Shown: positions 1 through 64,000 of the stretch, in pieces
How the letters are laid out: each line of letters opens with the position of its first letter
How positions within the stretch are numbered: the stretch's first letter is position 1
Notes under the pieces: generated by a model
Told to the model about the DNA's origin: nothing
Seen by the model: only the letters and a program-made list of their open reading frames with translations
Databases searched by the model: none
Made by a program: the position numbers and the translations under genes
From: an uncultured Gemmatimonadaceae bacterium
GTDB lineage: Bacteria; Gemmatimonadota; Gemmatimonadetes; Gemmatimonadales; Gemmatimonadaceae
Length of the DNA stretch: 64,000 bases
Assembly: GCA_963829055.1 (NCBI GenBank)
Contig: CAWHHI010000004.1
Location: forward strand, 768,001-832,000
Reading direction: 5' to 3'

Positions 1-89
1 AATTCGGCGAGCCGCTGCGGGCGGAGGGACAGCTCTACGGGACCTTCTTCGGCGAGCTCTTCCGGGGTCGTGACTTCTCGTGGGGACAT
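1..89 (-). CDS. ruvB: Holliday junction helicase RuvB, N-terminus (runs off window start)
   Basis: Manual translation from ATG at 89: MSPREVTTPEELAEEGPVELSLRPQRLAE, matching the RuvB N-terminal LRP motif; ruvA and ruvC lie upstream on the same strand. Confidence 0.85.
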   Translation of the reverse strand, partial: MSPREVTTPEELAEEGPVELSLRPQRLAE

Positions 90-155
90 CGTTCAGCGTC
101 GCAGGAGGAGCGCGTAATCTAACCGAAGAGATACCGATACGCAGCAGCCACGACG

Positions 156-305
156 CTATGGCTTCGGCGTGGGATTGGGCGCCTGCGCGTTGCCGTCCAG
201 CGCCGACGATCGCGACGTCGATCGTGGCGTGCAGAGCGTCATCAGGACAGCGATGATCGCTCCCATCACCACGATCGCCGCCACGGGCCGAGTGTATCGC
301 GCCAT
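156..305 (-). CDS. Small 49-aa putative membrane or secreted protein
   Basis: Manual translation MARYTRPVAAIVVMGAIIAVLMTLCTPRSTSRSSALDGNAQAPNPTPKP; GGAG shortly upstream of ATG; one hydrophobic segment; fills the gap between the aminotransferase and ruvB. Confidence 0.5.
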   Translation of the reverse strand: MARYTRPVAAIVVMGAIIAVLMTLCTPRSTSRSSALDGNAQAPNPTPKP

Positions 306-341
306 GGTCGCTCCGCCTAACGATGGCCGAAGCTCGAGCGA

Positions 342-1499
342 CTAGACCCGAGCGGTGAGCCCCGCCAGGCGCTCCGCAGCTCGGTCGAGCGTCTCCTGCT
401 TCTTGCAGAACGCGAACCGGATCATGTTCTTGCCGCGTCCGCTGCCGGCGTGGTAGAAGCTCGAGCCTGGAACACCCGCGACGCCGACGTCCGCGGCCAT
501 CCATTTCGCGAACTCGACGTCGCTCTTGTCGCTCAGCGCCGAGAAGTCCGCGAGCACGTAGTACGCGCCCTCGGGAATCGAGAAAGTGAACCCCGCTTCC
601 GCGAGGATGGGCAGCAGCGAATCGCGGCGCGCGCGATAGTCGAGCGAGAGGTGATTGTAGTAGTCGGCGTCGAACGCCATGCCGACTGCCGCGGCCGCTT
701 GCAGTGGAGCGGGCGCGCCGACCGTGAGGAAGTCGTGCACTTTCCGGATCGCGACGCTCTCGCGCTCCGGTGCGATCGCGTAGCCGAGCCGCCAGCCTGT
801 GCAGCTGAACGTCTTGGACATGCCGGAGATCGTGACCGTGCGGTCGCGCATGCCGGGCCACGTCGCGAGCACGTGGTGTCCGCCAGCGTAGCGAATGTGC
901 TCGTAGATCTCGTCCGTGATCGCCCACACGTCGTGCTCCACGCACAGCTCGGCGATGACGCCGATCTCTTCACGCGTGAGCACGCGTCCCGTGGGGTTGT
1001 GCGGCGTGTTGACGATGATCGCCTTCGTCTTCTCGTTGAACGCGGCGCGCAGCACTTCGGGATCGAAGCGCCAGCTCGGTGCCTCGAGCGGCACGTAGCG
1101 TGGCGTCGCGTTCGCGAGAATCGCGTCGGGCCCGTAGTTCTCGTACCACGGCTCGAAGATGATGACCTCGTCGCCGGGATTGATCAGGGCGAGGAAGACG
1201 GCGGCCATGGCTTCGGTGGCGCCGCACGTGACGGTGATCTCCTTGTCGGGATCGACCGGCATGTCGTACCAGCGCCGGTACTTCTCCGCGATCCCGAGCC
1301 GGAGCGCCGGTGCGCCCCACGTGATCGCGTACTGGTTGATGTCCCCGTGAATAGCGGCACAGGCGGCTTCCTTCATCGCTTCGGGCATCGGAAAGTCCGG
1401 GAAGCCCTGGGCGAGGTTGATCGCGCCGTGCTGCTGCGCGACGCGCGTCATCTCGCGGATGACGGATTCCGTGAAGCTGGCGGTTCGGATGGCAGGCAT
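342..1499 (-). CDS. PLP-dependent aminotransferase class I/II (YbdL/kynurenine aminotransferase-like)
   Basis: INLAQGFPDF, NTPHNPTG, DEIY and SKTFSCTGWRLGY (PLP lysine) motifs. Confidence 0.93.
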   Translation of the reverse strand: MPAIRTASFTESVIREMTRVAQQHGAINLAQGFPDFPMPEAMKEAACAAIHGDINQYAITWGAPALRLGIAEKYRRWYDMPVDPDKEITVTCGATEAMAAVFLALINPGDEVIIFEPWYENYGPDAILANATPRYVPLEAPSWRFDPEVLRAAFNEKTKAIIVNTPHNPTGRVLTREEIGVIAELCVEHDVWAITDEIYEHIRYAGGHHVLATWPGMRDRTVTISGMSKTFSCTGWRLGYAIAPERESVAIRKVHDFLTVGAPAPLQAAAAVGMAFDADYYNHLSLDYRARRDSLLPILAEAGFTFSIPEGAYYVLADFSALSDKSDVEFAKWMAADVGVAGVPGSSFYHAGSGRGKNMIRFAFCKKQETLDRAAERLAGLTARV

Positions 1500-1625
1500 G
1501 AGGGGAAAGTGGCAAGAGCCCGCGGCGCAGGCTAGCCCTTGCCGCGATCTGCGGCCAGACTAGTCGTGGGGCTCGGCTCTCTGTTCGGGCCTCGACCAGA
1601 ATCTCACGCCGTCTGGAGCGCGCCC

Positions 1626-3787
1626 GTGGAACTCACCAGTCCTCGAAATCCAGCGTACCGTCGCGCGTCAGCCATTCCGCTGATCGTCACAGCCCTTGTT
1701 TGTCTCCCCGCGGTGGCTGCGCACGGGCAGTCCGCTGCTTCGACTCAGCCGGCAGCAGGAAGAGCGCTCGCGATCGAGGATTACTACCGGGTGAAAGGGG
1801 TAGGTTCGCCCGAGCTCTCGCCCGACGGTCGATGGGTGGCGTACACCGTTGCGACTCGCGTCGAGGCGACGAACGGCGAGACGAGCGAGGTCTGGCTGAC
1901 CTCGACCGATGCATCCGTGCCGAGTCGCCGCGTGAGCATCGAGGGGACGAATGGGACCGGCGTTCGGTGGACGGATGACGGTCTGCTGCACTTCGTTGCT
2001 GACGGCAAACCGAAGTCCGTCAATCCGGCGCAGCCCGACGTCGTGATCGAAGACTCTGTCGCCGGGCCGCCTGGAGCGAGAGGTGGTCGCGGCGGCGCCT
2101 CGGGCCGCGTGTCGCTCCCGAGCCCCGATGGGAAATGGACGGCCGTCGTGCGCGACACGCCGCCGCCCAAGCGCGAGACCACCTACGCCTCGGACTTCGA
2201 GAAGCGCCACGAGGAGCGGTTCAAGGGCGTCGAGTTCGACTGGCTCGATTTTCAGCGCGACGGTCAGCCGTTCCCGGTGCCGAACCGTCTCGATCCCTCC
2301 GTGAGTCCGCCGCAGGAGATCTTCCTGGTACCTAACGATGGAGGCGCCGAGCGTCAGCTGACGCGCCTGTCGCTGCGGCCGACCGGCGTCGCGTGGAATC
2401 GCGACGGCACGCGGCTGCTCTTCAGCGCCGACTCGAGCTATCGGACCGAGCGGGTGTACGGGGCGACGCAGATCTATTCCGTCTCGCTCGACGGTACCGT
2501 GCGCCGCCTCTCGGCCGACACGAACTACAGCTACACGGGTGCGCGATATTCGCCGGACGGCCGCTGGATTCTCTACACGCGTCAGCTGTCCACCGACGCG
2601 GTGATCCGCCGGAAGCTGGACCATGGCGGCGCGACAGATCTCGCGATCATGCCCGCCGATGGCGGTCCGGAGCGAGTGCTCACGGCCGACTGGGATTTCC
2701 TGCCGGCGTCGCCGGTGTGGAGTCCCGATAGCAAGTACGTGTATTTCACCGGCGGCGTCGGGGGAGCGAATCACCTCTTTCGCGTCCCGCCTAACGGTGG
2801 ACCCGTGGAACAGGTCACGAAGGGCGAGCGCCGCATCAATGGCGTGAGCTTCGACCGGGACTTCACGCGCATCGCATACACGGTTGGGCTCATCGAGTCG
2901 CCGCCGGAGATCTACACGGCGCGCATCGATGGCTCGGGGGAGGCGCGGCTCACGCACGTCAATGACGACTTCACGAGCGAGGTGGCGTTAGGCAAGGCGG
3001 AGCGCCTCCAGTTCAAGAGCAAGGACGGAACGCCGATCGAGGGGTGGCTCCTGTACCCGTATGGGTACCGTCCGAATGGCGGACCGTATCCGCTCGTCGT
3101 GAGCAACCACGGAGGCCCGCACGCGGCGGACGGCTACAGCTTCGACTTCAAGAATCAGCTCTTTGCCGCGAACGGCTACTTCGTGCTCGAAGTGAACTTC
3201 CGGAGCTCGACGGGCTACGGCGAGAAGTTCCTGTGGGGAACGTGGGGCGCGTGGGGCACGAAGGATGGCCAGGACGTCATGGCAGGCGTCGACTACGTGC
3301 TCGGCCGCGTACCGGCGGATCGCCGGCGCGTGGCGACGATCGGCCACTCGTACGGCGGCTTCATGACGAACTGGCTGATCACGCAGTACCCGGATCGCTT
3401 CGCGGCGGCGATTCCGGGCGCAGGCATCGTCAACTGGATGAGCGACTATGGCACGGCGGACATTGCGCGCACGAAGGAGACGGAGTTCTACGGCACTCCG
3501 TGGGAGGAGAAGGCGCGCGACGATCATGATTCGCCAATCACCGCTGACGTACGCGGGGCGGGTCAAGACGCCGACGCTGTTCATCAACGGTGAGATCGAT
3601 CAGCGGGTGCCGTATTCGGAAGCGGAGCAGATGTACGTCGCGCTCAAGAAGAACGGCGTGCCGGCGAAGGTGATTCGGTACGAGAACATGCCGCACAGTA
3701 TCTCGGGGTCGTGGAATCAGATCCACCGGATGCTGAACGAGCTGCACTGGCTGGATACGTATCTCAAAGACGCCGAAGGTGAGCTGA
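1626..3787 (+). CDS. S9 family peptidase (dipeptidyl aminopeptidase/acylaminoacyl peptidase), secreted; frameshifted
   Basis: Signal-like N-terminus, SPDGRW propeller repeats, HGGP and GHSYGG nucleophile; C-terminus (SPLTY..KTPTLFINGEIDQRVP..MPH) continues in another frame after about 3520; second probable indel near 3768; start uncertain. Confidence 0.88.
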
Positions 3788-3853
3788 GGCTGCAGGCTGC
3801 GCTGCGTGCTTGCTTCGGCGCGCGCGGGGCTGGTCTGGATCATCGCGGCGCTA

Positions 3854-4371
3854 GGCGCGGGCACTCGGCTCCGGTGGCCACGCGCTTACACGCCTCGAGC
3901 CGAGCGGGTACCGAACTCCGTGCCGGGAGAGTGGCTCGGCCCCGCTCGTCTCGGGGCTACGCGCGAGGCCCCCTCCGCCGAGCGCCCGCGCCCCCCGGTC
4001 ATGGCGCGCTCCGGGGCCGGCCGCTCGTCACCGCACGCACGCATCGCCGACCGCGCCGCGGAGCGGCGCGCCAGCGTGCAGCAAGTCCGTGGCTCCTCTC
4101 GGCCGGCACGACCCGCGTTAGGGCGCGCACTGGCTGGGTGCTGCTCGCTGCTTGCCCCGACGGTCGGGATGCGTACCAGGAGGCGGGGGTGTCGCGTCGT
4201 AGGCGTCGTTGGCGCGTAGCCCCGAGACGAGCGGGGCCGAGCCACCTGTCCCGTAGCACGGAGTTCGGTACCCGTCGGCTCGAGGCGTGTAAGCGCCTAC
4301 GGCGCCGGAGACGCGACACCCCCGCCGACAAGACAGCGATCCCGATCGTCAGCACGCGAGCAGCACCCAGC
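3854..4371. repeat. Two inverted copies of an approximately 84-bp structured element, each enclosed in its own long stem
   Basis: 3882-3964 is near-identical to the reverse complement of 4212-4296; flanking stems 3854-3869/3977-3992, 4182-4198/4310-4326 (perfect 17 bp) and 4133-4148/4356-4371 (perfect 16 bp). Confidence 0.85.
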
Positions 4372-4378
4372 ACCCAGC

Positions 4379-4975
4379 TCAGCCGCGAACTTTCGCCAGG
4401 GCGTTCCGGATCAGCTCAGTCGCGCTCTGGGCACGGCCGTTCGTGTCGAGCGCCGCGCGCACGGCCTTGTCCGCATCCGCCAACGTGTAGCCTAACGACA
4501 CCAACGCCCGGATCGCGTCCTCCGCGCCAGCGCCCTCCGGGCGCGGGCCGCCGGTCGGTTCACCGCCCAGATCGTCCAGCTTGTCCGCAAGGTCGAGCAC
4601 CAGCTGCTCCGCCTTCTTGCGTCCAACACGCGGGACACTCTGCAGCGTCACGACGTCTTTCTCCCGGATCGCGCGCACCAGCCGTTCCGCCGAGAGCGCC
4701 GACAGCATACCTAACGCGAGGGAAGGGCCCACCCCCTTCGCATCCAGCACGCGCCGGAACACGCGCCGCTCGTACGGCGTCGTGAAGCCGAAGAGCTGCC
4801 AGCCATCCTCGCGCACGACCAGATGCGTGTGCAGCGTCGCCGTGTCGCCCACCTTGGGCAGGCCCTCGTACGCGCTCAGCGGAATCGAGAGCTCGTACCC
4901 AACGCCGCCTTCCGTGATGATCTCGACGTGGTCGAGCTCCTTCGTCGCGAGCCGCCCGAATACCTGTGAGATCAA
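4379..4975 (-). CDS. ruvA: Holliday junction branch migration protein RuvA
   Basis: TTG start overlapping the ruvC stop; GGVGYEL, LHTHLVVRED, LFGF, GVGP and VPRVGRKKAEQL HhH motifs, ALVSLGY. Confidence 0.95.
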   Translation of the reverse strand: MISQVFGRLATKELDHVEIITEGGVGYELSIPLSAYEGLPKVGDTATLHTHLVVREDGWQLFGFTTPYERRVFRRVLDAKGVGPSLALGMLSALSAERLVRAIREKDVVTLQSVPRVGRKKAEQLVLDLADKLDDLGGEPTGGPRPEGAGAEDAIRALVSLGYTLADADKAVRAALDTNGRAQSATELIRNALAKVRG

Positions 4976-5538
4976 CGGCGACTCCCGGTCGTGATCGGCT
5001 TCACCGTGACTGGTTTCGGCGCGAACGGCGACGGTGGCAACGCGCTCCCAGGCCCCATCTTCGGAAGCCGCGCGCCCATCAGGTAGGTCAGTGCCGCCGC
5101 AACGCCATCCGCGGCGTCCGACGGAGCTGGGACTGCTTTCAATCTGAGAAGTCGCGTGAGCATGAACTGGACTTGTTCCTTCGTGGCCGCGCCCGAGCCA
5201 ACGACCGTCTTCTTGATCTCGGCCGGCGGAAACTCGTGCACCTCGATGCCGGCCTGCGCACCCGCGAGCAGCACGACGCCGCGTGCGTGGCCGAGCACCA
5301 CGGTCGTCCGCACGTTCTTCGCGTAGAACACGTCCTCGACTGACAGCGCCTGCGGCCGATGACGCAGAATGAGCTCGGTGACACCTTCGTGAATCTCGCG
5401 CAACCGCTGCGGAAGCGAGTCGCGCGGCCGCGTGCGAATGACGCCGCATTCAACGAGCGTCGGAGGGCGAGTGCCGTCGCCACTCACGACGCCGTACCCC
5501 GTGGTCGCCGTTCCCGGATCGATGCCGAGAACGATCAC
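4972..5538 (-). CDS. ruvC: Crossover junction endodeoxyribonuclease RuvC
   Basis: LGIDPG, VEDVF, HARGV, G-A-KEQV and DAADG motifs. Confidence 0.97.
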   Translation of the reverse strand: MIVLGIDPGTATTGYGVVSGDGTRPPTLVECGVIRTRPRDSLPQRLREIHEGVTELILRHRPQALSVEDVFYAKNVRTTVVLGHARGVVLLAGAQAGIEVHEFPPAEIKKTVVGSGAATKEQVQFMLTRLLRLKAVPAPSDAADGVAAALTYLMGARLPKMGPGSALPPSPFAPKPVTVKPITTGSRR

Positions 5539-5545
5539 GGACGGG

Positions 5546-6289
5546 TCACGCCTTCGCCATCTCCGACACGTCCATGTCGAAGTTGGCGTCGACCTTCTGT
5601 ACGTCGTCCAACTCTTCGAGGCCTTCGAGCAACTTGATCAGCGACTCGGCGTCCTTTCCTTCGACGCGAACCGTGTTCTTGGGAATCCAGACGATCTCCG
5701 CGCTCGTCGATGCGAATCCCTTGGCATCGAGCGCGGACTTCACGGCGTGCAGGTCGCCGACGGCTGTTGTGACGACGAACTGATCGTCCTCGCGCTGCAC
5801 GTCTTCCGCGCCGGCCTCGAGCGCGGCCTCGATGAGCGGATCTTCTTCGACGCGAGCGGCGTCGAGGTAGATCTGTCCGCGACGATCGAACATCCAGGAC
5901 ACGGAGTTCGCGGCGCCCAGGTTTCCACCGCCGCGCGAGAGCTTGAACCGGATTTCAGCGACCGTGCGGTTCGGGTTGTCGGTCACTGTCTGGATCATGA
6001 GGGCGACGCCCGCGGGCCCGTAGCCTTCGTACAGGATTTCCTGGTACTCGACGCCCTCGAGCTCACCCGTGCCCTTCTTTACCGCGCGCTCGATGTTCTC
6101 CTTGGGCATCGAGTTGCCCTTGGCGGTCTCGATGGCCGTGCGCAGTCGCGGGTTGCCGTCGGGGTCACCGCCGCCCTGCTTCGCGGCCATGGTGATCTCG
6201 CGGATGAGCTTCGTGAACAAGGCACCACGCTTGGCGTCAGTGGCAGCCTTGTAGTGCTTGATCTGCTTCCATTTACTGTGGCCGGCCAT
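5546..6289 (-). CDS. yebC: YebC/PmpR family protein
   Basis: MAGHSKWKQIK start, YEGYGP, TDNPNRT, LDDVQKV; classic position before ruvC. Confidence 0.97.
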   Translation of the reverse strand: MAGHSKWKQIKHYKAATDAKRGALFTKLIREITMAAKQGGGDPDGNPRLRTAIETAKGNSMPKENIERAVKKGTGELEGVEYQEILYEGYGPAGVALMIQTVTDNPNRTVAEIRFKLSRGGGNLGAANSVSWMFDRRGQIYLDAARVEEDPLIEAALEAGAEDVQREDDQFVVTTAVGDLHAVKSALDAKGFASTSAEIVWIPKNTVRVEGKDAESLIKLLEGLEELDDVQKVDANFDMDVSEMAKA

Positions 6290-6362
6290 AAGCAACTCTT
6301 GAAGTGCGAGTACGGTCTGCGGTCGAGGCGGAAATATATCACCGAGTCCCGATCGGGCGCCC

Positions 6363-6499
6363 TGTCATTCCGAGCGGAGCTTGTCATTCCGAGCGAACGA
6401 AGTGAGTCGAGGAATCCTTGGCCTGCAGGGTAGAGGGCTCTCTACCGGGACGCCAACGATTCCTCGACTCCGCCGCTTCGCGGCTGCGCTCGGAATGAC
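6363..6499. repeat. GTCATTCCGAGCG...GAGGAATC palindromic repeat cluster (REP-like), copy 1
   Basis: TGTCATTCCGAGCG twice plus AGTCGAGGAATC, then inverted GATTCCTCGACT...CGCTCGGAATGAC. Confidence 0.85.
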
Positions 6500-6501
6500 G
6501 A

Positions 6502-7500
6502 CTATCGTCGTGTCCGTAATTGCATGGCTTCCGGTGGCCAATCGCCCCCGAGAAAACGAGCGAGTGCCGGCAACACGCGATCGCCCCGCTCCACGTACGC
6601 GAGGTGGCCCGCACCTGACAGCATGATGAGCCTCGCATCCGGAATGAGCTCCGCCCAGCGACGCGCGCCGTCGGGCGACACCGCGAGATCGCGGTCTCCC
6701 TGGATCACGAGCGTCGGCGCGCGGATCGCCAACGCCTTCCGCGTGAAATCCCACCGCCGAGGCAGCGACCGCATCGTCTGATCGTTTCGCCACGCAAGCC
6801 GCGCCGGTGACTCGTTTCGCAGTTCACAGAAATCCGTCGCGACCTGCGACACCTGTGCGGAGTCACCGAGGTATATCGGCAGGTACGCGGCATTCCACCG
6901 CCGACAGTCGCCCGCAAAATCCGCGGTGTCGGACGCGGCGGCGCGCGCGCGTGCGAGCCGCGCCGCCGCCGAATCTTCCTTCACCCTTCGCTCGGCCGGT
7001 GCATAACGCGAGCTCGTCTGCTCGTCGGGCGCCATCGGACCGAGCAGCGCGAGTCGGCTCACCCGCTCGGGATGATCTGCCGCGTAGAGAGCCGTGACGA
7101 GTCCGAGATAGGAGAACCCCACCAGTGCTACTCGCGAGATGCCGAGCCCTGATCGGATCGCCTCGAGGTCTCGCACCTCGTCGGCCATCGTGAGGCGGTT
7201 CGCGTCAGGCACCCAGTCCGACTGTCCGCGCCCGCGCGGATCGTAGAACACCACGGTCACGTCTTCGCGCAATGGTGACAGGTACAGCGCCAGCAGCACG
7301 CCCGCGGGGACGACGACCGTATCGCGACCCTTGCCGTAGATCGCGTAGTACAGACGCGCGCCGTCGCCACTGGCGATGAAGCCTGACGAGTCGGGGCGAG
7401 GCTGCGACCATGCGGTTCTCGGGACCGCGAACGTACAGGCGATCGCGAGCGCCGATAGCGACTGCCTTACGCGAGCACCGCGACGAGTGGCCGGATTCAT
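6502..7500 (-). CDS. Secreted alpha/beta fold hydrolase (proline iminopeptidase-like)
   Basis: Signal peptide, YDPRGRGQS, GFSYLG nucleophile elbow, QGDRD, GAGH. Confidence 0.88.
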   Translation of the reverse strand: MNPATRRGARVRQSLSALAIACTFAVPRTAWSQPRPDSSGFIASGDGARLYYAIYGKGRDTVVVPAGVLLALYLSPLREDVTVVFYDPRGRGQSDWVPDANRLTMADEVRDLEAIRSGLGISRVALVGFSYLGLVTALYAADHPERVSRLALLGPMAPDEQTSSRYAPAERRVKEDSAAARLARARAAASDTADFAGDCRRWNAAYLPIYLGDSAQVSQVATDFCELRNESPARLAWRNDQTMRSLPRRWDFTRKALAIRAPTLVIQGDRDLAVSPDGARRWAELIPDARLIMLSGAGHLAYVERGDRVLPALARFLGGDWPPEAMQLRTRR

Positions 7501-7534
7501 CCGAGACCTCCGTGGCTCTTACCGGCGTCGCTTG

Positions 7535-8377
7535 TCAGCGATCCGGTTCCAGCATGTCCTCGAACCGCATCCACTGCTTGTAGAAAAAGAGATCCACGTA
7601 CCCGCGCGCACCGTTGCGGTTCTTGAGGACGAGCAACTCCGTCGCGCCGTCGACGTCGGGTGCGCTGTCGTACATCTCGTGACGATACAGACCGAGCACG
7701 ACATCGGCGAACTGCTTGAGTGCACCGAGCGCGCCGAAGTCGTCCAGGTGTGGCCGCGGGTCCTTGCGATCGCGGGCGATCGCCGGGAGATGCGTGGTCG
7801 CGATCACGCACACATCGAACTCCACCGCGATGCGCTTGAGCGCCCGTGCGGACGTGGCGAGGTCTTCGTCCAGTGACCGAGCGCCCGTCGCGAGCGACTG
7901 CAACGGATCGACGATCAGCAGATCGACGCTGCGCAGCCGCGCCGTTTCCTGCTCGAGCGCGGCGGCTCCGCCAGAGTCCACTGACCCGAACGACGGAAAC
8001 TGCTGATCGAGCCGTCGAGCGGCGGCCTCCAATCGGCTACGAGATTCATCGTCGAGGTTGCCGCGACGCAGATCGTCGACCCGAACGCGCGCTTCGATCG
8101 CCAACGCGCGTTCGGCGGCGCGCGTCTGGTCCATCTCGCCCGAGAGGAAACGCGTTTTCACTCCGGCCTCGCTCGCCCGGAGGGCAATGGCGAGCGTGAG
8201 CGCGGACTTTCCACTCCCGACCTCGCCTCCCAGGACGACCAGGTCTCCACGTCTGACTCCGCCGCCGAGCGCGTTGTCGACGCTCGGAAATCCCGTCGCG
8301 ATCGTATCGCGCGGCGCAGTGCCTCCGGCGATGGTTTCGATCGCGCGACGCGCCCGTGCTTCGTCGATGTCGCTCAT
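7535..8377 (-). CDS. DnaB-like helicase C-terminal (RecA-fold) domain-only protein
   Basis: IATGFPSVD..GG, Walker A GGEVGSGKS, SGEM, LLIVDPLQ, LKRIAVE, ADVVLGLYR, LKNRNG; no N-terminal domain; ATG overlaps upstream TGA. Confidence 0.85.
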   Translation of the reverse strand: MSDIDEARARRAIETIAGGTAPRDTIATGFPSVDNALGGGVRRGDLVVLGGEVGSGKSALTLAIALRASEAGVKTRFLSGEMDQTRAAERALAIEARVRVDDLRRGNLDDESRSRLEAAARRLDQQFPSFGSVDSGGAAALEQETARLRSVDLLIVDPLQSLATGARSLDEDLATSARALKRIAVEFDVCVIATTHLPAIARDRKDPRPHLDDFGALGALKQFADVVLGLYRHEMYDSAPDVDGATELLVLKNRNGARGYVDLFFYKQWMRFEDMLEPDR

Positions 8378-8775
8378 GCTGTCGGCACGGCGAAGGCACG
8401 CATCAGTTCGTGCAGCTCGGCGATGGCCATTGCGTCGAGCGGCGGGGTGCACGCCTCCACCACGGCGCGAAATGCCGGCTCCACCCCGTCACGGTCGACC
8501 GAAGCCGTGGCATCCACCAGGCGGGCGAGCAACTGCCGCAATGCGGCCGGGAGTGCGAGCGACGCGAGCCACGTGCGAGCACCAACCGCTCGTGTCATGC
8601 GAACGCCTTGAGGCAGGGGCTGCGGTGGCAGCGCGCCGACGACGAGCCGTGCCGCCAGGAGCGTCGCCAGCGCTACCTCACGATCGCCACCGAGCGCCGA
8701 ACGCCCGACGAGGGAAGCGAGTGCACGGAAGCGAAAGCGCGGCGTGGAGAGCGCGTAGGGGGGTAGTAATGGCAC
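8374..8775 (-). CDS. Hypothetical protein, translationally coupled to the DnaB-like gene
   Basis: Ala/Leu-rich ORF with ATGA overlap at 8374-8377; start uncertain (GTG 8775 or 8844). Confidence 0.6.
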   Translation of the reverse strand: MPLLPPYALSTPRFRFRALASLVGRSALGGDREVALATLLAARLVVGALPPQPLPQGVRMTRAVGARTWLASLALPAALRQLLARLVDATASVDRDGVEPAFRAVVEACTPPLDAMAIAELHELMRAFAVPTA

Positions 8776-8905
8776 GGCGCCAAATCTACGGGCGGGCGCG
8801 AGCACAGCAACGCGTCGACGCCATGTCGTCAGTTCGACCGGCAACCCACGTCACGGTGACCAATCTTGCTGTCGCCGTCGTCCCCGCGACGGCTAGATTC
8901 ACTAC

Positions 8906-10465
8906 ATGGCTCCCCCCGTAAAGTCTGTGCTGTGGGTCGATGACGAGGCTGACCTTCTCGAGTCGCACCGCATTTTCCTGCGCGAGAAGGGCTACGAGGT
9001 CGAAACCGCGACCAACGCCGACGATGCCGTCGAGCTGCTGAGGCGGCGTCCTTTCGACATCCTGCTGCTCGACGAGCAGATGCCAGGCAAACGCGGTCTC
9101 GAGACGTACAAGGAAGTTCGCGAGCTCGCGCCGAATCTGCCGGTCGTCATGGTGACGAAGAGCGAGGAAGACGCGACGCTCCGCGAAGCCCTGGGCGCGA
9201 ACATCCGCGACTACCTCGTCAAGCCGATCAATCCGCGACAGGTCCTCACTGTCATCACGCGGATTCTCGAAGGCCCACGCATTCGCCAACAGGCGATCGC
9301 GCGTCGTTTCGTCGAGCGGTTCCGCGCGATCGAGGTCGAGCGTGGGCGTGTCCTCGACTGGCGCGGTTGGGTAGAGCGCTACATCGAGCTGATGCAGTGG
9401 GACGTCGACCTCGCTTCCGCAGGAGAGTCTGGGTTATACGAGTCGCTGCGAGGCTTGTATCCGGACATGCATCGCGAGTTCGCCGAGTACATGCGTCAGG
9501 CATATCCGGCGTGGCTGCGCGATCTCGAGGGCGACCGGCCGCCGCTGTCGATCGACATCGTCGGGGAGTTCCTGCTCCCGATGCTGCAGCGCGCACGCTC
9601 CGCGGTGTTCATCGTCGTGGACTGCCTGCGGCTCGATCAGTGGCTCATCATCGAGCCGCTGCTGGCGCCGATGTTCGATGTCGAGCGCACGCACTACTAC
9701 TCGGTGCTGCCGACGGCGACGCCGTATTCGCGGAACGCACTCTTCAGCGGGCTCTTTCCCGGTGAGATCGCGGCGCGTTTTCCGGATTGGTGGGGCGAGC
9801 GCGAGGACGAGACGCTGAACGCCCACGAGCGCGAACTGCTCGAGGCGCATCTGCAGGAGCTCAACTCGCCGCGGGCGGTCAGGTACGCGAAGATCTCGAC
9901 CGCCGCGGACTCGGATGAGCTCGAGCGGCACATGCACAGCGCCATCGCGCCCGAAGGCGTGAGCGCGTTCGTATTCAACTTCGTCGATCTGCTGACGCAC
10001 GGACGCAGCGAGTCGGCGATCCTGTACGAAGTGGCGCGCGACGAGATCGCGTTACGGCAGCTCACTCTCCAATGGTTCCAGCGCTCTGCGCTCCTCGGCG
10101 TACTGCGTGAGGCGGCTCGACGGAAAGTGTCGGTGCTGCTGACGAGCGACCACGGCTCGATTCACTGCCAGACTCCCGCGACGGTGTTCGCGAAGCGCGA
10201 TGCGTCTGCGAATCTCCGCTACAAGTTCGGCGAGGACCTGCGCGCCGAACGACCGGAGCAGGCGCTGTTGTTCCCTAACGAGGATCTGCTGCGCCTGCCT
10301 CGGCGCGGCCTGGGCGCGAACACGCTGCTCGCGGTCTCGGACGGATTCTTCGTCTATCCGACGAAGCTGCGCGAGTACCAGAGCCGATATCGCGGATCAT
10401 TTCTCCACGGCGGCGTTACGCCGGAAGAATGCATCCTGCCGGTCGCGCTGCTGACGCCGAAATGA
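8906..10465 (+). CDS. PorX-like response regulator: receiver domain plus PglZ (alkaline phosphatase superfamily) domain
   Basis: VLWVDDE, LLDEQMPG, MVTKSEE receiver; VVDCLRLDQW, LPTATPYSRNALFSG, NFVDLLTH, TSDHG, FLHGG. Confidence 0.92.
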   Translation: MAPPVKSVLWVDDEADLLESHRIFLREKGYEVETATNADDAVELLRRRPFDILLLDEQMPGKRGLETYKEVRELAPNLPVVMVTKSEEDATLREALGANIRDYLVKPINPRQVLTVITRILEGPRIRQQAIARRFVERFRAIEVERGRVLDWRGWVERYIELMQWDVDLASAGESGLYESLRGLYPDMHREFAEYMRQAYPAWLRDLEGDRPPLSIDIVGEFLLPMLQRARSAVFIVVDCLRLDQWLIIEPLLAPMFDVERTHYYSVLPTATPYSRNALFSGLFPGEIAARFPDWWGEREDETLNAHERELLEAHLQELNSPRAVRYAKISTAADSDELERHMHSAIAPEGVSAFVFNFVDLLTHGRSESAILYEVARDEIALRQLTLQWFQRSALLGVLREAARRKVSVLLTSDHGSIHCQTPATVFAKRDASANLRYKFGEDLRAERPEQALLFPNEDLLRLPRRGLGANTLLAVSDGFFVYPTKLREYQSRYRGSFLHGGVTPEECILPVALLTPK

Positions 10466-10484
10466 TCTCGTCGCCTCGCGACTG

Positions 10485-12317
10485 ATGTATCGGCGCCTTC
10501 TGGTCTTCCTCAGGCCACATTGCTGGCGGATGGTGGGCACGCTCGCGTGCAACATCATCGCCGCCGTGCTGGACGTGTTCAGCCTGACGCTGCTGATCCC
10601 GTTCCTCAACCAGCTGTTCGGTCAGCCGAACATCTCGTCGGTCTCGGAGTTCCAGCGCCGCCTGCTCGGCAATCTGTTCGACGTCTCGAATCGGCACGTG
10701 GCACTGAGGAACATCATCGCCGTGATCCTCACGGCGGTCGTCCTCAAGAACCTGTTCGTGTGGGCGAGCGGACAACTCGGTGCGCGGCTCCAGGAGTACG
10801 TCACGCGTGACCTGCGAAATGCCCTGTACTCGCATCTGCAGCGCCTGCCGCTTGGTTACTTCATTCGTGTGAAGACGGGCGACATCCTCGCCCGCGTGCT
10901 GAACGACACGCAGCAGACGAAGCAGGTCATCACGCAGGCGGTCACGCAATCCGTGCAGAGCGTCGCGAACGTCCTGGTCGCGGTCGTGACGCTGCTGTTC
11001 ATGTCGTGGCGTCTCTTCCTGCTCGCCGCCGTCGTCGCGCCGCTGCTGATCGCGACACTCCAGCCGCTGCTGCGCCGGTTGCGGCGCGGCCATCGCCGAC
11101 TGAGCAACCAGTACGGTGAGATGACGGCCGTCGTTCAGGAGTCGGTGAGCGGCATCAGGCTCGTGAAGTCGTTCGCGGGCGAGGCCTACGAGGAGTCCCG
11201 CTTTCGCGAGGAGAGCAGCCGTTACGCACGAGGCATGGTCCGGGTGACCCGGATCTCGGTCCTCGCGCAGCCCATCACCGAAACGCTCGGAACCGCGATT
11301 GCCGTCGCCATTCTGTGGGTCGGTGCGCGAATGGTCGACAACGGTGCGATGGACGGCGCTACGCTCATCGCGTTCCTCCTCATCGTCATGCGCACCCTTC
11401 AGCCGCTCAAGCAGCTATCGCAGGTGCCGACGACCGCACAGCAATCACTCGCCTCTGCCGAGCGGATCTTCGAGGTCCTCGACAGCCCGACCGAGGCGAG
11501 CCTGGACCGCGGAACCGTCGCGCCGGCGCGATTCGAGCGAGCGCTCGAGTTCGAGCGTGTCTCGTTCGCGTACGACAAGGAGCTGGTCCTCACGGATGTC
11601 TCGCTCGTGGCCGCCAAAGGCGATGTCATCGCGCTCGTCGGCGCGAGCGGAGCCGGGAAGAGCACGCTCGTCGATCTCATCCCGCGCTTCTACGAACCGA
11701 CCTCGGGGCGCATCCTGCTCGACGGCGTCGACACGCGCGAGATCGCGTTGCCTGCACTTCGATCGTTCATCGGGATCGTGAGTCAGGATACGGTGCTGTT
11801 CAACGATACCGTTAGGCACAACCTCGCGTACGGCGCCGCCGGCAAGTATTCGGACGAGCAGATCGAGCAAGCCGCGCGTGCGGCGAACGCGCACAAGTTC
11901 ATCGCCGAGCTTCCCGACGGCTACAATACGGTGCTCGGCGAGCGCGGGACGCGGCTGTCCGGCGGTCAACGGCAGCGGCTGTCGATCGCCCGCGCACTGC
12001 TCGTCGACCCGCCGATTCTCATCCTCGACGAGGCGACGTCCGCGCTCGACACGGAGTCCGAACGGCTCGTGCAGGAAGCGATCGACCGACTGCTCGAAGG
12101 GCGGACTGTGTTCGTCATCGCGCACCGGCTATCCACGATCGCCCATGCCGATCAAATTCTGGTGATGGATCGTGGGCGGGTGGTCGAGCACGGAACGCAC
12201 AGCGCTCTGCTGGCGCGCCGTGGCCATTATCATCGCCTGCACACCCTGCAGTTTGCCGACGGTCACAATGCCGACGCCATGTTTCAGCCGGCCGAGTCCC
12301 CAGTCCCCAGTCCCTGA
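10485..12317 (+). CDS. msbA: ABC transporter permease/ATPase fusion, lipid A flippase MsbA-like
   Basis: TM domain plus GASGAGKS, LSGGQRQR, ILILDEATSALD, IAHRLST; LPS gene context. Confidence 0.85.
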   Translation: MYRRLLVFLRPHCWRMVGTLACNIIAAVLDVFSLTLLIPFLNQLFGQPNISSVSEFQRRLLGNLFDVSNRHVALRNIIAVILTAVVLKNLFVWASGQLGARLQEYVTRDLRNALYSHLQRLPLGYFIRVKTGDILARVLNDTQQTKQVITQAVTQSVQSVANVLVAVVTLLFMSWRLFLLAAVVAPLLIATLQPLLRRLRRGHRRLSNQYGEMTAVVQESVSGIRLVKSFAGEAYEESRFREESSRYARGMVRVTRISVLAQPITETLGTAIAVAILWVGARMVDNGAMDGATLIAFLLIVMRTLQPLKQLSQVPTTAQQSLASAERIFEVLDSPTEASLDRGTVAPARFERALEFERVSFAYDKELVLTDVSLVAAKGDVIALVGASGAGKSTLVDLIPRFYEPTSGRILLDGVDTREIALPALRSFIGIVSQDTVLFNDTVRHNLAYGAAGKYSDEQIEQAARAANAHKFIAELPDGYNTVLGERGTRLSGGQRQRLSIARALLVDPPILILDEATSALDTESERLVQEAIDRLLEGRTVFVIAHRLSTIAHADQILVMDRGRVVEHGTHSALLARRGHYHRLHTLQFADGHNADAMFQPAESPVPSP

Positions 12318-12328
12318 CCCCCGTCTGA

Positions 12329-13439
12329 TTGCGCGTTCTGTTCTACTACTCGCCGGGTGAGTGGTCGGGAAGCGCACGCGCGTTTGCCGCCGCCGCGGTC
12401 GCGATGGCTGGCCGCGGCTACCAGTGCACGTACGTGTGCCGGGCGGACAGCACGGTCGAGGATCGCCTAACGCCGGGCGCGGAGAAGCTGCCGGGTGTGG
12501 AGCTGACCCCGATGCCGATGGGCGGCCCGTGGATGCACGAGAGTCTGCGACTGCGGCAGGTACTGCTCGAGCACTACGTCGAAGTCGTGTTCGTGCATTC
12601 GGAACGCGAGCAGCTGGTGGCGTCGCTCGCGATTCGTCTCGCCGAACGGGCGGCGCTCGTGCGCCGCGTGCCGGCGGGGATGAAGCTCGCGCGCGGGCCC
12701 GAAGCGAAGCTGGGCGAACGGCTGGCCGCCACCGGCTATCTGTTCACGACGGAGCCGCCAGGCGGGAACGGCTGCGGTGTCGCGGGGTGCCTTCGAGCCG
12801 GTCGCGGCTGACGTCGGCGTCTCCGTCGAATCGATCGAACAGGTTCGCCCCGCACCACTCGCCGCGATCGGCGCGAGCGGTGGGAATCAGCTCATCGCGT
12901 GCGTGTACGATCCGACCGCTCGACGCCGCGTAGGCGCGCTTCTTCGCGCGGTGGCATTGCTCGCGCCGCGCCACCCCGGGCTTCGCCTCGCCATCGTTGG
13001 CCCCGGGTCCGAGGACGAAGACCTGCGCATGCATGCCGCCGCGTTAGGGATCACCGAGATCGTTGCGCACCTCGGCCAGCGCCCGGACCAGCAGTCGGTG
13101 CTCTCGGCCGCGGAGCTCGCGTGGGTTGCCGCCGGAGGGGACAACGCCGCGTTCGGCTACCTCGACCTCATGGCGCTTCGCGTCCCGGTTCTCGCGGAGC
13201 GCGACACACTGTCGCAGCGGTACGTCGCCGACGGCATCTCGGGGATGCTGCTGGCGCAGCCGGATCCCGGCACCATGGCGGCGCGGATCGCCGTGCTGCT
13301 CGCGCACGAAGAGCGACGCGTCGCCATGGGGAGCGCCGGCCGCGCGCGGGTGAGCCGTGATTTCTCCGAGGAAGGGATGATCGACGGCTTCGAGCGCGCC
13401 ACGGAGATCGCTCGGGACCGGAAGCGTTGGCGAACGTGA
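12329..13439 (+). CDS. Glycosyltransferase family 4 (GT-B)-like protein, divergent; frameshifted near 12760-12780
   Basis: Two adjoining ORFs (12329-12811, 12777-13439) give N- and C-domains: LAIVGPG, LDLMALRVPV, DGISGML, MGSAGRARV..FS. Confidence 0.75.
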
Positions 13440-14293
13440 CCCGTGCGCCGATGACGCCCGGCGGCGACCGCGTTCCGTGCTCTGTCATCATCGCCGCGAA
13501 GGACGAGGCCGACGAGATCGCCGAGTGCATCGCGAGCGTCGCGTGGGCCGCGGAGATCATCGTCGTCGAGAACGATTCGACGGACGACACGGTTGCGATC
13601 GCGCGGGAGGCTGGGGCGATCGTCTTCAGCCATCCATTCGAGACCATCGGCTGCCAGCGCAACGCCGCAATCGCGCGCGCGCGGCACCCGTGGATTCTGG
13701 TCGTCGATGCGGATGAGCGCGGTACGCTTCCGCTCCGCGAGGAGATCGCGGGCGTGATCGCCGCCGGCGGTTCGGACGTCGCCTTTCGCGTTAGGCGACG
13801 CAATATGTTCCTCGGCCGCGAGATCAAGCATGGCGGTTGGGAGCGTGACCGGCCGGTGCGTCTCTTCCGGAATCGCATGCGCTACGACGAGCGCCCCGTC
13901 CACGAGCACGTGATGACGGACGGCCCGGTCGGCGAGCTGAAGCAGCCGCTGATTCATTTTCCCTATGCGACACTGGCCGAGTACTTCGCGAAGCTCGATC
14001 GCTACAGTCGCTGGTGGGCCGAGCAGAACTTCGCGCGCGGTCGTCGGACGAGTGCGTGGACGATCGCGCTCAAGCCTCCGGCGCGCTTCCTGTCCATGTA
14101 CGTGATACGCGCGGGCTTTCTCGACGGCACGCCAGGCGTGATCGTCGCGGCGCTCGCCGCGATGAGCGTGGCGGCGAAGTATGCCCGCCTGTGGGAACTG
14201 CAACGGGGATTGGGGACTGGGGACTCGGGACTGGGAGCGCGTCGACTCGGCGAAGACGCGGAGCGACCGGAAGAACTCGCGAGTCCAAAATGA
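13427..14293 (+). CDS. Glycosyltransferase family 2 (WaaE/KdtX-like LPS core)
   Basis: SVIIAAKDE, STDDT, QRNAAI, WILVVDADE, VHE, KLDRYS, GFLDG. Confidence 0.9.
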   Translation: MANVTRAPMTPGGDRVPCSVIIAAKDEADEIAECIASVAWAAEIIVVENDSTDDTVAIAREAGAIVFSHPFETIGCQRNAAIARARHPWILVVDADERGTLPLREEIAGVIAAGGSDVAFRVRRRNMFLGREIKHGGWERDRPVRLFRNRMRYDERPVHEHVMTDGPVGELKQPLIHFPYATLAEYFAKLDRYSRWWAEQNFARGRRTSAWTIALKPPARFLSMYVIRAGFLDGTPGVIVAALAAMSVAAKYARLWELQRGLGTGDSGLGARRLGEDAERPEELASPK

Positions 14294-15240
14294 CGTCGCC
14301 GGTCCCCAGTCCTCCGTCCCCAGTCCCTGTCTCGTTCGCTCACCGCGCCGAGTTCACGGCGCTGCGCGCAGTCGTGAGCACGTTAGGTGCGCTCGACTGG
14401 GAGACAGCGGGAAACATCGGAGCCCGGATCGGCGCACTCGGCTATCGTCCACTGGGCATCCGTCGCGGTGTCGTCGAGCGCCAGATCGCGGCGGCCTTCC
14501 CGGAGCTCGCTGAGGCCGATGTCCGACGTATCGCGCTCGGCGCCTACGAGAACCTCGGCCGCTCATCCATCGAGGCCGCGATCCTGCCGCGACTCGGGCC
14601 TAACGCCGTACTCGACAAGTTCGAGGGCGCCGATGACTACGACATCGTCGAGGAAGCCAGAAGCAAGGGCCGCGGCCTGATCTTCGTCACGGGCCACCTC
14701 GGCAACTGGGAGCTCGCCGGCGCGTACGTCGCGGCGCGTGGCATTCCGCTCGACGCCATTGCGCGCCGCATGAAGAATCCACTGTTCGATCGCTATCTCA
14801 CGGAGACTCGCTCGCAGATCGGCATGCACGTCGTGCACGACTCGGAAGCCGTGCGTCGGACGCCGCGGTCGTTGCGAGAAGGGAGGGCCGTCGCGTTTCT
14901 CTCGGACCAGGGCGTGCTCGGCCTCGCGTCCACGTTCGTGCCGTTCTTCGGTCGCCCCGCGAAGACGCCGCGAGGACCGGCGGTCTTTGCGCTGCGCCTC
15001 GACGTTCCCGTCGTGTTCGGTGCCGCTGTGCGTCAGCCGAGCGGCAAGTATCGCCTCGTATTCGAGCGCGTCGCGGTCGAGGACACCGGCGATCGCGACC
15101 GCGATGTCGACGCGATCGTTGCACGTTACACCGCGGCGCTCGAGCGCTGGGTGAGGCGCTACCCGGAGCAGTATTTCTGGCACCACCGCCGCTGGCGCCG
15201 CCAGCCGCCTGACACTCCGCCCGAGCTGCGCGAGCCATGA
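14290..15240 (+). CDS. lpxL: Lipid A biosynthesis acyltransferase (LpxL/HtrB family)
   Basis: TGHLGNWE, LSDQ, VPFFGRPA, PEQYFWHHRRW; ATGA overlap with the GT2 stop. Confidence 0.9.
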   Translation: MTSPVPSPPSPVPVSFAHRAEFTALRAVVSTLGALDWETAGNIGARIGALGYRPLGIRRGVVERQIAAAFPELAEADVRRIALGAYENLGRSSIEAAILPRLGPNAVLDKFEGADDYDIVEEARSKGRGLIFVTGHLGNWELAGAYVAARGIPLDAIARRMKNPLFDRYLTETRSQIGMHVVHDSEAVRRTPRSLREGRAVAFLSDQGVLGLASTFVPFFGRPAKTPRGPAVFALRLDVPVVFGAAVRQPSGKYRLVFERVAVEDTGDRDRDVDAIVARYTAALERWVRRYPEQYFWHHRRWRRQPPDTPPELREP

Positions 15241-15256
15241 CGCCGAAGCGCTCGTC

Positions 15257-16147
15257 GTGAATCGGTCCGTGTGGGCGACGCTCCGGCGCGATACGCGTTC
15301 GTTGATCGGCCTCGTGGTCATCGCGCTGATCGTCGCGGGGGCAGTGTTCGCGCCGCTGATCGCCACGGACGATCCGTTGCGGATCGACCTCGTTCGCCGC
15401 CTCACGGCGCCGTCGGCCGCGCACTGGATGGGTACGGACGTACAGGGGCGTGACATCTGGTCGCGGCTCGTCTACGGCGCGCGCGTCTCGCTCGCCGTCG
15501 GGTTGATCTCGCAGATCATCGCGCTCACGCTCGGCGTCGTGTTCGGCCTTCTGGCTGGGTACTATGGCCGCTGGGTCGACGAGCTCGTCATGCGGCTCGC
15601 GGACATCACGCTCGCATTCCCGACGCTGCTCCTGCTCATCGCGATGGTCGCGGCGCTCAACCCGTCGCTCGGTGTGGTGCTGCTCACCATCGGCATCGTC
15701 GGCTGGGCCGGAATGGCGAGGCTCGTGCGAGGACAGGTACTCGTGGTGCGCCAGCTCGAGTACGTGCAGGCCGTGCGCGCGCTGGGTGCGCGCGACACGC
15801 GCATCATCGCCCGTCACGTGCTGCCTAACGTCGTCGCGCCGGTCGTCATCGCCGCGACCCTCGGCGTTGCCGGCGCGATCATGGCGGAGGCCGCGCTCTC
15901 GTTCCTCGGCCTCGGCGTCCAGCCGCCGACGCCGAGCTGGGGCGGCATGATCGCCGACGGACGCGACCTCAATCTCCTGCGCAACGCACCGTGGACGTCC
16001 GTCTTCCCCGGGCTCGCGATCGGTGCGGCGGTGTTGGGCTTCAACCTGCTCGGCGACGCGCTCCGTGACGCGCTCGACCCGCGCCGCATCGACGTCGCCG
16101 CGCCGCCTGCGACCGCCGGAGTCCCGACAGCCGAGGTAGAACCGTGA
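15257..16147 (+). CDS. Peptide/nickel ABC transporter permease (DppC/OppC family)
   Basis: HWMGTDVQGRD, YGARVSL, EYVQAVRALGA loop, HVLPN, LSFLGLG, SWGGMI. Confidence 0.93.
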   Translation: MNRSVWATLRRDTRSLIGLVVIALIVAGAVFAPLIATDDPLRIDLVRRLTAPSAAHWMGTDVQGRDIWSRLVYGARVSLAVGLISQIIALTLGVVFGLLAGYYGRWVDELVMRLADITLAFPTLLLLIAMVAALNPSLGVVLLTIGIVGWAGMARLVRGQVLVVRQLEYVQAVRALGARDTRIIARHVLPNVVAPVVIAATLGVAGAIMAEAALSFLGLGVQPPTPSWGGMIADGRDLNLLRNAPWTSVFPGLAIGAAVLGFNLLGDALRDALDPRRIDVAAPPATAGVPTAEVEP

Positions 16148-17296
16148 TCGATCAGTTGCGCGAGCTTCGCGCGCGTGAATTTCCGTGGGCTGTGCGCGGC
16201 GACCAGACATTCTCTGAATCACGCGTCGACCGGGCCGCTGCCTCAGCGCGCGGTCGACGCATTGCAGGAGCTCACGGCGCTGCGCGCGACGCCGTGGCGG
16301 TACAGCCAGGAGATCCAGTTCGGCACGCTGGCAAAAGCGCGCGCCGGTTGTGCGCGGCTCATTGGTGCCGCGCCGAGCGAGATCGCGTGCATGGTGAACA
16401 CGTCCTATGGCCTGAACCTCGCGGCGCGTGCGTTGCCGTTTGAACCCGGCGACGTCGTGATCACGAGCGATCGTGAGTATCCCTCCAACATCTACCCGTG
16501 GATGGAGCTCGAGGCGGCGCGGGGTGTGACGCTCGCGCGCGTGCCCTGCGCGGGTACGTTGCCTGACGAGGAAGCGATCCTCGCGGCGCTCGACGGTCCA
16601 CGCGTGCGGGCGCTCGTGCTGTCGTGGGTCTCGTTCGCGACGGGCTACCGGATCGACGTCGCTCGGCTCGGTCGCGCCTGTCGCGAGCGCGGGATCTGGT
16701 TCGTGCTCGATGCCATTCAGGGCGTCGGTGCGGCGCCGCTGGATGTCGCCGCGGAGCAGGTGGACATCGTCGCGTGCGGCGCGCAGAAGTGGCTGCTGTC
16801 GCCGTGGGGAACCGGGTTCGTCTGGGTGCGCCCTGACCTCGTGCAGTCGCTGCGTCCCGTGGACGTGAGCTGGATGGCCACGCGCAACTCCGATGACTTC
16901 ACTCGGCTGATCGACTACGACTTCACGTACCGCGATGACGCACGTCGTTTCGAGATGATCACGCTGCCGTACCAGGACTTCGGGGGGCTGAACGCGAGTC
17001 TCGATCTCTTCCTCGAGGTGGGCCTCGCCGAGGTGTACGAGCAGGTCGCGAGGCTGACCGGGCGAATCGTGCAGTGGGCGTTAGGCAGCGCCGACGTCCG
17101 GCTGGTGACGCCGGCCGACCCGACTCGTCGCGCGGGCATCGTGGCCGTGGCACCGCGCGACCCAGTCGCGGCGTCGGATCGCCTCACGGCCGCCGGTGTG
17201 ACGCACTCGTTGCGTGAGGGGGCGATCCGCTTGTCGCCCCATTTCTATAACACCGATGAGGAGATCGACACGGCGCTGGCGCTGCTCGAGGGCTAG
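16144..17296 (+). CDS. Aminotransferase class V (cysteine desulfurase-like) PLP enzyme; frameshift near 16212
   Basis: LRAREFP then LNHASTGP after the shift; NTSYGL, EYPSN, DAIQG, QKWLLSPWG, IRLSPHFYN. Confidence 0.9.
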
Positions 17297-17302
17297 ATGG
17301 CC

Positions 17303-17480
17303 GTCATTCCGAGCGAGCCGGGAAGCGAGTCGCGGAATCGAGAGCTGTACTGGCAGAGTGACGCCTGTCGCACGAGACTGATCGCGAATTGCCTCGGACT
17401 GCGGCCCTGCGGCGCCTTCGCGTCAGGAATGAGCAAAGCCGTCCGCTCGGTCATCCGACACATGCCGCTCGGAATGTACA
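17303..17480. repeat. GTCATTCCGAGCG repeat family, copy 2 (degenerate), between convergent genes
   Basis: GTCATTCCGAGCGAG...AGTCGCGGAATC at 17303 and inverted CGCTCGGAATG near 17466-17476. Confidence 0.75.
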
Positions 17481-17488
17481 GCCGCCGC

Positions 17489-18835
<1,347 letters not shown>

Positions 18836-18871
18836 AGCGGTAAGATATTCCAGCGTTACCTTCCCCGCCCG

Positions 18872-21093
18872 ATGAAAAAACCTTCCCGTCTGCGCCGATT
18901 CACCGAAGCGCACCCGAGACTCGTTCGCTCCGTTCTCTTCGCGCTGACGTTCGGCATCGCGTTCGCGGGGGGCATCGCGTACTCGAGCTGGACCCTCGTC
19001 TGCCAGGGCGGCCGCTGCCCGACGATCCAGATTCTGGATACCTACACGCCGCGGCAAACGTCGAAGGTCTACGCGGCGGACGGACGCTTCGTCTCCGAGA
19101 TCGGTCTCGAGCGACGCACGCTCGTCAAGATCGCGGAGATCCCGAAGGTCGTCCGCGACGCGTTCGTCCTCACCGAGGACAAGCGCTTCTACAAGCACTC
19201 CGGGATCGACTGGATCCGCGTTCCGGGCGCGGCACTCAAGAACCTCCGCGCCGGATCGTGGGATGAAGGCTTCTCCACGATCACCATGCAGCTCGCCCGC
19301 AACGTCTTTCCAGACCGCATCTCGCGGGAGAGGAGAGGCATGGCGGGGCTCGTTCGGAAGGTCAAGGAAGCGAAAGTCGCGCGCCTGATCGAATCGCGAT
19401 ACTCGAAGGACAAGATCCTCGAGCTCTATCTCAATCAGATCAACCTCGGCAACGGTGCGTACGGCGTCGAGACGGCTTCGCAGCGCTACTTCGGGAAATC
19501 CGTTCACGACCTGAACCTCGCCGAGGCGGCGACGCTTGCCGCGTTGCCAAAAGCCCCAGCGCGCTATAACCCGCGTCGCTTCCCCGAGCGCGCGATCCAG
19601 CGACGCAACCTCGTCGTCGAGCTCATGCGACGGAACGGCGCGATCAACGACGCCGACGCCAGCCTCGCGAAAGCCTATCCGTTGCAACTTGGAAGTAAGA
19701 CGGAATCAGGCGAGGTCGCACCGTATTTCATCGAGTGGGTCCGCCAGCAGCTCGACGAAAAGTTCGGCGCCAGACTGTACGAGCAGGGCCTCAAGGTCTA
19801 CACGACGCTGGACTTCGACATGCAGTCCGCGGCGGAGCGCGCGCTCGAGAATCAGCTGCGCGCGATCGAGGGCGGGAAGTACGGCAAGTTCCCGCACCCG
19901 ACCTACGAGCAGCTCGCCGCGCGCGCGGCGAGTGGCGACGAGAGCGCGACGCCCAACTCTCCGTACCTGCAGGGCGCGTTCATCGTCATGGACCCCCGCG
20001 ACGGATCGGTGCGGGCGCTCATCGGTGGACGCCAGTTCGACGACTCGAAGTTCAATCGCGCGACGCAGGCGCTCCGTCAGCCGGGCTCGACGTTCAAGCC
20101 CATCGTCTATTCCGCGGCCATCGAGAACGGCCGCACACCGGCGACGATCGTCCTCGACTCGGCCGTGACGGTGCCGCAGGTGGGCGAAGCGTGGACGCCG
20201 CAGAACTACGACGGCAAGTTCGAGGGCCCGATCCCGTTGCGTCGCGCGCTCTACATGTCGCGCAACCTGCCCGCGATCCGCACCGGCATGGAGCTCGGCG
20301 AGCAGACCGTGATCAACATGGCGAAGCGGTTCGGCATCTCGTCGACCATTCCGCCGTACCCGTCGATCCACATCGGCTCAGCCGACGTGTTCCCGCTCGA
20401 GATGGTTTCCGCGTACACGACGTTCGCGAATCTTGGTGTGCGTGCGCAGGCGAACCCGATCCGTCGCGTCGAGAATCAGAAGGGCGAGGTGTTGTGGGAG
20501 CCGCAACCGGTTCGCTCGCAGGTGCTCACCCCGCAGGAAGCGTGGCTCATGGTGAGCATGATGAAGGACGTCGTGCAGCGCGGCACTGCCGCCGGGAGTG
20601 TGGGCTCGCGCTTCTACGTGCCGTCAGGCGGAAAGACGGGCACCACGAACGACGGCGCTGACGTCTGGTACATCGGCTACACGGCGGACCTCGTTGCCGG
20701 CGTCTGGATGGGCTTCGACCGGCCGCAGAAGATCAAGGCGAACGCCCAGGGCGGCGAGCTCGCCGCGCCGGCCTACACGTCGTTCATGACGGAAGTCTAC
20801 CGTCGCAGGCCGGCGTCGCCTGACTGGCCGCGCCCGGACGGTATCACGACCCGCGACATCGATCGCACCACGGGCCAGCTCGCGAACCCGTACTGTCCGG
20901 TGGACGTGGTGGTCACGGAATACTTCATCGCCGGCACAGAGCCGGTGCAGGAATGCACCGAGCACTCGCCGTTCAACATGGGTCAGGCGTTCGACACGGC
21001 TGGGCGCCCCATTCCACCCGGAACGCGACCGGGAACGCCCTGCCGCCGGGGAAGGCCCCGCGCGACACGACGAATCCGTTCAAGATCCCGTAG
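18872..21093 (+). CDS. Class A penicillin-binding protein (PBP1A family)
   Basis: EDKRFYKH, GFSTITMQLARN, RKVKE, ILELYLN; transpeptidase STFK, SRN, KTG; probable indel near 21040 (as-is ORF ends at 21142). Confidence 0.93.
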
Positions 21094-21095
21094 CA

Positions 21096-21836
21096 ATGGC
21101 GTGGACGCCGGCCGACTGCCACGCGCATTCGACCATGTCTGACGGCGCGCTCGACGTGGCCGAGCTCGTCGAGCGCGTCACCGCCCGTGGCGTTAGGCCG
21201 AGCGTGAGCGATCACGTGTCGCGTGACGTCACTGGCGCCGTCGATTCCGTCGACGCCGTCCGCGAATACCTCGATGTGCTCGACCGTTACCCCGTGGCGC
21301 GGGGCGGCGAGTTCTGCTGGCACGACACGCTCTGGCGTGAGCTTCCCGACGACCTCGCGGCGCGATTCACCCATCGCCTGGGCTCTCTGCACGCGATCTT
21401 CCTCGACGACGGCATGCTGGTGCACGCGTTCTCCAAGCGGTATCCGACATCGCTGTCCCCTGCGGCGTATATGAACGCGCTCATCGCGAACGCCGAGCGA
21501 ATGGCGGCGACCATGCCCGTCGACATCCTGGCGCATCCCACGCTCGTCACGCTGTCGCTCCGCAACCTGCCGGTGGAGGAGCTGTGGACCGAGGAGCACG
21601 AGGAGCGTCTCGTGAACGCGCTGTTCGAGGCCGGCAAGGCGTTCGAGGTATCGTCGCGATACAAGCCGCACGAGCGGCTCGTTAGGCGCGCCGTCGACCG
21701 GGGCGTTCGCCTCTCGCTCGGGTCCGACGGGCACACCGCCGAGCAGGTCGGGGATCTCACCTTTTCGCTCACGCTCGCGCGCCATTGCGGCGCGCGGGAC
21801 GAGGATCTCTTCGATCCGTACGAGCGAGGCCCGTGA
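21096..21836 (+). CDS. PHP domain phosphoesterase
   Basis: DCHAHSTMSDG, SDH, GSLH, ILAHP, LGSDGH. Confidence 0.88.
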   Translation: MAWTPADCHAHSTMSDGALDVAELVERVTARGVRPSVSDHVSRDVTGAVDSVDAVREYLDVLDRYPVARGGEFCWHDTLWRELPDDLAARFTHRLGSLHAIFLDDGMLVHAFSKRYPTSLSPAAYMNALIANAERMAATMPVDILAHPTLVTLSLRNLPVEELWTEEHEERLVNALFEAGKAFEVSSRYKPHERLVRRAVDRGVRLSLGSDGHTAEQVGDLTFSLTLARHCGARDEDLFDPYERGP

Positions 21837-21861
21837 ACGCAGCGAACGCAGTGAACGCACC

Positions 21862-23233
21862 ATGATCCGCTACCACGCACGCTGGGTGTTACCCATATCA
21901 CGACCGCCGCTCGAGAACGCGACGGTCGTCGAGCATGAGGGCCGAATCGTGTTTGTCGGCGGCCCCGCTGACGCCCCACCCGGCACGGACGTGGACCTCG
22001 GCGACGTCGCGCTGCTCCCCGGTCTCGTGAACGCGCACACTCACCTCGAGCTCACCGTGATGCGCGGTTTCCTCGAGGACCTCGCGTTTCGCTCGTGGAT
22101 CACGCGCCTCACACGGGCGCGCCGCGCCGCACTCTCGCCCGACGCGCTCGTCGAGTCGGCTCGCGCCGGAATCGCCGAGGGGCTGCTCGCTGGCATTACC
22201 ACGTACGCAGACACGAACGAATCCGGCGCTCCGTTTCGAGCGCTGCTACAGATGGGCGTGCGCGGCATCGCGTATCAGGAAGTGTTTGGTCCTGACCCGG
22301 CGCAATGCGCGGAGGCGCTCGGCGGATTGCGCGCCAAGGTCGACGTGCTCCGTCGCGACGAAAGCACGCTGGTGAGCGTTGGCGTGTCTCCGCATGCGCC
22401 ATATTCGGTGTGCGACGCGCTGTTCGAGGCGACTGCGAAGTACGCACGCGAGGACGGGCTGCCGGTCGCCGTCCACATCGCCGAGAGCGAGGACGAATCC
22501 AGTCTGGTTCGGCATGCCACGGGGCTCTGGGCCGACGATCATCGGCAGCGGGGAATACCGACGGTTTCGCGCGGTGCCTCTCCGATTCGCATGCTGGAGC
22601 GGACCGGTGTGCTCGACGCCCGGCCCCTGCTCATCCACTGCGTTCGCGCGGACGCCGACGACATCGGCGTCATCGCTCGTCACGACTGCTCGGTCGCCCA
22701 CTGTCCGGCATCGAACGCGAAGCTGGGCCACGGGATCGCGCCGCTGTTCGCGATGCTCGAAGCCGGAATCCGCGTCGGCCTCGGCTCGGACTCGGTCGCG
22801 AGTAACAACCGAATGGATCTGCTCGACGAAGCCCGTCTGGCGATCCTCATGCAGCGAGCGGTGCTCGAGCGCCACGACATCGTCAGCGCGTCGGTGGCGC
22901 TCGAGCTCGCGACGTTAGGCAGCGCACGCGCGATCGGCCTTGGCGCGGAGATCGGGTCGCTGGACGTCGGCAAGGCGGCAGACCTGGCTGCGTTCCGGCT
23001 CGATCAGCCGCGGTCGATGCCGGTCTACGATCCCGCGACGGCCCTCGTGTTCTCGACTTCAGGACCCGCGGCGACGTTCGTTGCCGTGGCCGGCCGGCCG
23101 CTCGTGCGCGATGGACGCCTCGTCGGCGATGCCGCCAAGCGCACCAAGCGTCGATGCCGCCGCCAACGCGCTCGCCGACTGGTCGCGTCGCGACCCCGGC
23201 GCGTTCCCGGCGCCCACCGCCATTACCCGTTAG
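21862..23233 (+). CDS. Amidohydrolase (MTA/SAH deaminase-like); probable indel near 23135
   Basis: PGLVNAHTHLE, SPHAPYS, HIAES, AHCPASN.KLG.G, LGSDS..SNN, GKAADL; as-is ORF ends at 23310. Confidence 0.88.
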
Positions 23234-23370
23234 GTACCGGAGCCCGCCACCGCCTCCTCGAGGGCAAGAAATTCCGCGCCGGGCTGGTCAGGCATGTGGG
23301 CTGCTCCTGAGCGGCGTTTCGTGCGGGTCGTTATCATCCAAGCTGCCCCATCACCTACAGGGTTACACCG

Positions 23371-24324
23371 ATGACCGATCGCTCTGCCGGACCAACCGCG
23401 AAGATCTGGCGAGACGGCGAGCTCGTGAACTGGGAGGACGCGACCATCCACGTGATGAGTCATGTCGTCCATTATGGATCGAGTGTCTTCGAGGGAATTC
23501 GCTGCTACGAGACGCCCTCAGGCGGCGCCATCTTCCGTCTGCGCGAGCACATGCGCCGGCTCCACGGCTCCTGCAAGATCTACCGGATGCCGATGAAGTG
23601 GTCGGTCGAGGAGCTGATGCAGGCGACGGTCGACACCGTTGCGGCGAACGATCTCCGTACGTGCTACCTGAGACCGGTTGCGGTCCGGACCGGCGAGCAG
23701 ATGGGATTTTACCCCATCGGCATTCCCGTCGAAACGTTCATCATCGCGTACAACTGGGGCGCTTACCTCGGCCATGAGGCGCTCGTCAACGGAGTAGACG
23801 TGCATGTGTCGAGCTGGCGTCGAGCCGCACCAGACACGTTCCCCACGCTGGCCAAGGCTGGCGGCAACTACCTGAACTCCCAGCTTTCCAAGGCGCAGGC
23901 CCGGGTCGACGGGTACGCTGAGGGAATCATGCTCGATTCGTTCGGGTACGTGGCGGAAGGCAGCGGCGAGAACCTGTTCCTCGTTCGTGACGGAGCGTTG
24001 TACACGTCGCCGGTCGCGGCGGGGATCCTGCACGGCATTACACGCGACTCCGTGATGCGCATTGCGCGCGATCTCGGCTACGAGGTCCGAGAGCAGAATA
24101 TCCCGCGCGAGATGCTTTATCTCGCCGACGAGCTATTCTTCTCTGGTACAGCGGCAGAGCTCACCCCGATTCGTTCGGTCGATCGGATCGAGATCGGGAG
24201 TGGAAAGCCGGGTCCGATCACGCTTGCGATTCAGGAGCGGTACATGGCGATCGTGAAAGGACGAGTCCCTGATCCGTATGGCTGGCTAACGCCGGTCCCG
24301 ACGCCCGTTGCGGCCGGCGCCTGA
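23371..24324 (+). CDS. ilvE: Branched-chain amino acid aminotransferase
   Basis: HYGSSVFEG, YLRP, AKAGGNY, EGSGENLF, ILHGITR, GTAAE. Confidence 0.96.
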   Translation: MTDRSAGPTAKIWRDGELVNWEDATIHVMSHVVHYGSSVFEGIRCYETPSGGAIFRLREHMRRLHGSCKIYRMPMKWSVEELMQATVDTVAANDLRTCYLRPVAVRTGEQMGFYPIGIPVETFIIAYNWGAYLGHEALVNGVDVHVSSWRRAAPDTFPTLAKAGGNYLNSQLSKAQARVDGYAEGIMLDSFGYVAEGSGENLFLVRDGALYTSPVAAGILHGITRDSVMRIARDLGYEVREQNIPREMLYLADELFFSGTAAELTPIRSVDRIEIGSGKPGPITLAIQERYMAIVKGRVPDPYGWLTPVPTPVAAGA

Positions 24325-24513
24325 ACCGGATGATGATGCAGGGACTTGGGTCGGGAGGAGTCATCTTGTTCTCCCATCGGCACTTTACTACGTTGCGAGG
24401 GGTCTAACACTCGGCGAGAGCCAGCCTCGTCGATGGACGGTGCCGCAAGAGAACTCGCACTCCCGCGCGGATGGTTCCGGCGGGAGTTCGCATACGCACC
24501 GACGGAGGTGTGC

Positions 24514-25104
24514 GTGATCCTTGGGTGTCTGGCACTAAACGCGTCGTTCGAACCGCTGACCATGGTTCCCATGCGTCGGGCGCTTCGGCTCGTCATTGAC
24601 GGGAAGGCCGAGATCGTCGAGGCCGATCCCGATCGTGTCGTGCGCTCCGAGCGGCTGACCATGCCCCGCCCGGCGGTGATCCGGCTCACGAAGTTCATCC
24701 ACGTGCCGCGACGCTTCCGACGCCAGGTGACGAACACCTTCCTGTTCGCCCGGGATCACTACCGCTGCCAGTACTGTGGACGCACGCAGGCCGAGCTTCG
24801 TCTGCGTGAGTCGCTGACTCGGGATCACCTTATTCCGCTGTCGCGGGGCGGCACGAACGACTGGAGCAACGTCGTGACGGCCTGCAGCCCGTGCAACACG
24901 CGTAAGGCGAACCGTCTGCCGAGCGAGATCGGGATGCACCCGATGACGCACCCGGTCGAGCCGCACTTCGTGCACCTGAGCTGGGCGGTCCGACGCCTCA
25001 CGCCGACACAGGCGCGCTATATCCGTCTCTTCTACGGTGCCGAGGTCTTGCACCAGATAGAGGAACTGGAAGGAAGAAGCCGCTCAGTCGGGAATCGGGA
25101 ATAG
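24514..25104 (+). CDS. HNH endonuclease
   Basis: GGAGG before GTG; LALNASFEPL, RDHYRCQYCG, TRDHLIPLSRGG..WSNVVTACSPCNTRK. Confidence 0.92.
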   Translation: MILGCLALNASFEPLTMVPMRRALRLVIDGKAEIVEADPDRVVRSERLTMPRPAVIRLTKFIHVPRRFRRQVTNTFLFARDHYRCQYCGRTQAELRLRESLTRDHLIPLSRGGTNDWSNVVTACSPCNTRKANRLPSEIGMHPMTHPVEPHFVHLSWAVRRLTPTQARYIRLFYGAEVLHQIEELEGRSRSVGNRE

Positions 25105-25107
25105 AAG

Positions 25108-25175
25108 GATTGGGTCAGAGTAAAAACGGGGTCAGAGTCAACCGACTCTGACCCCGTTTTTACTCTGACCCAATC
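25108..25175. repeat. Perfect 32-bp hairpin built from GGGTCAGAGT units, between convergent genes
   Basis: GATTGGGTCAGAGTAAAAACGGGGTCAGAGTC, loop AACC, then the exact reverse complement. Confidence 0.9.
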
Positions 25176-25240
25176 GCGCCTTCGGTGTTCACTCAGCGTC
25201 ACCCGCAACCAGCACGACCACCCAGCGACCAGCGTGCAGT

Positions 25241-25939
25241 TTACTTCCCGGTTCTGAATGTTTCGGTCCGCTGCTCATACCGGCGCTTTTCGCCCCCGAG
25301 CAGCCGAGTTGCCAGAGTGGAAAGTCCCCGGCCTAACGCGGTCCCCGGATTTCGTTTGCCGCGCACCGCGGGACGCAGCTCGCCGCTCAGCCAGCGTTCC
25401 ACTTCATCGAGATCGGACATCGACAGCACTTCGACCTCGAGGGACACGATGTAGTACTGACGGGCGCGGGCGCGTCGGGCCGGAAGCGGCGCCGTGTACG
25501 GGCGAGCGATCGCCGCCTGCGCGTCCTCATAGCGTTCGAAGCGGCCGAGGTTCTCTGCCTTGTTCCCGATCACCCTCGCCACCCGGTACGTCTTGGTCAG
25601 CGGCTCGTAGCGAACGAACACGTCCCACTCGATCGACGCCTCGATGTCATCGAACCAGCCACCGCGCGACCACAGATCGGCACGGTAATGCAGGTTCGCG
25701 GGGAAGCCGTTCTGCAGCAGCTTCTGCAGTTCGCGATCGGCGATGACGTTCGCGGTGCGAATGACCGGTCCGGCGGGAGCGGGCGATGCGGCAGGCAGCG
25801 ATACGTCGATTCCCGCAGCCTGCTGCACAATGGCAGGCGCGTCCGCGCGATCAGGCTGGTCGCGGCGCGCCGACTGCTGCGCAATCGCAGCAGTGGCCAT
25901 GGATACCACCAGAACCAGCGCGCCCGCGAACGATTGCAC
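25241..25939 (-). CDS. Exported protein, DUF4390-like
   Basis: Signal peptide; LQNGFP..LHY..L, W, VRYEPLTKTYRV pattern resembling DUF4390; two-component locus context. Confidence 0.6.
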   Translation of the reverse strand: MQSFAGALVLVVSMATAAIAQQSARRDQPDRADAPAIVQQAAGIDVSLPAASPAPAGPVIRTANVIADRELQKLLQNGFPANLHYRADLWSRGGWFDDIEASIEWDVFVRYEPLTKTYRVARVIGNKAENLGRFERYEDAQAAIARPYTAPLPARRARARQYYIVSLEVEVLSMSDLDEVERWLSGELRPAVRGKRNPGTALGRGLSTLATRLLGGEKRRYEQRTETFRTGK

Positions 25940-25942
25940 GGT

Positions 25943-27688
25943 CTAGAACCGTTTGCCAACGCGAATAAAAAAGTTCGGCGGTTCCTTCGAGTCCGACACG
26001 GACTTCGCGACGTACAGCCCGAAGAGGCCGGCGTCGAACCCAGCGCCGATGTCCGTCTTGAACGTACCGAGCGACGGCAGGTCACCCTTCGGATATTGCA
26101 AGTCGCCGATGCGCTCGCCGACGAGCCACCCGCGTCCGGCGTCCGTGAACACCACCCACTGAGCGCGGTGCTGCCAGCCGCTGTTGCGCCACGAATTGAA
26201 GTGGAGATTGTCGAACAGCGACATCCAGAGATCGCCGCGATACTCCGCCTGCACGAGCACCATCCGCTCGCACTGCGCCGGCACGCCTAACGGGATGGTG
26301 GCACCATCGCTGCATTGACGAACGTCAGTGTCGGACCCGGTTCGCCGGAACGGAAACCCGTCGAGCGCTCCAGGCCCGCCAAGAGAAAACCGGCGCTGGA
26401 GTGGTAGCTCGTCTCCGTTCAGCCAACCGCCGGCCACGACGCGGAAGTTGAGCTGTCCTTCGGGCGACAGACGGTTATAGCGCCGGAGATCGAGGAACCC
26501 ACGCGAATAGGCCATGGAACCAGCCGACGCTGCGTCGCGTACGCCGGGTGACGTCGGACCTAACGCCGTGAGTGCGCCGGTGCCCCGCTCGTAATCAGCC
26601 GTGATCTTCCAGCCCGATCGCGGATCATCATTATCGCTGCGCGTATCGATGCGCAGGGTCCCATTCGCGACGTGCAGCGTGCCTTCGTCGAGCGTGGGGT
26701 TCGGACGCCAGTCCTGGCCGTTCCGGAAGAGCGTGAATGGATCGAGCGTGTTCAGTGATACCCAGCGCTCATCGCTGAGGGACGCGGTGACGTCGACGCT
26801 CCTCGAGAGCGAGAACCTGACGTAACCGGACCCGCCGTGGCGGCTGTAGTAGTCGCGGAAGTCTCGGTGCAGGAAGAACGATGACAGCCCGACCTCGGCA
26901 TCGGACAACTGCCACGCCTCCACCGGATCCACCACGTCGAACAGCCGCCCGCCGATCGCCAGGCCCTCGGCACGGCCAAACGACAGCTCGGTCTTCAGGT
27001 TGTGGCCGACGGTCTGCGAGTTCCACTCGAGCTGATCGCCCGTCCTGAACACGCCGAGCGCATCGATCTCGAAGCGGCCGTCGCCGAAGCGATGACCGAA
27101 TGACGGGCCGATGAGAATCGGCAGGCCCTCGACGCGATTGTAGGTCTTGGCCGACACGAGGCGCAGTTGACTGTAGTTGCGCGAGTGCCAGTTCTGACGC
27201 CATCGCCACCAGCGTGCATCCTCCTCGCTCGACCCGGACGCGATCAGGTGGTCCCCTTCGCGCCGGTACGTGAGGCGTTGCTTGTACGTCCGGACGTCTC
27301 CGCCAATGAACGCGTCGTCCTTCCCATCGACGCCTCCGCCGACGACGATGATCTGCCCTTCGACGCGCGCACCTGGCTTGAGGATCACGTCCGAGTTGAT
27401 CGCGACCACGCGTCCGTTCACGCGCCCGGCAATCGTGAGCGGCCCGTTCAGAACCGCGACGTCACCGGGGATGACGCGGTCCGCTTCGATCTCGTAGGCG
27501 CCGGTGGCGCGGACGGTCGTCCCCGAGTTGAACGCGTCCGTGACCTCGCGCTCGATCTCAGGAGGTAAAAGCCGGGTATCGAGAACCGTGTCGCGCGGCG
27601 TTGCCGGCTGCTGCGCGCCGACCGGCGTGAGAGGAGCGACCGCGCACATCAACGTGGCGAGTGCGCGAGTCGCGAAGAGCTTCTTCAT
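25943..27688 (-). CDS. Outer membrane protein: N-terminal beta-helix-like repeats plus BamA/Omp85-like barrel
   Basis: Signal peptide, GDVAVLNG/GRVVAINS/GQIIVVGG repeats, YNRVEG, RFSLGG..LDGF, FTDAG, terminal Phe. Confidence 0.78.
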   Translation of the reverse strand: MKKLFATRALATLMCAVAPLTPVGAQQPATPRDTVLDTRLLPPEIEREVTDAFNSGTTVRATGAYEIEADRVIPGDVAVLNGPLTIAGRVNGRVVAINSDVILKPGARVEGQIIVVGGGVDGKDDAFIGGDVRTYKQRLTYRREGDHLIASGSSEEDARWWRWRQNWHSRNYSQLRLVSAKTYNRVEGLPILIGPSFGHRFGDGRFEIDALGVFRTGDQLEWNSQTVGHNLKTELSFGRAEGLAIGGRLFDVVDPVEAWQLSDAEVGLSSFFLHRDFRDYYSRHGGSGYVRFSLSRSVDVTASLSDERWVSLNTLDPFTLFRNGQDWRPNPTLDEGTLHVANGTLRIDTRSDNDDPRSGWKITADYERGTGALTALGPTSPGVRDAASAGSMAYSRGFLDLRRYNRLSPEGQLNFRVVAGGWLNGDELPLQRRFSLGGPGALDGFPFRRTGSDTDVRQCSDGATIPLGVPAQCERMVLVQAEYRGDLWMSLFDNLHFNSWRNSGWQHRAQWVVFTDAGRGWLVGERIGDLQYPKGDLPSLGTFKTDIGAGFDAGLFGLYVAKSVSDSKEPPNFFIRVGKRF

Positions 27689-27916
27689 GCGATCTCCGAG
27701 GAGGAATCGAGTCGCGCACACGCTAGGCACTGTCCATACCGGTGCCTGACCAGAGTCCTGAGGCACGGTACCGACAAACACCGCAACGGGTTCCCGAATC
27801 CGCAAGATACCACCCGCCTTGTCCCGGTGTCCTTTCGTGAGGTCGTGGGTGTGTCGGGCCGTTACGCCGTCCGCAGTAAGCGTGTCACACGCACCGAGCC
27901 CGGAACGGCGCGCGGG

Positions 27917-29357
27917 CTAGGCGCGGCGCGACTCGACGGGCGAGCTCGACGGCGTGTCTGCACGCTCGCTCCGATCCCCTCGATCGGGTTCGACGATGCC
28001 GAGTCGCTTCATCCTGCGGTACAGGTTCGGCCGATCCGTTTGCAGCCTGCGCGCGGCCTCTGCGATGTTGCCGCCCGCGACGGAGAGTGCGCGTGTGATG
28101 AGAACGCGCTCGTATTCATCGAGCGTATCGGTAAGCGGAGTATCCAGCGCCGCCGCGTTAGGTAGCGTCGGAGGGTGCGGGGAACGCGCTGACGCCACCG
28201 GCAGCACTTCACGCACGTCGTCACTCGTGACCTGGCGGCCGGGGTAGAGAATCGCGAGTCGCTCCACGATGTTCGCGAGCTCGCGGATGTTCCCTGGCCA
28301 GCGATGCCGCGCGAGCGCGTCGAGCGCGTCGGCGCTCCACGACGTGAGCGGCTGCCCGGTGCGTCCGCGGTGCAGGGCGGAGAAATGGCGTACGAGGGCT
28401 GGGATGTCGTCCGGCCGTTCGCGCAGTGGGGGGATCGCGAGCGGAATGACGTTCAGCCGAAAGAACAGGTCCTCGCGGAACGTGCCGTCCTCGACAGCGC
28501 GCGTGAGGTCCTTGTTCGTTGCCGAGAGGATGCGAACGTCGATCCGGATGGGTTTTCCCCCGCCGACGCGCTCGATCTCACCGGACTCGATCGCCCGCAA
28601 CAGCTTTGCCTGGGCCTCGGCACCGAGGTCCCCAACCTCGTCCAGGAGCAGCGTGCCGCGGTCTGCCAGCTCGAAGCGGCCGATGCGGCGCTCTGTCGCA
28701 CCGGTGAACGCGCCTCGCTCGTGACCGAACATTCTCGCTCTCGACGAGATCGCGTGGAATGGCCGCGCAGTTGACCCGAATGAACGGCCGATCCTTGCGT
28801 GCTCCTCCGGCGTGAATCGCCGCAGCGACGAGCTCCTTGCCCGTTCCTGATTCCCCGGTGATCAGCACGCGCGCGTCCGACGGTGCGACGCGCGCGATCA
28901 TGTCGCGCACTCGCCGGAGCGCAGGGCTCTGGCCGATCATCTCGCCGGCGAGCCCGAGGTCGGCGCGCAGGACGCGTGCTTCTCGCCTTGCGTGCCGCAG
29001 CTCGAGCGCCGATGACAGTGCCAGCAGCACGCCTTCAGGCGTGAGCGGCTTCTCGAGGAAGTTGAACGCACCGAGCTTGGTGGCGTGCACCGCATCGCTC
29101 AGCCCGGCGCGACCGCTCATCATGACGACAGGCAACTCGGGCGTGCGCTCGCGAAGGGCGGCGAGAACGGCCATGCCGTCCATCTCGCCGGGCATCATGA
29201 GGTCGACGAGCGCGACGTCGGGCTCCGCCTCGGTCGCGAGCGCGACACCGCGGGCGCCATCGGGCGCCTCACGGACCTCGTAGCCTTCCGAAGTGAGCAA
29301 CGCGCCCACCATGCGGCGGATGTTCGGCTCGTCGTCAACGATGAGGACGGAGGGCAC
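27917..29357 (-). CDS. Sigma-54-dependent response regulator (NtrC/NtrX family); frameshift near 28735
   Basis: VLIVDDE receiver, GESGTGKE, VNCAAIP, GAFTGA, LLLDEVG, FREDLFFRLN, WPGNIREL, Fis-type HTH. Confidence 0.95.
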
Positions 29358-29363
29358 GACCGC

Positions 29364-29943
29364 CTAACGTGCTTCGCGCGCGCGCAGCGGAACAGCGACG
29401 CGGTCGGCGCCGGGATCTCCCTGCGGGAGCGAGCGCATCTCGGCCATGACCTTCGTCGTGAAGCGCTGGCCTTCGGAGATGCGCTCGACCTCTACGGCGA
29501 TCGATTCTACCGCCTGCTCGATGCGCTCGAGTCGTGCGCGCGTATCGGAATCGGCTCCGGGCGTAACCGCGTTGCGCCTGTCCATGCGTCGCGCGATTGC
29601 CCGTGCGATGGGGAATCCGATCGCGATCACGGCGCACATGATGAAGAACGCCACGGAGATGATGATCGCCCCTTCAGGAACCTGCGGCCCGGAGTTCGGA
29701 AACGGCGGGAACATTATTTCCGGCCGTCCATTCCGCCCGGCACGCCCGGCCTCGCGTTGCGCGTCGCGAATGGCGCGCGCCGCTTCACGGGCGGCCTCGC
29801 GTGCAGCCTGCGCGGCCTCCTGCGCAGCCTGCTGCGCTTCCTGTTGGGCGGCGGCTGCTTGCTGTTGCGCCGCCTGCTGCCTGTGTCTGCGCCTGTGCCT
29901 GCGCCTGCTGCGGGCCTGCCACTGCGATCGGTTCAACGGCCAT
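29364..29943 (-). CDS. Membrane protein of the EQA..EVER..EGQRF family, paralogue D (Gln/Ala-rich N-extension); indel near 29882
   Basis: GGAGG-AAACC-ATG at 29943; TM segment then RARLERIEQAVESIAVEVERISEGQRFTTKVM. Confidence 0.8.
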
Positions 29944-30268
29944 GGTTTCCTCCATTTCCATTCGTTCCATCGGCGCCCAGGCGACGGTTTGCGGACGACC
30001 CGACGCCCTCACCGAAACGCTCGGCCAGCAACTTTGTCGTGAAACGCTGGCCCTCCGACATCCGCTCCACCTCGATCGCAATGGTGTCGACGGCCTGTTC
30101 GATGCGCGACATGCGATCCTGAACGTCCGGCGAGAGATCGGGTTGCGAGGCCTTCTTGCGAACTTGCAGACTCTGCACGTACGCCTGCCCGATCGAGACG
30201 ACCGTGATGGCGACGGTCGCACAGACGCCCAACGCGATGATCGCTTGTGCTGCGTCGTTCATGAGCAT
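29933..30268 (-). CDS. Small membrane protein, same family, paralogue C
   Basis: GGAGG upstream; TM segment then DRMSRIEQAVDTIAIEVERMSEGQRFTTKLL. Confidence 0.85.
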   Translation of the reverse strand: MLMNDAAQAIIALGVCATVAITVVSIGQAYVQSLQVRKKASQPDLSPDVQDRMSRIEQAVDTIAIEVERMSEGQRFTTKLLAERFGEGVGSSANRRLGADGTNGNGGNHGR

Positions 30269-30289
30269 GATCCGGGTCCTCCGCGTTCT

Positions 30290-30583
30290 CTACGAGTTAC
30301 GATTCGCGTCCGAGAGCGGCAAGGCAACGCGCTCCGGTGATCGATCGGTCATGAGCCGCGTCACGAACCGCTGCCCCTCGGCGATCCGCTCCACCTCGAT
30401 CGACATTGCGTCGATCGCCTGCTCGATGCGCTCGAGCCGCGCCGCGGTATCGGGCTGCTGGGCGGGCAGGGCACTCTGGCGATCCCACCGCCTCACGAGA
30501 CCCCGGACCAGCGGAATCCCGATCGACAGGATGATCGCCGTCACGAAGAACGCAATCGGCACGACAATGTCTTCATCCCACAC
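30290..30583 (-). CDS. Small membrane protein, same family, paralogue B
   Basis: GAGAGGA before GTG 30583; TM segment then ARLERIEQAIDAMSIEVERIAEGQRFVTRLM. Confidence 0.85.
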   Translation of the reverse strand: MWDEDIVVPIAFFVTAIILSIGIPLVRGLVRRWDRQSALPAQQPDTAARLERIEQAIDAMSIEVERIAEGQRFVTRLMTDRSPERVALPLSDANRNS

Positions 30584-30596
30584 TGGTTTGATCCTC

Positions 30597-30893
30597 TCAG
30601 TCTCTGCGCGCGAGCGCGCTGTCGGGTCGACCGGCATCGGCGCGACCCGCGAGGAGCTTCGACGTGAAACGTTGTCCCTCGGCGATTCGCTCGACCTCTA
30701 CCGCAATGGCATTGATCGCCTGCTCCATACGCTCGAGCCTCGCGCCTATCTCGTTAGGCACCGATTCCGGCGAGCCGCCACGAACACCGTGTTCGATTCG
30801 TCGCGCGATGGCCCGCGCGATCGGCGCGCCGATGACGGTGATCGGAACCATTGTGAAGAGCACGATCGGGATCAGCTCACCGGGAATCCGCAC
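30597..30893 (-). CDS. Small membrane protein, same family, paralogue A
   Basis: GGAGG before GTG 30893, overlapping the kinase 3' end; TM segment then ARLERMEQAINAIAVEVERIAEGQRFTSKLL. Confidence 0.85.
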   Translation of the reverse strand: MRIPGELIPIVLFTMVPITVIGAPIARAIARRIEHGVRGGSPESVPNEIGARLERMEQAINAIAVEVERIAEGQRFTSKLLAGRADAGRPDSALARRD

Positions 30894-32139
30894 TGACAGC
30901 CTCCGTTGCGTCGATGCCCGCCGCGGGCAGGGTGAAACGAATCTCGGTTCCATCGCCCACCGAGCTACTCGCGTGGACCGCACCATTGTGTGCGAGCACG
31001 GTCTGCCGCGCGATCGCCAGGCCCAGGCCGGTACCGCCAGGTTTATGCGTCACATACGGCTCCCAGATACGAGCCAGGCGATCGGCGGGAATTCCGCAGC
31101 CCGAGTCGCGCACCGAGATGATGATGCCGTCATCGCCATTCCGACGCTCGCGCGCGACTGTGACGCCGATCCGCGCAGGGCGGTCCGGTCGGCTCGTGCG
31201 TTCGGTGCGACACGCGTCCACGGCGTTGAGCAAGACGTTGGACAGCGCGCGGGCGAGTGCATCGTGATGGCCGCGAACCATAGGTACGTCTCCCTCGACG
31301 CGAACATTGGCTTCCACATCAGGAGGGACCGACGCCCTGGTCGTGTAGCGCACGAGCTCTGCGACATTGATCTCTGCCGCCGGACCCTCGGGGAGTCGCC
31401 CGAACTGCGAGAAGCTGCGCGCCATGTCTTCGAGCCGCTTCGACTCCACGTCCAGCACATCGACCGCATCGGAGACCGATGCCGGCGCTTCGCGCCGCAG
31501 GCGCGCGATCGCGAAGCGAATGGGGGTCAGCGGATTCTTCAGCTCGTGCGCCACTTGTCTCGCTGATTCACGGAAGGCACGTAGACGTTCAGCATCGATT
31601 TCACGAGCACGTGCGTCTCGCAGCTCGCGCGCGACGGACCGCATGCGAGACCGTAGCACCGCGAACTCCGGCGCGCCCTTTCGCGCCACTCCTTCGGGAA
31701 GCTCCTCGCCTCGCCCGAGCCGATCGGTCCAGCCGACCAATTCGTCGATTGGGCGGCTGAGCTGGCGACTCAGGTGACCTGCCACGCGCGATGCCACCAC
31801 GATCAACAATCCCATCGCGATAACGGCGATCAACGCGATCACCGGCACCGCGCGCTGGGCAATGAACCCGAACCGTCGAGCCTGCGTGAGCGATTCCTGG
31901 AGCTCGAGCTCATGAGCCCGAAGCGCCGCTCGGTCAGCCGGCGAAAGCGGCGCCTGCTGCGCCGCCGCTATCGCTCTGCCGCCGGTCGTGGCCGCGCGTT
32001 CCCACGCCGCGCTGCCGCTCACGAGCGGGATCGCCCTCGTCAACGTGCCCGCCCATACCACCGTGAGAACGACCGAGGGCAGCGTCGCAAACAGCGTGAG
32101 GATGAGGAACAAGCGCGTTCGGAAGCCGACTGGCCTCAC
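30877..32139 (-). CDS. HAMP-domain sensor histidine kinase (NtrY-like)
   Basis: Two TM segments, HAMP, AHELKNPLTPI H-box, NVLLNA, DSGCGI, TKPGGTGLGL-like G2 box. Confidence 0.95.
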   Translation of the reverse strand: MRPVGFRTRLFLILTLFATLPSVVLTVVWAGTLTRAIPLVSGSAAWERAATTGGRAIAAAQQAPLSPADRAALRAHELELQESLTQARRFGFIAQRAVPVIALIAVIAMGLLIVVASRVAGHLSRQLSRPIDELVGWTDRLGRGEELPEGVARKGAPEFAVLRSRMRSVARELRDARAREIDAERLRAFRESARQVAHELKNPLTPIRFAIARLRREAPASVSDAVDVLDVESKRLEDMARSFSQFGRLPEGPAAEINVAELVRYTTRASVPPDVEANVRVEGDVPMVRGHHDALARALSNVLLNAVDACRTERTSRPDRPARIGVTVARERRNGDDGIIISVRDSGCGIPADRLARIWEPYVTHKPGGTGLGLAIARQTVLAHNGAVHASSSVGDGTEIRFTLPAAGIDATEAVSADSR

Positions 32140-32223
32140 TCGGGCTCCTTACGGCATGGCCAAGAAGGTGGTTTCGTAGAAGATACGCTCTGGCACGGAC
32201 CCTCACCACGAGCCTTCGCCACC

Positions 32224-32646
32224 ATGAAGTTTCACACGTCGTATCTGACCTTCAACACGAAACGTCGTCAGGAGATCATTGACATCACGGACGACGTCGA
32301 GAAGTGCCGGGCCGCGGCCGGGATCGACGAAGGGATGGTCCTCGTCTCCGCCATGCACATCTCGGCATCCGTGTTCGTGAACGACCACGAATCAGGGCTC
32401 TGGCAGGACATCCTGGACTGGCTCGAACGGCGGATCGCGCCCTGGTCGCCTGACGAGTACCGGCACAACAGCGGGACCGGCGAGGACAACGCCGCCGCGC
32501 ACCTGCGGTCGCTCACCATTGGGCACGAGGTGATTGTCCCGGTGACCAAGGGGCGGCTCGACTTCGGCCCGTGGCAACGAGTGTTCTACGGTGAGTGGGA
32601 TGGCCAGCGTGCAAAGCGGGTCATCATCAAGGCCATGGGGGAGTAG
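32224..32646 (+). CDS. yjbQ: YjbQ/UPF0047 family protein
   Basis: IIDITDDV, MHISAS..ND.E, YRHN, NAAAHLRS, FGPWQRVFYGEWDG. Confidence 0.92.
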   Translation: MKFHTSYLTFNTKRRQEIIDITDDVEKCRAAAGIDEGMVLVSAMHISASVFVNDHESGLWQDILDWLERRIAPWSPDEYRHNSGTGEDNAAAHLRSLTIGHEVIVPVTKGRLDFGPWQRVFYGEWDGQRAKRVIIKAMGE

Positions 32647-32699
32647 AACCGGCGATCCTGGGGGGTCCCATTCTCGTATTCGCCAGTCTCTGTTAGTTT

Positions 32700-33356
32700 T
32701 ACCCTTTCGGCCGCGGAGCCCGATGGCGAACTTCTGGACGCTGGGCTGCACGCTTGGCGCGACCATGGTTCCGGTCGATCCGTGACTCGACTACCACGAG
32801 CTCGAATACCTGCTTCGGCACGCGGAGATCTCTGCCGCGTTCGGGGCCGAGCGGTATGACGGCGACGACTGCCCCTCAGTGGTCCGAGGGCGTCAGGCCG
32901 GGCTCTCGGCACGATCAGGAATTCCAAGGGCGTGCGTCGCTTCGGCTGCTCCAGGCCGAGCGCGTCGCGATCCTTGGCGGCGTGCCGGTGATGTTCCACC
33001 TGTTGATGCGGGATGCCACGTCGTGATCCGACCGTCAGGTCCGTGGATTTCGTGAACCGGCGCCAGTTCGCGCCGGGAAGTTTTTTTGTCGCTGGTGACG
33101 CGAGCATTGATGCAGGCATTGATGCGAGCATCATCGACGACATCGGATGTGTGCGGATCGTCGGTCGCCGTCGCGAAACGATCCTGCGAGGGGGACATCA
33201 GGCTCCCCCGTGCGAGGCGAACGATCTGCTCCGTGCGCATCCGGCAGTGAACGATGTCCGCGTGATCGGCGTTCCCCATGACGTCCTGGGTGAGCTGGTG
33301 TGCGCGTGCATCGTCGGGTTCCCCGTCTCGTTCGCTTCTTTGACACGCTCCCCATG
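32700..33356 (+). pseudogene. Decayed AMP-binding (acyl-CoA synthetase) gene remnant
   Basis: Fragments in different frames with stops: LGATMVPVDP*, LLQAERVAILGGVPVMFHLLM, IDDIGCVRIVGRRRETILRGG..HPAVNDVRVIGVPHDVLGELVCACIV; only about 650 bp of a normally much longer gene. Confidence 0.75.
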
Positions 33357-33433
33357 ACCGGGAGTAGCACCGCGAAGCGGCGAGCGCTCGGGCGCACGCG
33401 TGCGCCCGACCACACCGCCATCCTAGGAAGTTC

Positions 33434-35338
33434 ATGAACTCACGTCATCCGCGGCCGCCTCGCGCCCCCATCGCCCCGATTCACCGGGGTCCCCAGGCGA
33501 TATCGGCCAGCAGCGGCCCGATTCACACGCACGCGCCTAACGCCGCGCTCCTCATCGACTTCGACAACGTCACGATGGGGATTCGCTCCGACCTGCAGCA
33601 GGAGCTTCGCCATCTCCTCGGGTCCGAGATCATCAAGGGCAAGGTGGCCGTGCAGCGCGCGTACGCCGACTGGCGCCGCTACCCGCAGTACATCGTCCCG
33701 TTGGCCGAGTCATCGATCGACATGATCATGGCGCCGGCGTACGGGTCGTCGAAGAAGAACGCGACCGACATCCGTCTGTCCGTGGACGCCATGGAGCTGG
33801 TGTTCACGCGTCCCGAGATCGGTACGTACATCCTGCTCTCCGGCGACTCGGACTTCGCGAGCCTCGTGACGAAGCTCAAGGAATACGGGAAGTACGTGAT
33901 CGGCGTCGGCATCCGGGAGTCGTCGAGCGATCTCCTCGTCATGAACTGCGACGAGTACTACAGCTACAACGCGCTCGCGGGGCTGGTGAAGGCGGGTGAC
34001 GAGGAAGTCGTGAAGTACGACCCGTGGGAGCTCGTGAGCGAGGCCATCAAGCGCATGGCGCAGAACGGCGACGTTATGCGGTCGGATCGCCTGAAGCAGG
34101 TCATGCAGGAGATCGACAATTCGTTCGACGAGAAGAACCTCGGCATCTCGAAATTCTCGCGCTTCTGCCTCGAGGCCGCGCAGCGCGGGCTGATCTCGGT
34201 GAACAAGCTCGAGAACGGCCAGCTCGAAGTCGCGCTGCCGCGCGACGTCGGCGCCGTAGCTGGCGACGCGGAAGACGCGACGCCGCGTCTCGTAACGTTG
34301 CCTGACGAGAATGGCGCACGCGCGCCGCGGGAAGGGAAGGAGGGGCGCGAGGAGCGTGGTCGTCGCGGACGTCGCGGGCGTGGACGTGGGCGCGACCGCG
34401 AGGATCGTGGACCGCGCGTCGACACCTCCGTCGTGGCCGCGGGTGATGTGTCCGTGGCGCCGGAAGTCGACGAAGAAGATACGGCTACGCCGCCACACGG
34501 CGACAAGCTCGCGCACTCGGCGGCGCCCTCTGATACACCCGGTCGTACCGCGGCGCAGCCAGAGCCTGTCACGGCCACCGCGGGCGCGGTGTCGAGTGGA
34601 ATCGGTTCGAGTGGCGAACGCCTAACGCGGCAGGAAGCGTTCAGCCTCGTCGGCCGCGCTGTTGCCGCGCTCACGTCCGGCGATCGCGCTGTCCCGGCGA
34701 GCCGCGTTCGCGAGCAGGCCTTCACGCTCCTCGGCCGCGATAGCGAGAGTCTCAGCGAGCGCAACTTCATTCGCATCCTGAAGGACGCGCATGATGGTGA
34801 TGTGGTCGACCTGCGGCGTCGTGGAGATGACTACGAGGTCGCAGTGGCGGCGCAGGTCGCACCTGTCGCCGACCAGTTGAACCGCGCAGCGGCAGCAAAC
34901 GCGCCTGCGGCGCGGCCGGCTAGCGCGGCGCCAGTTCCACGAGGCATGGGGCCGCGTGGCGCGGGCGTACGCGGTCGCGGGCCGGCCGGCCGTGGGTCGG
35001 CGCCGCCGCCGGATCTGCTGTTGTTAGGCGTCGTCGAAGAAGCAGCGCCGCCGGCTACCACGATTACCGCATCGCTTACGCCGGTCGAGGACCGTCCCGA
35101 ACCAGCCGATGTGGAGGCACCGGTCGCGATCATCGAGGACGCCGCCGCACCGAAGCGTGGACGAGGCCGCAAGAAGGTCGCGGCGAAGAAGGCCGCGGCA
35201 AAGACCCCGCGAGCCACTCCCCCTGCTGCACCCGCGCCTGAACCCGTGGCGGAGGTGGCGGCGCCGCCGGCCGGGCGCCCTGCGAAGTCGCGGCGCGGTC
35301 GTGGGAAGAAGAAGGTCGTCGCAGCGGTCGAGGGATGA
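33434..35338 (+). CDS. NYN (LabA/DUF88, PIN-like) domain protein with OST-HTH/LOTUS-like domains and disordered regions
   Basis: [58 protein letters not shown]-like motif. Confidence 0.88.
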
Positions 35339-35971
35339 CTGCTGCGCGCTCAGGCCGCGCGCTTCCGATGTCGTTTTACGATCGCCCCACCGAGCAGGTC
35401 GCGCGCGACCTGCTCGGTGCGGTGCTCGAATGCACCACACCATTGGGGACGGCCTCGGGCAGGATTGTCGAAACCGAGGCCTACCTTGGTCCTGATGATC
35501 CGGCCTGCCACGCGGTAGCAGGACTTACGGAGCGTACGCGGAACCTCCACGGTCCCCCGGGCATTGCGTACGTGTATTTCATCTGACGGCGTCCACTGGT
35601 GCTTCAACGCCGTCACACGCGAGGAAGGGCATGGGAGCGCGGTTCTCGTCCGCGCCGTGGAGCCCATCGCCGGCGTGGACCTGATGCGCGAGCGCCGCGG
35701 CAATGTCCGCCGCGATGTGGACCTGACGAACGGTCCTGGCAAACTATGTCAGGCGTTAGGCATCGACGGGGCGATGGATGGGACGCGCCTGACTCAGCCA
35801 CCGTTGCGGATTCTCGCCGCTCCCCCGGTCGAAGACGGCGACGTCGAAATCACTCCGCGCATCGGGATCACACGTGCGGCGGACTGGCCGCTTCGCTGGC
35901 TCGTTCGCGGCAACCCGTATGTCTCGGCCACTCGCCCACGCTCCACCAAGCCGCGCCGCCGCTCCGTGTGA
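35335..35971 (+). CDS. mpg: DNA-3-methyladenine glycosylase (MPG/AAG family); frameshift near 35584
   Basis: [23 protein letters not shown] then [34 protein letters not shown]. Confidence 0.93.
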
Positions 35972-35992
35972 TCACTTCGCACACCACGCACG

Positions 35993-36025
35993 AAAAGAGG
36001 GCCGCACTTTCGTGCGGCCCTCTTT
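35993..36025. terminator. Bidirectional intrinsic terminator
   Basis: AAAAGAGGGCCGCAC-TTTC-GTGCGGCCCTCTTT between convergent genes. Confidence 0.85.
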
Positions 36026-36050
36026 CGGTTCGGGGTTCCGTATTCCCGAT

Positions 36051-36717
36051 CTAGTGCAACTTCTCGATGGCGTCCACCACGTTGTAGCGCAGACCGGCTT
36101 CGATGAGGTACGTGTTCGGCATTGCCATTGATGAGGAAGCGATTGCGCGTCGCCATCGTGGACGCCTGTACGAACAGCGCGGCGCGCTGGAAATCGTACT
36201 GGCTCCCGAGTGTGAAGACCGGCGTCGTGCGGCTGCTCTGATCCTCGACGGTCCCGAAAATCAGGGCCTGGCTCGCTGGGCTGGCGAACGTGCCCTGTGG
36301 CTGCGCATCGCGGATCGAGATCAGCGAGTAGCCGAGTCCGGCGTACGGACGGAACGAGCCGAACTGCTTCGGAAACGCGAACAGCTGGATGTTGTAGCGG
36401 CGCGAGTCACTGATGTCGACGACACGCACGGAACCCGGGCTGGTCGGGTCGAACACACCACCCTGCGTGTCGAAGAACGACTGCTCTACCGACACATACA
36501 TCGCGATCCTCGTGCGAGTGATCATCCATTCGCCACCAACGGTAGGTGCCGAGATGTCTTCGGCGGCAGCGCCGAACATTGAGACGCCGCCCTTTGCGCC
36601 CCAGTACCACGAGTCGGTGAAGGAGCGAGCCTTTTGCGGGACCTGCTGCGCGGCAGCGATAGCCGGCAGGAGAGCCGCGCAGGCCAGTCCTACGGTCAGT
36701 GTCCGAATCGTTCGCAT
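36051..36717 (-). CDS. Exported, probable outer membrane beta-barrel protein; frameshift near 36120
   Basis: Signal peptide, alternating beta strands, FRPYAGLGY; C-terminal NTYLIEAGLRYNVVDAIEKLH* in shifted frame. Confidence 0.7.
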
Positions 36718-37052
36718 AGCTGAGCCTCTGATGACGCGCGTGAAAGTCAGCGCCGTCCACGCGGCGCGATGTGCCGAAGATCACGTTTCCGCAGACAACG
36801 CGTCTGCGTCTCGCGAATTCATGTCAGAGACGAGAACGCCGGCAGAGTGGTCACGCGCGGACAATACGTTATGCGGTGTGATGCACGACACACTGGCTGT
36901 GACGCCGTGGATTCGAGAGCATAACGCGTGCGCGTTAGGCGCCTGGCTCATCGCGCCAGGGTCGGTGAGAACTGCGATTGGGCGGATGACACGGACAACG
37001 GCCGGATACGGCTTTGCATCGACGCTGGCTCATCGCCGGACCCTGAATGAAA

Positions 37053-37098
37053 GGGAACGGCCGCTCGGGAGACGCCTGCGTCCCGAGCGGCCGTTCCC
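37053..37098 (-). terminator. 18-bp perfect hairpin, probable terminator
   Basis: GGGAACGGCCGCTCGGGA / TCCCGAGCGGCCGTTCCC followed by TTTCATT on the minus strand. Confidence 0.6.
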
Positions 37099-37331
37099 AA
37101 GAAATCCCGGCTCGTTGCGCGAGGAGCCGTCCCGAACGCGATCTATCCTGCTTCTTCCGCGTCATCCGCGAAATCGTTGTTCGCCCAAGCCGCGGCGCGA
37201 TGATGCCTGAATGCAGAGCCGTATCCGGCAGTTTCGCAGTACAGATCCGCACAATCGTCGTTCCCACCGGCTCCGGGAAGATGATCTCGAAGCAGGGTCA
37301 TCGTCCCACTCGTATCAGCGACGATCGCAGC

Positions 37332-38537
37332 TTAGATGATGCCGAGCTTCTTGCCCACCGTCTTGAACGCCGCTAGCGCCTCATCGATGTCCGCCTTCGT
37401 GTGCGCCGCCGACAGCTGGCATCGGACACGCGCCTGACCCTGCGGTACCACCGGATAGCCGAAGCCCGTCACGAACACGCCCTGCTCGAGCAGCATGTCG
37501 CTCATCTGAATCGCCAACGCGGTCTCGCCGACGATGATCGGCACGATCGGCGTCTCGCCCGCCAGCGGCTTGAATCCCGCTTCGGTGATCGCGTCCCGGA
37601 AGTAGCGCGAGTTCTCGCGCAGGATCGCTACTCGACCCGGATGCTTCTCGACGAACTCGATCGCCGCGAGGGAGCTGGACGCGACGGTTGGTGGAAGCGC
37701 ATTCGAGAAGAGCTGCGGACGCGAACGCTGCGTGAGGATGTCGCATAACGCGGTGGATCCCGCGACGAACCCGCCCGCCGCACCGCCGAGCGCCTTGCCC
37801 AGTGTGGACGTGATGACGTCCACCTCGCCGAGCACACCATAGTGCTCCGCTGTGCCGCGGCCGGTCTCACCGAGCACGCCGGTCGCGTGCGAATCGTCCA
37901 CGGCGAGTATGGCGTCGTAGCGACGCGCGATATCGATCAGCTCCGGAAGCTTCGCGATCGCCCCTTCCATCGAGAACACGCCGTCGGTCCAGATGAGGCG
38001 CCGCCTCGCGCCCTTCGCCTGCTCGAGCTTCGACACGAGATCGTCGAGGTCGCCGTGACGGTAGACGGCGCTCGTGCACTTCACGATCGACTTCGCGAGT
38101 CGGATGGAATCGATGATCGACGCATGATTCAACGCGTCAGAGACGACGAAGTCGCCCTCCTCGAGCACCGTCGACGTCAACGCTTCGTTCGCGCTCCAGG
38201 CGGAAACGAACGTGAGTGACGACTCCGCGCCGACGAATCGGGCGATAGCCTCCTCGAGCTCGCGGTGGATAGTGAACGTCCCGCAGATGAAGCGAACGCT
38301 CGCCGTGCCCGCACCGTACCGCCGCAGGCCGCGAATGCCCGCTTCGACCACACTGGGCTCATTGCAAAGCCCGAGGTAGTTGTTCGACGAGAGGATCAGG
38401 ACTTCGCCTCGCCCTTCCATCTGCACGCGCGCGGACTGCGGCGAGTCGAGGAAGTTGAGGCGCTTGTAGACGCGGTCGGTCTTGAGTTGCTCGATACGCG
38501 CGTCGAGCTGTGACGTGAAGGCAGTGTTCAGCGACAT
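37332..38537 (-). CDS. kbl: Glycine C-acetyltransferase (2-amino-3-ketobutyrate CoA ligase)
   Basis: SNNYLGL, SVRFICGT, DALNHASIID, DGVFSMEG, DDSHATG, TLGKALGG; adjacent to tdh. Confidence 0.96.
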   Translation of the reverse strand: MSLNTAFTSQLDARIEQLKTDRVYKRLNFLDSPQSARVQMEGRGEVLILSSNNYLGLCNEPSVVEAGIRGLRRYGAGTASVRFICGTFTIHRELEEAIARFVGAESSLTFVSAWSANEALTSTVLEEGDFVVSDALNHASIIDSIRLAKSIVKCTSAVYRHGDLDDLVSKLEQAKGARRRLIWTDGVFSMEGAIAKLPELIDIARRYDAILAVDDSHATGVLGETGRGTAEHYGVLGEVDVITSTLGKALGGAAGGFVAGSTALCDILTQRSRPQLFSNALPPTVASSSLAAIEFVEKHPGRVAILRENSRYFRDAITEAGFKPLAGETPIVPIIVGETALAIQMSDMLLEQGVFVTGFGYPVVPQGQARVRCQLSAAHTKADIDEALAAFKTVGKKLGII

Positions 38538-38595
38538 GGCGAAGTTATCGTTGTGCTTGTCGTGTACTCGTGTGTATTCGGGGAGGCGCCGCGCG

Positions 38596-39621
38596 TCAGG
38601 CAATCTCGAAGATGACCTTACCAGCCTCGCCCGATTTGATCACGCGCATCGCTTCATCAGCCTGCTCCAGCGGAAAGCGATGCGTGATGACTGGCGTGGG
38701 ATCGAACTCTCCGGACCGCAGGAAGCGCGTCATCTTGTGCCACGTGTCGTACATGCGCCGTCCAACGACGCCGTAGATCGTGATGCCTTTGAAGATGACT
38801 TCCGTGGCGAAGTTCACCTCCATGGGCTTGGCGGGAATGCCAAGCATTTGCACACGCCCGCCGACGCGCACGAGCGCGAACGCCTGATGAATCGCCGACG
38901 GCACGCCGGACATCTCGAGCACGACGTCCACGCCGAGTCCGTCAGTGGATGCCTTCACTGCCGCTTCGGCATCCTTGGGGTGCACGACGTCATGCGCACC
39001 CATGCGCCTCGCGAGATCGAGCCGCCGCTCATTCACGTCCGATGCGATGATGCGTGAGGCCCCCGCCGCCTTGCAGATGCCGACGGCAAAGATGCCGATC
39101 GGCCCACAGCCCGTGATCAACACCGTCGACCCGGGTATGTCGGCCGTGAGCGCCGTATGGAACGCGTTGCCCATCGGATCGTGGATGCCGCCGATGTCGA
39201 ACGAGACGTTGTCATCGAGGTGCCACACGTTCACCGCCGGCATCGAGATGTACTCGGCGAAGCAGCCATCGCGGTCGACGCCGATGATCCGCGTGAACGG
39301 ACAGACGTGAGCGTTACCGGTGCGGCAGAGCAGGCAGCGCCCATCGACGATGTGCCCCTCCGCCGTCACGCGATCACCTTCGCGAACATCGGTGACGAGC
39401 TTTCCGACCTCCACGACGTCGCCCGCGAACTCGTGGCCAACGACGATCGGCGGCTTCACACGACCGCGCGCCCAGTCGTCCCACTCGTAGATGTGCACGT
39501 CGGTGCCACACACGCCGGCGCGCCGTACTCGAATCAACACCTCATCATCGCGAATCGTGGGAACCGGGACGTCCTTGAGGAGGAAACCAGGGCCTGCGGT
39601 CTCCTTCACGAGCGCTTTCAT
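38596..39621 (-). CDS. tdh: L-threonine 3-dehydrogenase
   Basis: MKALVK, CGTDVHIYEWD.WA, GHEF, AEGH, DPMGNA.HT, GCGPIG, LEMSG. Confidence 0.96.
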   Translation of the reverse strand: MKALVKETAGPGFLLKDVPVPTIRDDEVLIRVRRAGVCGTDVHIYEWDDWARGRVKPPIVVGHEFAGDVVEVGKLVTDVREGDRVTAEGHIVDGRCLLCRTGNAHVCPFTRIIGVDRDGCFAEYISMPAVNVWHLDDNVSFDIGGIHDPMGNAFHTALTADIPGSTVLITGCGPIGIFAVGICKAAGASRIIASDVNERRLDLARRMGAHDVVHPKDAEAAVKASTDGLGVDVVLEMSGVPSAIHQAFALVRVGGRVQMLGIPAKPMEVNFATEVIFKGITIYGVVGRRMYDTWHKMTRFLRSGEFDPTPVITHRFPLEQADEAMRVIKSGEAGKVIFEIA

Positions 39622-39729
39622 CTGATGAGGGCTGGTAGGCGGAGGCTGACGACTCGCGCGACTCGGCGTGATTCGCGCGCGGTTTGCGCTCGGAAAGCTG
39701 GCCGCTCGGGTTGAGAGAGGGAAGCGGGA

Positions 39730-40522
39730 TCAGATCAGCGTCTGGATCTGACCACCATCGACCTGAATCGCCGTGCCGGTCACGAAGCTCGCACGCTCGG
39801 ACGCGAGGAATGCCACGACGGCGGCCATTCTCCTTAGGCTCACCGGCGCGCCCGACTGGAATGCCCCCAGCGCGAGTCTGCAGAAGCTCGTCCACAGGTC
39901 GCTGCTCGCGGGCCGCGCGCATCTGCGCGAGCTCGAGCGCGCGCGGCGTATCGAAGTGGCCCGGGAGTACTGTATTCACGAGCACGTTGTCGCGCGCGCA
40001 TTCGTTCGCGAGCGTTTTCGCGAAACCCAGAAGGCCGGCGCGTGCGGTGTTCGACAGAATGAGTCCGGCCACTGGCTGTTTGGCCGCCATCGACGTGAGA
40101 AAGATCACGCGCCCCCACTTGCGAGCGCGCATACCCGGAACGCAGGCGCGCGCGAGACGAATCGAGCTCAGCAAGTTGAGCTGGATTGCGGCGACATACT
40201 GCTCGTCGCTCGTTGAATCGAAGAGCGTCGACGGGGGACCGCCTGCATTCGCGACGAGGATATCGATTGGCCCGAGCGACTCCTCGACGGCGCGCGCGAT
40301 CCGATCGGGCTCGCCATCCTTCGCGACATCACCGACGATGGGCAGCACGCGCGTTCGCGCAACCTTGAGGATGTCGGCGGCGGCCTGATCCAACTCCGTC
40401 TTTCGACGCGCGACGATGCCGACACTCGCGCCTTCGCACGCGAGCTCTCGTGCGATCGCGAAGCCGAGTCCGGAGGAGGCTCCGGTTACGAGGGCAACCT
40501 TACTGGTGAGCTTGAGGTCCAT
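39730..40522 (-). CDS. SDR family oxidoreductase; frameshift near 39830
   Basis: TGASSGLG, ANAGGPP, SNTARA, VNTVLPG; C-terminal FLASERASFVTGTAIQVDGG in shifted frame. Confidence 0.92.
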
Positions 40523-40535
40523 GGGAGATGGTGTG

Positions 40536-40717
40536 TGTCATTCCGAGCCGAGAGCCGAAGGCCCGCAGTCGAGGAATCGGTTGTCATTCCGAGCGAAGTC
40601 GAGGAATCGCGATCTACGGATAGAGGGGCCCTCTGTCGGGACGATTACGATTCCTCATCTGCCTACGTTCCGTGGGCTTCCGGCTTGCTCGCTCGGAATG
40701 ACAGCCGGCTCGGAATG
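40536..40717. repeat. GTCATTCCGAGCG repeat family, copy 3
   Basis: Two TGTCATTCCGAGC...AGTCGAGGAATC units, then inverted GATTCCTC...CGCTCGGAATGACA; overlaps the fdh 3' end. Confidence 0.85.
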
Positions 40718-43700
40718 CGTGGCAGTCGTCGCGACAGCGTTCAGCGTCGTCGTCGCGCACCGGTGCGAGCTTCACAGCGCACACCTTGAACTCCGGAATG
40801 CCTGCGTACGGGTCGAGCGCCGGATTCGTCAGCAGGTTCACTGCTGCTTCGCGATAGTGCATTGGCACGAACACCTGGTGCCGTGCAACGCGCCCCGAGA
40901 TCCGCGCCGCGATCCTGATGCTGCCGCGTCGTGAGCTGATCGAGATCACCTCGCCGTCACGCACCCCGAGCGCTTCGGCGTCAGCAGGATTGAGCTCGAC
41001 CGTCGGCGTCGATTCTCGTGCATCGAGCGCGAACGAGCGGCGGGTCATCGTTCCCGTGTGCCAGTGATACATCTGGCGACCCGTGTTCAGGAAGAATGGA
41101 TACTCGTCGTCAGGCAGCTCTGCCGGCGGAAGGAACTCGACCGGATGGAACGACGCCTTCCCGTCGGCCGTCGGGAAGTTCTCGTCGAACAGGTACGCCG
41201 TACCGGGATGCGAGAAGTCGAGCACCGGGTACTGCAGCCCGGGCCCGCCATCGAGCCGAGCGTGCGACACACCACGCCACGACGGCGTGACGCGCGCGAT
41301 CTCGTCCATCACGTCGGCCGCGTTATGGAAGTTGGTCGGCAGTCCGATGCGGTTCGACAGGTCGATCACGATTTCGAGATCGCCGCGTGCATCGCCGGGC
41401 GGCTCGACCGCTTTCTTCGCGAGTTGAATGCGTCGTTCCGTATTGACGTACGTCCCGTCCTTCTCGGCGAACGATGCCCCGGGAAGGACGACGTCCGCAT
41501 AACGCGCCGTCTCGGTGAGAAAGAGATCCTGCACGGCGAGAAACTCGAGCTCGCGGAACCAGGTCTCCGCGTGTGAGACGTCCGGGTCCGAGATGATCGG
41601 GTTCTCGCCCATGATGAACATCCCGCGCACCGGACTCCCTTCTTTCGCGATCTGCGTGACCTTGAGCCCTGGCGTGAGCGGTATGCGCTCGTCAGGCACC
41701 CCCCACGTGCTCGCGAAGGTATGGCGAATCGCCGGATCGGTGACCGTCTGATAGTCCGTGTAGAACATTGGGATCGACCCGACGTCGCTCGCGCCCTGCA
41801 CGTTGTTCTGACCGCGAATGGGAATCATCGCCGCGCCCCAGCGGCCGATCGATCCTGTCGCGAGAATGAGATTGAGCAGCGCGGTAACGATATCCGTGCC
41901 GGTGCTGTGCTGCGTCAGCCCCATCGCCCAGAGCGTCGACGAACGAGGCCCGCGCGCGTAGATCTCCGCGGCCCGTCGGATAAGGTCGGCGCTCACGCCC
42001 GTGATCGTCTCACCGCGCTCTGGCGTGTACGGTGCGACGGCTTCACGCACCTTGTCGAAGGCGTGCGTGCGCCTGGCGATGAACTCGCGATCCTCGAGCT
42101 CGAGCGCGAGGATGTGGTGGAGCATCGCGTTCATCAGCGCGACGTCGGTGCCCGGCAACGGCTGCAGATGAATGTCCGCTCGAGCCGCGAGCTCGATGCG
42201 TCGCGGGTCGCACACGATGAGCGTGGCGCCGCGCTTCACCGCGCGCTTGATCGCCGCGCCGAATACGGGATGCGATTCCGTGGTATTCGCGCCGAGCAGG
42301 AAGAGGACGTCCGTCTCGAGCTCGATCTCCCGCATGGAGCCTGACGCGGCGCTCGTGTTCATCGCGCGCTGCATGGCGCTCACGGATGACGAGTGACAGA
42401 GCCGCGTGCAGTGGTCGACGTTGTTCGTGCCGATGCCAGCGCGGAACATGCGCTGCAGGATGTAGTTCTCCTCGTTCGAGCACTTGGCCGACTGAAAGAC
42501 GGCGAGTGAGTTCGGGCCTTGTGTGTCGCGGAGCCTCACGAGCTCCTGCGCCGTGAGATCGAGCGCCTCATCCCATGTCGCCTCGCGGAACATGGAGTAC
42601 CACTCGGATGGCGTGGATGCGCGATCGCGAGGATCGCCGAGCGGTGATGGGCCCGTGGGCGCGGTGCTCAACGGATTCGTTCGTGGACGACGCTTGTTCG
42701 TACGCGACTCGTCTTTCACCTCGAGCCATGGGCCGCCGCGTCGTGGCCACGGGCTCCCATCGGTTGATCGAGCAGCATCAGCGGCATCGTACACCCAGCG
42801 ACCATCCTGCTTCTTCCAGCCGCGGCGAATGAGCGGACTCGTCAGGCGGTCACGATGCTGCGCAAAGTCATAGCCGAAGCGGCCCTTCACGCAGGTGGAT
42901 CCCTGGTTCGGCGTATCCTCTTCGATCCACGGACTCTTCACGTGAATCACCTGATTGTCCTTTACCTGCAGATCGATCTGACACCCGACGCCGCAGTAGG
43001 GACAGACGCTGCGGACAGTTCGATCGAGAACAGGGAGCCGAGTCGAGACTTCACGCTCGGCGCGTCCGTTCCCGTTATGCACGGATGCTCCCTCTCCGTT
43101 GCTCCGGCCGTTGCCACGCGTGCTCCCGTTGTGATCGCCGTTCCCATCCGAGGGGCGTGCGAGAGAGAGGATGTCGTGAATAGCGCCTGTGGGACACACG
43201 CGCACGCATTCACCGCACCATGTGCATCCCGCGTGCTCCGGATTGCCATCCGCACCGACAATGATCTGCGCGTGATCGCCGCGATGCGCGACGTCGAGCA
43301 CGCCGACAACCTGAATGTCCTCGCAGGCGCGCACGCACCGGGTGCAGAGGATGCACGTCGACATGTCGTGCTGAATGATCGGATCGCCATCGCGGTCGTC
43401 TCCCTCTCTGAGCGGAAGTCCCGAGCGGCGCGCCGTCGGTACATCATAGCGCTGAACGAGCGACTCGAACTCGTTACGCGCACCGACGCGCGGAATGTCT
43501 TCCGCGGGGTACCGCTCGAGGAGCATCGACAGCACAGCCTGACGATTCTTCCTCGCGTCATCGGACTCGGTGTGCACACGCATCCCATCCGCTGCGGCGG
43601 TAGCGCATGAAGCAACGAGCTTGGGAGATCCTTCCACCTGCACGAGGCAGATTCGACAGTTACCGACGACTGGCAACTTCGGATACCAGCACAGCGTCGG

Positions 43701-43790
43701 CACGTCGATCGCCATCGCGCGTGCGGCGTCGAGAATGGTCGACCCTTCCGGGACCGTTATGGAGCGGCCGTCGATCGTGAGCGTTGGCAT
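40614..43790 (-). CDS. fdhF: Formate dehydrogenase alpha subunit (FdhF/FdsA-like, Cys form)
   Basis: 2Fe-2S (PTLC, GNCRIC, SC), CILCTRCVRAC, CTWCGECVRVCP, CPYCGVGC, CVKGRFG, active-site CTRLCH, RGQNNVQG, PEFKVCAV. Confidence 0.93.
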   Translation of the reverse strand: MPTLTIDGRSITVPEGSTILDAARAMAIDVPTLCWYPKLPVVGNCRICLVQVEGSPKLVASCATAAADGMRVHTESDDARKNRQAVLSMLLERYPAEDIPRVGARNEFESLVQRYDVPTARRSGLPLREGDDRDGDPIIQHDMSTCILCTRCVRACEDIQVVGVLDVAHRGDHAQIIVGADGNPEHAGCTWCGECVRVCPTGAIHDILSLARPSDGNGDHNGSTRGNGRSNGEGASVHNGNGRAEREVSTRLPVLDRTVRSVCPYCGVGCQIDLQVKDNQVIHVKSPWIEEDTPNQGSTCVKGRFGYDFAQHRDRLTSPLIRRGWKKQDGRWVYDAADAARSTDGSPWPRRGGPWLEVKDESRTNKRRPRTNPLSTAPTGPSPLGDPRDRASTPSEWYSMFREATWDEALDLTAQELVRLRDTQGPNSLAVFQSAKCSNEENYILQRMFRAGIGTNNVDHCTRLCHSSSVSAMQRAMNTSAASGSMREIELETDVLFLLGANTTESHPVFGAAIKRAVKRGATLIVCDPRRIELAARADIHLQPLPGTDVALMNAMLHHILALELEDREFIARRTHAFDKVREAVAPYTPERGETITGVSADLIRRAAEIYARGPRSSTLWAMGLTQHSTGTDIVTALLNLILATGSIGRWGAAMIPIRGQNNVQGASDVGSIPMFYTDYQTVTDPAIRHTFASTWGVPDERIPLTPGLKVTQIAKEGSPVRGMFIMGENPIISDPDVSHAETWFRELEFLAVQDLFLTETARYADVVLPGASFAEKDGTYVNTERRIQLAKKAVEPPGDARGDLEIVIDLSNRIGLPTNFHNAADVMDEIARVTPSWRGVSHARLDGGPGLQYPVLDFSHPGTAYLFDENFPTADGKASFHPVEFLPPAELPDDEYPFFLNTGRQMYHWHTGTMTRRSFALDARESTPTVELNPADAEALGVRDGEVISISSRRGSIRIAARISGRVARHQVFVPMHYREAAVNLLTNPALDPYAGIPEFKVCAVKLAPVRDDDAERCRDDCHAFRAGCHSERASRKPTERRQMRNRNRPDRGPLYP

Positions 43791-44003
43791 GACACGGACT
43801 CGTCGAGGAGGACAGGCGATATTTTGGAGTATATAGCGCGTGCGGAGGACTAGCGATGGGAGCACGGCGTGCGTCGACGCGCATCATCGCGCCGACATCA
43901 TCGACGTGTTCTTGGCGATTATTGCATCGAGTATCTCATGACGACGAGCTCGATGATATCGCGAGATATCGCGCGATATGTCGTGTTGATTCACGCATGA
44001 CTA

Positions 44004-44032
44004 TTGCATCCACTTTTTTCTAGTTCTATATT
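44004..44032 (+). promoter_or_regulatory. Putative sigma-70 promoter of tldD
   Basis: TTGCAT-17 nt-TATATT in an AT-rich patch about 40 bp upstream of the start. Confidence 0.55.
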
Positions 44033-44074
44033 CGCGAACAGTTCCTTTCTTGCGGCCAGCATCAAGGACACTGC

Positions 44075-45724
44075 GTGGCACCATCGCGACGAGCGTTTCT
44101 CAAGACGGCATCAGCGGCAGCAGCGACGATCGGCGTGAACGCCTGCGTCGGTTCTCAGCAGCCCCCCGCGAGCCCTCCTCGTCCCGATAACTCAGCCACT
44201 CCCGCCGCACCGCCCTCTACAACTGATGCAACGTACCGCGAGCTGGCAATGCTCGCGCTCGATGCCGCTCGCAGTGCGGGAGCGCAGTACGCAGACGTTC
44301 GCATCTCTCGCAATCGCGTGCAGTCCATCAACACGCGCGAACGGCGAGTACAGGGCCTCTCTGACAACGAGACGTTCGGCTTCGGTGTGCGCACGCTCGT
44401 TGGTGGCGCCTGGGGTTTCGCGGCGAGCAGTGACCTGACGCGAGATGAAGTCGCGCGCGTCGCTCGTCAGGCAGCAGAACAGGCGAAGGCGAATCGTGCG
44501 GCGCTCGTGCGCCCAGTCGTGCTTGCACCCGCACCAGTCACGAAGGAAGGCGTGTGGCGCAGCCCGGCGAAGATCGATCCGTTCGACATCGCCATTGAAG
44601 AGAAGGTGGCGCTGCTGCTTTCAGCGAATGAAGCGGCGCTCAAGGTTCAGGGCTCGCGCTTCGTGAACTCCGCGATGTTCTTCCTCCGCGAAGAGAAGAC
44701 GTACGCGAACAGCGAAGGCAGCTTCACCGTTCAAACGATCTATCGCGCGTCGCCGTCGATGACGGTGACTGCCGTCTCGACGGACTTCTCGGATTTTCAG
44801 TCGCGCCAATCGACCGACATCGCGCCAATGGGGCGCGGCTACGAGCACGTGCTCGACTCGAAGCTTGTCGAGAACGCGCCTCGGTGGGCAGAAGAAGCCG
44901 TGCAGAAGCTCTCGGCCAAGCCAGTCGACGTTGGTCGCTACGATCTCGTGCTGCACCCGTCGCACCTCGGTCTCACGATCCACGAATCGATTGCGCATCC
45001 GACCGAGCTCGATCGCGTGTACGGGTACGAGGCGAACTACGCCGGCACGAGCTTCGTATCGCCACCTGAGGAGAAGCTCGGGAAGTTCCGCTACGGCCCC
45101 GAGTTCATGAACATCCAGGGCGATCGCATGCAGGATGGATCGCTCGGTGCGGTCGGATGGGATGATGAAGGCGTGCAGCCCGAAACGTTCCTCATCATCA
45201 AGAACGGCGTCGTGAACGACTATCAGACCACGCGCGAGCAGGCGAACTGGCTGGAGTGGTGGTACAAGAGCCAGGGCAAGCAGACGCGCTCGCACGGATG
45301 CTCGTATGCGCAGTCGTGGTCGGACGTGCAGTTCCAGCGGATGCCGAACGTGTCGCTGCTGCCGGGCGAACAGAATCTCAAATGGGAAGATCTCATCGCG
45401 GCCACCGATCGCGGCATCGCCATCATCGGGGATGGGTCGTTCTCCATCGATCAGCAACGTTATAACGCGCAGTTCGGTGGCCAGCTGTTCTATGAGATCC
45501 GCGGCGGCAAGATCACCGGCATGCTGAAGGACGTCGCGTACCAGATGCGGACGCCGGAATTCTGGAACGCGATGGACATGATCGGGGGAAAGGACAGCTA
45601 CTGGCTGTGGGGCGCGTTTGGCGATGCGAAGGGTCAACCGTCGCAGTCGAATGCCGTCTCGCATGGATGTCCGCCGACGCGTCACCGCGGCATCAACGTC
45701 ATCAACACGGGACGTAAGGCGTGA
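44075..45724 (+). CDS. tldD: TldD family metalloprotease with Tat signal peptide
   Basis: SRRAFLK Tat motif, GVRTL..GAWGFA, HESIAH (HExxxH), DDEGV, QRMPN, KGQP.Q..VSHGCP. Confidence 0.92.
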   Translation: MAPSRRAFLKTASAAAATIGVNACVGSQQPPASPPRPDNSATPAAPPSTTDATYRELAMLALDAARSAGAQYADVRISRNRVQSINTRERRVQGLSDNETFGFGVRTLVGGAWGFAASSDLTRDEVARVARQAAEQAKANRAALVRPVVLAPAPVTKEGVWRSPAKIDPFDIAIEEKVALLLSANEAALKVQGSRFVNSAMFFLREEKTYANSEGSFTVQTIYRASPSMTVTAVSTDFSDFQSRQSTDIAPMGRGYEHVLDSKLVENAPRWAEEAVQKLSAKPVDVGRYDLVLHPSHLGLTIHESIAHPTELDRVYGYEANYAGTSFVSPPEEKLGKFRYGPEFMNIQGDRMQDGSLGAVGWDDEGVQPETFLIIKNGVVNDYQTTREQANWLEWWYKSQGKQTRSHGCSYAQSWSDVQFQRMPNVSLLPGEQNLKWEDLIAATDRGIAIIGDGSFSIDQQRYNAQFGGQLFYEIRGGKITGMLKDVAYQMRTPEFWNAMDMIGGKDSYWLWGAFGDAKGQPSQSNAVSHGCPPTRHRGINVINTGRKA

Positions 45725-47094
45725 GCAGTCTCCGCTCTCTCGTCACTGCGGCGCGCACCATGGGCCGCGAAGAGTGCGAAGCGCTCGCCAAGCGCGCGCT
45801 GTCGTTCGCCTCTGCAGACGAGACCCGCGTCAACATCAACAGCGGCGGGCGAGGCAACACACGGTTCGCCGTCAATCAGATCTCGACGGGCGGCGACAAC
45901 TACGACGCGACGATCGCCATCCGCAGCGCGTTCGGCAAGCGCAGCAGCGTCGTGAATACGAACAAGCTCGATGACGCGAGTCTCAAGGCGGCCGTGCAAC
46001 TCGCCGAGCGCCTCGCGAAGTTGTCGCCGGAAGATCCCGAGGCGATGCCCGAGCTGCCGCCGCAGACATATACCGAGTCGCGTGGCTGGAGCGATACGAC
46101 GGCGTCACTCGATCCGACGGCGCGCGCCAACGCGGCGCGCGCGATCACCGAACCTGCTCGCGCTGCGGGACTCGTCTCCACGGGTTACCTCGAGACACAG
46201 GCCGGTGCGACCGCGATCGCGAATTCAAAAGGATTGTTCGCCTACGGCCGGCAGACGGCTCTCTCGCTGACGACGACCGTTCGCACCGAGGACGGAACGG
46301 GATCCGGTTGGGCGGGAGCGACGAGTCATGACTTCTCGAAGCTCGATCCGAAGGACCTCGGCGCACGTGCAATCGACAAGGCGCGTCGCTCGGTCAACGC
46401 TGTCGCGGTCGAACCCGGGCGCTACACCGTCATCCTCGAACCCACGGCTGTCGGGAATCTCATCCAGTTCATCGTGTTCGCGATGAACGCGCGAAATGCA
46501 GACGAAGGCCGCTCGTTCTTCTCGAAGGCTGGGGGCGGGAACAAGATCGGAATGAAGGTCGTCGATGAGCGCGTGACGATTTCGTCCGATCCACTCGATC
46601 CCGAGGCGTATGCGAACACGTTCTCGAACGATGGACAACCCATCGCGAAGACGACGTGGATCGAGAACGGCGTCGTCAAGAATCTCTCGTATGACCGCTT
46701 CTGGGCGCAGAAGCAGGGCAAGGAGCCGCTGCCTACCGCGGGGACGGTGCGCATGTCCGGCGGCACTAGCAGCACCGAGGAACTGATCGCGTCGACGGAG
46801 CGCGGTATCCTCGTCACGCGCTTCTGGTACCTTCGCCCCGTTGATCCGCGGACGATTCTCTACACCGGACTCACGCGCGACGGCACGTTTCTCATAGAGC
46901 GCGGACGCATTACGCGGCCGATAAAAAACTTTCGCTTCAACGACTCACCCGTCTACATGCTCAACAACCTCGACGCGATGGGCCGCGCGGTTCGTGTGAG
47001 TGCGAGCGAGGCTGGAGGACCGGGCCAGGCGATCGTTGTACCGCCGATCAAGGTGCGCGATTTCAACTTCACGAGCTTGAGCGATGCAGTTTGA
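45721..47094 (+). CDS. tldE: TldE/PmbA family protein
   Basis: GTGA overlap with tldD; TRFAVNQI, ANSKG, EPGRYTVILEP, GILVTRFWY, TGLTRDG; lacks HExxxH. Confidence 0.88.
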   Translation: MSSLRSLVTAARTMGREECEALAKRALSFASADETRVNINSGGRGNTRFAVNQISTGGDNYDATIAIRSAFGKRSSVVNTNKLDDASLKAAVQLAERLAKLSPEDPEAMPELPPQTYTESRGWSDTTASLDPTARANAARAITEPARAAGLVSTGYLETQAGATAIANSKGLFAYGRQTALSLTTTVRTEDGTGSGWAGATSHDFSKLDPKDLGARAIDKARRSVNAVAVEPGRYTVILEPTAVGNLIQFIVFAMNARNADEGRSFFSKAGGGNKIGMKVVDERVTISSDPLDPEAYANTFSNDGQPIAKTTWIENGVVKNLSYDRFWAQKQGKEPLPTAGTVRMSGGTSSTEELIASTERGILVTRFWYLRPVDPRTILYTGLTRDGTFLIERGRITRPIKNFRFNDSPVYMLNNLDAMGRAVRVSASEAGGPGQAIVVPPIKVRDFNFTSLSDAV

Positions 47095-47332
47095 TGCCGT
47101 TTGATCGCGGTTTGATGTTGCTATTCGCATTTTCTCGTCGTGATGCTATTAGGTTCAACTCGTAACAAACGAACAAGGTCAATCGTCCGATAGCGGACAA
47201 GACAATCGAACATCGTGCGCGCTGTACGAGCGCATAACGAATCGGCCGTGTACCCTCGGGTGCGCGGTCGCTAGCCCGACGGTCCACCGGGGGATCGAAC
47301 GGGTTTTCCACTCCAGTACTGGAGATCGTACC

Positions 47333-47413
47333 ATGCCAATGAAAAAGAAAGCCGCGAAGAAAGCCGCGAAGAAGAAGGGTGGCGCCAAGAAGAAGGCCGC
47401 CAAGAAGAAGTAG
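47333..47413 (+). CDS. 26-aa Lys/Ala-rich basic peptide (histone H1-like)
   Basis: GGAG-N8-ATG; MPMKKKAAKKAAKKKGGAKKKAAKKK*; terminator immediately downstream. Confidence 0.75.
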   Translation: MPMKKKAAKKAAKKKGGAKKKAAKKK

Positions 47414-47433
47414 TTGGTAGGCAAGACGTACAG

Positions 47434-47467
47434 AGAAGCCGGCCGAGAGGCCGGCTTCTTTGTTTTC
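47434..47467 (+). terminator. Intrinsic terminator after the basic peptide gene
   Basis: AGAAGCCGGCC-GAGA-GGCCGGCTTCT followed by TTGTTTT. Confidence 0.85.
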
Positions 47468-47486
47468 TGCCCGACGAATGAACTGA

Positions 47487-48471
47487 CTACCGAGCGTAGC
47501 GCGCCGAGGCCAACTCCACGATCTGTCCTATGAGCGCGTCATACGCGATGCCGTCTCGCTCCGCGGCGCGCGCGAATTCGCTCTTCGCCTCGAGATAGCA
47601 GTTCGGGTTCACCTCGATGATGAACACCTCACCCTCATCTGTGACCCGCATATCGATGCGCGCGTAGTCACGAAGCCTGAGCGCATGAAACGCCTCGACG
47701 GCGACCTTCTGCATCCGGTCGCGTAGCTCGTCAGGCAGATCGTCAGGGAAGATCGACTCGGTGCCGGCGAACTCCGCGCCCTTCTCGTCGCCATCGTCAC
47801 CCCACTTCGCAGCCCAACTCGCGATGCGAGGTTTGTCAGCCGGGAACTTCGAGAAGTCCAACTCGATGATCGGCAAGGCACGCGCGTTCTGGTTGCCGAG
47901 CACCCCGACGTAGAACTCGCGCCCTTCGATGAACTCCTCGGCGAGTGCCGGCGACTGATACTCTGTCTGCAACTCGCCGATCTTCTCGAGTAGCTCGCGC
48001 ACGTCACGCACCACCGACTTGTGCGTGATGCCGAGCGACGCGTCTTCCTGCGGCGGCTTCATGATCGAGCGGGAACTTCACGTCACCGGCCCAATCGACC
48101 GCGCCACGATACACGGTCGCGAACTCGGGCGTCTTGATGCCGTGAAACTGAAGCACCTTCTTGCTCAGCGTCTTGTCGCCGGCGACGAGCAAGCCCGCGG
48201 GGCTCGATCCTGTGTAGCGGAGATCGATGAGGTTCAGCAGCGCGGCGATGTTCGATTCCAGCGCGCTCTTTCCCGCGAATGATTCCGCGAGGTTGATGAC
48301 GAGGTCGGGACGATCGCTCGTCAACGCCGACACGACCGGCTCCACCGCGTTGTCGACCATCACGCGCCGCGTCTCGTGTCCACCGCCGTGCAGCGCGCCT
48401 TCGATCTGACCAAGGACTGGATCTTCCTCGCCATCGACGGCGTCCTTCGTATGCAGTAGTACGATTTTCAC
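47487..48471 (-). CDS. ATP-grasp ligase (D-Ala-D-Ala ligase-like); frameshift near 48070
   Basis: DLVINLAES, YTGS, DKTLSK, KP..EDAS.GI, EEFIEGRE, DYARIDMR, IEVNPN. Confidence 0.9.
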
Positions 48472-49517
48472 GTTTCTTCTCCGCGGGGATTCCCGTGTAG
48501 TGCGTCGGTGAGTCGATAGTTCATCATCACGGCGGTGCCGAAGGCCGTGAGCTCGATGAGGGTCGATGCATCGAGCCCGCGCACGCGCAGCTCGAGCGCC
48601 GCGGAACGCTGGATAAGGAAGTCGATGAATGCACGAACGGTGATCGTGCTCTCGCCCGTCCAGTACGCGATGCGCGACACGATCTCGCGCCGATGCCGGC
48701 GAATGAACTCGGTCGCGACTTCGCCGTCCGGCGCCTCCTCCGCGGATCCGAAGAGCGTGCGCAGGTCGCCGTCGAAATGCCGTTCGTCGTCGAGCGGCAA
48801 CGGCTCGTCGAGACTTCGATAGTGCTCGGCGAGCGTGTACTGCATCGACTCGACAGGCAGGTCATCTTCTCCGGGCACGCCGACCGTGGGCGGGTCGTCG
48901 CCCAGGTCCTGCATAACGCGATCGACGTATTCGAGCTTCGCCAGCGCCGGCCACCCTGCGTACTCCGTTCTCCAATCCCGCCCAGGCGTGAGCCACACCG
49001 CGAACGACTCGGCGAAGTCCTCGTCCGGGTGCTTCTGCGCATACCAGCCGAGAATGTGGCGCACGTACTCGCGCGAGAACGGGTTCGCGCGGAACCGGTC
49101 GCGATACGGGCGCGAATACGGGCCGAAGATGCGGCGCCAGTCAGCGCGGTCGTAGAGGCGGTACGCGTAGTTGAACGCATGGCCGGCCTCGTGACGTAGG
49201 AAGCGCATCACGTCGACTTCCGATTCCACCTCGACGGCCAACTCCTCCTCGATGCGTGCGAGTCGCTGGTCGGCGAGATAGAACGGGATTCCAATGAGTG
49301 GCGTGTCGTCCGGGCATCCCCACTCATCGCTCAGGTAGACCGGCGGGTGGAAGCGCAGCCCCTTCGCATCGAGCTCGGCGTAGAGGCGATCGACGTACTT
49401 CTCCACGAGCGACCCGCTGATAGACAGGCCAAGCTCCGATATCCGCCGATCCAACAACGATCGGCGCTCTCCCTCCCAGTCATTCGACGAGTCATGCACG
49501 AGGTCGTGAGAAGGCAA
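48468..49517 (-). CDS. Putative zinc-binding metallopeptidase
   Basis: YLSDEW, GIPFYL, LRHEAGH (HExxH), YAQKHPDEDFAESFAVWL, KLEYV; GTGA overlap with the ATP-grasp gene. Confidence 0.85.
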   Translation of the reverse strand: MPSHDLVHDSSNDWEGERRSLLDRRISELGLSISGSLVEKYVDRLYAELDAKGLRFHPPVYLSDEWGCPDDTPLIGIPFYLADQRLARIEEELAVEVESEVDVMRFLRHEAGHAFNYAYRLYDRADWRRIFGPYSRPYRDRFRANPFSREYVRHILGWYAQKHPDEDFAESFAVWLTPGRDWRTEYAGWPALAKLEYVDRVMQDLGDDPPTVGVPGEDDLPVESMQYTLAEHYRSLDEPLPLDDERHFDGDLRTLFGSAEEAPDGEVATEFIRRHRREIVSRIAYWTGESTITVRAFIDFLIQRSAALELRVRGLDASTLIELTAFGTAVMMNYRLTDALHGNPRGEET

Positions 49518-49536
49518 GGCGCATACCGACTTGCCG

Positions 49537-49566
49537 AAAAAGAAAACCCCGCCATTGCTGGCGGGG
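49537..49566 (-). terminator. Intrinsic terminator
   Basis: Minus strand CCCCGCCA-GCAA-TGGCGGGG-TTTTCTTTTT. Confidence 0.85.
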
Positions 49567-49594
49567 CTGATAGATCGGTCGGGTGTAGTCGCTG

Positions 49595-49750
49595 TTACGC
49601 GGCTCGCGGCTCCGCCACCGCCGGCGCAACGTCGCCCACCTGGCTCCAGACATACGCCGCGAATCTCGGTGTGCTTTCGCCTCGACTGCCGCGCGAGATC
49701 ACGATCCCCATGGGCTCGTCGTTCGGCCAGCTCTCACGAATATCAGTCAT
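49595..49750 (-). CDS. Small hypothetical protein (51-54 aa)
   Basis: Manual translation MTDIRESWPNDEPMGIVISRGSRGESTPRFAAYVWSQVGDVAPAVAEPRAA*; GGAG 9 nt upstream; terminator downstream. Confidence 0.6.
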   Translation of the reverse strand: MTDIRESWPNDEPMGIVISRGSRGESTPRFAAYVWSQVGDVAPAVAEPRAA

Positions 49751-50020
49751 CGTCGTCATCTCCGAGTCAGGGAAGCCGGCAGATCACAATCGGCTCCCAG
49801 TGCACTAGCGCGTTGGACTACGGCTGCTTGCGCTGCTTTGTGTCGAGCTTGCTGACGACGACAGGCGGCCGATGCTCCACGAGAACGGGTCGCGGGCTCG
49901 ACCGCCTGTCATCCCACCTTCTATAAAGAGAAGGGGTCGTATCAGCACCCCCGCTCATAGCACCGGTGGTGCCATTGCGTACTTGCGAGACGCAAGTGCT
50001 TTTCTGACAATCACATACAC

Positions 50021-50050
50021 AAAACAAAGCCGACGCCAACGGCGCCGGCT
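50021..50050 (-). terminator. Probable intrinsic terminator
   Basis: Minus strand AGCCGGCGCC-GTT-GGCGTCGGCT followed by TTGTTTT. Confidence 0.65.
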
Positions 50051-50091
50051 GTCTCAAAAAGACACACTCGCAGAGGACACTTCGTATCAAT

Positions 50092-50874
50092 TCATGACGA
50101 CTCGGCGACTGCCTTGCGGGCGAAGAACGTTGGGGACGCCGAGTCTTCGCGCTCGACAGAGATGGACCAGCCACGGTACTGGGCGCGGAGTTCCTCGATC
50201 GTGAGCGCGGTCTGCCCAGCGACGATGGTCTCGACGAGATGAACCCCACCATCGAGTGTCGCACTCTGGAGCAGCTCGATGACGCGCGCCCTGTCGAGGT
50301 CGGACAATCCGACAAACGCGGCGGGCGAGCAAACGACGGCGGTGAGCGGGCCATCAGGAGCCCATTCACTAAGCGGGCTCATGAACGCGTTCACCTGCCG
50401 CGCCAGACCAACCGCCTCGGCCGCAATCATGACGCGCTCGACAACGTCGGGGGCGTCTCCAACGGCTGTGACCGTGCATCCATTCGCGGCGAGATAAAGC
50501 GTCGACTCGGATACCCGCGGTCCGGTGACCAGTACGTGTGCCTCCGTGCATGCGGAGATCGCGCGGACCAAGGGCGCGTCAGGCAGCATGCCCCAGTGTT
50601 CCGGCCGGCGGTACTCCGCGAGACGCTTCAGCCGACGGCGCTTCCATGCCGCGTAGTTCGGAATACGAAGGCGGCTCGTGATTATGCGGTCGACCTCCGC
50701 CCAGAGCACGAGCTCATCGAACGCTACCTGCTCTTGTGCGCGAAGCTTGGCGACGGCTTCATCGCCGATGCTGAGAATCGCCGAGCGCGGAATCGAGTCT
50801 TTGTAGTCCTCGATTTCCCGCTCCACGTACAGCTCGTATTCGTATTTGAGCGACCGGTGTTGTTGATGCGACAT
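50092..50874 (-). CDS. Hypothetical protein with degenerate class I SAM-methyltransferase-like C-terminal domain
   Basis: LYLAANGCTVTAV, LQSATLDGGVHLV and EELRAQYRGW resemble TehB-type folds but the GxGxG motif is absent. Confidence 0.6.
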   Translation of the reverse strand: MSHQQHRSLKYEYELYVEREIEDYKDSIPRSAILSIGDEAVAKLRAQEQVAFDELVLWAEVDRIITSRLRIPNYAAWKRRRLKRLAEYRRPEHWGMLPDAPLVRAISACTEAHVLVTGPRVSESTLYLAANGCTVTAVGDAPDVVERVMIAAEAVGLARQVNAFMSPLSEWAPDGPLTAVVCSPAAFVGLSDLDRARVIELLQSATLDGGVHLVETIVAGQTALTIEELRAQYRGWSISVEREDSASPTFFARKAVAESS

Positions 50875-50939
50875 GAACCTCGAAGCCGGAGCGCTAATCA
50901 CAAATGCAATAGTAGAACGACCGGTCGTATGCGCAAGTC

Positions 50940-51863
50940 TCAGCTTGGCTCGACATGGACGACTACTTCGGAAGCGCCGAGCGCTTCGGCGATGCGATTT
51001 TCGACTTCGTCAGCGATTTCGTGTGCGTCCGCGACGCTGGTCGAGCCAGCCACTCCGACCGTCACCTCTGCGAAAACGACGCCGGATGCACCGGCGCGCG
51101 AGCGCACGCTTCGAACCTCCTCGATCCGCGGAATGCTCTCCACGAGCCGCCGGACATCAGCCGAATCGAGACCACGTTCGTCCACCAGAATCGGAACCGT
51201 TTCCTTGAGGATCTGGTAGCCGTTTCGGGCGATGATGAGCGCCACAAGCAGTGCCAGCACCGGGTCGAGATGCCCCAAGCCAAATCGCGTCAGTCCAAGC
51301 GACGCGATGGCGAGCAGCGTGACGTACACGTCGCTATGCGTGTGGGCGGCGTCGGCAATGAGGAAAGAGCTCGCGAGCTCTCGCCCGCGTCGACGCTCGT
51401 AGACGACGATGAGGGCGTTGACCACCAGCGTGAAGCCGATCAAGCCGACTTCGAGGAGCGTGGGGGTCTCCGGCGAGTCGGATCGCCGCAGCTGCACGAT
51501 GCCTTCGCGCAGGAGCTCGAAGCACGAGATCGAGAGGAACGTGACGATCGCGAGTGCACCGAGCGTCTCGAACTTCGCGTGGCCGTACGGATGGCTTTCG
51601 TCCGGGCCGCGCGCAGCGACCGTGACGAGCACCATGCCGACGATGTTGTTGAACACGTCGAGCGATGACTCGAGCGCGGCTCCCAGGACCGAGAGCGCGC
51701 CTGTCCTGAGGCCGACCATTACCTTGATCGCGACGACGATCAGGTTGAGCACGAGCACGCGTGCGAGCACGCCGCGCACGGCGGACGGGCGCGCCGTGTG
51801 TGAGACCGAGGCGGCCGCCTCGGATGTTGGAGCTTTGCGTGGAGAAGGCGGCGCGGCGGTCAC
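50940..51863 (-). CDS. Cation diffusion facilitator family transporter (FieF-like)
   Basis: Six TM segments, PDESHPYGHAKFE, ADAAHTHSD, AHEIADEVE, VVVHVEP; start uncertain. Confidence 0.92.
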   Translation of the reverse strand: MTAAPPSPRKAPTSEAAASVSHTARPSAVRGVLARVLVLNLIVVAIKVMVGLRTGALSVLGAALESSLDVFNNIVGMVLVTVAARGPDESHPYGHAKFETLGALAIVTFLSISCFELLREGIVQLRRSDSPETPTLLEVGLIGFTLVVNALIVVYERRRGRELASSFLIADAAHTHSDVYVTLLAIASLGLTRFGLGHLDPVLALLVALIIARNGYQILKETVPILVDERGLDSADVRRLVESIPRIEEVRSVRSRAGASGVVFAEVTVGVAGSTSVADAHEIADEVENRIAEALGASEVVVHVEPS

Positions 51864-51940
51864 GTCGGGAGTTTCACCGGACGACAGAACCGTGTCAACG
51901 CCAATCCGTGAAATGGCGTGGACACGCCATGGGAGTTGGA

Positions 51941-52724
51941 ATGCCTGAGCTACCCGAAGTCGAGTATGCGTCGCGCGTGCTGCGGGCGGCGGTCGTGGGC
52001 CGGACGATCGGCAAAGTGACGGTACTGCATCCATCACAGCGGCGGCAGTTACCTCCGCGTGATGTCGCGCGGCTGGTTGGCACGACGATCAGTACGGTCG
52101 AACGCCGCGGAAAGCACCAACTCATCGGTCTGTCGTCCGGGGATACGCTCGTGGTGCACTTTCGCATGACGGGGGATTGGCTCGTCGACTCGATAACGGA
52201 TGACGTCCCGCGCTTCGCACGGGTCGTCGTCGAGCTGACGGACGGCGTGCGGGTGTCACTCGTCGACCCGCGCGCGTTGTCGACCGTGAGCCTGCATCGC
52301 GATGGCGACGCATCGCTCCCTGTGCTCGGTCCCGACGCCGCCGACCCGACACTTAGTGTCGAGGCATTCGGCGTCGCGCTGTCACGGCGTCGAGCCGCCA
52401 TTAAGGTGGCGTTGCTGGATCAGCGTGTGTTGGCGGGGGTCGGGAACATCTACGCGGCTGAAGCACTCTGGCTCGCGCGCATCAACCCGCAGGCGGTGGC
52501 GTCCTCGTTGTCTGCGCGCGCGTCGCGTTCGTTTGCTCGAGGCCATTCGGTCGGTGCTCGACAAGGCGCAGCGGTCGAGCGGGCGCTATCGCGACGACGG
52601 TGTCGGCCGATTCGAGGTGTACGATCGGGAAGGGCTGCCGTGCACGCGGTGCGGCCACCGAATTCGTCGCATTGTGCAGGGTGGCCGCTCGACGTACTTC
52701 TGCCCGCACTGTCAGCGTCGTTAG
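51941..52724 (+). CDS. mutM: Formamidopyrimidine-DNA glycosylase; frameshift near 52510
   Basis: [30 protein letters not shown]; zinc finger [17 protein letters not shown] in shifted frame. Confidence 0.95.
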
Positions 52725-52753
52725 GCCGTCGTACCTAACGCCGAGTCGTGGCA

Positions 52754-53920
52754 TTAGTCCATCGCTTCCAGGATGGCGCCCTTGATGTACCCCGTTTCGG
52801 GGATCGTGAGAATCTCCGGGTGGTCGAGTGATTGACCAATCATCTCACGCAGCGACAGGCGCCGTCCGCTATCCGCGGCTGCGCGCTCGATCATCTCGAG
52901 GAACAGCGGCTTCGTGAGATGGTAGCTGCAGCTCGCCGTGTAGAGCGTTCCGCCGGGTGCCAGGAGCCGCATGGCGCGAAGGTTGATCTCGTGGTACCCG
53001 CGCAGGGCGCTCGTTAGGCTGGCTCTCGACTTCGCGAACGCCGGCGGGTCCAGCACGATGGTGTCGAACATCGCGCGCTCCCGCTCCCGGTCGCGGAGGT
53101 AGTCGAACGCGTTCGCCTCGACGCAATCGATCGTATCGAACCCGTTGCGGCGCGCGTTGTCCGCCGCTCGGGCGAGGGCGGCGGCGGAGCTGTCGATGGC
53201 GATGACGTGGTCGGCGTTTCGCGCGAGGTGCAACGCGAACGATCCGTGGTAGCTGAAGCAGTCGAGCGCTCGCCCTCGCGCGTAGGTGCCGATACGGCGG
53301 CGCGCCTCACGCTGGTCGAGAAACGCCCCCGTTTTCTGGCCGGTCCAGGGCGCCGCGAGGTAGCGCACGCCGTGTTCGTGAACTTCGATCTCCTGCGGAA
53401 CGTCGCCCGAGAGCAACGCCGTTTCGCGCGGGAGCCCTTCGCGGGCTCTGACGGGTGGATCGTTCCGCGCGAGGATGCCCTGCGCACCGGTGACGGCGAG
53501 CAGGGCGGCGACGACATCCTCGCGGTACCGCTCCAGACCCGCGCTCAGGAGTTGGACGACCAGCCATTTGTCGTAGCGATCGCAGACGAGTGACGGCAGC
53601 CCGTCGCCCTCGCCGTGAATCAGGCGGTAGGCGGAGGCGTCCGGTCCGATCGCGGTGCGGCGTCGCACGGCGTGCTCGATACGGTCATGCCACCAGTGCT
53701 CGTCGATGGTCGCGTCCGGATCGCGGTCGATGAGTCTGAGGGAGATCTCCGACTCGGGACTCCAGAGAGCGGTTCCGATCGGGCGGCGTCGATTGTCCAG
53801 GACGGTGACGGCAGCGGCGTCGGTAGACGGTGCGGTGATGAGGTCGCTACGAAAGATCCAAGGGTGGCCGTCGGCCCATCGTTGAGCTCCCTTGCCGGAG
53901 ACGATCGCGGTCGCGCGCAT
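52754..53920 (-). CDS. rlmI: SAM-dependent rRNA methyltransferase (RlmI family)
   Basis: GHPWIF PUA domain, HGEGDGLP, GQKTGAFLDQRE, FSYHGSF, VLDPPAF, ASCS, IPETGY. Confidence 0.88.
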   Translation of the reverse strand: MRATAIVSGKGAQRWADGHPWIFRSDLITAPSTDAAAVTVLDNRRRPIGTALWSPESEISLRLIDRDPDATIDEHWWHDRIEHAVRRRTAIGPDASAYRLIHGEGDGLPSLVCDRYDKWLVVQLLSAGLERYREDVVAALLAVTGAQGILARNDPPVRAREGLPRETALLSGDVPQEIEVHEHGVRYLAAPWTGQKTGAFLDQREARRRIGTYARGRALDCFSYHGSFALHLARNADHVIAIDSSAAALARAADNARRNGFDTIDCVEANAFDYLRDRERERAMFDTIVLDPPAFAKSRASLTSALRGYHEINLRAMRLLAPGGTLYTASCSYHLTKPLFLEMIERAAADSGRRLSLREMIGQSLDHPEILTIPETGYIKGAILEAMD

Positions 53921-54080
53921 GAGCAACAAAGGTAGCAGGGGCTCGAGCGGATCGTTTTTTCGTCCCTTGTTTGGCGTGTCGGATCGATGTATTGTTCGCG
54001 CCCTTTTCGGATCCGGCGCCGAGCGAAGTGTTGGGAGGCGACGTCGATAAAAATGGTCGTAGTTAGTGTGGCCATTGGAG

Positions 54081-54109
54081 TTGACTACCGGTGAAGACTC
54101 GGTTACAAT
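54081..54109 (+). promoter_or_regulatory. Sigma-70 promoter of the 23S-5S unit; boxA-like GCTGTTTGAAA follows near 54144
   Basis: TTGACT-17 nt-TACAAT. Confidence 0.8.
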
Positions 54110-54332
54110 TCGAAGCTTTTCCGTGACGTTTTTGGTCGCGGACCGCTGTTTGAAAAGAGAAGGAAAGAGGTAGATCGTGGGATTTATGAGTCCTCACCGA
54201 TCTCTGGAGCGCGGTGCGAGTGACTATCGCATCGGGTGAAGGAGGAAGGTGAGCGAGATTGCACAGATCACTCATATATGAGAGTCGGCGGAAGCCGACT
54301 CCATGCGCGTGCTCTGCTTGACGTGTTTTTTT

Positions 54333-57293
<2,961 letters not shown>

Positions 57294-57564
57294 TTCCCAG
57301 CTTTACCGCTGGGCAGAAATTCTCAACCGCAGAGTACGCAATATGAGTGAGCGTCACCTTCGGGTGGTGCGGTTCCACGAGACTACCTCTTCCTCTTCTT
57401 TTCGTTGCTCACGCGAGTGAGTCACCGACAGTCGAGCCATCAGCTATCAGTCGCTGATCTCGATGCTCCATTTCGTCGGCTGGCCCCCTCGCACGACGCG
57501 GCGCTCGTTGCCACGTCGATCGTCATTGGCTGTCGACTGATAGCCGAAGGCCGAACAAAAAAAT

Positions 57565-57682
57565 CGCTGGCGATTAGAGCGTAGGGGCCACACCCGTTCC
57601 CATCCCGAACACGGTCGTTAAGCCCTACAGCGCCAATGGTACTCCGATCGAGAGGTCGCGGGAGAGTAGGCCATCGCCGGCA
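57565..57682 (+). rRNA. rrf: 5S ribosomal RNA
   Basis: CACCCGTTCCCATCCCGAACACGG, GCGCCAATGGTACT, GGGAGAGTAGG; terminal helix. Confidence 0.97.
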
Positions 57683-57689
57683 CCTATTC

Positions 57690-57728
57690 GAAACGGGTCA
57701 CCCTAACGGGTGGCCCGTTTCTTTCTTT
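57690..57728 (+). terminator. rRNA unit terminator
   Basis: GAAACGGGTCACC-CTAAC-GGGTGGCCCGTTTC followed by TTTCTTT. Confidence 0.85.
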
Positions 57729-57738
57729 GCCACCACCC

Positions 57739-58410
57739 ATGCTACGATATTTCGGCCTCGCGGCGGGAGCGGCAGGTGGCGCGCTCTACCTCCGCGAACG
57801 CCAGCGACGTCTGGCCGCTGAACGACTCGCCGCCGCCGTCCTCGAGACACTGCTCCGCGCCATCGACGCCAATGACGCCGAAACCGGCGGCCACGTCCGC
57901 CGAGTGGCTCGTTATGCGCTCATCCTCGCCGAAGCGGCCGACCTCGATACCCGCGAACAGCGGAACGTGGAGCGCATCGCGCTCTTCCACGACATCGGCA
58001 AGATCAACGAGGCGCTGTTCGACATCATCCATGAAGAGTCGAAGCTCACGGAGAAGGAACGCGAGGCGGTGCGAACACATCCGCGGCTCGGCGCCGAGGT
58101 CCTGACGCCTCTCGCCTCGTTCTATCCAGAGCTGTCGACGGGCGTGCTCTCACACCATGAGCGGTGGGACGGCCAGGGATACCCGCGGCAGTTGAGCGGA
58201 AACGGGATCCCGTTGGCTGCGCGCATCGTGACGATCGCCGACTCGTTCGACGCGATGACGTACAACCGGCGCTATCGACCAGCACAGAGCGCGACCGAAG
58301 CCGCCAAGAAGCTGATGAACGGTCGCGGGACGCAGTTCGATCCGAACCTCGTCGACCTGTTCCTCTCACCGCCCGTGTTCGATGAGATCATCCGGCGCGA
58401 TGCGGGCTGA
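57739..58410 (+). CDS. HD-GYP domain phosphohydrolase
   Basis: TGGHVRRV, FHDIGK, HHERWDGQGYP, IADSFDAM, GTQFDP; 3' end may be cut short by an indel. Confidence 0.92.
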   Translation: MLRYFGLAAGAAGGALYLRERQRRLAAERLAAAVLETLLRAIDANDAETGGHVRRVARYALILAEAADLDTREQRNVERIALFHDIGKINEALFDIIHEESKLTEKEREAVRTHPRLGAEVLTPLASFYPELSTGVLSHHERWDGQGYPRQLSGNGIPLAARIVTIADSFDAMTYNRRYRPAQSATEAAKKLMNGRGTQFDPNLVDLFLSPPVFDEIIRRDAG

Positions 58411-58475
58411 CCACGCGCCGCAACCGCGCGCGGCTCAGAGCGGGCCGTCGAAGCGCGATGCTGGGATGCCGGAGC

Positions 58476-59111
58476 TCAGCTTCCGGTGGCGGACAACAAC
58501 TCCCGCGCCGCGCGCTCTGGGTCGGAAGCTGCGAAAATCGCCCTGATCACCGCTACGCCATGTGCGCCGGCCGCGAGCACGTCCCGACAGTTGGACGGAC
58601 CAATGCCGCCGATGGCGACAGCGGGTAGTCCGGTGAGTCGGGCCAGGCGAGCAAACTCACCGGGGCCGATGGCATCGCCGGCATCGGCTTTGGATGTCGT
58701 CGAGAACACGGGGCCGATGCCCACATAGTCGGCCCCGGCCGCGGCCGAAATTTCGGCGTCGCTTCCAACCGACGCGCCGATGATGAACCCCGACGGAACG
58801 ACGGCGCGGAGCGCGACTGCAGGAATGTCATCCACTCCGACGTGCACGCCGGCCGCTCCCGACGCGAGTGCCACGTCTGCGCGATCGTTCACGATCACGG
58901 GCACTGGTACCGCCTCGACGAGCGCGCGCGCGACCTGCACGAGCTCGCGCGGATCGACGTCCTTGAGACGCAGTTGCACCATGGTTGCGCCGCCGCGGAC
59001 CGCAGCCGAGGCGCGGCGCACGAGGCCATCGGTGCCGTCGCGGAGGTCATCCGTGATCGCGACGAGACGGAGAACGTCGGGAATCGGGAATCGGGAATCG
59101 GGAATCGACAA
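58476..59111 (-). CDS. thiE: Thiamine-phosphate synthase
   Basis: LVAITD, VQLRLK, IVNDRADVA, GVHVG.DD, ADYVGIGPVFST.SK, VAIGGI; start uncertain. Confidence 0.93.
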   Translation of the reverse strand: MSIPDSRFPIPDVLRLVAITDDLRDGTDGLVRRASAAVRGGATMVQLRLKDVDPRELVQVARALVEAVPVPVIVNDRADVALASGAAGVHVGVDDIPAVALRAVVPSGFIIGASVGSDAEISAAAGADYVGIGPVFSTTSKADAGDAIGPGEFARLARLTGLPAVAIGGIGPSNCRDVLAAGAHGVAVIRAIFAASDPERAARELLSATGS

Positions 59112-59243
59112 ACCTGGAGCCGGGAACGGGAACAGGGCACTGAGGCCGCCTGCTACGTGCGGGACGTGCCAGCCGAATCTGTTATTCGCTCGACCAGGAG
59201 CCCACCACATCAGCAACGCCATGACAAGAATACCCGCAACGAC

Positions 59244-59531
59244 AACGGCAACAGCAGGACAGGATGGCCAGGATTGGCAGGATTGACGAAGATGACCGCT
59301 CACGGCGGCTCGCGGGAGCGAGTCGCCGGGGCCTAACGAATGAAGGAACACATCGCAGGGCGAGTGGCGTCCCGAGCGGCCGCTCCTCTCATACTGGCCT
59401 CGTTGCGGGAGGGGCTTGGGCGCGACGCGGAGCCTCTGTTTCATCCGTCATCCTGCCAATCCTGTCATGTAGTTGCCGTTGCTGTTCGTCAATCCTGCCA
59501 ATCCTGGCCATCCTGTCCTGCTGTTGCCGTT
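59244..59531. repeat. 288-bp element with perfect 47-bp terminal inverted repeats (MITE/REPIN-like)
   Basis: 59244-59290 is the exact reverse complement of 59485-59531; arms contain ATCCTG(C/G)CA 9-mers; partial third copy near 59446-59480. Confidence 0.85.
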
Positions 59532-59591
59532 CTCATTCCGAGCCTCTCGAACGCTCGTTAGGCGCGCCGGGTCGGGCGCGACTCCGTCAGC

Positions 59592-60600
59592 TCAGTCGCG
59601 GCTCGGCGAACGCGGTGTCTCGCGACGAATCTGTTGGCGGGCTTCCGTGTGCTCCGAGAACGTTTGCCGGAATTCATGGTGGCCGTCCGGGTGTGCCACG
59701 AAATAGAGATACGGCACGCTCGCCGGAAACAAGGCCGCCTCAATGCTCGCGGCACCTGGCGAGGCAATGGGGCCCGGCGGTAGTCCCGGATGCTTATAGG
59801 TGTTGTAGCGAGAATCCACCTCGAGGTCCTTGAACAGGACCCGGTCGACGTGCTTGCCGAGCGCGTATTGAACCGTGGGATCCGCCTGCAGCAGCATGCC
59901 GATCTTGAGTCGATTGTGGTACACGGCCGAGATCACCGGTCGCTCCTCCGCGAGGCGGGCTTCCTTCTCGATGATCGACGCGAGCGTGATGATGTCGTGT
60001 CGCGACATTGCCAGCGCCTGGAGTCTCTCGTCCCACTCGGGCTTCCACACCTTCTCGAAGGTCGAGACGAGCATCCGCACGGCCTCCTGCGGTGTCGTGC
60101 CTTCCGCGAACGTGTACGTATCGGGAAAGAGGTAGCCCTCGAGCGTCGGCGTGGGCACGTCGAGGCGACGGCGAAGCGCCGAGTCGCTGGCTGCAACGAC
60201 GATGGATTCCGGGGGCACCGACAGTGCTCGGCCGAGCAACGGCGCGATGGCGCCAAGGGCGAAGCCCTCGGGAATCGTCACCGTGTGGACGAGCCCTTTG
60301 CCGCGCGTGAGCGCGTCGAGGACTGCGTTCCACGACGAGCCGTCGCGGAAGACGTACGTCCCTGCCTTGAGATCGCGATCACGGCCCCGCGCCGAGGCGT
60401 AGAGGCGGAAGATGCGCGGGGCCGGAGATGACGCCGGCGTGCGCGAGGGAGTCGATCGCGCTGCTGAAGCTCGAGCCCGCGGGAATCGTCACGCGAACGC
60501 TCCCGCCACGCGACGAGCCGCTGCACGCGCCGCTGACGATCAGCGCCGCTGTGCACAGGCCCCCGACGAGGCGGCGCCTAACGTGGAAGCGAGAGCGCAT
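59592..60600 (-). CDS. mltG: Endolytic transglycosylase MltG; frameshift near 60418
   Basis: VTIPAG, LKAGTY, VTIPEG, LEGYLFPDTY, LASIIEKE, LQADPTVQY, YNTY..GLPPGPIASPG, YLYFVA. Confidence 0.95.
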
Positions 60601-61046
60601 GTTGGAGCAGAATGGTGGCGGCCATGGAATCGACGTCCCCCTTGCGGCCTCGCGTCGAGCCGCCCATTTCGCGGATGGTACGGAGCGCCGCCGCAGTCGT
60701 GAACCGCTCGTCCACGAGACGCACGGGAAGACCGGTTCGTTTCTCCAACTCGGCGGCAACGTGGCGTGCCTCGACGGCGCGGGGCGTATCCTCGCCATTC
60801 TGGTCGAGCGGAAGGCCAACCACATAGCCCTGCACCTCGAGCTCCACGCCGCGCCGAATCATCTCGGCGATCGGCGGCCGTTTGCCGCGCCGGCGCTCGA
60901 TGAAGCCGGCGGGTGATGCGATAGTCCCCGAAGGGTCGCTGACGGCGAGACCCACACGACGGTCACCGTAGTCGACGGCCAGCAGCCGTCTCGGGAACGG
61001 GGAACCGGGAACGGGAAACAGGGGCTGATCGCTGATGGCTGGTAAC
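60578..61046 (-). CDS. ruvX: Holliday junction resolvase-like RuvX/YqgF
   Basis: LLAVDYGDRRVGLAVSD, VVGLP, VDERFTT, VDSMAATILLQ; start codon not clear. Confidence 0.92.
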
Positions 61047-61052
61047 TCCGTA

Positions 61053-62309
61053 TCACCCGCCCTGCGCCATCTGCACGAAGAATTCCTTGTTGTTCCGCGA
61101 GCGCGTGAGCTGCTTGAGCAGGAAGACAATCGACTCATCCGGCGGCATGTCGCCCAGGAAGTTACGCAGGAGATAGACCCGATTGATCTCCTCCTTCGTG
61201 AGCAGGAGCTCTTCCTTTCGCGTGCCGGACTTGTTGATGTCGATCGCAGGGAAAATGCGCCGGTCGGCGATCTCACGATCGAGCACGAGCTCCATGTTCC
61301 CGGTGCCCTTGAACTCTTCGAAGATCACCTCGTCCATGCGCGAGCCCGTCTCGATGAGGGCGGTCGCGACGATCGTGAGGGAGCCGCCGCCGTCGATGTT
61401 GCGGGCGGATCCGAAGAATTTCTTCGGCTTGTGCAGCGCCGTCGCTTCGACGCCACCGGAGAGAATCTTTCCGCCGTGCGGTGCGATCGTGTTATGTGCG
61501 CGCGCGAGTCGAGTGATCGAATCGAGCAGGATGACGACATCCTTGCCGTGTTCCACGAGTCGCTTCGCCTTTTCGATGACCATGTCCGCTACCTGCACAT
61601 GGCGGTCAGCGGGCTCATCGAACGTGGAGCTGATCACCTCGGCGCGACCGACATTCTGCACCATGTCGGTCACTTCCTCGGGCCGTTCATCGATGAGCAG
61701 GAGGATGAGCGACACCTCGGGATGATTCTCGACGATGGCGTTCGCCATCTTCTGCAGCAGAATCGTCTTTCCTGCGCGCGGCGGCGCGACGATGAGCCCG
61801 CGCTGGCCCTTGCCGATCGGCGCGATGAGATCGACGACGCGCATGCTGAGATCGCCGTTCGCCGCTTCGAGTCGGAGGCGCTCGTCGGGGTAGCGCGGCC
61901 GCAGGTTATCGAACGCGATTCGCTGCTTCGCCTGCTCGGGCGAGTCGCCGTTGATGGATTCGACCTTCAAGAGGGCCAAGTACCGCTCCCATTCCTTCGG
62001 CGGTCGGACCTGGCCGAGCACGGTGTCACCAGTGCGGAGGTCGAACCGCTTGATTTGCGAGGGTGAGACGTAGATGTCATCGGGGCCGTACAGGTAATTC
62101 CAGTCCTGACTCCGCAGAAAGCCGTAGCCCTCCGGTAGAATCTCGAGCACGCCTTCGCCGCGAAGGATGTTCTCCGCATCGAGCAGGTTCTGCTCGATCC
62201 GGAAGATGAGGTCCTGCTTGCGGAGGCCGGAGGTGTTCGCGATGTCGAGCCCTTCAGCAACTTCCTGGAGCTCGGCGACCGACTTCCGCTTCAGATCAGC
62301 GATATCCAC
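61053..62309 (-). CDS. rho: Transcription termination factor Rho
   Basis: [61 protein letters not shown]. Confidence 0.99.
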
Positions 62310-62563
62310 GGGCGGGGATCTGGGCGGCTACGATCCACGGCGCGATGCAATGCGCCGAGCGACGAGTTGGGTGGGAACGACGCGCGGAGAGGTGGACCGG
62401 CGATGCTCGACAACCGCGTGATGCGGAGAGGAACGTCTGGATGACTGGGCGGCACGTCGAGGAGCGCCAAGCTACCAACGGCCGCGGAGAGGGTCAAGTG
62501 CTTCCAACGGTGTAACAGGAAGCGCTACGGCAGCTTGGTGCGCATCGTCGGAATGCTATGGAA

Positions 62564-63520
62564 TCAGAATGCGATGTAGCGGAATGGTCGGCGCTTCATG
62601 TCGGCGAAGAGGTCGGTCATTTGCTTCGACAGCTCGGTCATCTGAACGGCGATGATCGAGTCCTGCGCAAAGCGCCCGACGGTTCCGGACTTCGAAGCGA
62701 GCAGCGCGCTGGTGATGGAAAGCTCGTCGCGAACGTCGGCAACCGCTTGCAACAACGTCGAGTCGCGACGAAAGCGGCCAAACGACCCCTGATTGCTCGC
62801 GAGTAGCGCCCGGACGGAGTCCGCCTGCGCGGCAGCGGTCTTCGCGCGCGTCATGATCTCACCGCGTTGCATCGCGAGGCCCAAAGTGCCGGTGCCGGCG
62901 GTCGCGCGCTCCGCAAGTCGCGACGCGTTGCCCATCAGCGTCTCGATGCGTTTCGGGGCGTCCATCGTGGTGAGTGCGCGCACAGCCCCGTCGGCGGATG
63001 ACAGGGCGGAGGTGAGCACTTTCACGTTCGCCGTGAGCGCTGGCAATTCCTGCGTCACTCCACCGAAGGTCGCCGTGAGTGTCTGGATGTCGCCACCCAC
63101 GGACGTTCGAATGGTGTCGCTGGCGGGGATGACACGTGCGGCGCTGGTGCCTGCCGTGATGTAGACGACGGTCGGCCCCATGAGCTGCGCGCCGGTGCCG
63201 AGCTTCACGACGGAATTCTCGCGGATCTGCTGTCGGTATTTCTGCAGGACCTCGATCTCGACCACGACGCGCTTGGCGGTGTCGATTGCCGGCGGAGCGA
63301 AATGCACGCTGCTGACGCGGCCGACCTTGGTGCCGTTGATCCAGACTTCGGTGCCGCCCATGACATTCCGGGCGTTCGAGAACGCCGTGAAATAATGGAC
63401 GGTGGGGCCGCTGAGACGTCCGATACGGGCGTATTTCAGCGTTGCGCCAGTCAGCAGAATGATGGCGCCGAACATGACGGCGCCGGGGACGAGGTAGCGC
63501 CAGCGGAGAGGGCGGTGCAC
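62564..63520 (-). CDS. MlaD/MCE family protein
   Basis: N-terminal TM segment, F.NA..V..G.EV.I.G.KVGRV MCE pattern, helical C-terminus ending P.RY..F. Confidence 0.85.
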   Translation of the reverse strand: MHRPLRWRYLVPGAVMFGAIILLTGATLKYARIGRLSGPTVHYFTAFSNARNVMGGTEVWINGTKVGRVSSVHFAPPAIDTAKRVVVEIEVLQKYRQQIRENSVVKLGTGAQLMGPTVVYITAGTSAARVIPASDTIRTSVGGDIQTLTATFGGVTQELPALTANVKVLTSALSSADGAVRALTTMDAPKRIETLMGNASRLAERATAGTGTLGLAMQRGEIMTRAKTAAAQADSVRALLASNQGSFGRFRRDSTLLQAVADVRDELSITSALLASKSGTVGRFAQDSIIAVQMTELSKQMTDLFADMKRRPFRYIAF

Positions 63521-63650
63521 GGACTACAGAGAGGCAAGCCCTGAGCCAGTGAACGGCGGCGATCAGCCAACAGCCAGCCATCAGCTAAGACGGCGGACGC
63601 CCAACGGCGAACCGACAAACGGACGGGCCGACGGGCTCAATATGGGGGAG

Positions 63651-63724
63651 TGCGCACGACAGGATTCGAACCTGTGACCTTCGGCTCCGGAGGCCGACGC
63701 TCTATCCAGCTGAGCTACGCGCGC
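63651..63724 (-). tRNA. tRNA-Arg (anticodon CCG), CCA not encoded
   Basis: GCGCGCG TAGCTCAGCTGGATAGAGCG TCGGC-CTCCGGA-GCCGA AGGTC ACAGG-TTCGAAT-CCTGT CGTGCGC A cloverleaf. Confidence 0.97.
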
Positions 63725-63946
63725 GATGCGGACAAAACCGCTGTCAGACTGGGGAAGACTATTGGGCGGCTGCCCCTCACACAAGTTTGCCTATCGAAGG
63801 CGGATGGCGGGCTCCAGACAGACGCATCGCCGGGCGTGACGCGGGGTGCAGAAGGCCAGTCCTAGCGCGTGAAGCAGCGTCTATCAACTGCCGGTCGAAC
63901 AGTCATTCCCGGCGCCGCTGGCGCCGAGCCCGGCCGCGTTTCCACC

Positions 63947-64000
63947 GTGGCCGACGTGTGTCTCGCGCGGCAGCCGATCTTCGACACCACGGGCGTCGTC
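63947..64000 (+). CDS. Probable EAL/HDOD domain protein, N-terminus (runs off window end)
   Basis: GTG start giving MADVCLARQPIFDTTGVV; ARQPIFD is typical of EAL-HDOD N-termini. Confidence 0.6.
   Translation, partial: MADVCLARQPIFDTTGVV

Follow-up and report, generated by a model that had tools for sequence, protein, structure and literature searches.

A short non-palindromic word accumulated in Gemmatimonadaceae genes as a candidate "self" tag on DNA

Results

Copies of the word in the window

The window, i.e. the whole 64-kb stretch of DNA that was analysed, includes an aminotransferase gene, ruvA, tyrS, fpg, the 23S and 5S rRNA genes, mltG and ruvX (Table 1). It contains exactly 38 copies of the heptamer CCTAACG/CGTTAGG, 20 on the plus and 18 on the minus strand; an earlier reading of the letters (hereafter the sequence-only reading) had counted at least 38, and every coordinate it listed is correct. 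Its claim of over-representation holds as well, since dinucleotide shuffles gave on average 3.51 and at most 11 copies, and 0/100 reached 38. Most copies were said to be coding, and 31/38 indeed overlap called genes: 28 lie within reading frames (contexts Pro-Asn-x, x-Leu-Gly, x-Val-Arg and x-Leu-Thr) and three on a stop codon. The unit is a non-palindromic octamer, GCCTAACG / CGTTAGGC, and 27/38 window copies show this form.

The 23S rRNA gene and the region of about 37–52.7 kb, both described as empty, lack the heptamer (none in 54335..57293 and none from 36939 to 52719). Five weak variants, GCATAACG, occur in the latter region at 37743, 41497, 43073, 47232 and 48911, where the genome count predicts ~1.2; synteny of this stretch is kept in congeners, which are motif-poor there too. 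The site at 11810..11817 is young: four congeners lack it, and a single silent change (at 11814) makes it polymorphic within the species. The inverted pair at 52719/52734 is real but not typical, as inverted pairs show no excess in the genome described below, where only 15 of 6,371 neighbour gaps are oppositely oriented at <50 bp.

Table 1. Copies of the word and motif-free features in the window
Feature	Positions	Strand	Context
GCCTAACG	315..322	+	intergenic, beyond 3' end of aminotransferase gene
ACCTAACG variant	2331..2337	+	peptidase-like gene, codons CCT AAC GAT (PND)
GCCTAACG	2789..2796	+	peptidase-like gene, PNG
GCCTAACG	2986..2993	-	peptidase-like gene, GCG TTA GGC (ALG); identical in L296
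CCCTAACG variant	4116..4122	-	outside called genes; identical in L296
GCCTAACG	4490..4497	+	ruvA, SLG; identical in L296
ACCTAACG variant	4710..4716	+	ruvA, ALG; identical in L296
CCCTAACG variant	10274..10280	+	PorX-like regulator gene, PNE; retained in G005 only
GCCTAACG	11810..11817	-	MsbA-like ABC gene, TVR
GCCTAACG	12465..12472	+	RLT; site instead 50 bp away in three congeners
CCCTAACG variant	13042..13048	-	ALG; heptamer retained in G002, G004, G005
GCCTAACG	13789..13796	-	glycosyltransferase gene, RVR
ACCTAACG variant	14381..14387	-	lipid A acyltransferase gene, TLG; congeners' site at 14435
GCCTAACG	14598..14605	+	lipid A acyltransferase gene, PNA
GCCTAACG	15823..15830	+	OppC-like permease gene, PNV; retained in 3/4 congeners
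GCCTAACG	17079..17086	-	ALG; retained in 3/4 congeners
GCCTAACG	17500..17507	+	close to tyrS 3' end, IVR
GCCTAACG	21191..21198	-	PHP-domain gene, GVR
GCCTAACG	21680..21687	-	PHP-domain gene, LVR; retained in 4/4 congeners
GCCTAACG	22913..22920	-	amidohydrolase gene, TLG
ACCTAACG variant	23228..23234	-	amidohydrolase gene, PLG
GCCTAACG	25331..25338	+	ALG
GCCTAACG	26285..26292	+	PLG; retained in 3/3 aligned congeners
ACCTAACG variant	26559..26565	+	ALG
ACCTAACG variant	28156..28162	-	sigma-54 activator gene, PNA
GCCTAACG	29362..29369	+	overlaps TAG stop of minus strand
GCCTAACG	30752..30759	-	PNE
GCCTAACG	33535..33542	+	NYN-domain gene, PNA
GCCTAACG	34620..34627	+	NYN-domain gene, RLT
GCCTAACG	35754..35761	-	intergenic (called genes); retained in 3/3 aligned congeners
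GCCTAACG	36933..36940	-	final copy ahead of 15.8-kb gap
Heptamer-free stretch	36940..52718		kbl, tdh, fdhF, tldD/pmbA, ddl-like, CDF, fpg; GC 0.633
GCCTAACG	52719..52726	-	close to fpg 3' end, SLG; heptamer retained in 3/3 aligned congeners
ACCTAACG variant	52734..52740	+	on TAA stop; partner in rare inverted pair; lost in congeners
GCCTAACG	53012..53019	-	rlmI-like gene, SLT; heptamer retained in 3/3 aligned congeners
23S rRNA gene	54335..57293	+	without copy
CCCTAACG variant	57702..57708	+	immediately downstream of 5S rRNA gene
GCCTAACG	59331..59338	+	outside called genes
GCCTAACG	59556..59563	-	directly beyond mltG 3' end
GCCTAACG	60576..60583	+	overlaps ruvX TAG stop

Genome-wide enrichment and codon context

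In the Gemmatimonadaceae genome G000 (7.78 Mb; an assembly with many frameshifts), the octamer occurs 5,004 times and the heptamer 6,391 times (821/Mb; mean gap 1.2 kb). The enrichment thus holds across the whole genome (octamer count 49x the order-2 Markov expectation) and survives a codon-aware null, with 3,735 in-gene heptamers vs 254–314 after codon shuffling (13x). Flanks are uninformative beyond 8–9 bp. Single deviations from GCCTAACG fall mostly on its two end bases, and mismatch tolerance is graded and threshold-like: GCCTAACA is the top last-base variant (14.8x), CCCTAACG and GCATAACG are also enriched, and the inner hexamer alone is not (0.2–1.0x once both ends are changed). Weak single-mismatch versions act as substitutes. 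The leading/lagging split revealed no polarity (1,629 copies on the G-rich strand vs 1,697 on the other), no inverted pairs of the word were found at terminators, and the word was absent from the literature retrieved by our paper searches.

Copies occupy silent positions and arise through point mutation at permissive codons, and the word is positively maintained at the DNA level. It is used by 61% of PN[ADEGV] and 28% of [APST]LG sites in G000 and contains 59% of all TTA codons and 233/709 TAA stops. PN[ADEGV] tripeptides are themselves skewed (1.94x vs 1.33x in motif-poor kin), while PN followed by other residues stands at 1.00 vs 1.39; a tripeptide skew is likewise described for USS/DUS (PMC2817400). 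Density climbs with gene GC3 from 0.52 to 0.89/kb. GC at four-fold sites is 0.9–1.8 points over the gene mean at 15–75 bp from a copy and has fallen back to it at 250 bp; from 15 bp outwards, controls deviate by no more than 0.7. This small halo could alternatively reflect sites preferring GC-rich patches.

Density is lowest in the most highly expressed genes (0.46/kb vs 0.73–0.79/kb in the middle bins), and gaps between divergent promoters are depleted (0.47/kb vs 1.64 in convergent gaps). No copies were found in rRNA or in a 49.6-kb foreign-looking stretch of G000. USS are also described as scarce in rRNA, constrained genes and new DNA (PMC7811141).

Neighbour spacing and turnover

Copies in G000 avoid each other, with a pair correlation of ~0.27 below 75 bp that approaches 1 by 300–500 bp. 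Within genes, 44 pairs lie <100 bp apart vs 237±16 under an opportunity-aware null. The avoidance has a range of ~250 bp in all four orientations, is common to end variants and is missing from core variants; below 50 bp, opposite-orientation pairs reach 0.14–0.18 vs 0.36–0.40 for same-orientation pairs. Helical phasing of copies was not found. One copy partly meets the need over about 250 bp. Only 4.7% of G000 sites have another copy at ≤100 bp, whereas 23% is given for Haemophilus influenzae USS; uptake with two USS ≤100 bp apart was no higher than with one (PMC7811141). In 12 pooled stretches (15–20 kb) from five other motif-rich genomes the avoidance is weak (30 gaps <200 bp vs 42.5 expected).

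Conservation at orthologous positions, proposed as a check by the sequence-only reading, amounts to 54.5% (96/176 cells, which are not independent) vs 22.6%, 13.6% and 16.8% for three controls. Where a site was lost, a substitute lay within 100 bp in 15/60 cases, compared to 0/59 where it was kept and 9.6% at random positions.

Distribution across genomes, plasmids and phages

The word is enriched in 89/251 genomes of the family and in two other families of Gemmatimonadales; outside the order, 0/62 genomes showed enrichment. Abundance is near-bimodal: 156/251 family genomes do not exceed 19/Mb, and G295, at 13/Mb, belongs to a genus with about 900/Mb. Lineages differ by small dialects, and the prophage G224 matches the dialect of its host group. 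Resident plasmids and prophage carry the word: it is present on all four replicons of the closed genome G243, including one of 21 kb (17 in 20 kb), and at host density in a close relative's prophage. Prophages of Pasteurellaceae accumulate USS (PMC7371117, citing its ref. 83).

Phage L522/L541 (host unknown) carries ~3,300 copies per Mb, four times the G000 density, at median gaps of 241–251 bp, with one gap <100 bp vs ~7 expected. Its 78 relatives hold 6 copies in 870 kb in total, and a phage contig binned with the moderately rich G396 has 0 in 72 kb.

Candidate readers

G000 has ComEC and ComEA-type HhH genes and a type IV pilus gene cluster, the latter identified from protein N-termini. No reader co-distributes with the word: ComEC, ComEA and a PilW-like minor pilin are found whether a genome is rich or poor in the motif, and the PilW-like query had no match in the five genomes of g69, the motif-bearing genus of family f2. 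The co-distributed methyltransferase or DNA-binding protein that the sequence-only reading suggested looking for was not found either. It had offered an uptake sequence, a HIP1-like motif or a nucleoid protein site; this class fits, and the choice among the three stays inferential because no co-distributed reader or methyltransferase emerged.

A single-copy methyltransferase of ~1,050 aa (Eco57I/type IIG/DrmMI-like), followed by an SNF2 helicase gene, is encoded in 127/138 other genomes of the order, with strong matches in four more genomes of families f4/f5 and weak ones elsewhere. Its catalytic NPPW is intact in 55/55, the recognition region has near-invariant polar residues, and conserved nuclease residues were seen in neither protein. 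This order-wide, nuclease-free pair is a reader candidate unlinked to the word: motif-poor genomes, G295 among them, encode it just as regularly, and 12 rich genomes could not be told apart from 37 poor ones by any alignment column. It is also a post-hoc pick, because it was found by seeking methyltransferases in rich genomes.

Discussion

We put at roughly 50% the probability that GCCTAACG is a tag of the DUS/HIP1 type that biases which DNA enters homologous recombination. On this reading, GCCTAACG/CGTTAGGC would label double-stranded DNA as "self" in either orientation, and a sequence-specific protein that is conserved throughout Gemmatimonadales would recognise the label when cells are naturally transformed by short fragments (a few hundred bp). 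Tagged DNA would be favoured at uptake, or for retention and recombination after entry, and tagged alleles would therefore spread by a DUS/HIP1-type molecular drive. On a fragment that already has one tag, another would contribute little, tag-centred conversion tracts would leave the GC halo, and lineages with weak or lost transformation would not accumulate the word or would let it decay. The phage data speak somewhat more for action after entry than for action at the cell surface. In favour of the self-tag reading count the density, the excess over the codon shuffle, the tripeptide skew, the lack of polarity, the scarcity in rRNA, highly expressed genes and foreign-looking DNA, the orthologous conservation, the neighbour spacing, the GC halo with the rise of density with GC3, the com and pilus genes, and the dialects with that of prophage G224. 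Counted against it are the lack of a co-distributed reader, the missing terminator inverted pairs, the low share of sites with a close neighbour (4.7%), the weak avoidance in the pooled stretches from other motif-rich genomes, the small size of the halo, the depletion between divergent promoters, the identity of the word in three families, with pilins just ~30–40% identical between genera, and the density of phage L522/L541, which exceeds what passive drive easily gives. If true, common soil bacteria possess an undescribed "self" tag, placed about once per 1.2 kb within genes on both strands; to our knowledge, DNA-uptake signals are known from only few bacterial groups.

Like neisserial DUS and pasteurellacean USS, GCCTAACG is a short non-palindromic word on both strands, one per ~1–1.2 kb (USS ~1 kb, DUS ~1.15 kb; PMC7811141, PMC2397512), at silent codon positions, with tripeptide skew and scarcity in rRNA and constrained genes (PMC7811141, PMC2817400), conserved orthologous sites, dialects and accumulation in resident prophages (PMC7811141, PMC2397512, PMC7371117). 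It differs in phylum and word, in its 8 bp with uninformative flanks, in the strong neighbour avoidance <250 bp in G000 and in the lack of terminator inverted pairs, over 90% of inverted DUES pairs being placed in terminators by 10.1101/2025.10.24.684340. No ComP/PpdA-like reader was identified.

In a doubtful but possible alternative, the word is an intracellular site bound by a protein, nucleoid-organising or repair-loading, with an action or occlusion range of ~250 bp; host and phage would select for the site directly, and gene transfer would play no part. The orientation-independent exclusion, the graded tolerance, the divergent-promoter depletion, the four G243 replicons and the regular spacing in L522/L541, with relatives nearly devoid of the word, all fit such a site; the near-bimodal loss (156/251; G295) is hard to reconcile with a needed structural role, and the lack of helical phasing, the motif-free phage contig of G396 and the failure to find a candidate protein also weigh against it. 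We consider unlikely a HIP1-like scheme in which the order-wide gamma-class m6A methyltransferase, together with its SNF2 partner, targets the word, uptake, recombination or repair reads the resulting mark, and abundance tracks reading strength. Type IIG, BREX PglX and DISARM DrmMI sites are asymmetric, 6–8 bp long and have an A near the 3' end, as does GCCTAACG, whose methylated base would, by analogy with type IIG/BREX-type sites, probably be the second A. The related enzyme and helicase are core to Gemmatimonadales, the order to which enrichment is also confined, and cyanobacterial HIP1 (GCGATCGC) resembles GCCTAACG as a conserved octamer with hundreds to >1,000 copies per Mb, over-represented tens-fold, with deviations mainly at the end bases, patchy lineage loss and a suggested transformation role (PMC4390886, PMC5861425, PMC13756078, 10.1101/2024.09.10.611283); methylated HIP1 is reported to raise transformation (10.1101/2024.09.10.611283). 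However, GCCTAACG is non-palindromic, has its spacing signal at ~250 bp and is tied to no methyltransferase, the pair being equally present in motif-poor genomes; restriction targets are avoided while GCCTAACG is accumulated, the candidate enzyme shows no conserved nuclease residues, and the graded tolerance, with an unenriched inner hexamer, is unlike a fixed enzyme site.

An origin in, or targeting of, integron recombination sites, with cassette capture favoured and drive following, appears very unlikely. GCCTAACG is letter-for-letter the commonest attC start (core/inverse-core GTTRRRY / RYYYAAC) in three arrays of the order (31/40 RYYTAAC words on the cassette-start strand), so that a reader binding it would favour cassette capture; the opposite end is mostly GCCTAACA or GCCTAACC, the former being the top last-base variant in G000. 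The copy arrays examined in motif-poor relatives are attC ends, and an integron-integrase gene of G000 is accompanied by co-oriented copies next to small ORFs. Against this, other RYYYAAC words are unenriched (GTCTAACG 0.4x, GCCCAACG 0.6x, GCTTAACG 0.5x) while the non-conforming CCCTAACG and GCATAACG are enriched, the same attC ends are present where the word is rare, and the thousands of isolated in-gene copies have no conserved flanks, hairpin or cassette. Since attC sites of many bacteria frequently end in GCCTAACG, the match may plausibly be fortuitous. A Chi-like polar signal for AddAB/RecBCD is disfavoured and hardly credible. GCCTAACG is roughly four times denser than Chi in Escherichia coli. 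Chi is also a non-palindromic octamer within genes that phages copy and can over-represent (PMC3784561), but, as the sequence-only reading had argued against both Chi and KOPS, GCCTAACG lacks replication polarity; moreover, opposite-orientation pairs, non-redundant for a polar site, avoid each other at least as strongly, over ~250 bp rather than kilobases. Artefact, codon bias, mutational or repair bias and a mobile repeat, for which the frameshifts might speak, are refuted by the codon shuffle, the in-gene spacing null and an independent contig, which leaves them a negligible probability. Flanks are uninformative, and mutual avoidance is not expected from context-only mutation bias. The sequencing artefact that the sequence-only reading had considered is excluded because an independent JGI metagenome contig (98% identical) retains 5/5 sites identically; related JGI contigs carry 4–10 copies per 10 kb.

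An octamer dispersed throughout the source genome

The motif is a real, genome-wide word that is conserved across an order. Reading the sequence alone, at least 38 copies of the heptamer CCTAACG (reverse complement CGTTAGG) had been counted in the window, most of them inside genes. The exact count is 38, with 20 copies on the plus and 18 on the minus strand against 3.51 ± 2.12 in 100 shuffles of the window, and 31 of the 38 overlap called genes, three of these at the stop codon. Across the 7.78-Mb source assembly (20 contigs, 86% complete), we found 6,391 heptamers (821/Mb), at 63–109 per 100 kb on all contigs. The names attached to members of the assembly's protein clusters at 90% identity are Gemmatimonadaceae, and the sequencing runs containing the window carry the environment labels soil, rhizosphere and freshwater sediment.

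Sequence information was limited to the octamer GCCTAACG, which is present in 5,004 copies, 49 times the order-2 Markov expectation. Single changes of an end base remained enriched in this genome (ACCTAACG 17x, GCCTAACA 15x, CCCTAACG 9x), as did GCATAACG (8x), and most of the remaining core changes were at or below expectation. Once both ends were altered, enrichment vanished (0.2–1.0x), and because of this loss the pattern has the look of a binding threshold, not of a fixed enzyme site. A REP, tandem or mobile repeat was ruled out, since there is no longer unit, the copies do not cluster and they are not confined to intergenic DNA.

Effects on coding sequence and placement

The enrichment, which the sequence-only reading had proposed to set against a codon-aware null, persisted there: 3,735 in-gene copies were observed versus 254–314 in ten synonymous-codon shuffles of the 5,496 confidently called genes, the gene caller covering 73% of the genome. 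Within genes, the word spells 61% of all Pro-Asn-[ADEGV] and 28% of all [APST]-Leu-Gly sites; it also contains 59% of all TTA codons and 233 of 709 TAA stops. The PN[ADEGV] tripeptides occur at 1.94x, compared with 1.33x in motif-poor kin (212,501 residues), and Pro-Asn followed by other residues at 1.00 compared with 1.39. The composition of the proteome is bent towards the word. Its density is zero in rRNA genes and 0.46/kb among the 2% of genes with the highest expression; between genes it amounts to 0.47/kb for divergent versus 1.64/kb for convergent pairs.

An independent JGI contig with 98.2% identity has five of five sites intact, which speaks against a basecalling artefact, and one-base deletion variants, the expected mark of basecalling errors at a modified site, showed no enrichment. 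At one site in the window, two of four runs carry a single silent difference; sites therefore arise by point mutation.

Orientation and spacing

In-gene orientation is balanced (1,781 sense, 1,954 antisense), and the claimed lack of strand polarity held up genome-wide, with 1,629 copies on the G-rich strand versus 1,697 on the other, as assigned by GC-skew sign in the 20-contig assembly. The polar motifs Chi and KOPS are disfavoured by this lack of replication orientation bias and by the redundancy of opposite copies, as mutual avoidance is present in all four pair orientations. Chi of E. coli has about a quarter of the word's density in the source genome. The inverted pair reported in the window exists, but such pairs are rare genome-wide (15 opposite-orientation gaps < 50 bp among 6,371), and inverted pairs of the kind that form terminators do not characterise this genome.

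Neighbouring copies avoid each other: the pair correlation is about 0.27 at distances under 75 bp, reaches 0.5 at 150 bp and is close to 1 by 300–500 bp. Control words showed no mutual avoidance, and perfect sites were avoided by enriched variants, not by non-enriched ones. Only 44 pairs lie closer than 100 bp versus 237 ± 16 under a null that preserves coding opportunity, and the share of [APST]LG sites that are occupied, 3% when another site lies within 50 bp, increases to 39% at distances of 0.5–1 kb. Since a second site close by is still over-represented several-fold, we infer a diminishing return rather than a prohibition; the benefit of the word partly saturates over about 250 bp. Avoidance was weaker in 12 stretches from five other rich genomes (30 gaps < 200 bp versus 42.5 expected). 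The sites are further surrounded by a GC halo, with four-fold-site GC 0.9–1.8 points above the gene mean at 15–75 bp and equal to it by 250 bp; helical phasing of the sites was not seen.

Conservation and range

The comparison of orthologous positions that the earlier reading had suggested gave identity in 96 of 176 site-by-locus cells (54.5%) for 44 sites of the source genome, at about 79% nucleotide identity and among kin that are not independent. The corresponding controls reached 22.6% (all 7-mers), 13.6% (synonymous non-motif spellings) and 16.8% (other TAA/TTA words). In relatives lacking the site, another was found within 100 bp in 15/60 cases versus 0/59 where the site was kept, the kin again not being independent. 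A 15.8-kb gap in the window, which contains five GCATAACG, is syntenic and also motif-poor in congeners, and recent transfer was therefore dismissed as its cause.

According to a hand tally, 89 of the 251 Gemmatimonadaceae genomes (32/77 genera) harbor 50–1,340 octamers/Mb, six have 29–38/Mb and 156 have at most 19/Mb. Genera are mostly uniform, the exception being G295, a genome with 13/Mb within a genus at about 900/Mb. In two further families of the order Gemmatimonadales, 4/97 genomes (one genus only) and 3/8 genomes are rich; outside the order, none of 62 genomes exceeded 15/Mb. These tallies take in seven unpublished genomes (G013, G084, G123, G202, G237, G238, G316), of which G238 alone counts among the 89, and the conclusions do not depend on them. 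The closed genome G243 contains 4,469 copies on all four replicons, the 21-kb replicon being at host density, and together with G342 it represents a small dialect that holds the first G strictly.

Samples of 60–151 kb from G295 and seven motif-poor genomes revealed no alternative dispersed word. The top words of genomes G037 and G026 were rejected as dialects, being local tandem heptamers; these clusters of short repeats (loci L097-L098 and L095-L096, respectively) differ in sequence per genome and are reminiscent of cyanobacterial short tandem repeats. A Rho-based scan of genome contigs returned mostly other phyla, and one of its 80 loci had more than four copies (L270, from another phylum, with seven heptamers in 21 kb). 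Within the source genome, a motif-free stretch on contig C6 (see table) probably represents either foreign DNA or a chimera of the assembly.

Phages and plasmids

Chromosomes, plasmids and some phages share the positive maintenance of this double-strand, orientation-free 8-bp word. Three pattern scans of IMG/VR gave at least 121 stretches in the first and 42 and 48 in the two others, selected for two copies; most of the matches listed were chance or one-strand arrays, and a few were rich on both strands. The 82-kb temperate phage G224 carries 87 copies, 53 of them in genes versus 3.7 after shuffling, and its variant ranking is that of the source genome. It is integrated at tRNA-Pro(GGG): its left end shares 91% identity over 161 bp with the source genome, DNA upstream of the tRNA included, a 46-bp att repeat adjoins the integrase, and the prophage part (68.9 kb) holds 74 copies. 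Its loci L610-L614 encode three or four DNA methyltransferases, a Mom-like modification protein and an Erf-like annealing protein. Another temperate phage, G223 (45.6 kb, 37 copies), has a terminase with 56–58% relatives in a motif-poor genus only.

Three loci with tail and lysis genes from a single phage lineage (L522, L541, L633) carry about 3,000–3,400 copies/Mb, with median gaps of 241–251 bp in the two measured. The 78 relatives of this lineage at 41–44% identity contain six copies in 870 kb, and a search for host evidence for the three loci found none. As a counter-case, a phage contig binned with the moderately rich genome G396 has no copy in 72 kb. No Terminase_6N match was detected in the source genome, and plasmid-record searches yielded nothing relevant. 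Four viral contigs of 46% GC (L578, L586, L589, L601) contain 8–11 heptamers in 8–16 kb; the two tested reached about 3x the codon-shuffle mean in a scan that itself selects two copies.

Candidate readers of the word

A search for a co-distributed methyltransferase or DNA-binding protein had been proposed, and among the candidates searched none tracks the word. ComEC (5/5 genomes) and ComEA-type HhH proteins (63/63 genomes) are present in motif-poor genomes as well. A type IV pilus gene cluster exists in the source genome, and a PilW-like minor pilin, the one pilin examined, showed no co-distribution across 60 genomes. PF01555 and PF02384 did not track the word in five genomes each and had no match in the 86% complete source genome, and the distribution of the integron integrase (five genomes) does not follow it either. 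Ku was found in 182/251 family genomes and is missing from the motif-rich G164, G265 and G266.

A search for methyltransferases brought up a single-copy m6A enzyme of about 1,050 aa that is followed by an SNF2 helicase. Among the order's 138 other genomes, 127 have this pair, whether motif-rich or motif-poor; its gene locus is frameshifted in the source assembly. The NPPW motif is intact in 55/55 of these order-wide methyltransferases and the recognition region is conserved. We saw no conserved nuclease residues in the pair and no methyltransferase residue separating rich from poor genomes. The pair looks more like a housekeeping than a defence system. What makes the methyltransferase a candidate is solely that the word's range falls within its own and that three families share the same word. 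Type IIG and BREX sites are asymmetric words with an A near the 3' end. For two marine Gemmatimonadota MAGs of unstated order, no methylated motif is reported (PMC8919816, 10.64898/2026.06.24.734251).

Comparison with known systems and possible function

The cause of the accumulation of dispersed hyper-abundant words is still argued, as drive or selection and as uptake or chromosome structure, and to our knowledge only a handful of them are known to shape bacterial genomes: the DNA uptake sequences DUS and USS, the cyanobacterial octamer HIP1, and Chi. The word resembles DUS/USS in its over-representation on both strands, which survives codon-aware nulls, its density of about 1 per kb, orthologous conservation, point-mutation origin and tripeptide skew. 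As with these, few copies lie in rRNA, in constrained genes or in foreign DNA, but the 82-kb prophage and the 21-kb replicon are at host density; competence genes are present, in motif-poor genomes as well. It may work like a DUS or HIP1, although it lacks the terminator inverted pairs of the former and the palindrome of the latter. In contrast to the integron core, its variants do not follow the degenerate GTTRRRY profile; in contrast to attC hairpins at integron cassettes, there is no flank information in the 6,391 copies, and true attC sites are few. Restriction-modification targets differ as well, the word having graded variants and being enriched, not avoided, in host and phage. The comparison draws on PMC7811141, PMC2397512, PMC2817400, PMC7371117 and 10.1101/2025.10.24.684340 for USS/DUS and on PMC4390886, PMC5861425, PMC13756078, 10.1101/2024.09.10.611283 and PMC3784561 for HIP1/Chi, with PMC13340088 also cited.

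We give a probability of roughly 0.5 to the word biasing which DNA enters homologous recombination, as a tag of the DUS/HIP1 type by which tagged DNA would be favoured. We favour this reading because it would cover density, silent placement and scarcity in constrained and foreign DNA together, and also local redundancy, the GC halo and patchy loss. A site with a purely structural or repair role, which appears rather unlikely, would explain phage tiling and promoter depletion better than recombination bias does but wholesale loss worse. A tag written by methylation would overlap both readings and seems improbable to us. Improbable, too, is a scenario with a chromosome-wide self-tag of a new class that is read within the cell, in which a candidate nuclease-free methyltransferase-SNF2 machine shared across Gemmatimonadales marks GCCTAACG and thereby licenses about 250 bp for protection or recombination; phages would tile their genomes with the tag to pass as self, and soil lineages would have driven it to one per kb.

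The word represents an independent case of a hyper-abundant word in a soil-abundant phylum; in the papers searched we found no report of it in 6-, 7- or 8-mer form, though a k-mer or methylome table could list it, and none of an over-represented uptake motif in Gemmatimonads. Natural controls are available: a family with about 90 rich and 156 poor genomes, a genus that contains both kinds, a closed genome, and phages that have or lack the word. The system also provides a length scale that can be measured, about 250 bp. Should the word turn out to be an uptake or recombination tag, Gemmatimonadota would for the first time have evidence of natural transformation biased towards self DNA, and a direct way of making them transformable would be at hand. 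In either case the word can serve as a marker in binning and in linking phages to these hosts.

Integron sites and further loci

The copy arrays examined in poor genomes are integron attC ends. In cassette arrays of motif-poor Gemmatimonadales (L001, L002, L101), attC sites mostly begin with GCCTAACG; the integron attC core consensus is RYYYAAC / GTTRRRY. The source genome likely contains a chromosomal integron itself (L041, see table). Its rRNA genes appear partly unlinked, because a 16S gene is missing upstream of the 23S gene in the window and 16S-sized repeats lie elsewhere, a lone one on contig C12 and another on C16 as part of a 16S/23S-sized pair.

Coordinates of features in the source genome (C, contig; L, locus)
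Feature	Location	Remarks
Type IIG/DrmMI-like m6A methyltransferase and SNF2 helicase	C8:73.5-78.6 kb; L127:2878-8372	Beside HAD hydrolase
Inverted word pair	window 52719/52734	
Motif-free stretch (L042-L044)	C6:5.4-55 kb	49.6 kb, GC 0.70; fragmented genes, distant second copies of core genes
Integron-integrase gene (L041)	C20:200-209 kb	Just at family cut-off; near small ORFs with co-oriented GCCTAAC starts
Second partial integrase	C4:2.9 kb	
23S and 5S rRNA genes	window 54335-57682	
REP-like repeat family	window about 40530-40710	Several hundred copies genome-wide; common to congeners
DnaB-like helicase homologue	window 7535-8775	Far below DnaB cut-off; apparently split into two ORFs
Gene N-termini read from sequences (L128)	C11:315-326 kb	Resemble RuBisCO, phosphoribulokinase, and photosynthetic reaction-centre and antenna proteins

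Follow-up and report, generated by a model that had tools for sequence, protein, structure and literature searches.

As reported, PspB of the proteobacterial pspABC operon is small, with a membrane helix at the N-terminus and a helical domain in the cytoplasm, and duplicated copies within its operon are known (PMC11237479). LiaI is a small membrane protein that recruits the PspA homologue LiaH to the membrane (PMC7619361), and it belongs to the multi-TM LiaI-LiaF-TM family (PMC11237479). In Bacillus subtilis, SigW controls pspA and floT (PMC3498285), and its promoter reads TGAAAC/CGTA (PMC5758882). In Bordetella, the DUF4390 protein PlrP is a periplasmic partner of NtrYX-family kinases (PMC13001219). 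In two surveys of Psp systems (PMC11237479 and PMC9239133), 'Gemmatimonad' does not occur in the main text and 'Gemmat' does not occur in the available supplements, and their external data sets (web app, OpARA) may list loci of this phylum. PspB and PspC of E. coli and LiaI of Bacillus are inner-membrane partners of PspA, a functional class that also includes PspM, and this is the role that we propose for P1-P4, four small proteins encoded in tandem in an uncultured Gemmatimonadaceae bacterium.

The P1-P4 genes lie in a 64,000-nucleotide stretch of DNA (the window; Table 1). Similar to the PlrP-PlrS-PlrR/NtrYX system, a kinase, an NtrX-like regulator and a DUF4390 protein are encoded in one operon (PMC13001219). 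In contrast, the order here is kinase-array-regulator-Omp85-DUF4390, the regulator keeps its AAA+ domain, and the available text on the Bordetella system mentions no small-TM array (PMC13001219). As in liaIHGFSR of B. subtilis, a small membrane protein is encoded with a two-component system, but P1-P4 contain a single hydrophobic helix and are not matched by LiaI-LiaF-TM of Pfam at E <=1, the two-component genes and pspA are in separate operons, and an ECF sigma factor appears to be in control. The pspA locus of the phylum likewise carries the PF22550 (CesT_Tir_1) and PF04012 pair of the described CesT/Tir-PspA dyad, whereas the partners given for that dyad in the available text are of the band-7, AAA+ and polyamine kinds and not an array of single-TM paralogues (PMC11237479).

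Table 1. Features of the kinase-array-regulator operon, with window positions
Feature	Coordinates	Strand	Description
Predicted ECF (SigW-like) promoter	32150..32175	-	-35 GAAAC at 32175-32171; 17-nt spacer; -10 CGTA at 32153-32150
Kinase gene	30877..32139	-	membrane sensor histidine kinase; HisKA, HATPase_c and weak HAMP (Pfam); two hydrophobic segments
P1	30597..30893	-	GTG start at 30893; 98 aa; hydrophobic helix, basic amphipathic segment, conserved helix
P2	30290..30583	-	GTG start at 30583; 97 aa; architecture as P1
P3	29933..30268	-	ATG start at 30268; 111 aa; most variable array member
P4	29364..29943	-	ATG start at 29943; ~192 aa; long form
Response regulator	27917..29357	-	NtrC/NtrX-type: receiver, AAA+ with GAFTGA, HTH
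Omp85-like gene	25943..27805	-	outer-membrane beta-barrel protein; start uncertain (27805 or 27688)
DUF4390 gene	25241..25939	-	PlrP-like; PF14334 E 1.6e-10

A preliminary description of the window had claimed four consecutive same-strand genes, each with its own ribosome-binding site, a single hydrophobic segment and a shared motif, and the present analysis agrees on every point. Each of the four minus-strand genes has GGAGG or AGGA 5-9 nt before its start. The motif is present exactly as described in all four proteins and, in a six-frame scan of the motif words, is complete nowhere else in the window. Each protein has one 19-residue Kyte-Doolittle peak of 2.2-2.9, with 3-5 K/R within the 15 residues behind it; in P4, a Gln/Ala-rich N-terminal extension precedes the hydrophobic helix. 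The described contact with both two-component genes was also confirmed: P1 overlaps the stop of the kinase gene by 17 nt, and 6 nt separate the end of P4 from the regulator gene; P3 and P4 overlap by 11 nt. Since the pairwise DNA identity among P1-P4 is 57-65% and the protein identity to P1 is 38-49%, the array is not an assembly duplication, and the view that it is not artefactual holds.

The kinase orthologue is present in 37/41 relatives, and all NCBIfam matches of the kinase are below the equivalog cut-offs; based on its H-box, we take it to be NtrY-like. Its operon context is NtrY-like as well. For the N-terminal part of the regulator, the best NCBIfam match is NtrX, below the cut-off. 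An Omp85-like and a DUF4390-like protein had been described after the regulator, of which the DUF4390 assignment is firm (Table 1), whereas the Omp85-like protein is present with a PF01103 match below the Pfam cut-off (E 5e-4). This protein has a bactofilin-like N-terminal segment, also below the cut-off (PF04519, E 8e-4), and its gene has an orthologue in 38/41 relatives. Contigs of a single soil RNA run span parts of the operon and show neither its level nor a single transcript. The extra base at ~28732 in the regulator gene is missing from near-identical contigs of 3/3 DNA runs, and the one at ~29877 in the 5' end of P4 is missing from the sole DNA run with a near-identical contig across the site; based on these public contigs, both frameshifts are most likely assembly errors. 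Additionally, four same-genus P4 orthologues have an intact Q/A-rich N-terminus. The four-copy state is not fixed: 4/6 same-genus genomes carry three copies and no P3, and P3 is present in only one of the six (G005, with four array copies; G002 has three).

P1-P4 represent a real, unnamed and widespread family. The preliminary description could not assign the motif to a named family; no Pfam, NCBIfam or PDB family names P1-P4, and Pfam and NCBIfam returned only chance-level matches, among which AtpE for P3 (E 7e-4) and Erythro-docking were dismissed. The AlphaFold2 model of P2 consists of helices 4-38 and 44-80 (mean pLDDT 88.7, pTM 0.43). Foldseek found 0 matches in the PDB, and a wide structure search with VIA-align retrieved generic long helices and coiled coils only (best Z 5.5, rmsd 4.9, 87 aligned). 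Look-alikes such as ATP synthase subunit b and FtsB-DivIC reach HH probabilities of 14.9% (30 AtpF) and 0.5% (27 FtsB) against the Gemmatimonadaceae alignment. The source genome has seven members, namely P1-P4 and single copies on three other contigs (C3, C4 and C17); a weak eighth match, on C16, lies within a gas-vesicle-like gene and was rejected. With a four-sequence profile, matches occur in 33/41 related genomes, at 1-11 per genome. With a 59-row profile, 6,133 representatives (50% identity, E <=0.001) were found among 1.84 billion. Moreover, 30 unnamed Atlas clusters were matched, the top three being commonest in Gemmatimonadota, and the best 80 GTDB loci are assigned to Gemmatimonadaceae, Gemmatimonas, Gemmatimonadales or the phylum Gemmatimonadota. 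In the following, the window's family is taken as Gemmatimonadaceae (f1), and f2 and f3 are its sister families. Among 104 Gemmatimonadaceae members, 33 have at least 130 aa, with N-terminal extensions like that of P4. A search for gene fusions (proteins of 208-2000 aa) gave 17 matches among 7,994 scored candidates; because the four long matches inspected, including one with PF22550, resemble read-through or frameshifted calls, no real fusion is claimed. Inspection by eye of the listed neighbours of orphan copies revealed no recurring partner. No paper on this family was found in the open full-text literature, a scope that leaves out subscription journals.

Likeness to PspB, as proposed in the preliminary description, stands in size and predicted topology and fails on HMM cut-offs, position in the pspA operon and PspC/PspF context. 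The topology, with a TM helix at the N-terminus and a helical cytoplasmic domain behind it, is predicted from hydropathy, charge bias and the AlphaFold2 model of P2; homologues in pspA operons and duplicated copies are further common features. In contrast, the family carries its own conserved motif (EVERxxEGQRF / ERxDFAERLL), occurs in 1-11 copies per genome and has a predicted ECF-type promoter instead of PspF/sigma-54, and its Gemmatimonadaceae genes are apart from pspA. The PspB HMMs (PF06667/TIGR02976) gave no match to P1-P4 at E <=1 and none genome-wide in the source genome. Against array proteins of the sister families, PF06667 matched 1/47 at E 7e-4; in another comparison it reached 19 bits (cut-off 25.6), and TIGR02976 reached 21.8 bits with one member (cut-off 51.7). 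As a weak lead to PspB, PF06667 had its best genome-wide match in an array protein in each of the two f2 genomes examined (E 0.005 and 0.26, neither reaching the cut-off). HH comparison with PspB gave 4.8%, 12.6% and 34.7% for three alignments, with a shallow profile of 16 enteric sequences that are 85-92% identical and with controls reaching 25%, and this profile is too shallow to speak against remote homology; a homologue search with E. coli PspB returned close enteric sequences only among its best 120 matches. As another weak lead, the nearest named Atlas cluster contains PspB (score 0.77, 18-19% of members). Finally, PspC (PF04024) was found in 8/41 genomes and not in 33/41, and it was not found in the source genome (86% complete).

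Weak family matches in f2 and f3 led to the neighbourhood of pspA. In the sister families, 14/14 pspA loci have tandem arrays of 2-10 homologues directly upstream, followed by a CesT/YbjN-like gene (PF22550) and then pspA (PF04012); three of these arrays run directly up to pspA, without a called ybjN in between. Among outgroup loci from other orders, 8/17 have one copy, which overlaps or abuts ybjN (gap -7 to +12 nt), and 9/17 have no adjacent copy. In contrast, neither P1-P4 nor any other family copy is adjacent to pspA in the 25 Gemmatimonadaceae pspA loci (0/25). HHalign of the Gemmatimonadaceae alignment gave 97.8% (E 8e-13) with the sister-family pspA arrays and 98.4% (E 5e-15) with the single outgroup genes adjacent to pspA, compared with 0.5-25% for the same-genome TM and coiled-coil controls AtpF and FtsB. 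The shuffle controls (40 + 40) reached maximum scores of 18.6 and 45.8 versus the real 63.1. Additionally, an HMM built from 16 f2/f3 array proteins retrieved P1 as its best match (E 4.4e-7) among 133,556 six-frame segments of the source genome, with P1-P4 all within the top six. Judged from these profile comparisons, the genes adjacent to pspA in the sister families and outgroups are homologous to P1-P4.

A quick, unrooted tree (166/171 rows, 78 columns) shows two groups (SH-aLRT 99 each), one holding the f2/f3 arrays and the other the Gemmatimonadaceae copies plus three long-branch f3 orphans; this separation suggests two separate expansions of the family. By parsimony on the distribution, the direction of the move would have been away from pspA. 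A predicted complex of PspA(1-228) with P2(22-86) scored 0.02 against a mark of 0.32; the controls were unfolded and the partner fold was uncertain, and the result counts neither way. One genome, G013, is the source of one kinase locus and one pspA locus among those counted, of one promoter used to train the PWM, and of rows in the tree, in the PspA alignment and in the control sets. None of the conclusions hinges on this genome.

The motif of the predicted promoter, GAAAC-N16/17-CGTA, precedes the first gene of most pspA operons, with at least 15 bits in 23/31 and 17/22 cases (training set included), and it agrees with the SigW consensus of B. subtilis (PMC5758882). The PWM was trained on 41 pspA-operon promoters only, with a threshold of 15 bits. 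By this PWM, the predicted promoter in the window scores 18.5 bits and ends 10 nt before the kinase start, and the message would therefore be nearly leaderless. A site of at least 15 bits lies upstream of the kinase gene in 53/98 distinct array loci versus 0/21 array-less loci; in 33/53, its -35 element takes position -35 or -36 relative to the kinase start. Upstream sites occur in 12/44 single-copy loci versus 41/54 loci with two or more copies. Furthermore, a site is located in the last 400 nt of the kinase gene, at several positions, in 11/45 array loci lacking the upstream site versus 2/53 having it (Fisher p 0.005, with kin not independent), in 1/21 array-less loci and, as a mid-gene control, in 0/119. 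Transcription from such internal sites would include the array and leave out the kinase, an indication that the array is the regulated target. Neither site reaches 15 bits in 34/98 array loci, mostly single-copy (23/44). For copies outside both loci, the strict motif precedes 9/44 first genes versus 0/50 Omp85 upstream regions. Across the genome, the strict motif shows no enrichment (45 occurrences versus 47 expected), and its position alone is therefore informative.

In the source genome, the top PWM match before any gene is that of the pspA operon. Similar to the SigW regulon of B. subtilis, the motif lies before pspA and a band-7 gene, and a SigW-like sigma factor is encoded, whose best NCBIfam match is SigW (150 bits, cut-off 209). 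A further match precedes an operon behind a SigW-like sigma gene; this operon includes a protein with a LiaF-like C-terminal domain. Two SigW-like candidates are encoded in this genome, at C12:290677-291285 and on C3 near 546784. An autoregulated ECF sigma factor was not found, the motif reaching 15 bits upstream of 0/41 sigma genes. The sigma-54 promoter consensus occurs in 0/216 upstream regions; the PspF-like analogy drawn earlier through the sigma-54 regulator is therefore unsupported here. The suggestion of an envelope-stress module is supported.

The distribution of the family was compared with that of pspA and the kinase. Among 48 genomes, 37 have both the family and the conserved pspA orthologue, 11 have neither, and none is discordant, whereas with the kinase, 24 have both, 13 the family only, 2 the kinase only and 9 neither (15 disagree). 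Related genomes are not independent in these counts, and four further genomes raise the discordance with pspA to 3/52. Moreover, in five f4/f7 genomes checked, the best match belongs to a separate bshC-murJ-linked subfamily without the promoter, so the co-occurrence count is inflated. G023 has pspA and no family match, as does G024 (81% complete); in G002 (84% complete), the family is present and pspA was not found; G110 has pspA and a single weak family match (E 3e-4). G115 and G117 keep the adjacent kinase and regulator genes, but neither PF04012 nor the family has a match in them, and the promoter is missing. They are 98% and 100% complete and represent two genera whose other members carry the array; because both genomes are smaller (3.3 and 1.8 Mb), this joint loss may partly reflect streamlining. 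Collectively, the family appears co-regulated and co-inherited with pspA in silico.

These observations suggest, with slightly better than even credence on our part, that P1-P4 are PspB/LiaI-like membrane partners of PspA that moved away from pspA and were kept in its regulon. The pspA-adjacent position of the relatives and the shared predicted promoter argue for a partner of PspA and not a part of the kinase system; from co-regulation to PspA binding is a step that we infer. In such a mechanism, envelope stress would release a SigW-like ECF sigma factor, which would switch on pspA and the array together. Each protein would insert into the membrane with its C-terminus in the cytoplasm, the basic amphipathic stretch would rest on the inner leaflet, while oligomerisation and the docking of PspA at sites of membrane damage would fall to the conserved helix (~37 residues). 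Different inputs or locations may come from the parts that vary, namely the membrane segment and the N-terminus. Historically, a single gene before ybjN-pspA would have expanded in place in the two sister families, while in Gemmatimonadaceae it would have moved and expanded separately, with the host operon acquiring a promoter of the pspA type.

A first alternative, which we consider rather unlikely, is that the proteins share the ECF envelope-stress regulon of pspA and protect the membrane alone, as homo- or hetero-oligomers that do not dock PspA. This would account equally well for the promoter in common and for the long-standing gene linkage, the many orphan copies (1-11 matches per genome) fit this function, and Yersinia PspB and PspC alone are described to prevent secretin toxicity (PMC3708866). 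However, a dependent partner fits better with the joint absence of the family and pspA in G115, G117, G131 and G139, and with the overlap or near-overlap with ybjN-pspA in the eight outgroup loci.

A second alternative, distinctly unlikely in our view, is that the Gemmatimonadaceae proteins were co-opted to modulate the NtrY/NtrX-like kinase in the membrane and so to link its output to envelope stress; LiaF, which modulates LiaS, provides a model. The recurring link to the kinase/regulator pair on which the preliminary description relied is found inside Gemmatimonadaceae, with 1-4 copies exactly between the two genes in 39/44 genomes, and is missing from the sister families (0/13); family copies are likewise absent from this interval in the outgroup (0/4 loci) and in five Gemmatimonadaceae genomes. 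The count of 44 omits G024, whose kinase contig has no regulator, and the kinase locus of G038 is also outside it. Among the best 80 GTDB loci, 73 are between kinase and regulator, 6 beside one, 1 beside neither and 0 beside pspA, so a recurring link to this pair does exist. An array within a kinase operon whose genes overlap or abut is also the pattern expected of a kinase modulator. Additionally, the upstream promoter covers the kinase and regulator too, the 23/44 single-copy loci without a promoter may be expressed with the kinase alone, and NtrYX-family kinases use accessory proteins, for example, DUF4390/PlrP (PMC13001219).

On the other side, the kinase-regulator-Omp85-DUF4390 operon exists without family genes in 13/13 sister-family loci and in the five Gemmatimonadaceae genomes, and 21/119 distinct kinase loci, including all 16 outside Gemmatimonadaceae, have no array. 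Linkage to the kinase is not obligate across the range, as 13 family-bearing genomes have no kinase match at E <=1e-35. The copy number at the kinase locus floats from 0 to 4 and the subtype varies freely; many copies are orphans, which interleave with array copies in the tree with the motif unchanged. Moreover, the putative internal promoters bypass the kinase, and the known accessory role is already filled by DUF4390. Based on the array-free operons, the genomes lacking a kinase orthologue and the variable copy number, a complex that modulates the two-component system, as had been proposed, is not upheld as the main function. The kinase/regulator link is real but lineage-specific.

Finally, it is very improbable that the proteins have their true partner in the CesT/YbjN-like chaperone (PF22550) or in an ECF anti-sigma module and tune the stress signal instead of PspA assembly: the outgroup gene does overlap or abut ybjN rather than pspA, and G023 lacks both the family and ybjN at the pspA locus, but arrays abut pspA without a called ybjN in the three sister-family loci, G017 (11 copies) and G022 (5 copies) have no ybjN at the pspA locus (locus only), and no family copy adjoins the candidate SigW-like sigma gene.

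Taken as a PspA partner, the array would be a new variant of the Psp system with good genomic support. The targeting of bacterial ESCRT-III to damaged membrane is known in few model systems only, and the short invariant helix of this large unnamed family, from a common soil phylum, is a candidate element for docking PspA. The genes are tight between a kinase and a regulator gene, yet the position in relatives, the joint loss and the promoter indicate pspA, which lies on another contig; gene neighbourhood can therefore mislead. Natural variants with 0 to 10 copies are available for testing, and since the same arrangement is present in a Gemmatimonas phototrophica record (L354), cultured relatives are probably usable. 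More tentatively, and as a whole doubtful, Gemmatimonadota PspA (ESCRT-III) may have a repertoire of interchangeable membrane adaptors with a common docking helix and differing sensing ends; this repertoire would have expanded twice independently and, in Gemmatimonadaceae, moved to an NtrYX-like operon, where its co-regulation with pspA would have been preserved through repeated re-evolution of the same ECF promoter upstream of or inside the kinase gene. If true, this would mirror in bacteria the use of multiple adaptors to direct eukaryotic ESCRT-III to different sites.

A predicted promoter of the SigW-like ECF type (GAAAC-N16/17-CGTA) lies very close to the start of the kinase gene in the window. 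Among the kinase loci with an upstream motif, the -35 element lies at -35/-36 relative to the kinase start in 33 of 53. The same motif is located approximately 55-60 nt or more upstream in the pspA operons. With the predicted promoter so near the kinase start, a kinase message made from it would have almost no leader, whereas every small gene is preceded by its own ribosome-binding site. For some of the promoter matches inside the 3' end of the kinase gene, at L041, L054, L349, and L376, the -10 element CGTA coincides with codons of the conserved WEPY/WDPY stretch of the kinase.

The motif also follows a SigW-like sigma gene in the genome of the window (21.1 bits, PWM score). Downstream are a putative anti-sigma gene, a gene whose membrane-protein product includes a bactofilin-like segment, and a gene for a protein with a LiaF-like C-terminal domain; the bactofilin-like and LiaF-like matches are both below the cut-off. 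The bactofilin-like segment resembles one in the Omp85-like protein of the window's kinase operon. Two further tandem arrays of the small-protein family, apart from pspA and the kinase, carry the motif before their first gene. The small proteins also have a third subfamily, encoded as a single gene flanked by genes that we take, from their sequences, to be bshC-like and murJ-like; a PF03023 match was also recorded, and uvrC comes next at the loci of the sister family f2. The promoter motif is absent at these third-subfamily loci.

A divergent second PspA-like gene (PF04012, E about 1e-10) is present in six genomes. It shares an operon with a large lipoprotein-like gene and with parts of an ABC transporter, and no gene of the small-protein family adjoins it. 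Two near-identical 135-aa proteins combine a Cys-rich, zinc-ribbon-like N-terminus with a C-terminal helix similar to the sister-family motif; the hydrophobic helix is absent from both. Additional genes of the window appear frameshifted, such as the MPG-like gene, which is broken at about 35570; these apparent frameshifts are in line with an error-prone assembly.

In the long forms (185-257 aa) among the orphans, the copies outside the main arrays, a conserved coiled-coil-like N-terminal domain precedes the hydrophobic helix, and no signal peptide is obvious. Seven of them cluster together in the family tree. Finally, 13 of the 171 family members end in T-P-x, including 7/29 Gemmatimonadaceae orphans and all three orphans of the sister family f3. 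This ending is possibly a C-terminal recognition motif.

Locations of the features described
Feature	Locus or genome	Position	Motif score (bits)
Interval from promoter to kinase start	window	32150-32139	
Apparently frameshifted genes	window	35335-35971; 37332-40522	
SigW-like sigma locus	L387, G000 (genome of the window)	C12:290677-294009	21.1
Three-copy array	L240 (G076)		16.1
Two-copy array	L243 (G067)		16.3
Third subfamily	L093, L094, L097, L099-L101, L233, L235-L237, L245		
Second PspA-like gene	L143-L148 (G001, G003, G004, G005, G007, G014)		
135-aa pair	G000	C20:169267-169674; C9:91656-92063	
Orphan long forms	L050, L077, L078, L080, L083, L104, L107, L109		
Orphan long form	G000	C3:299106
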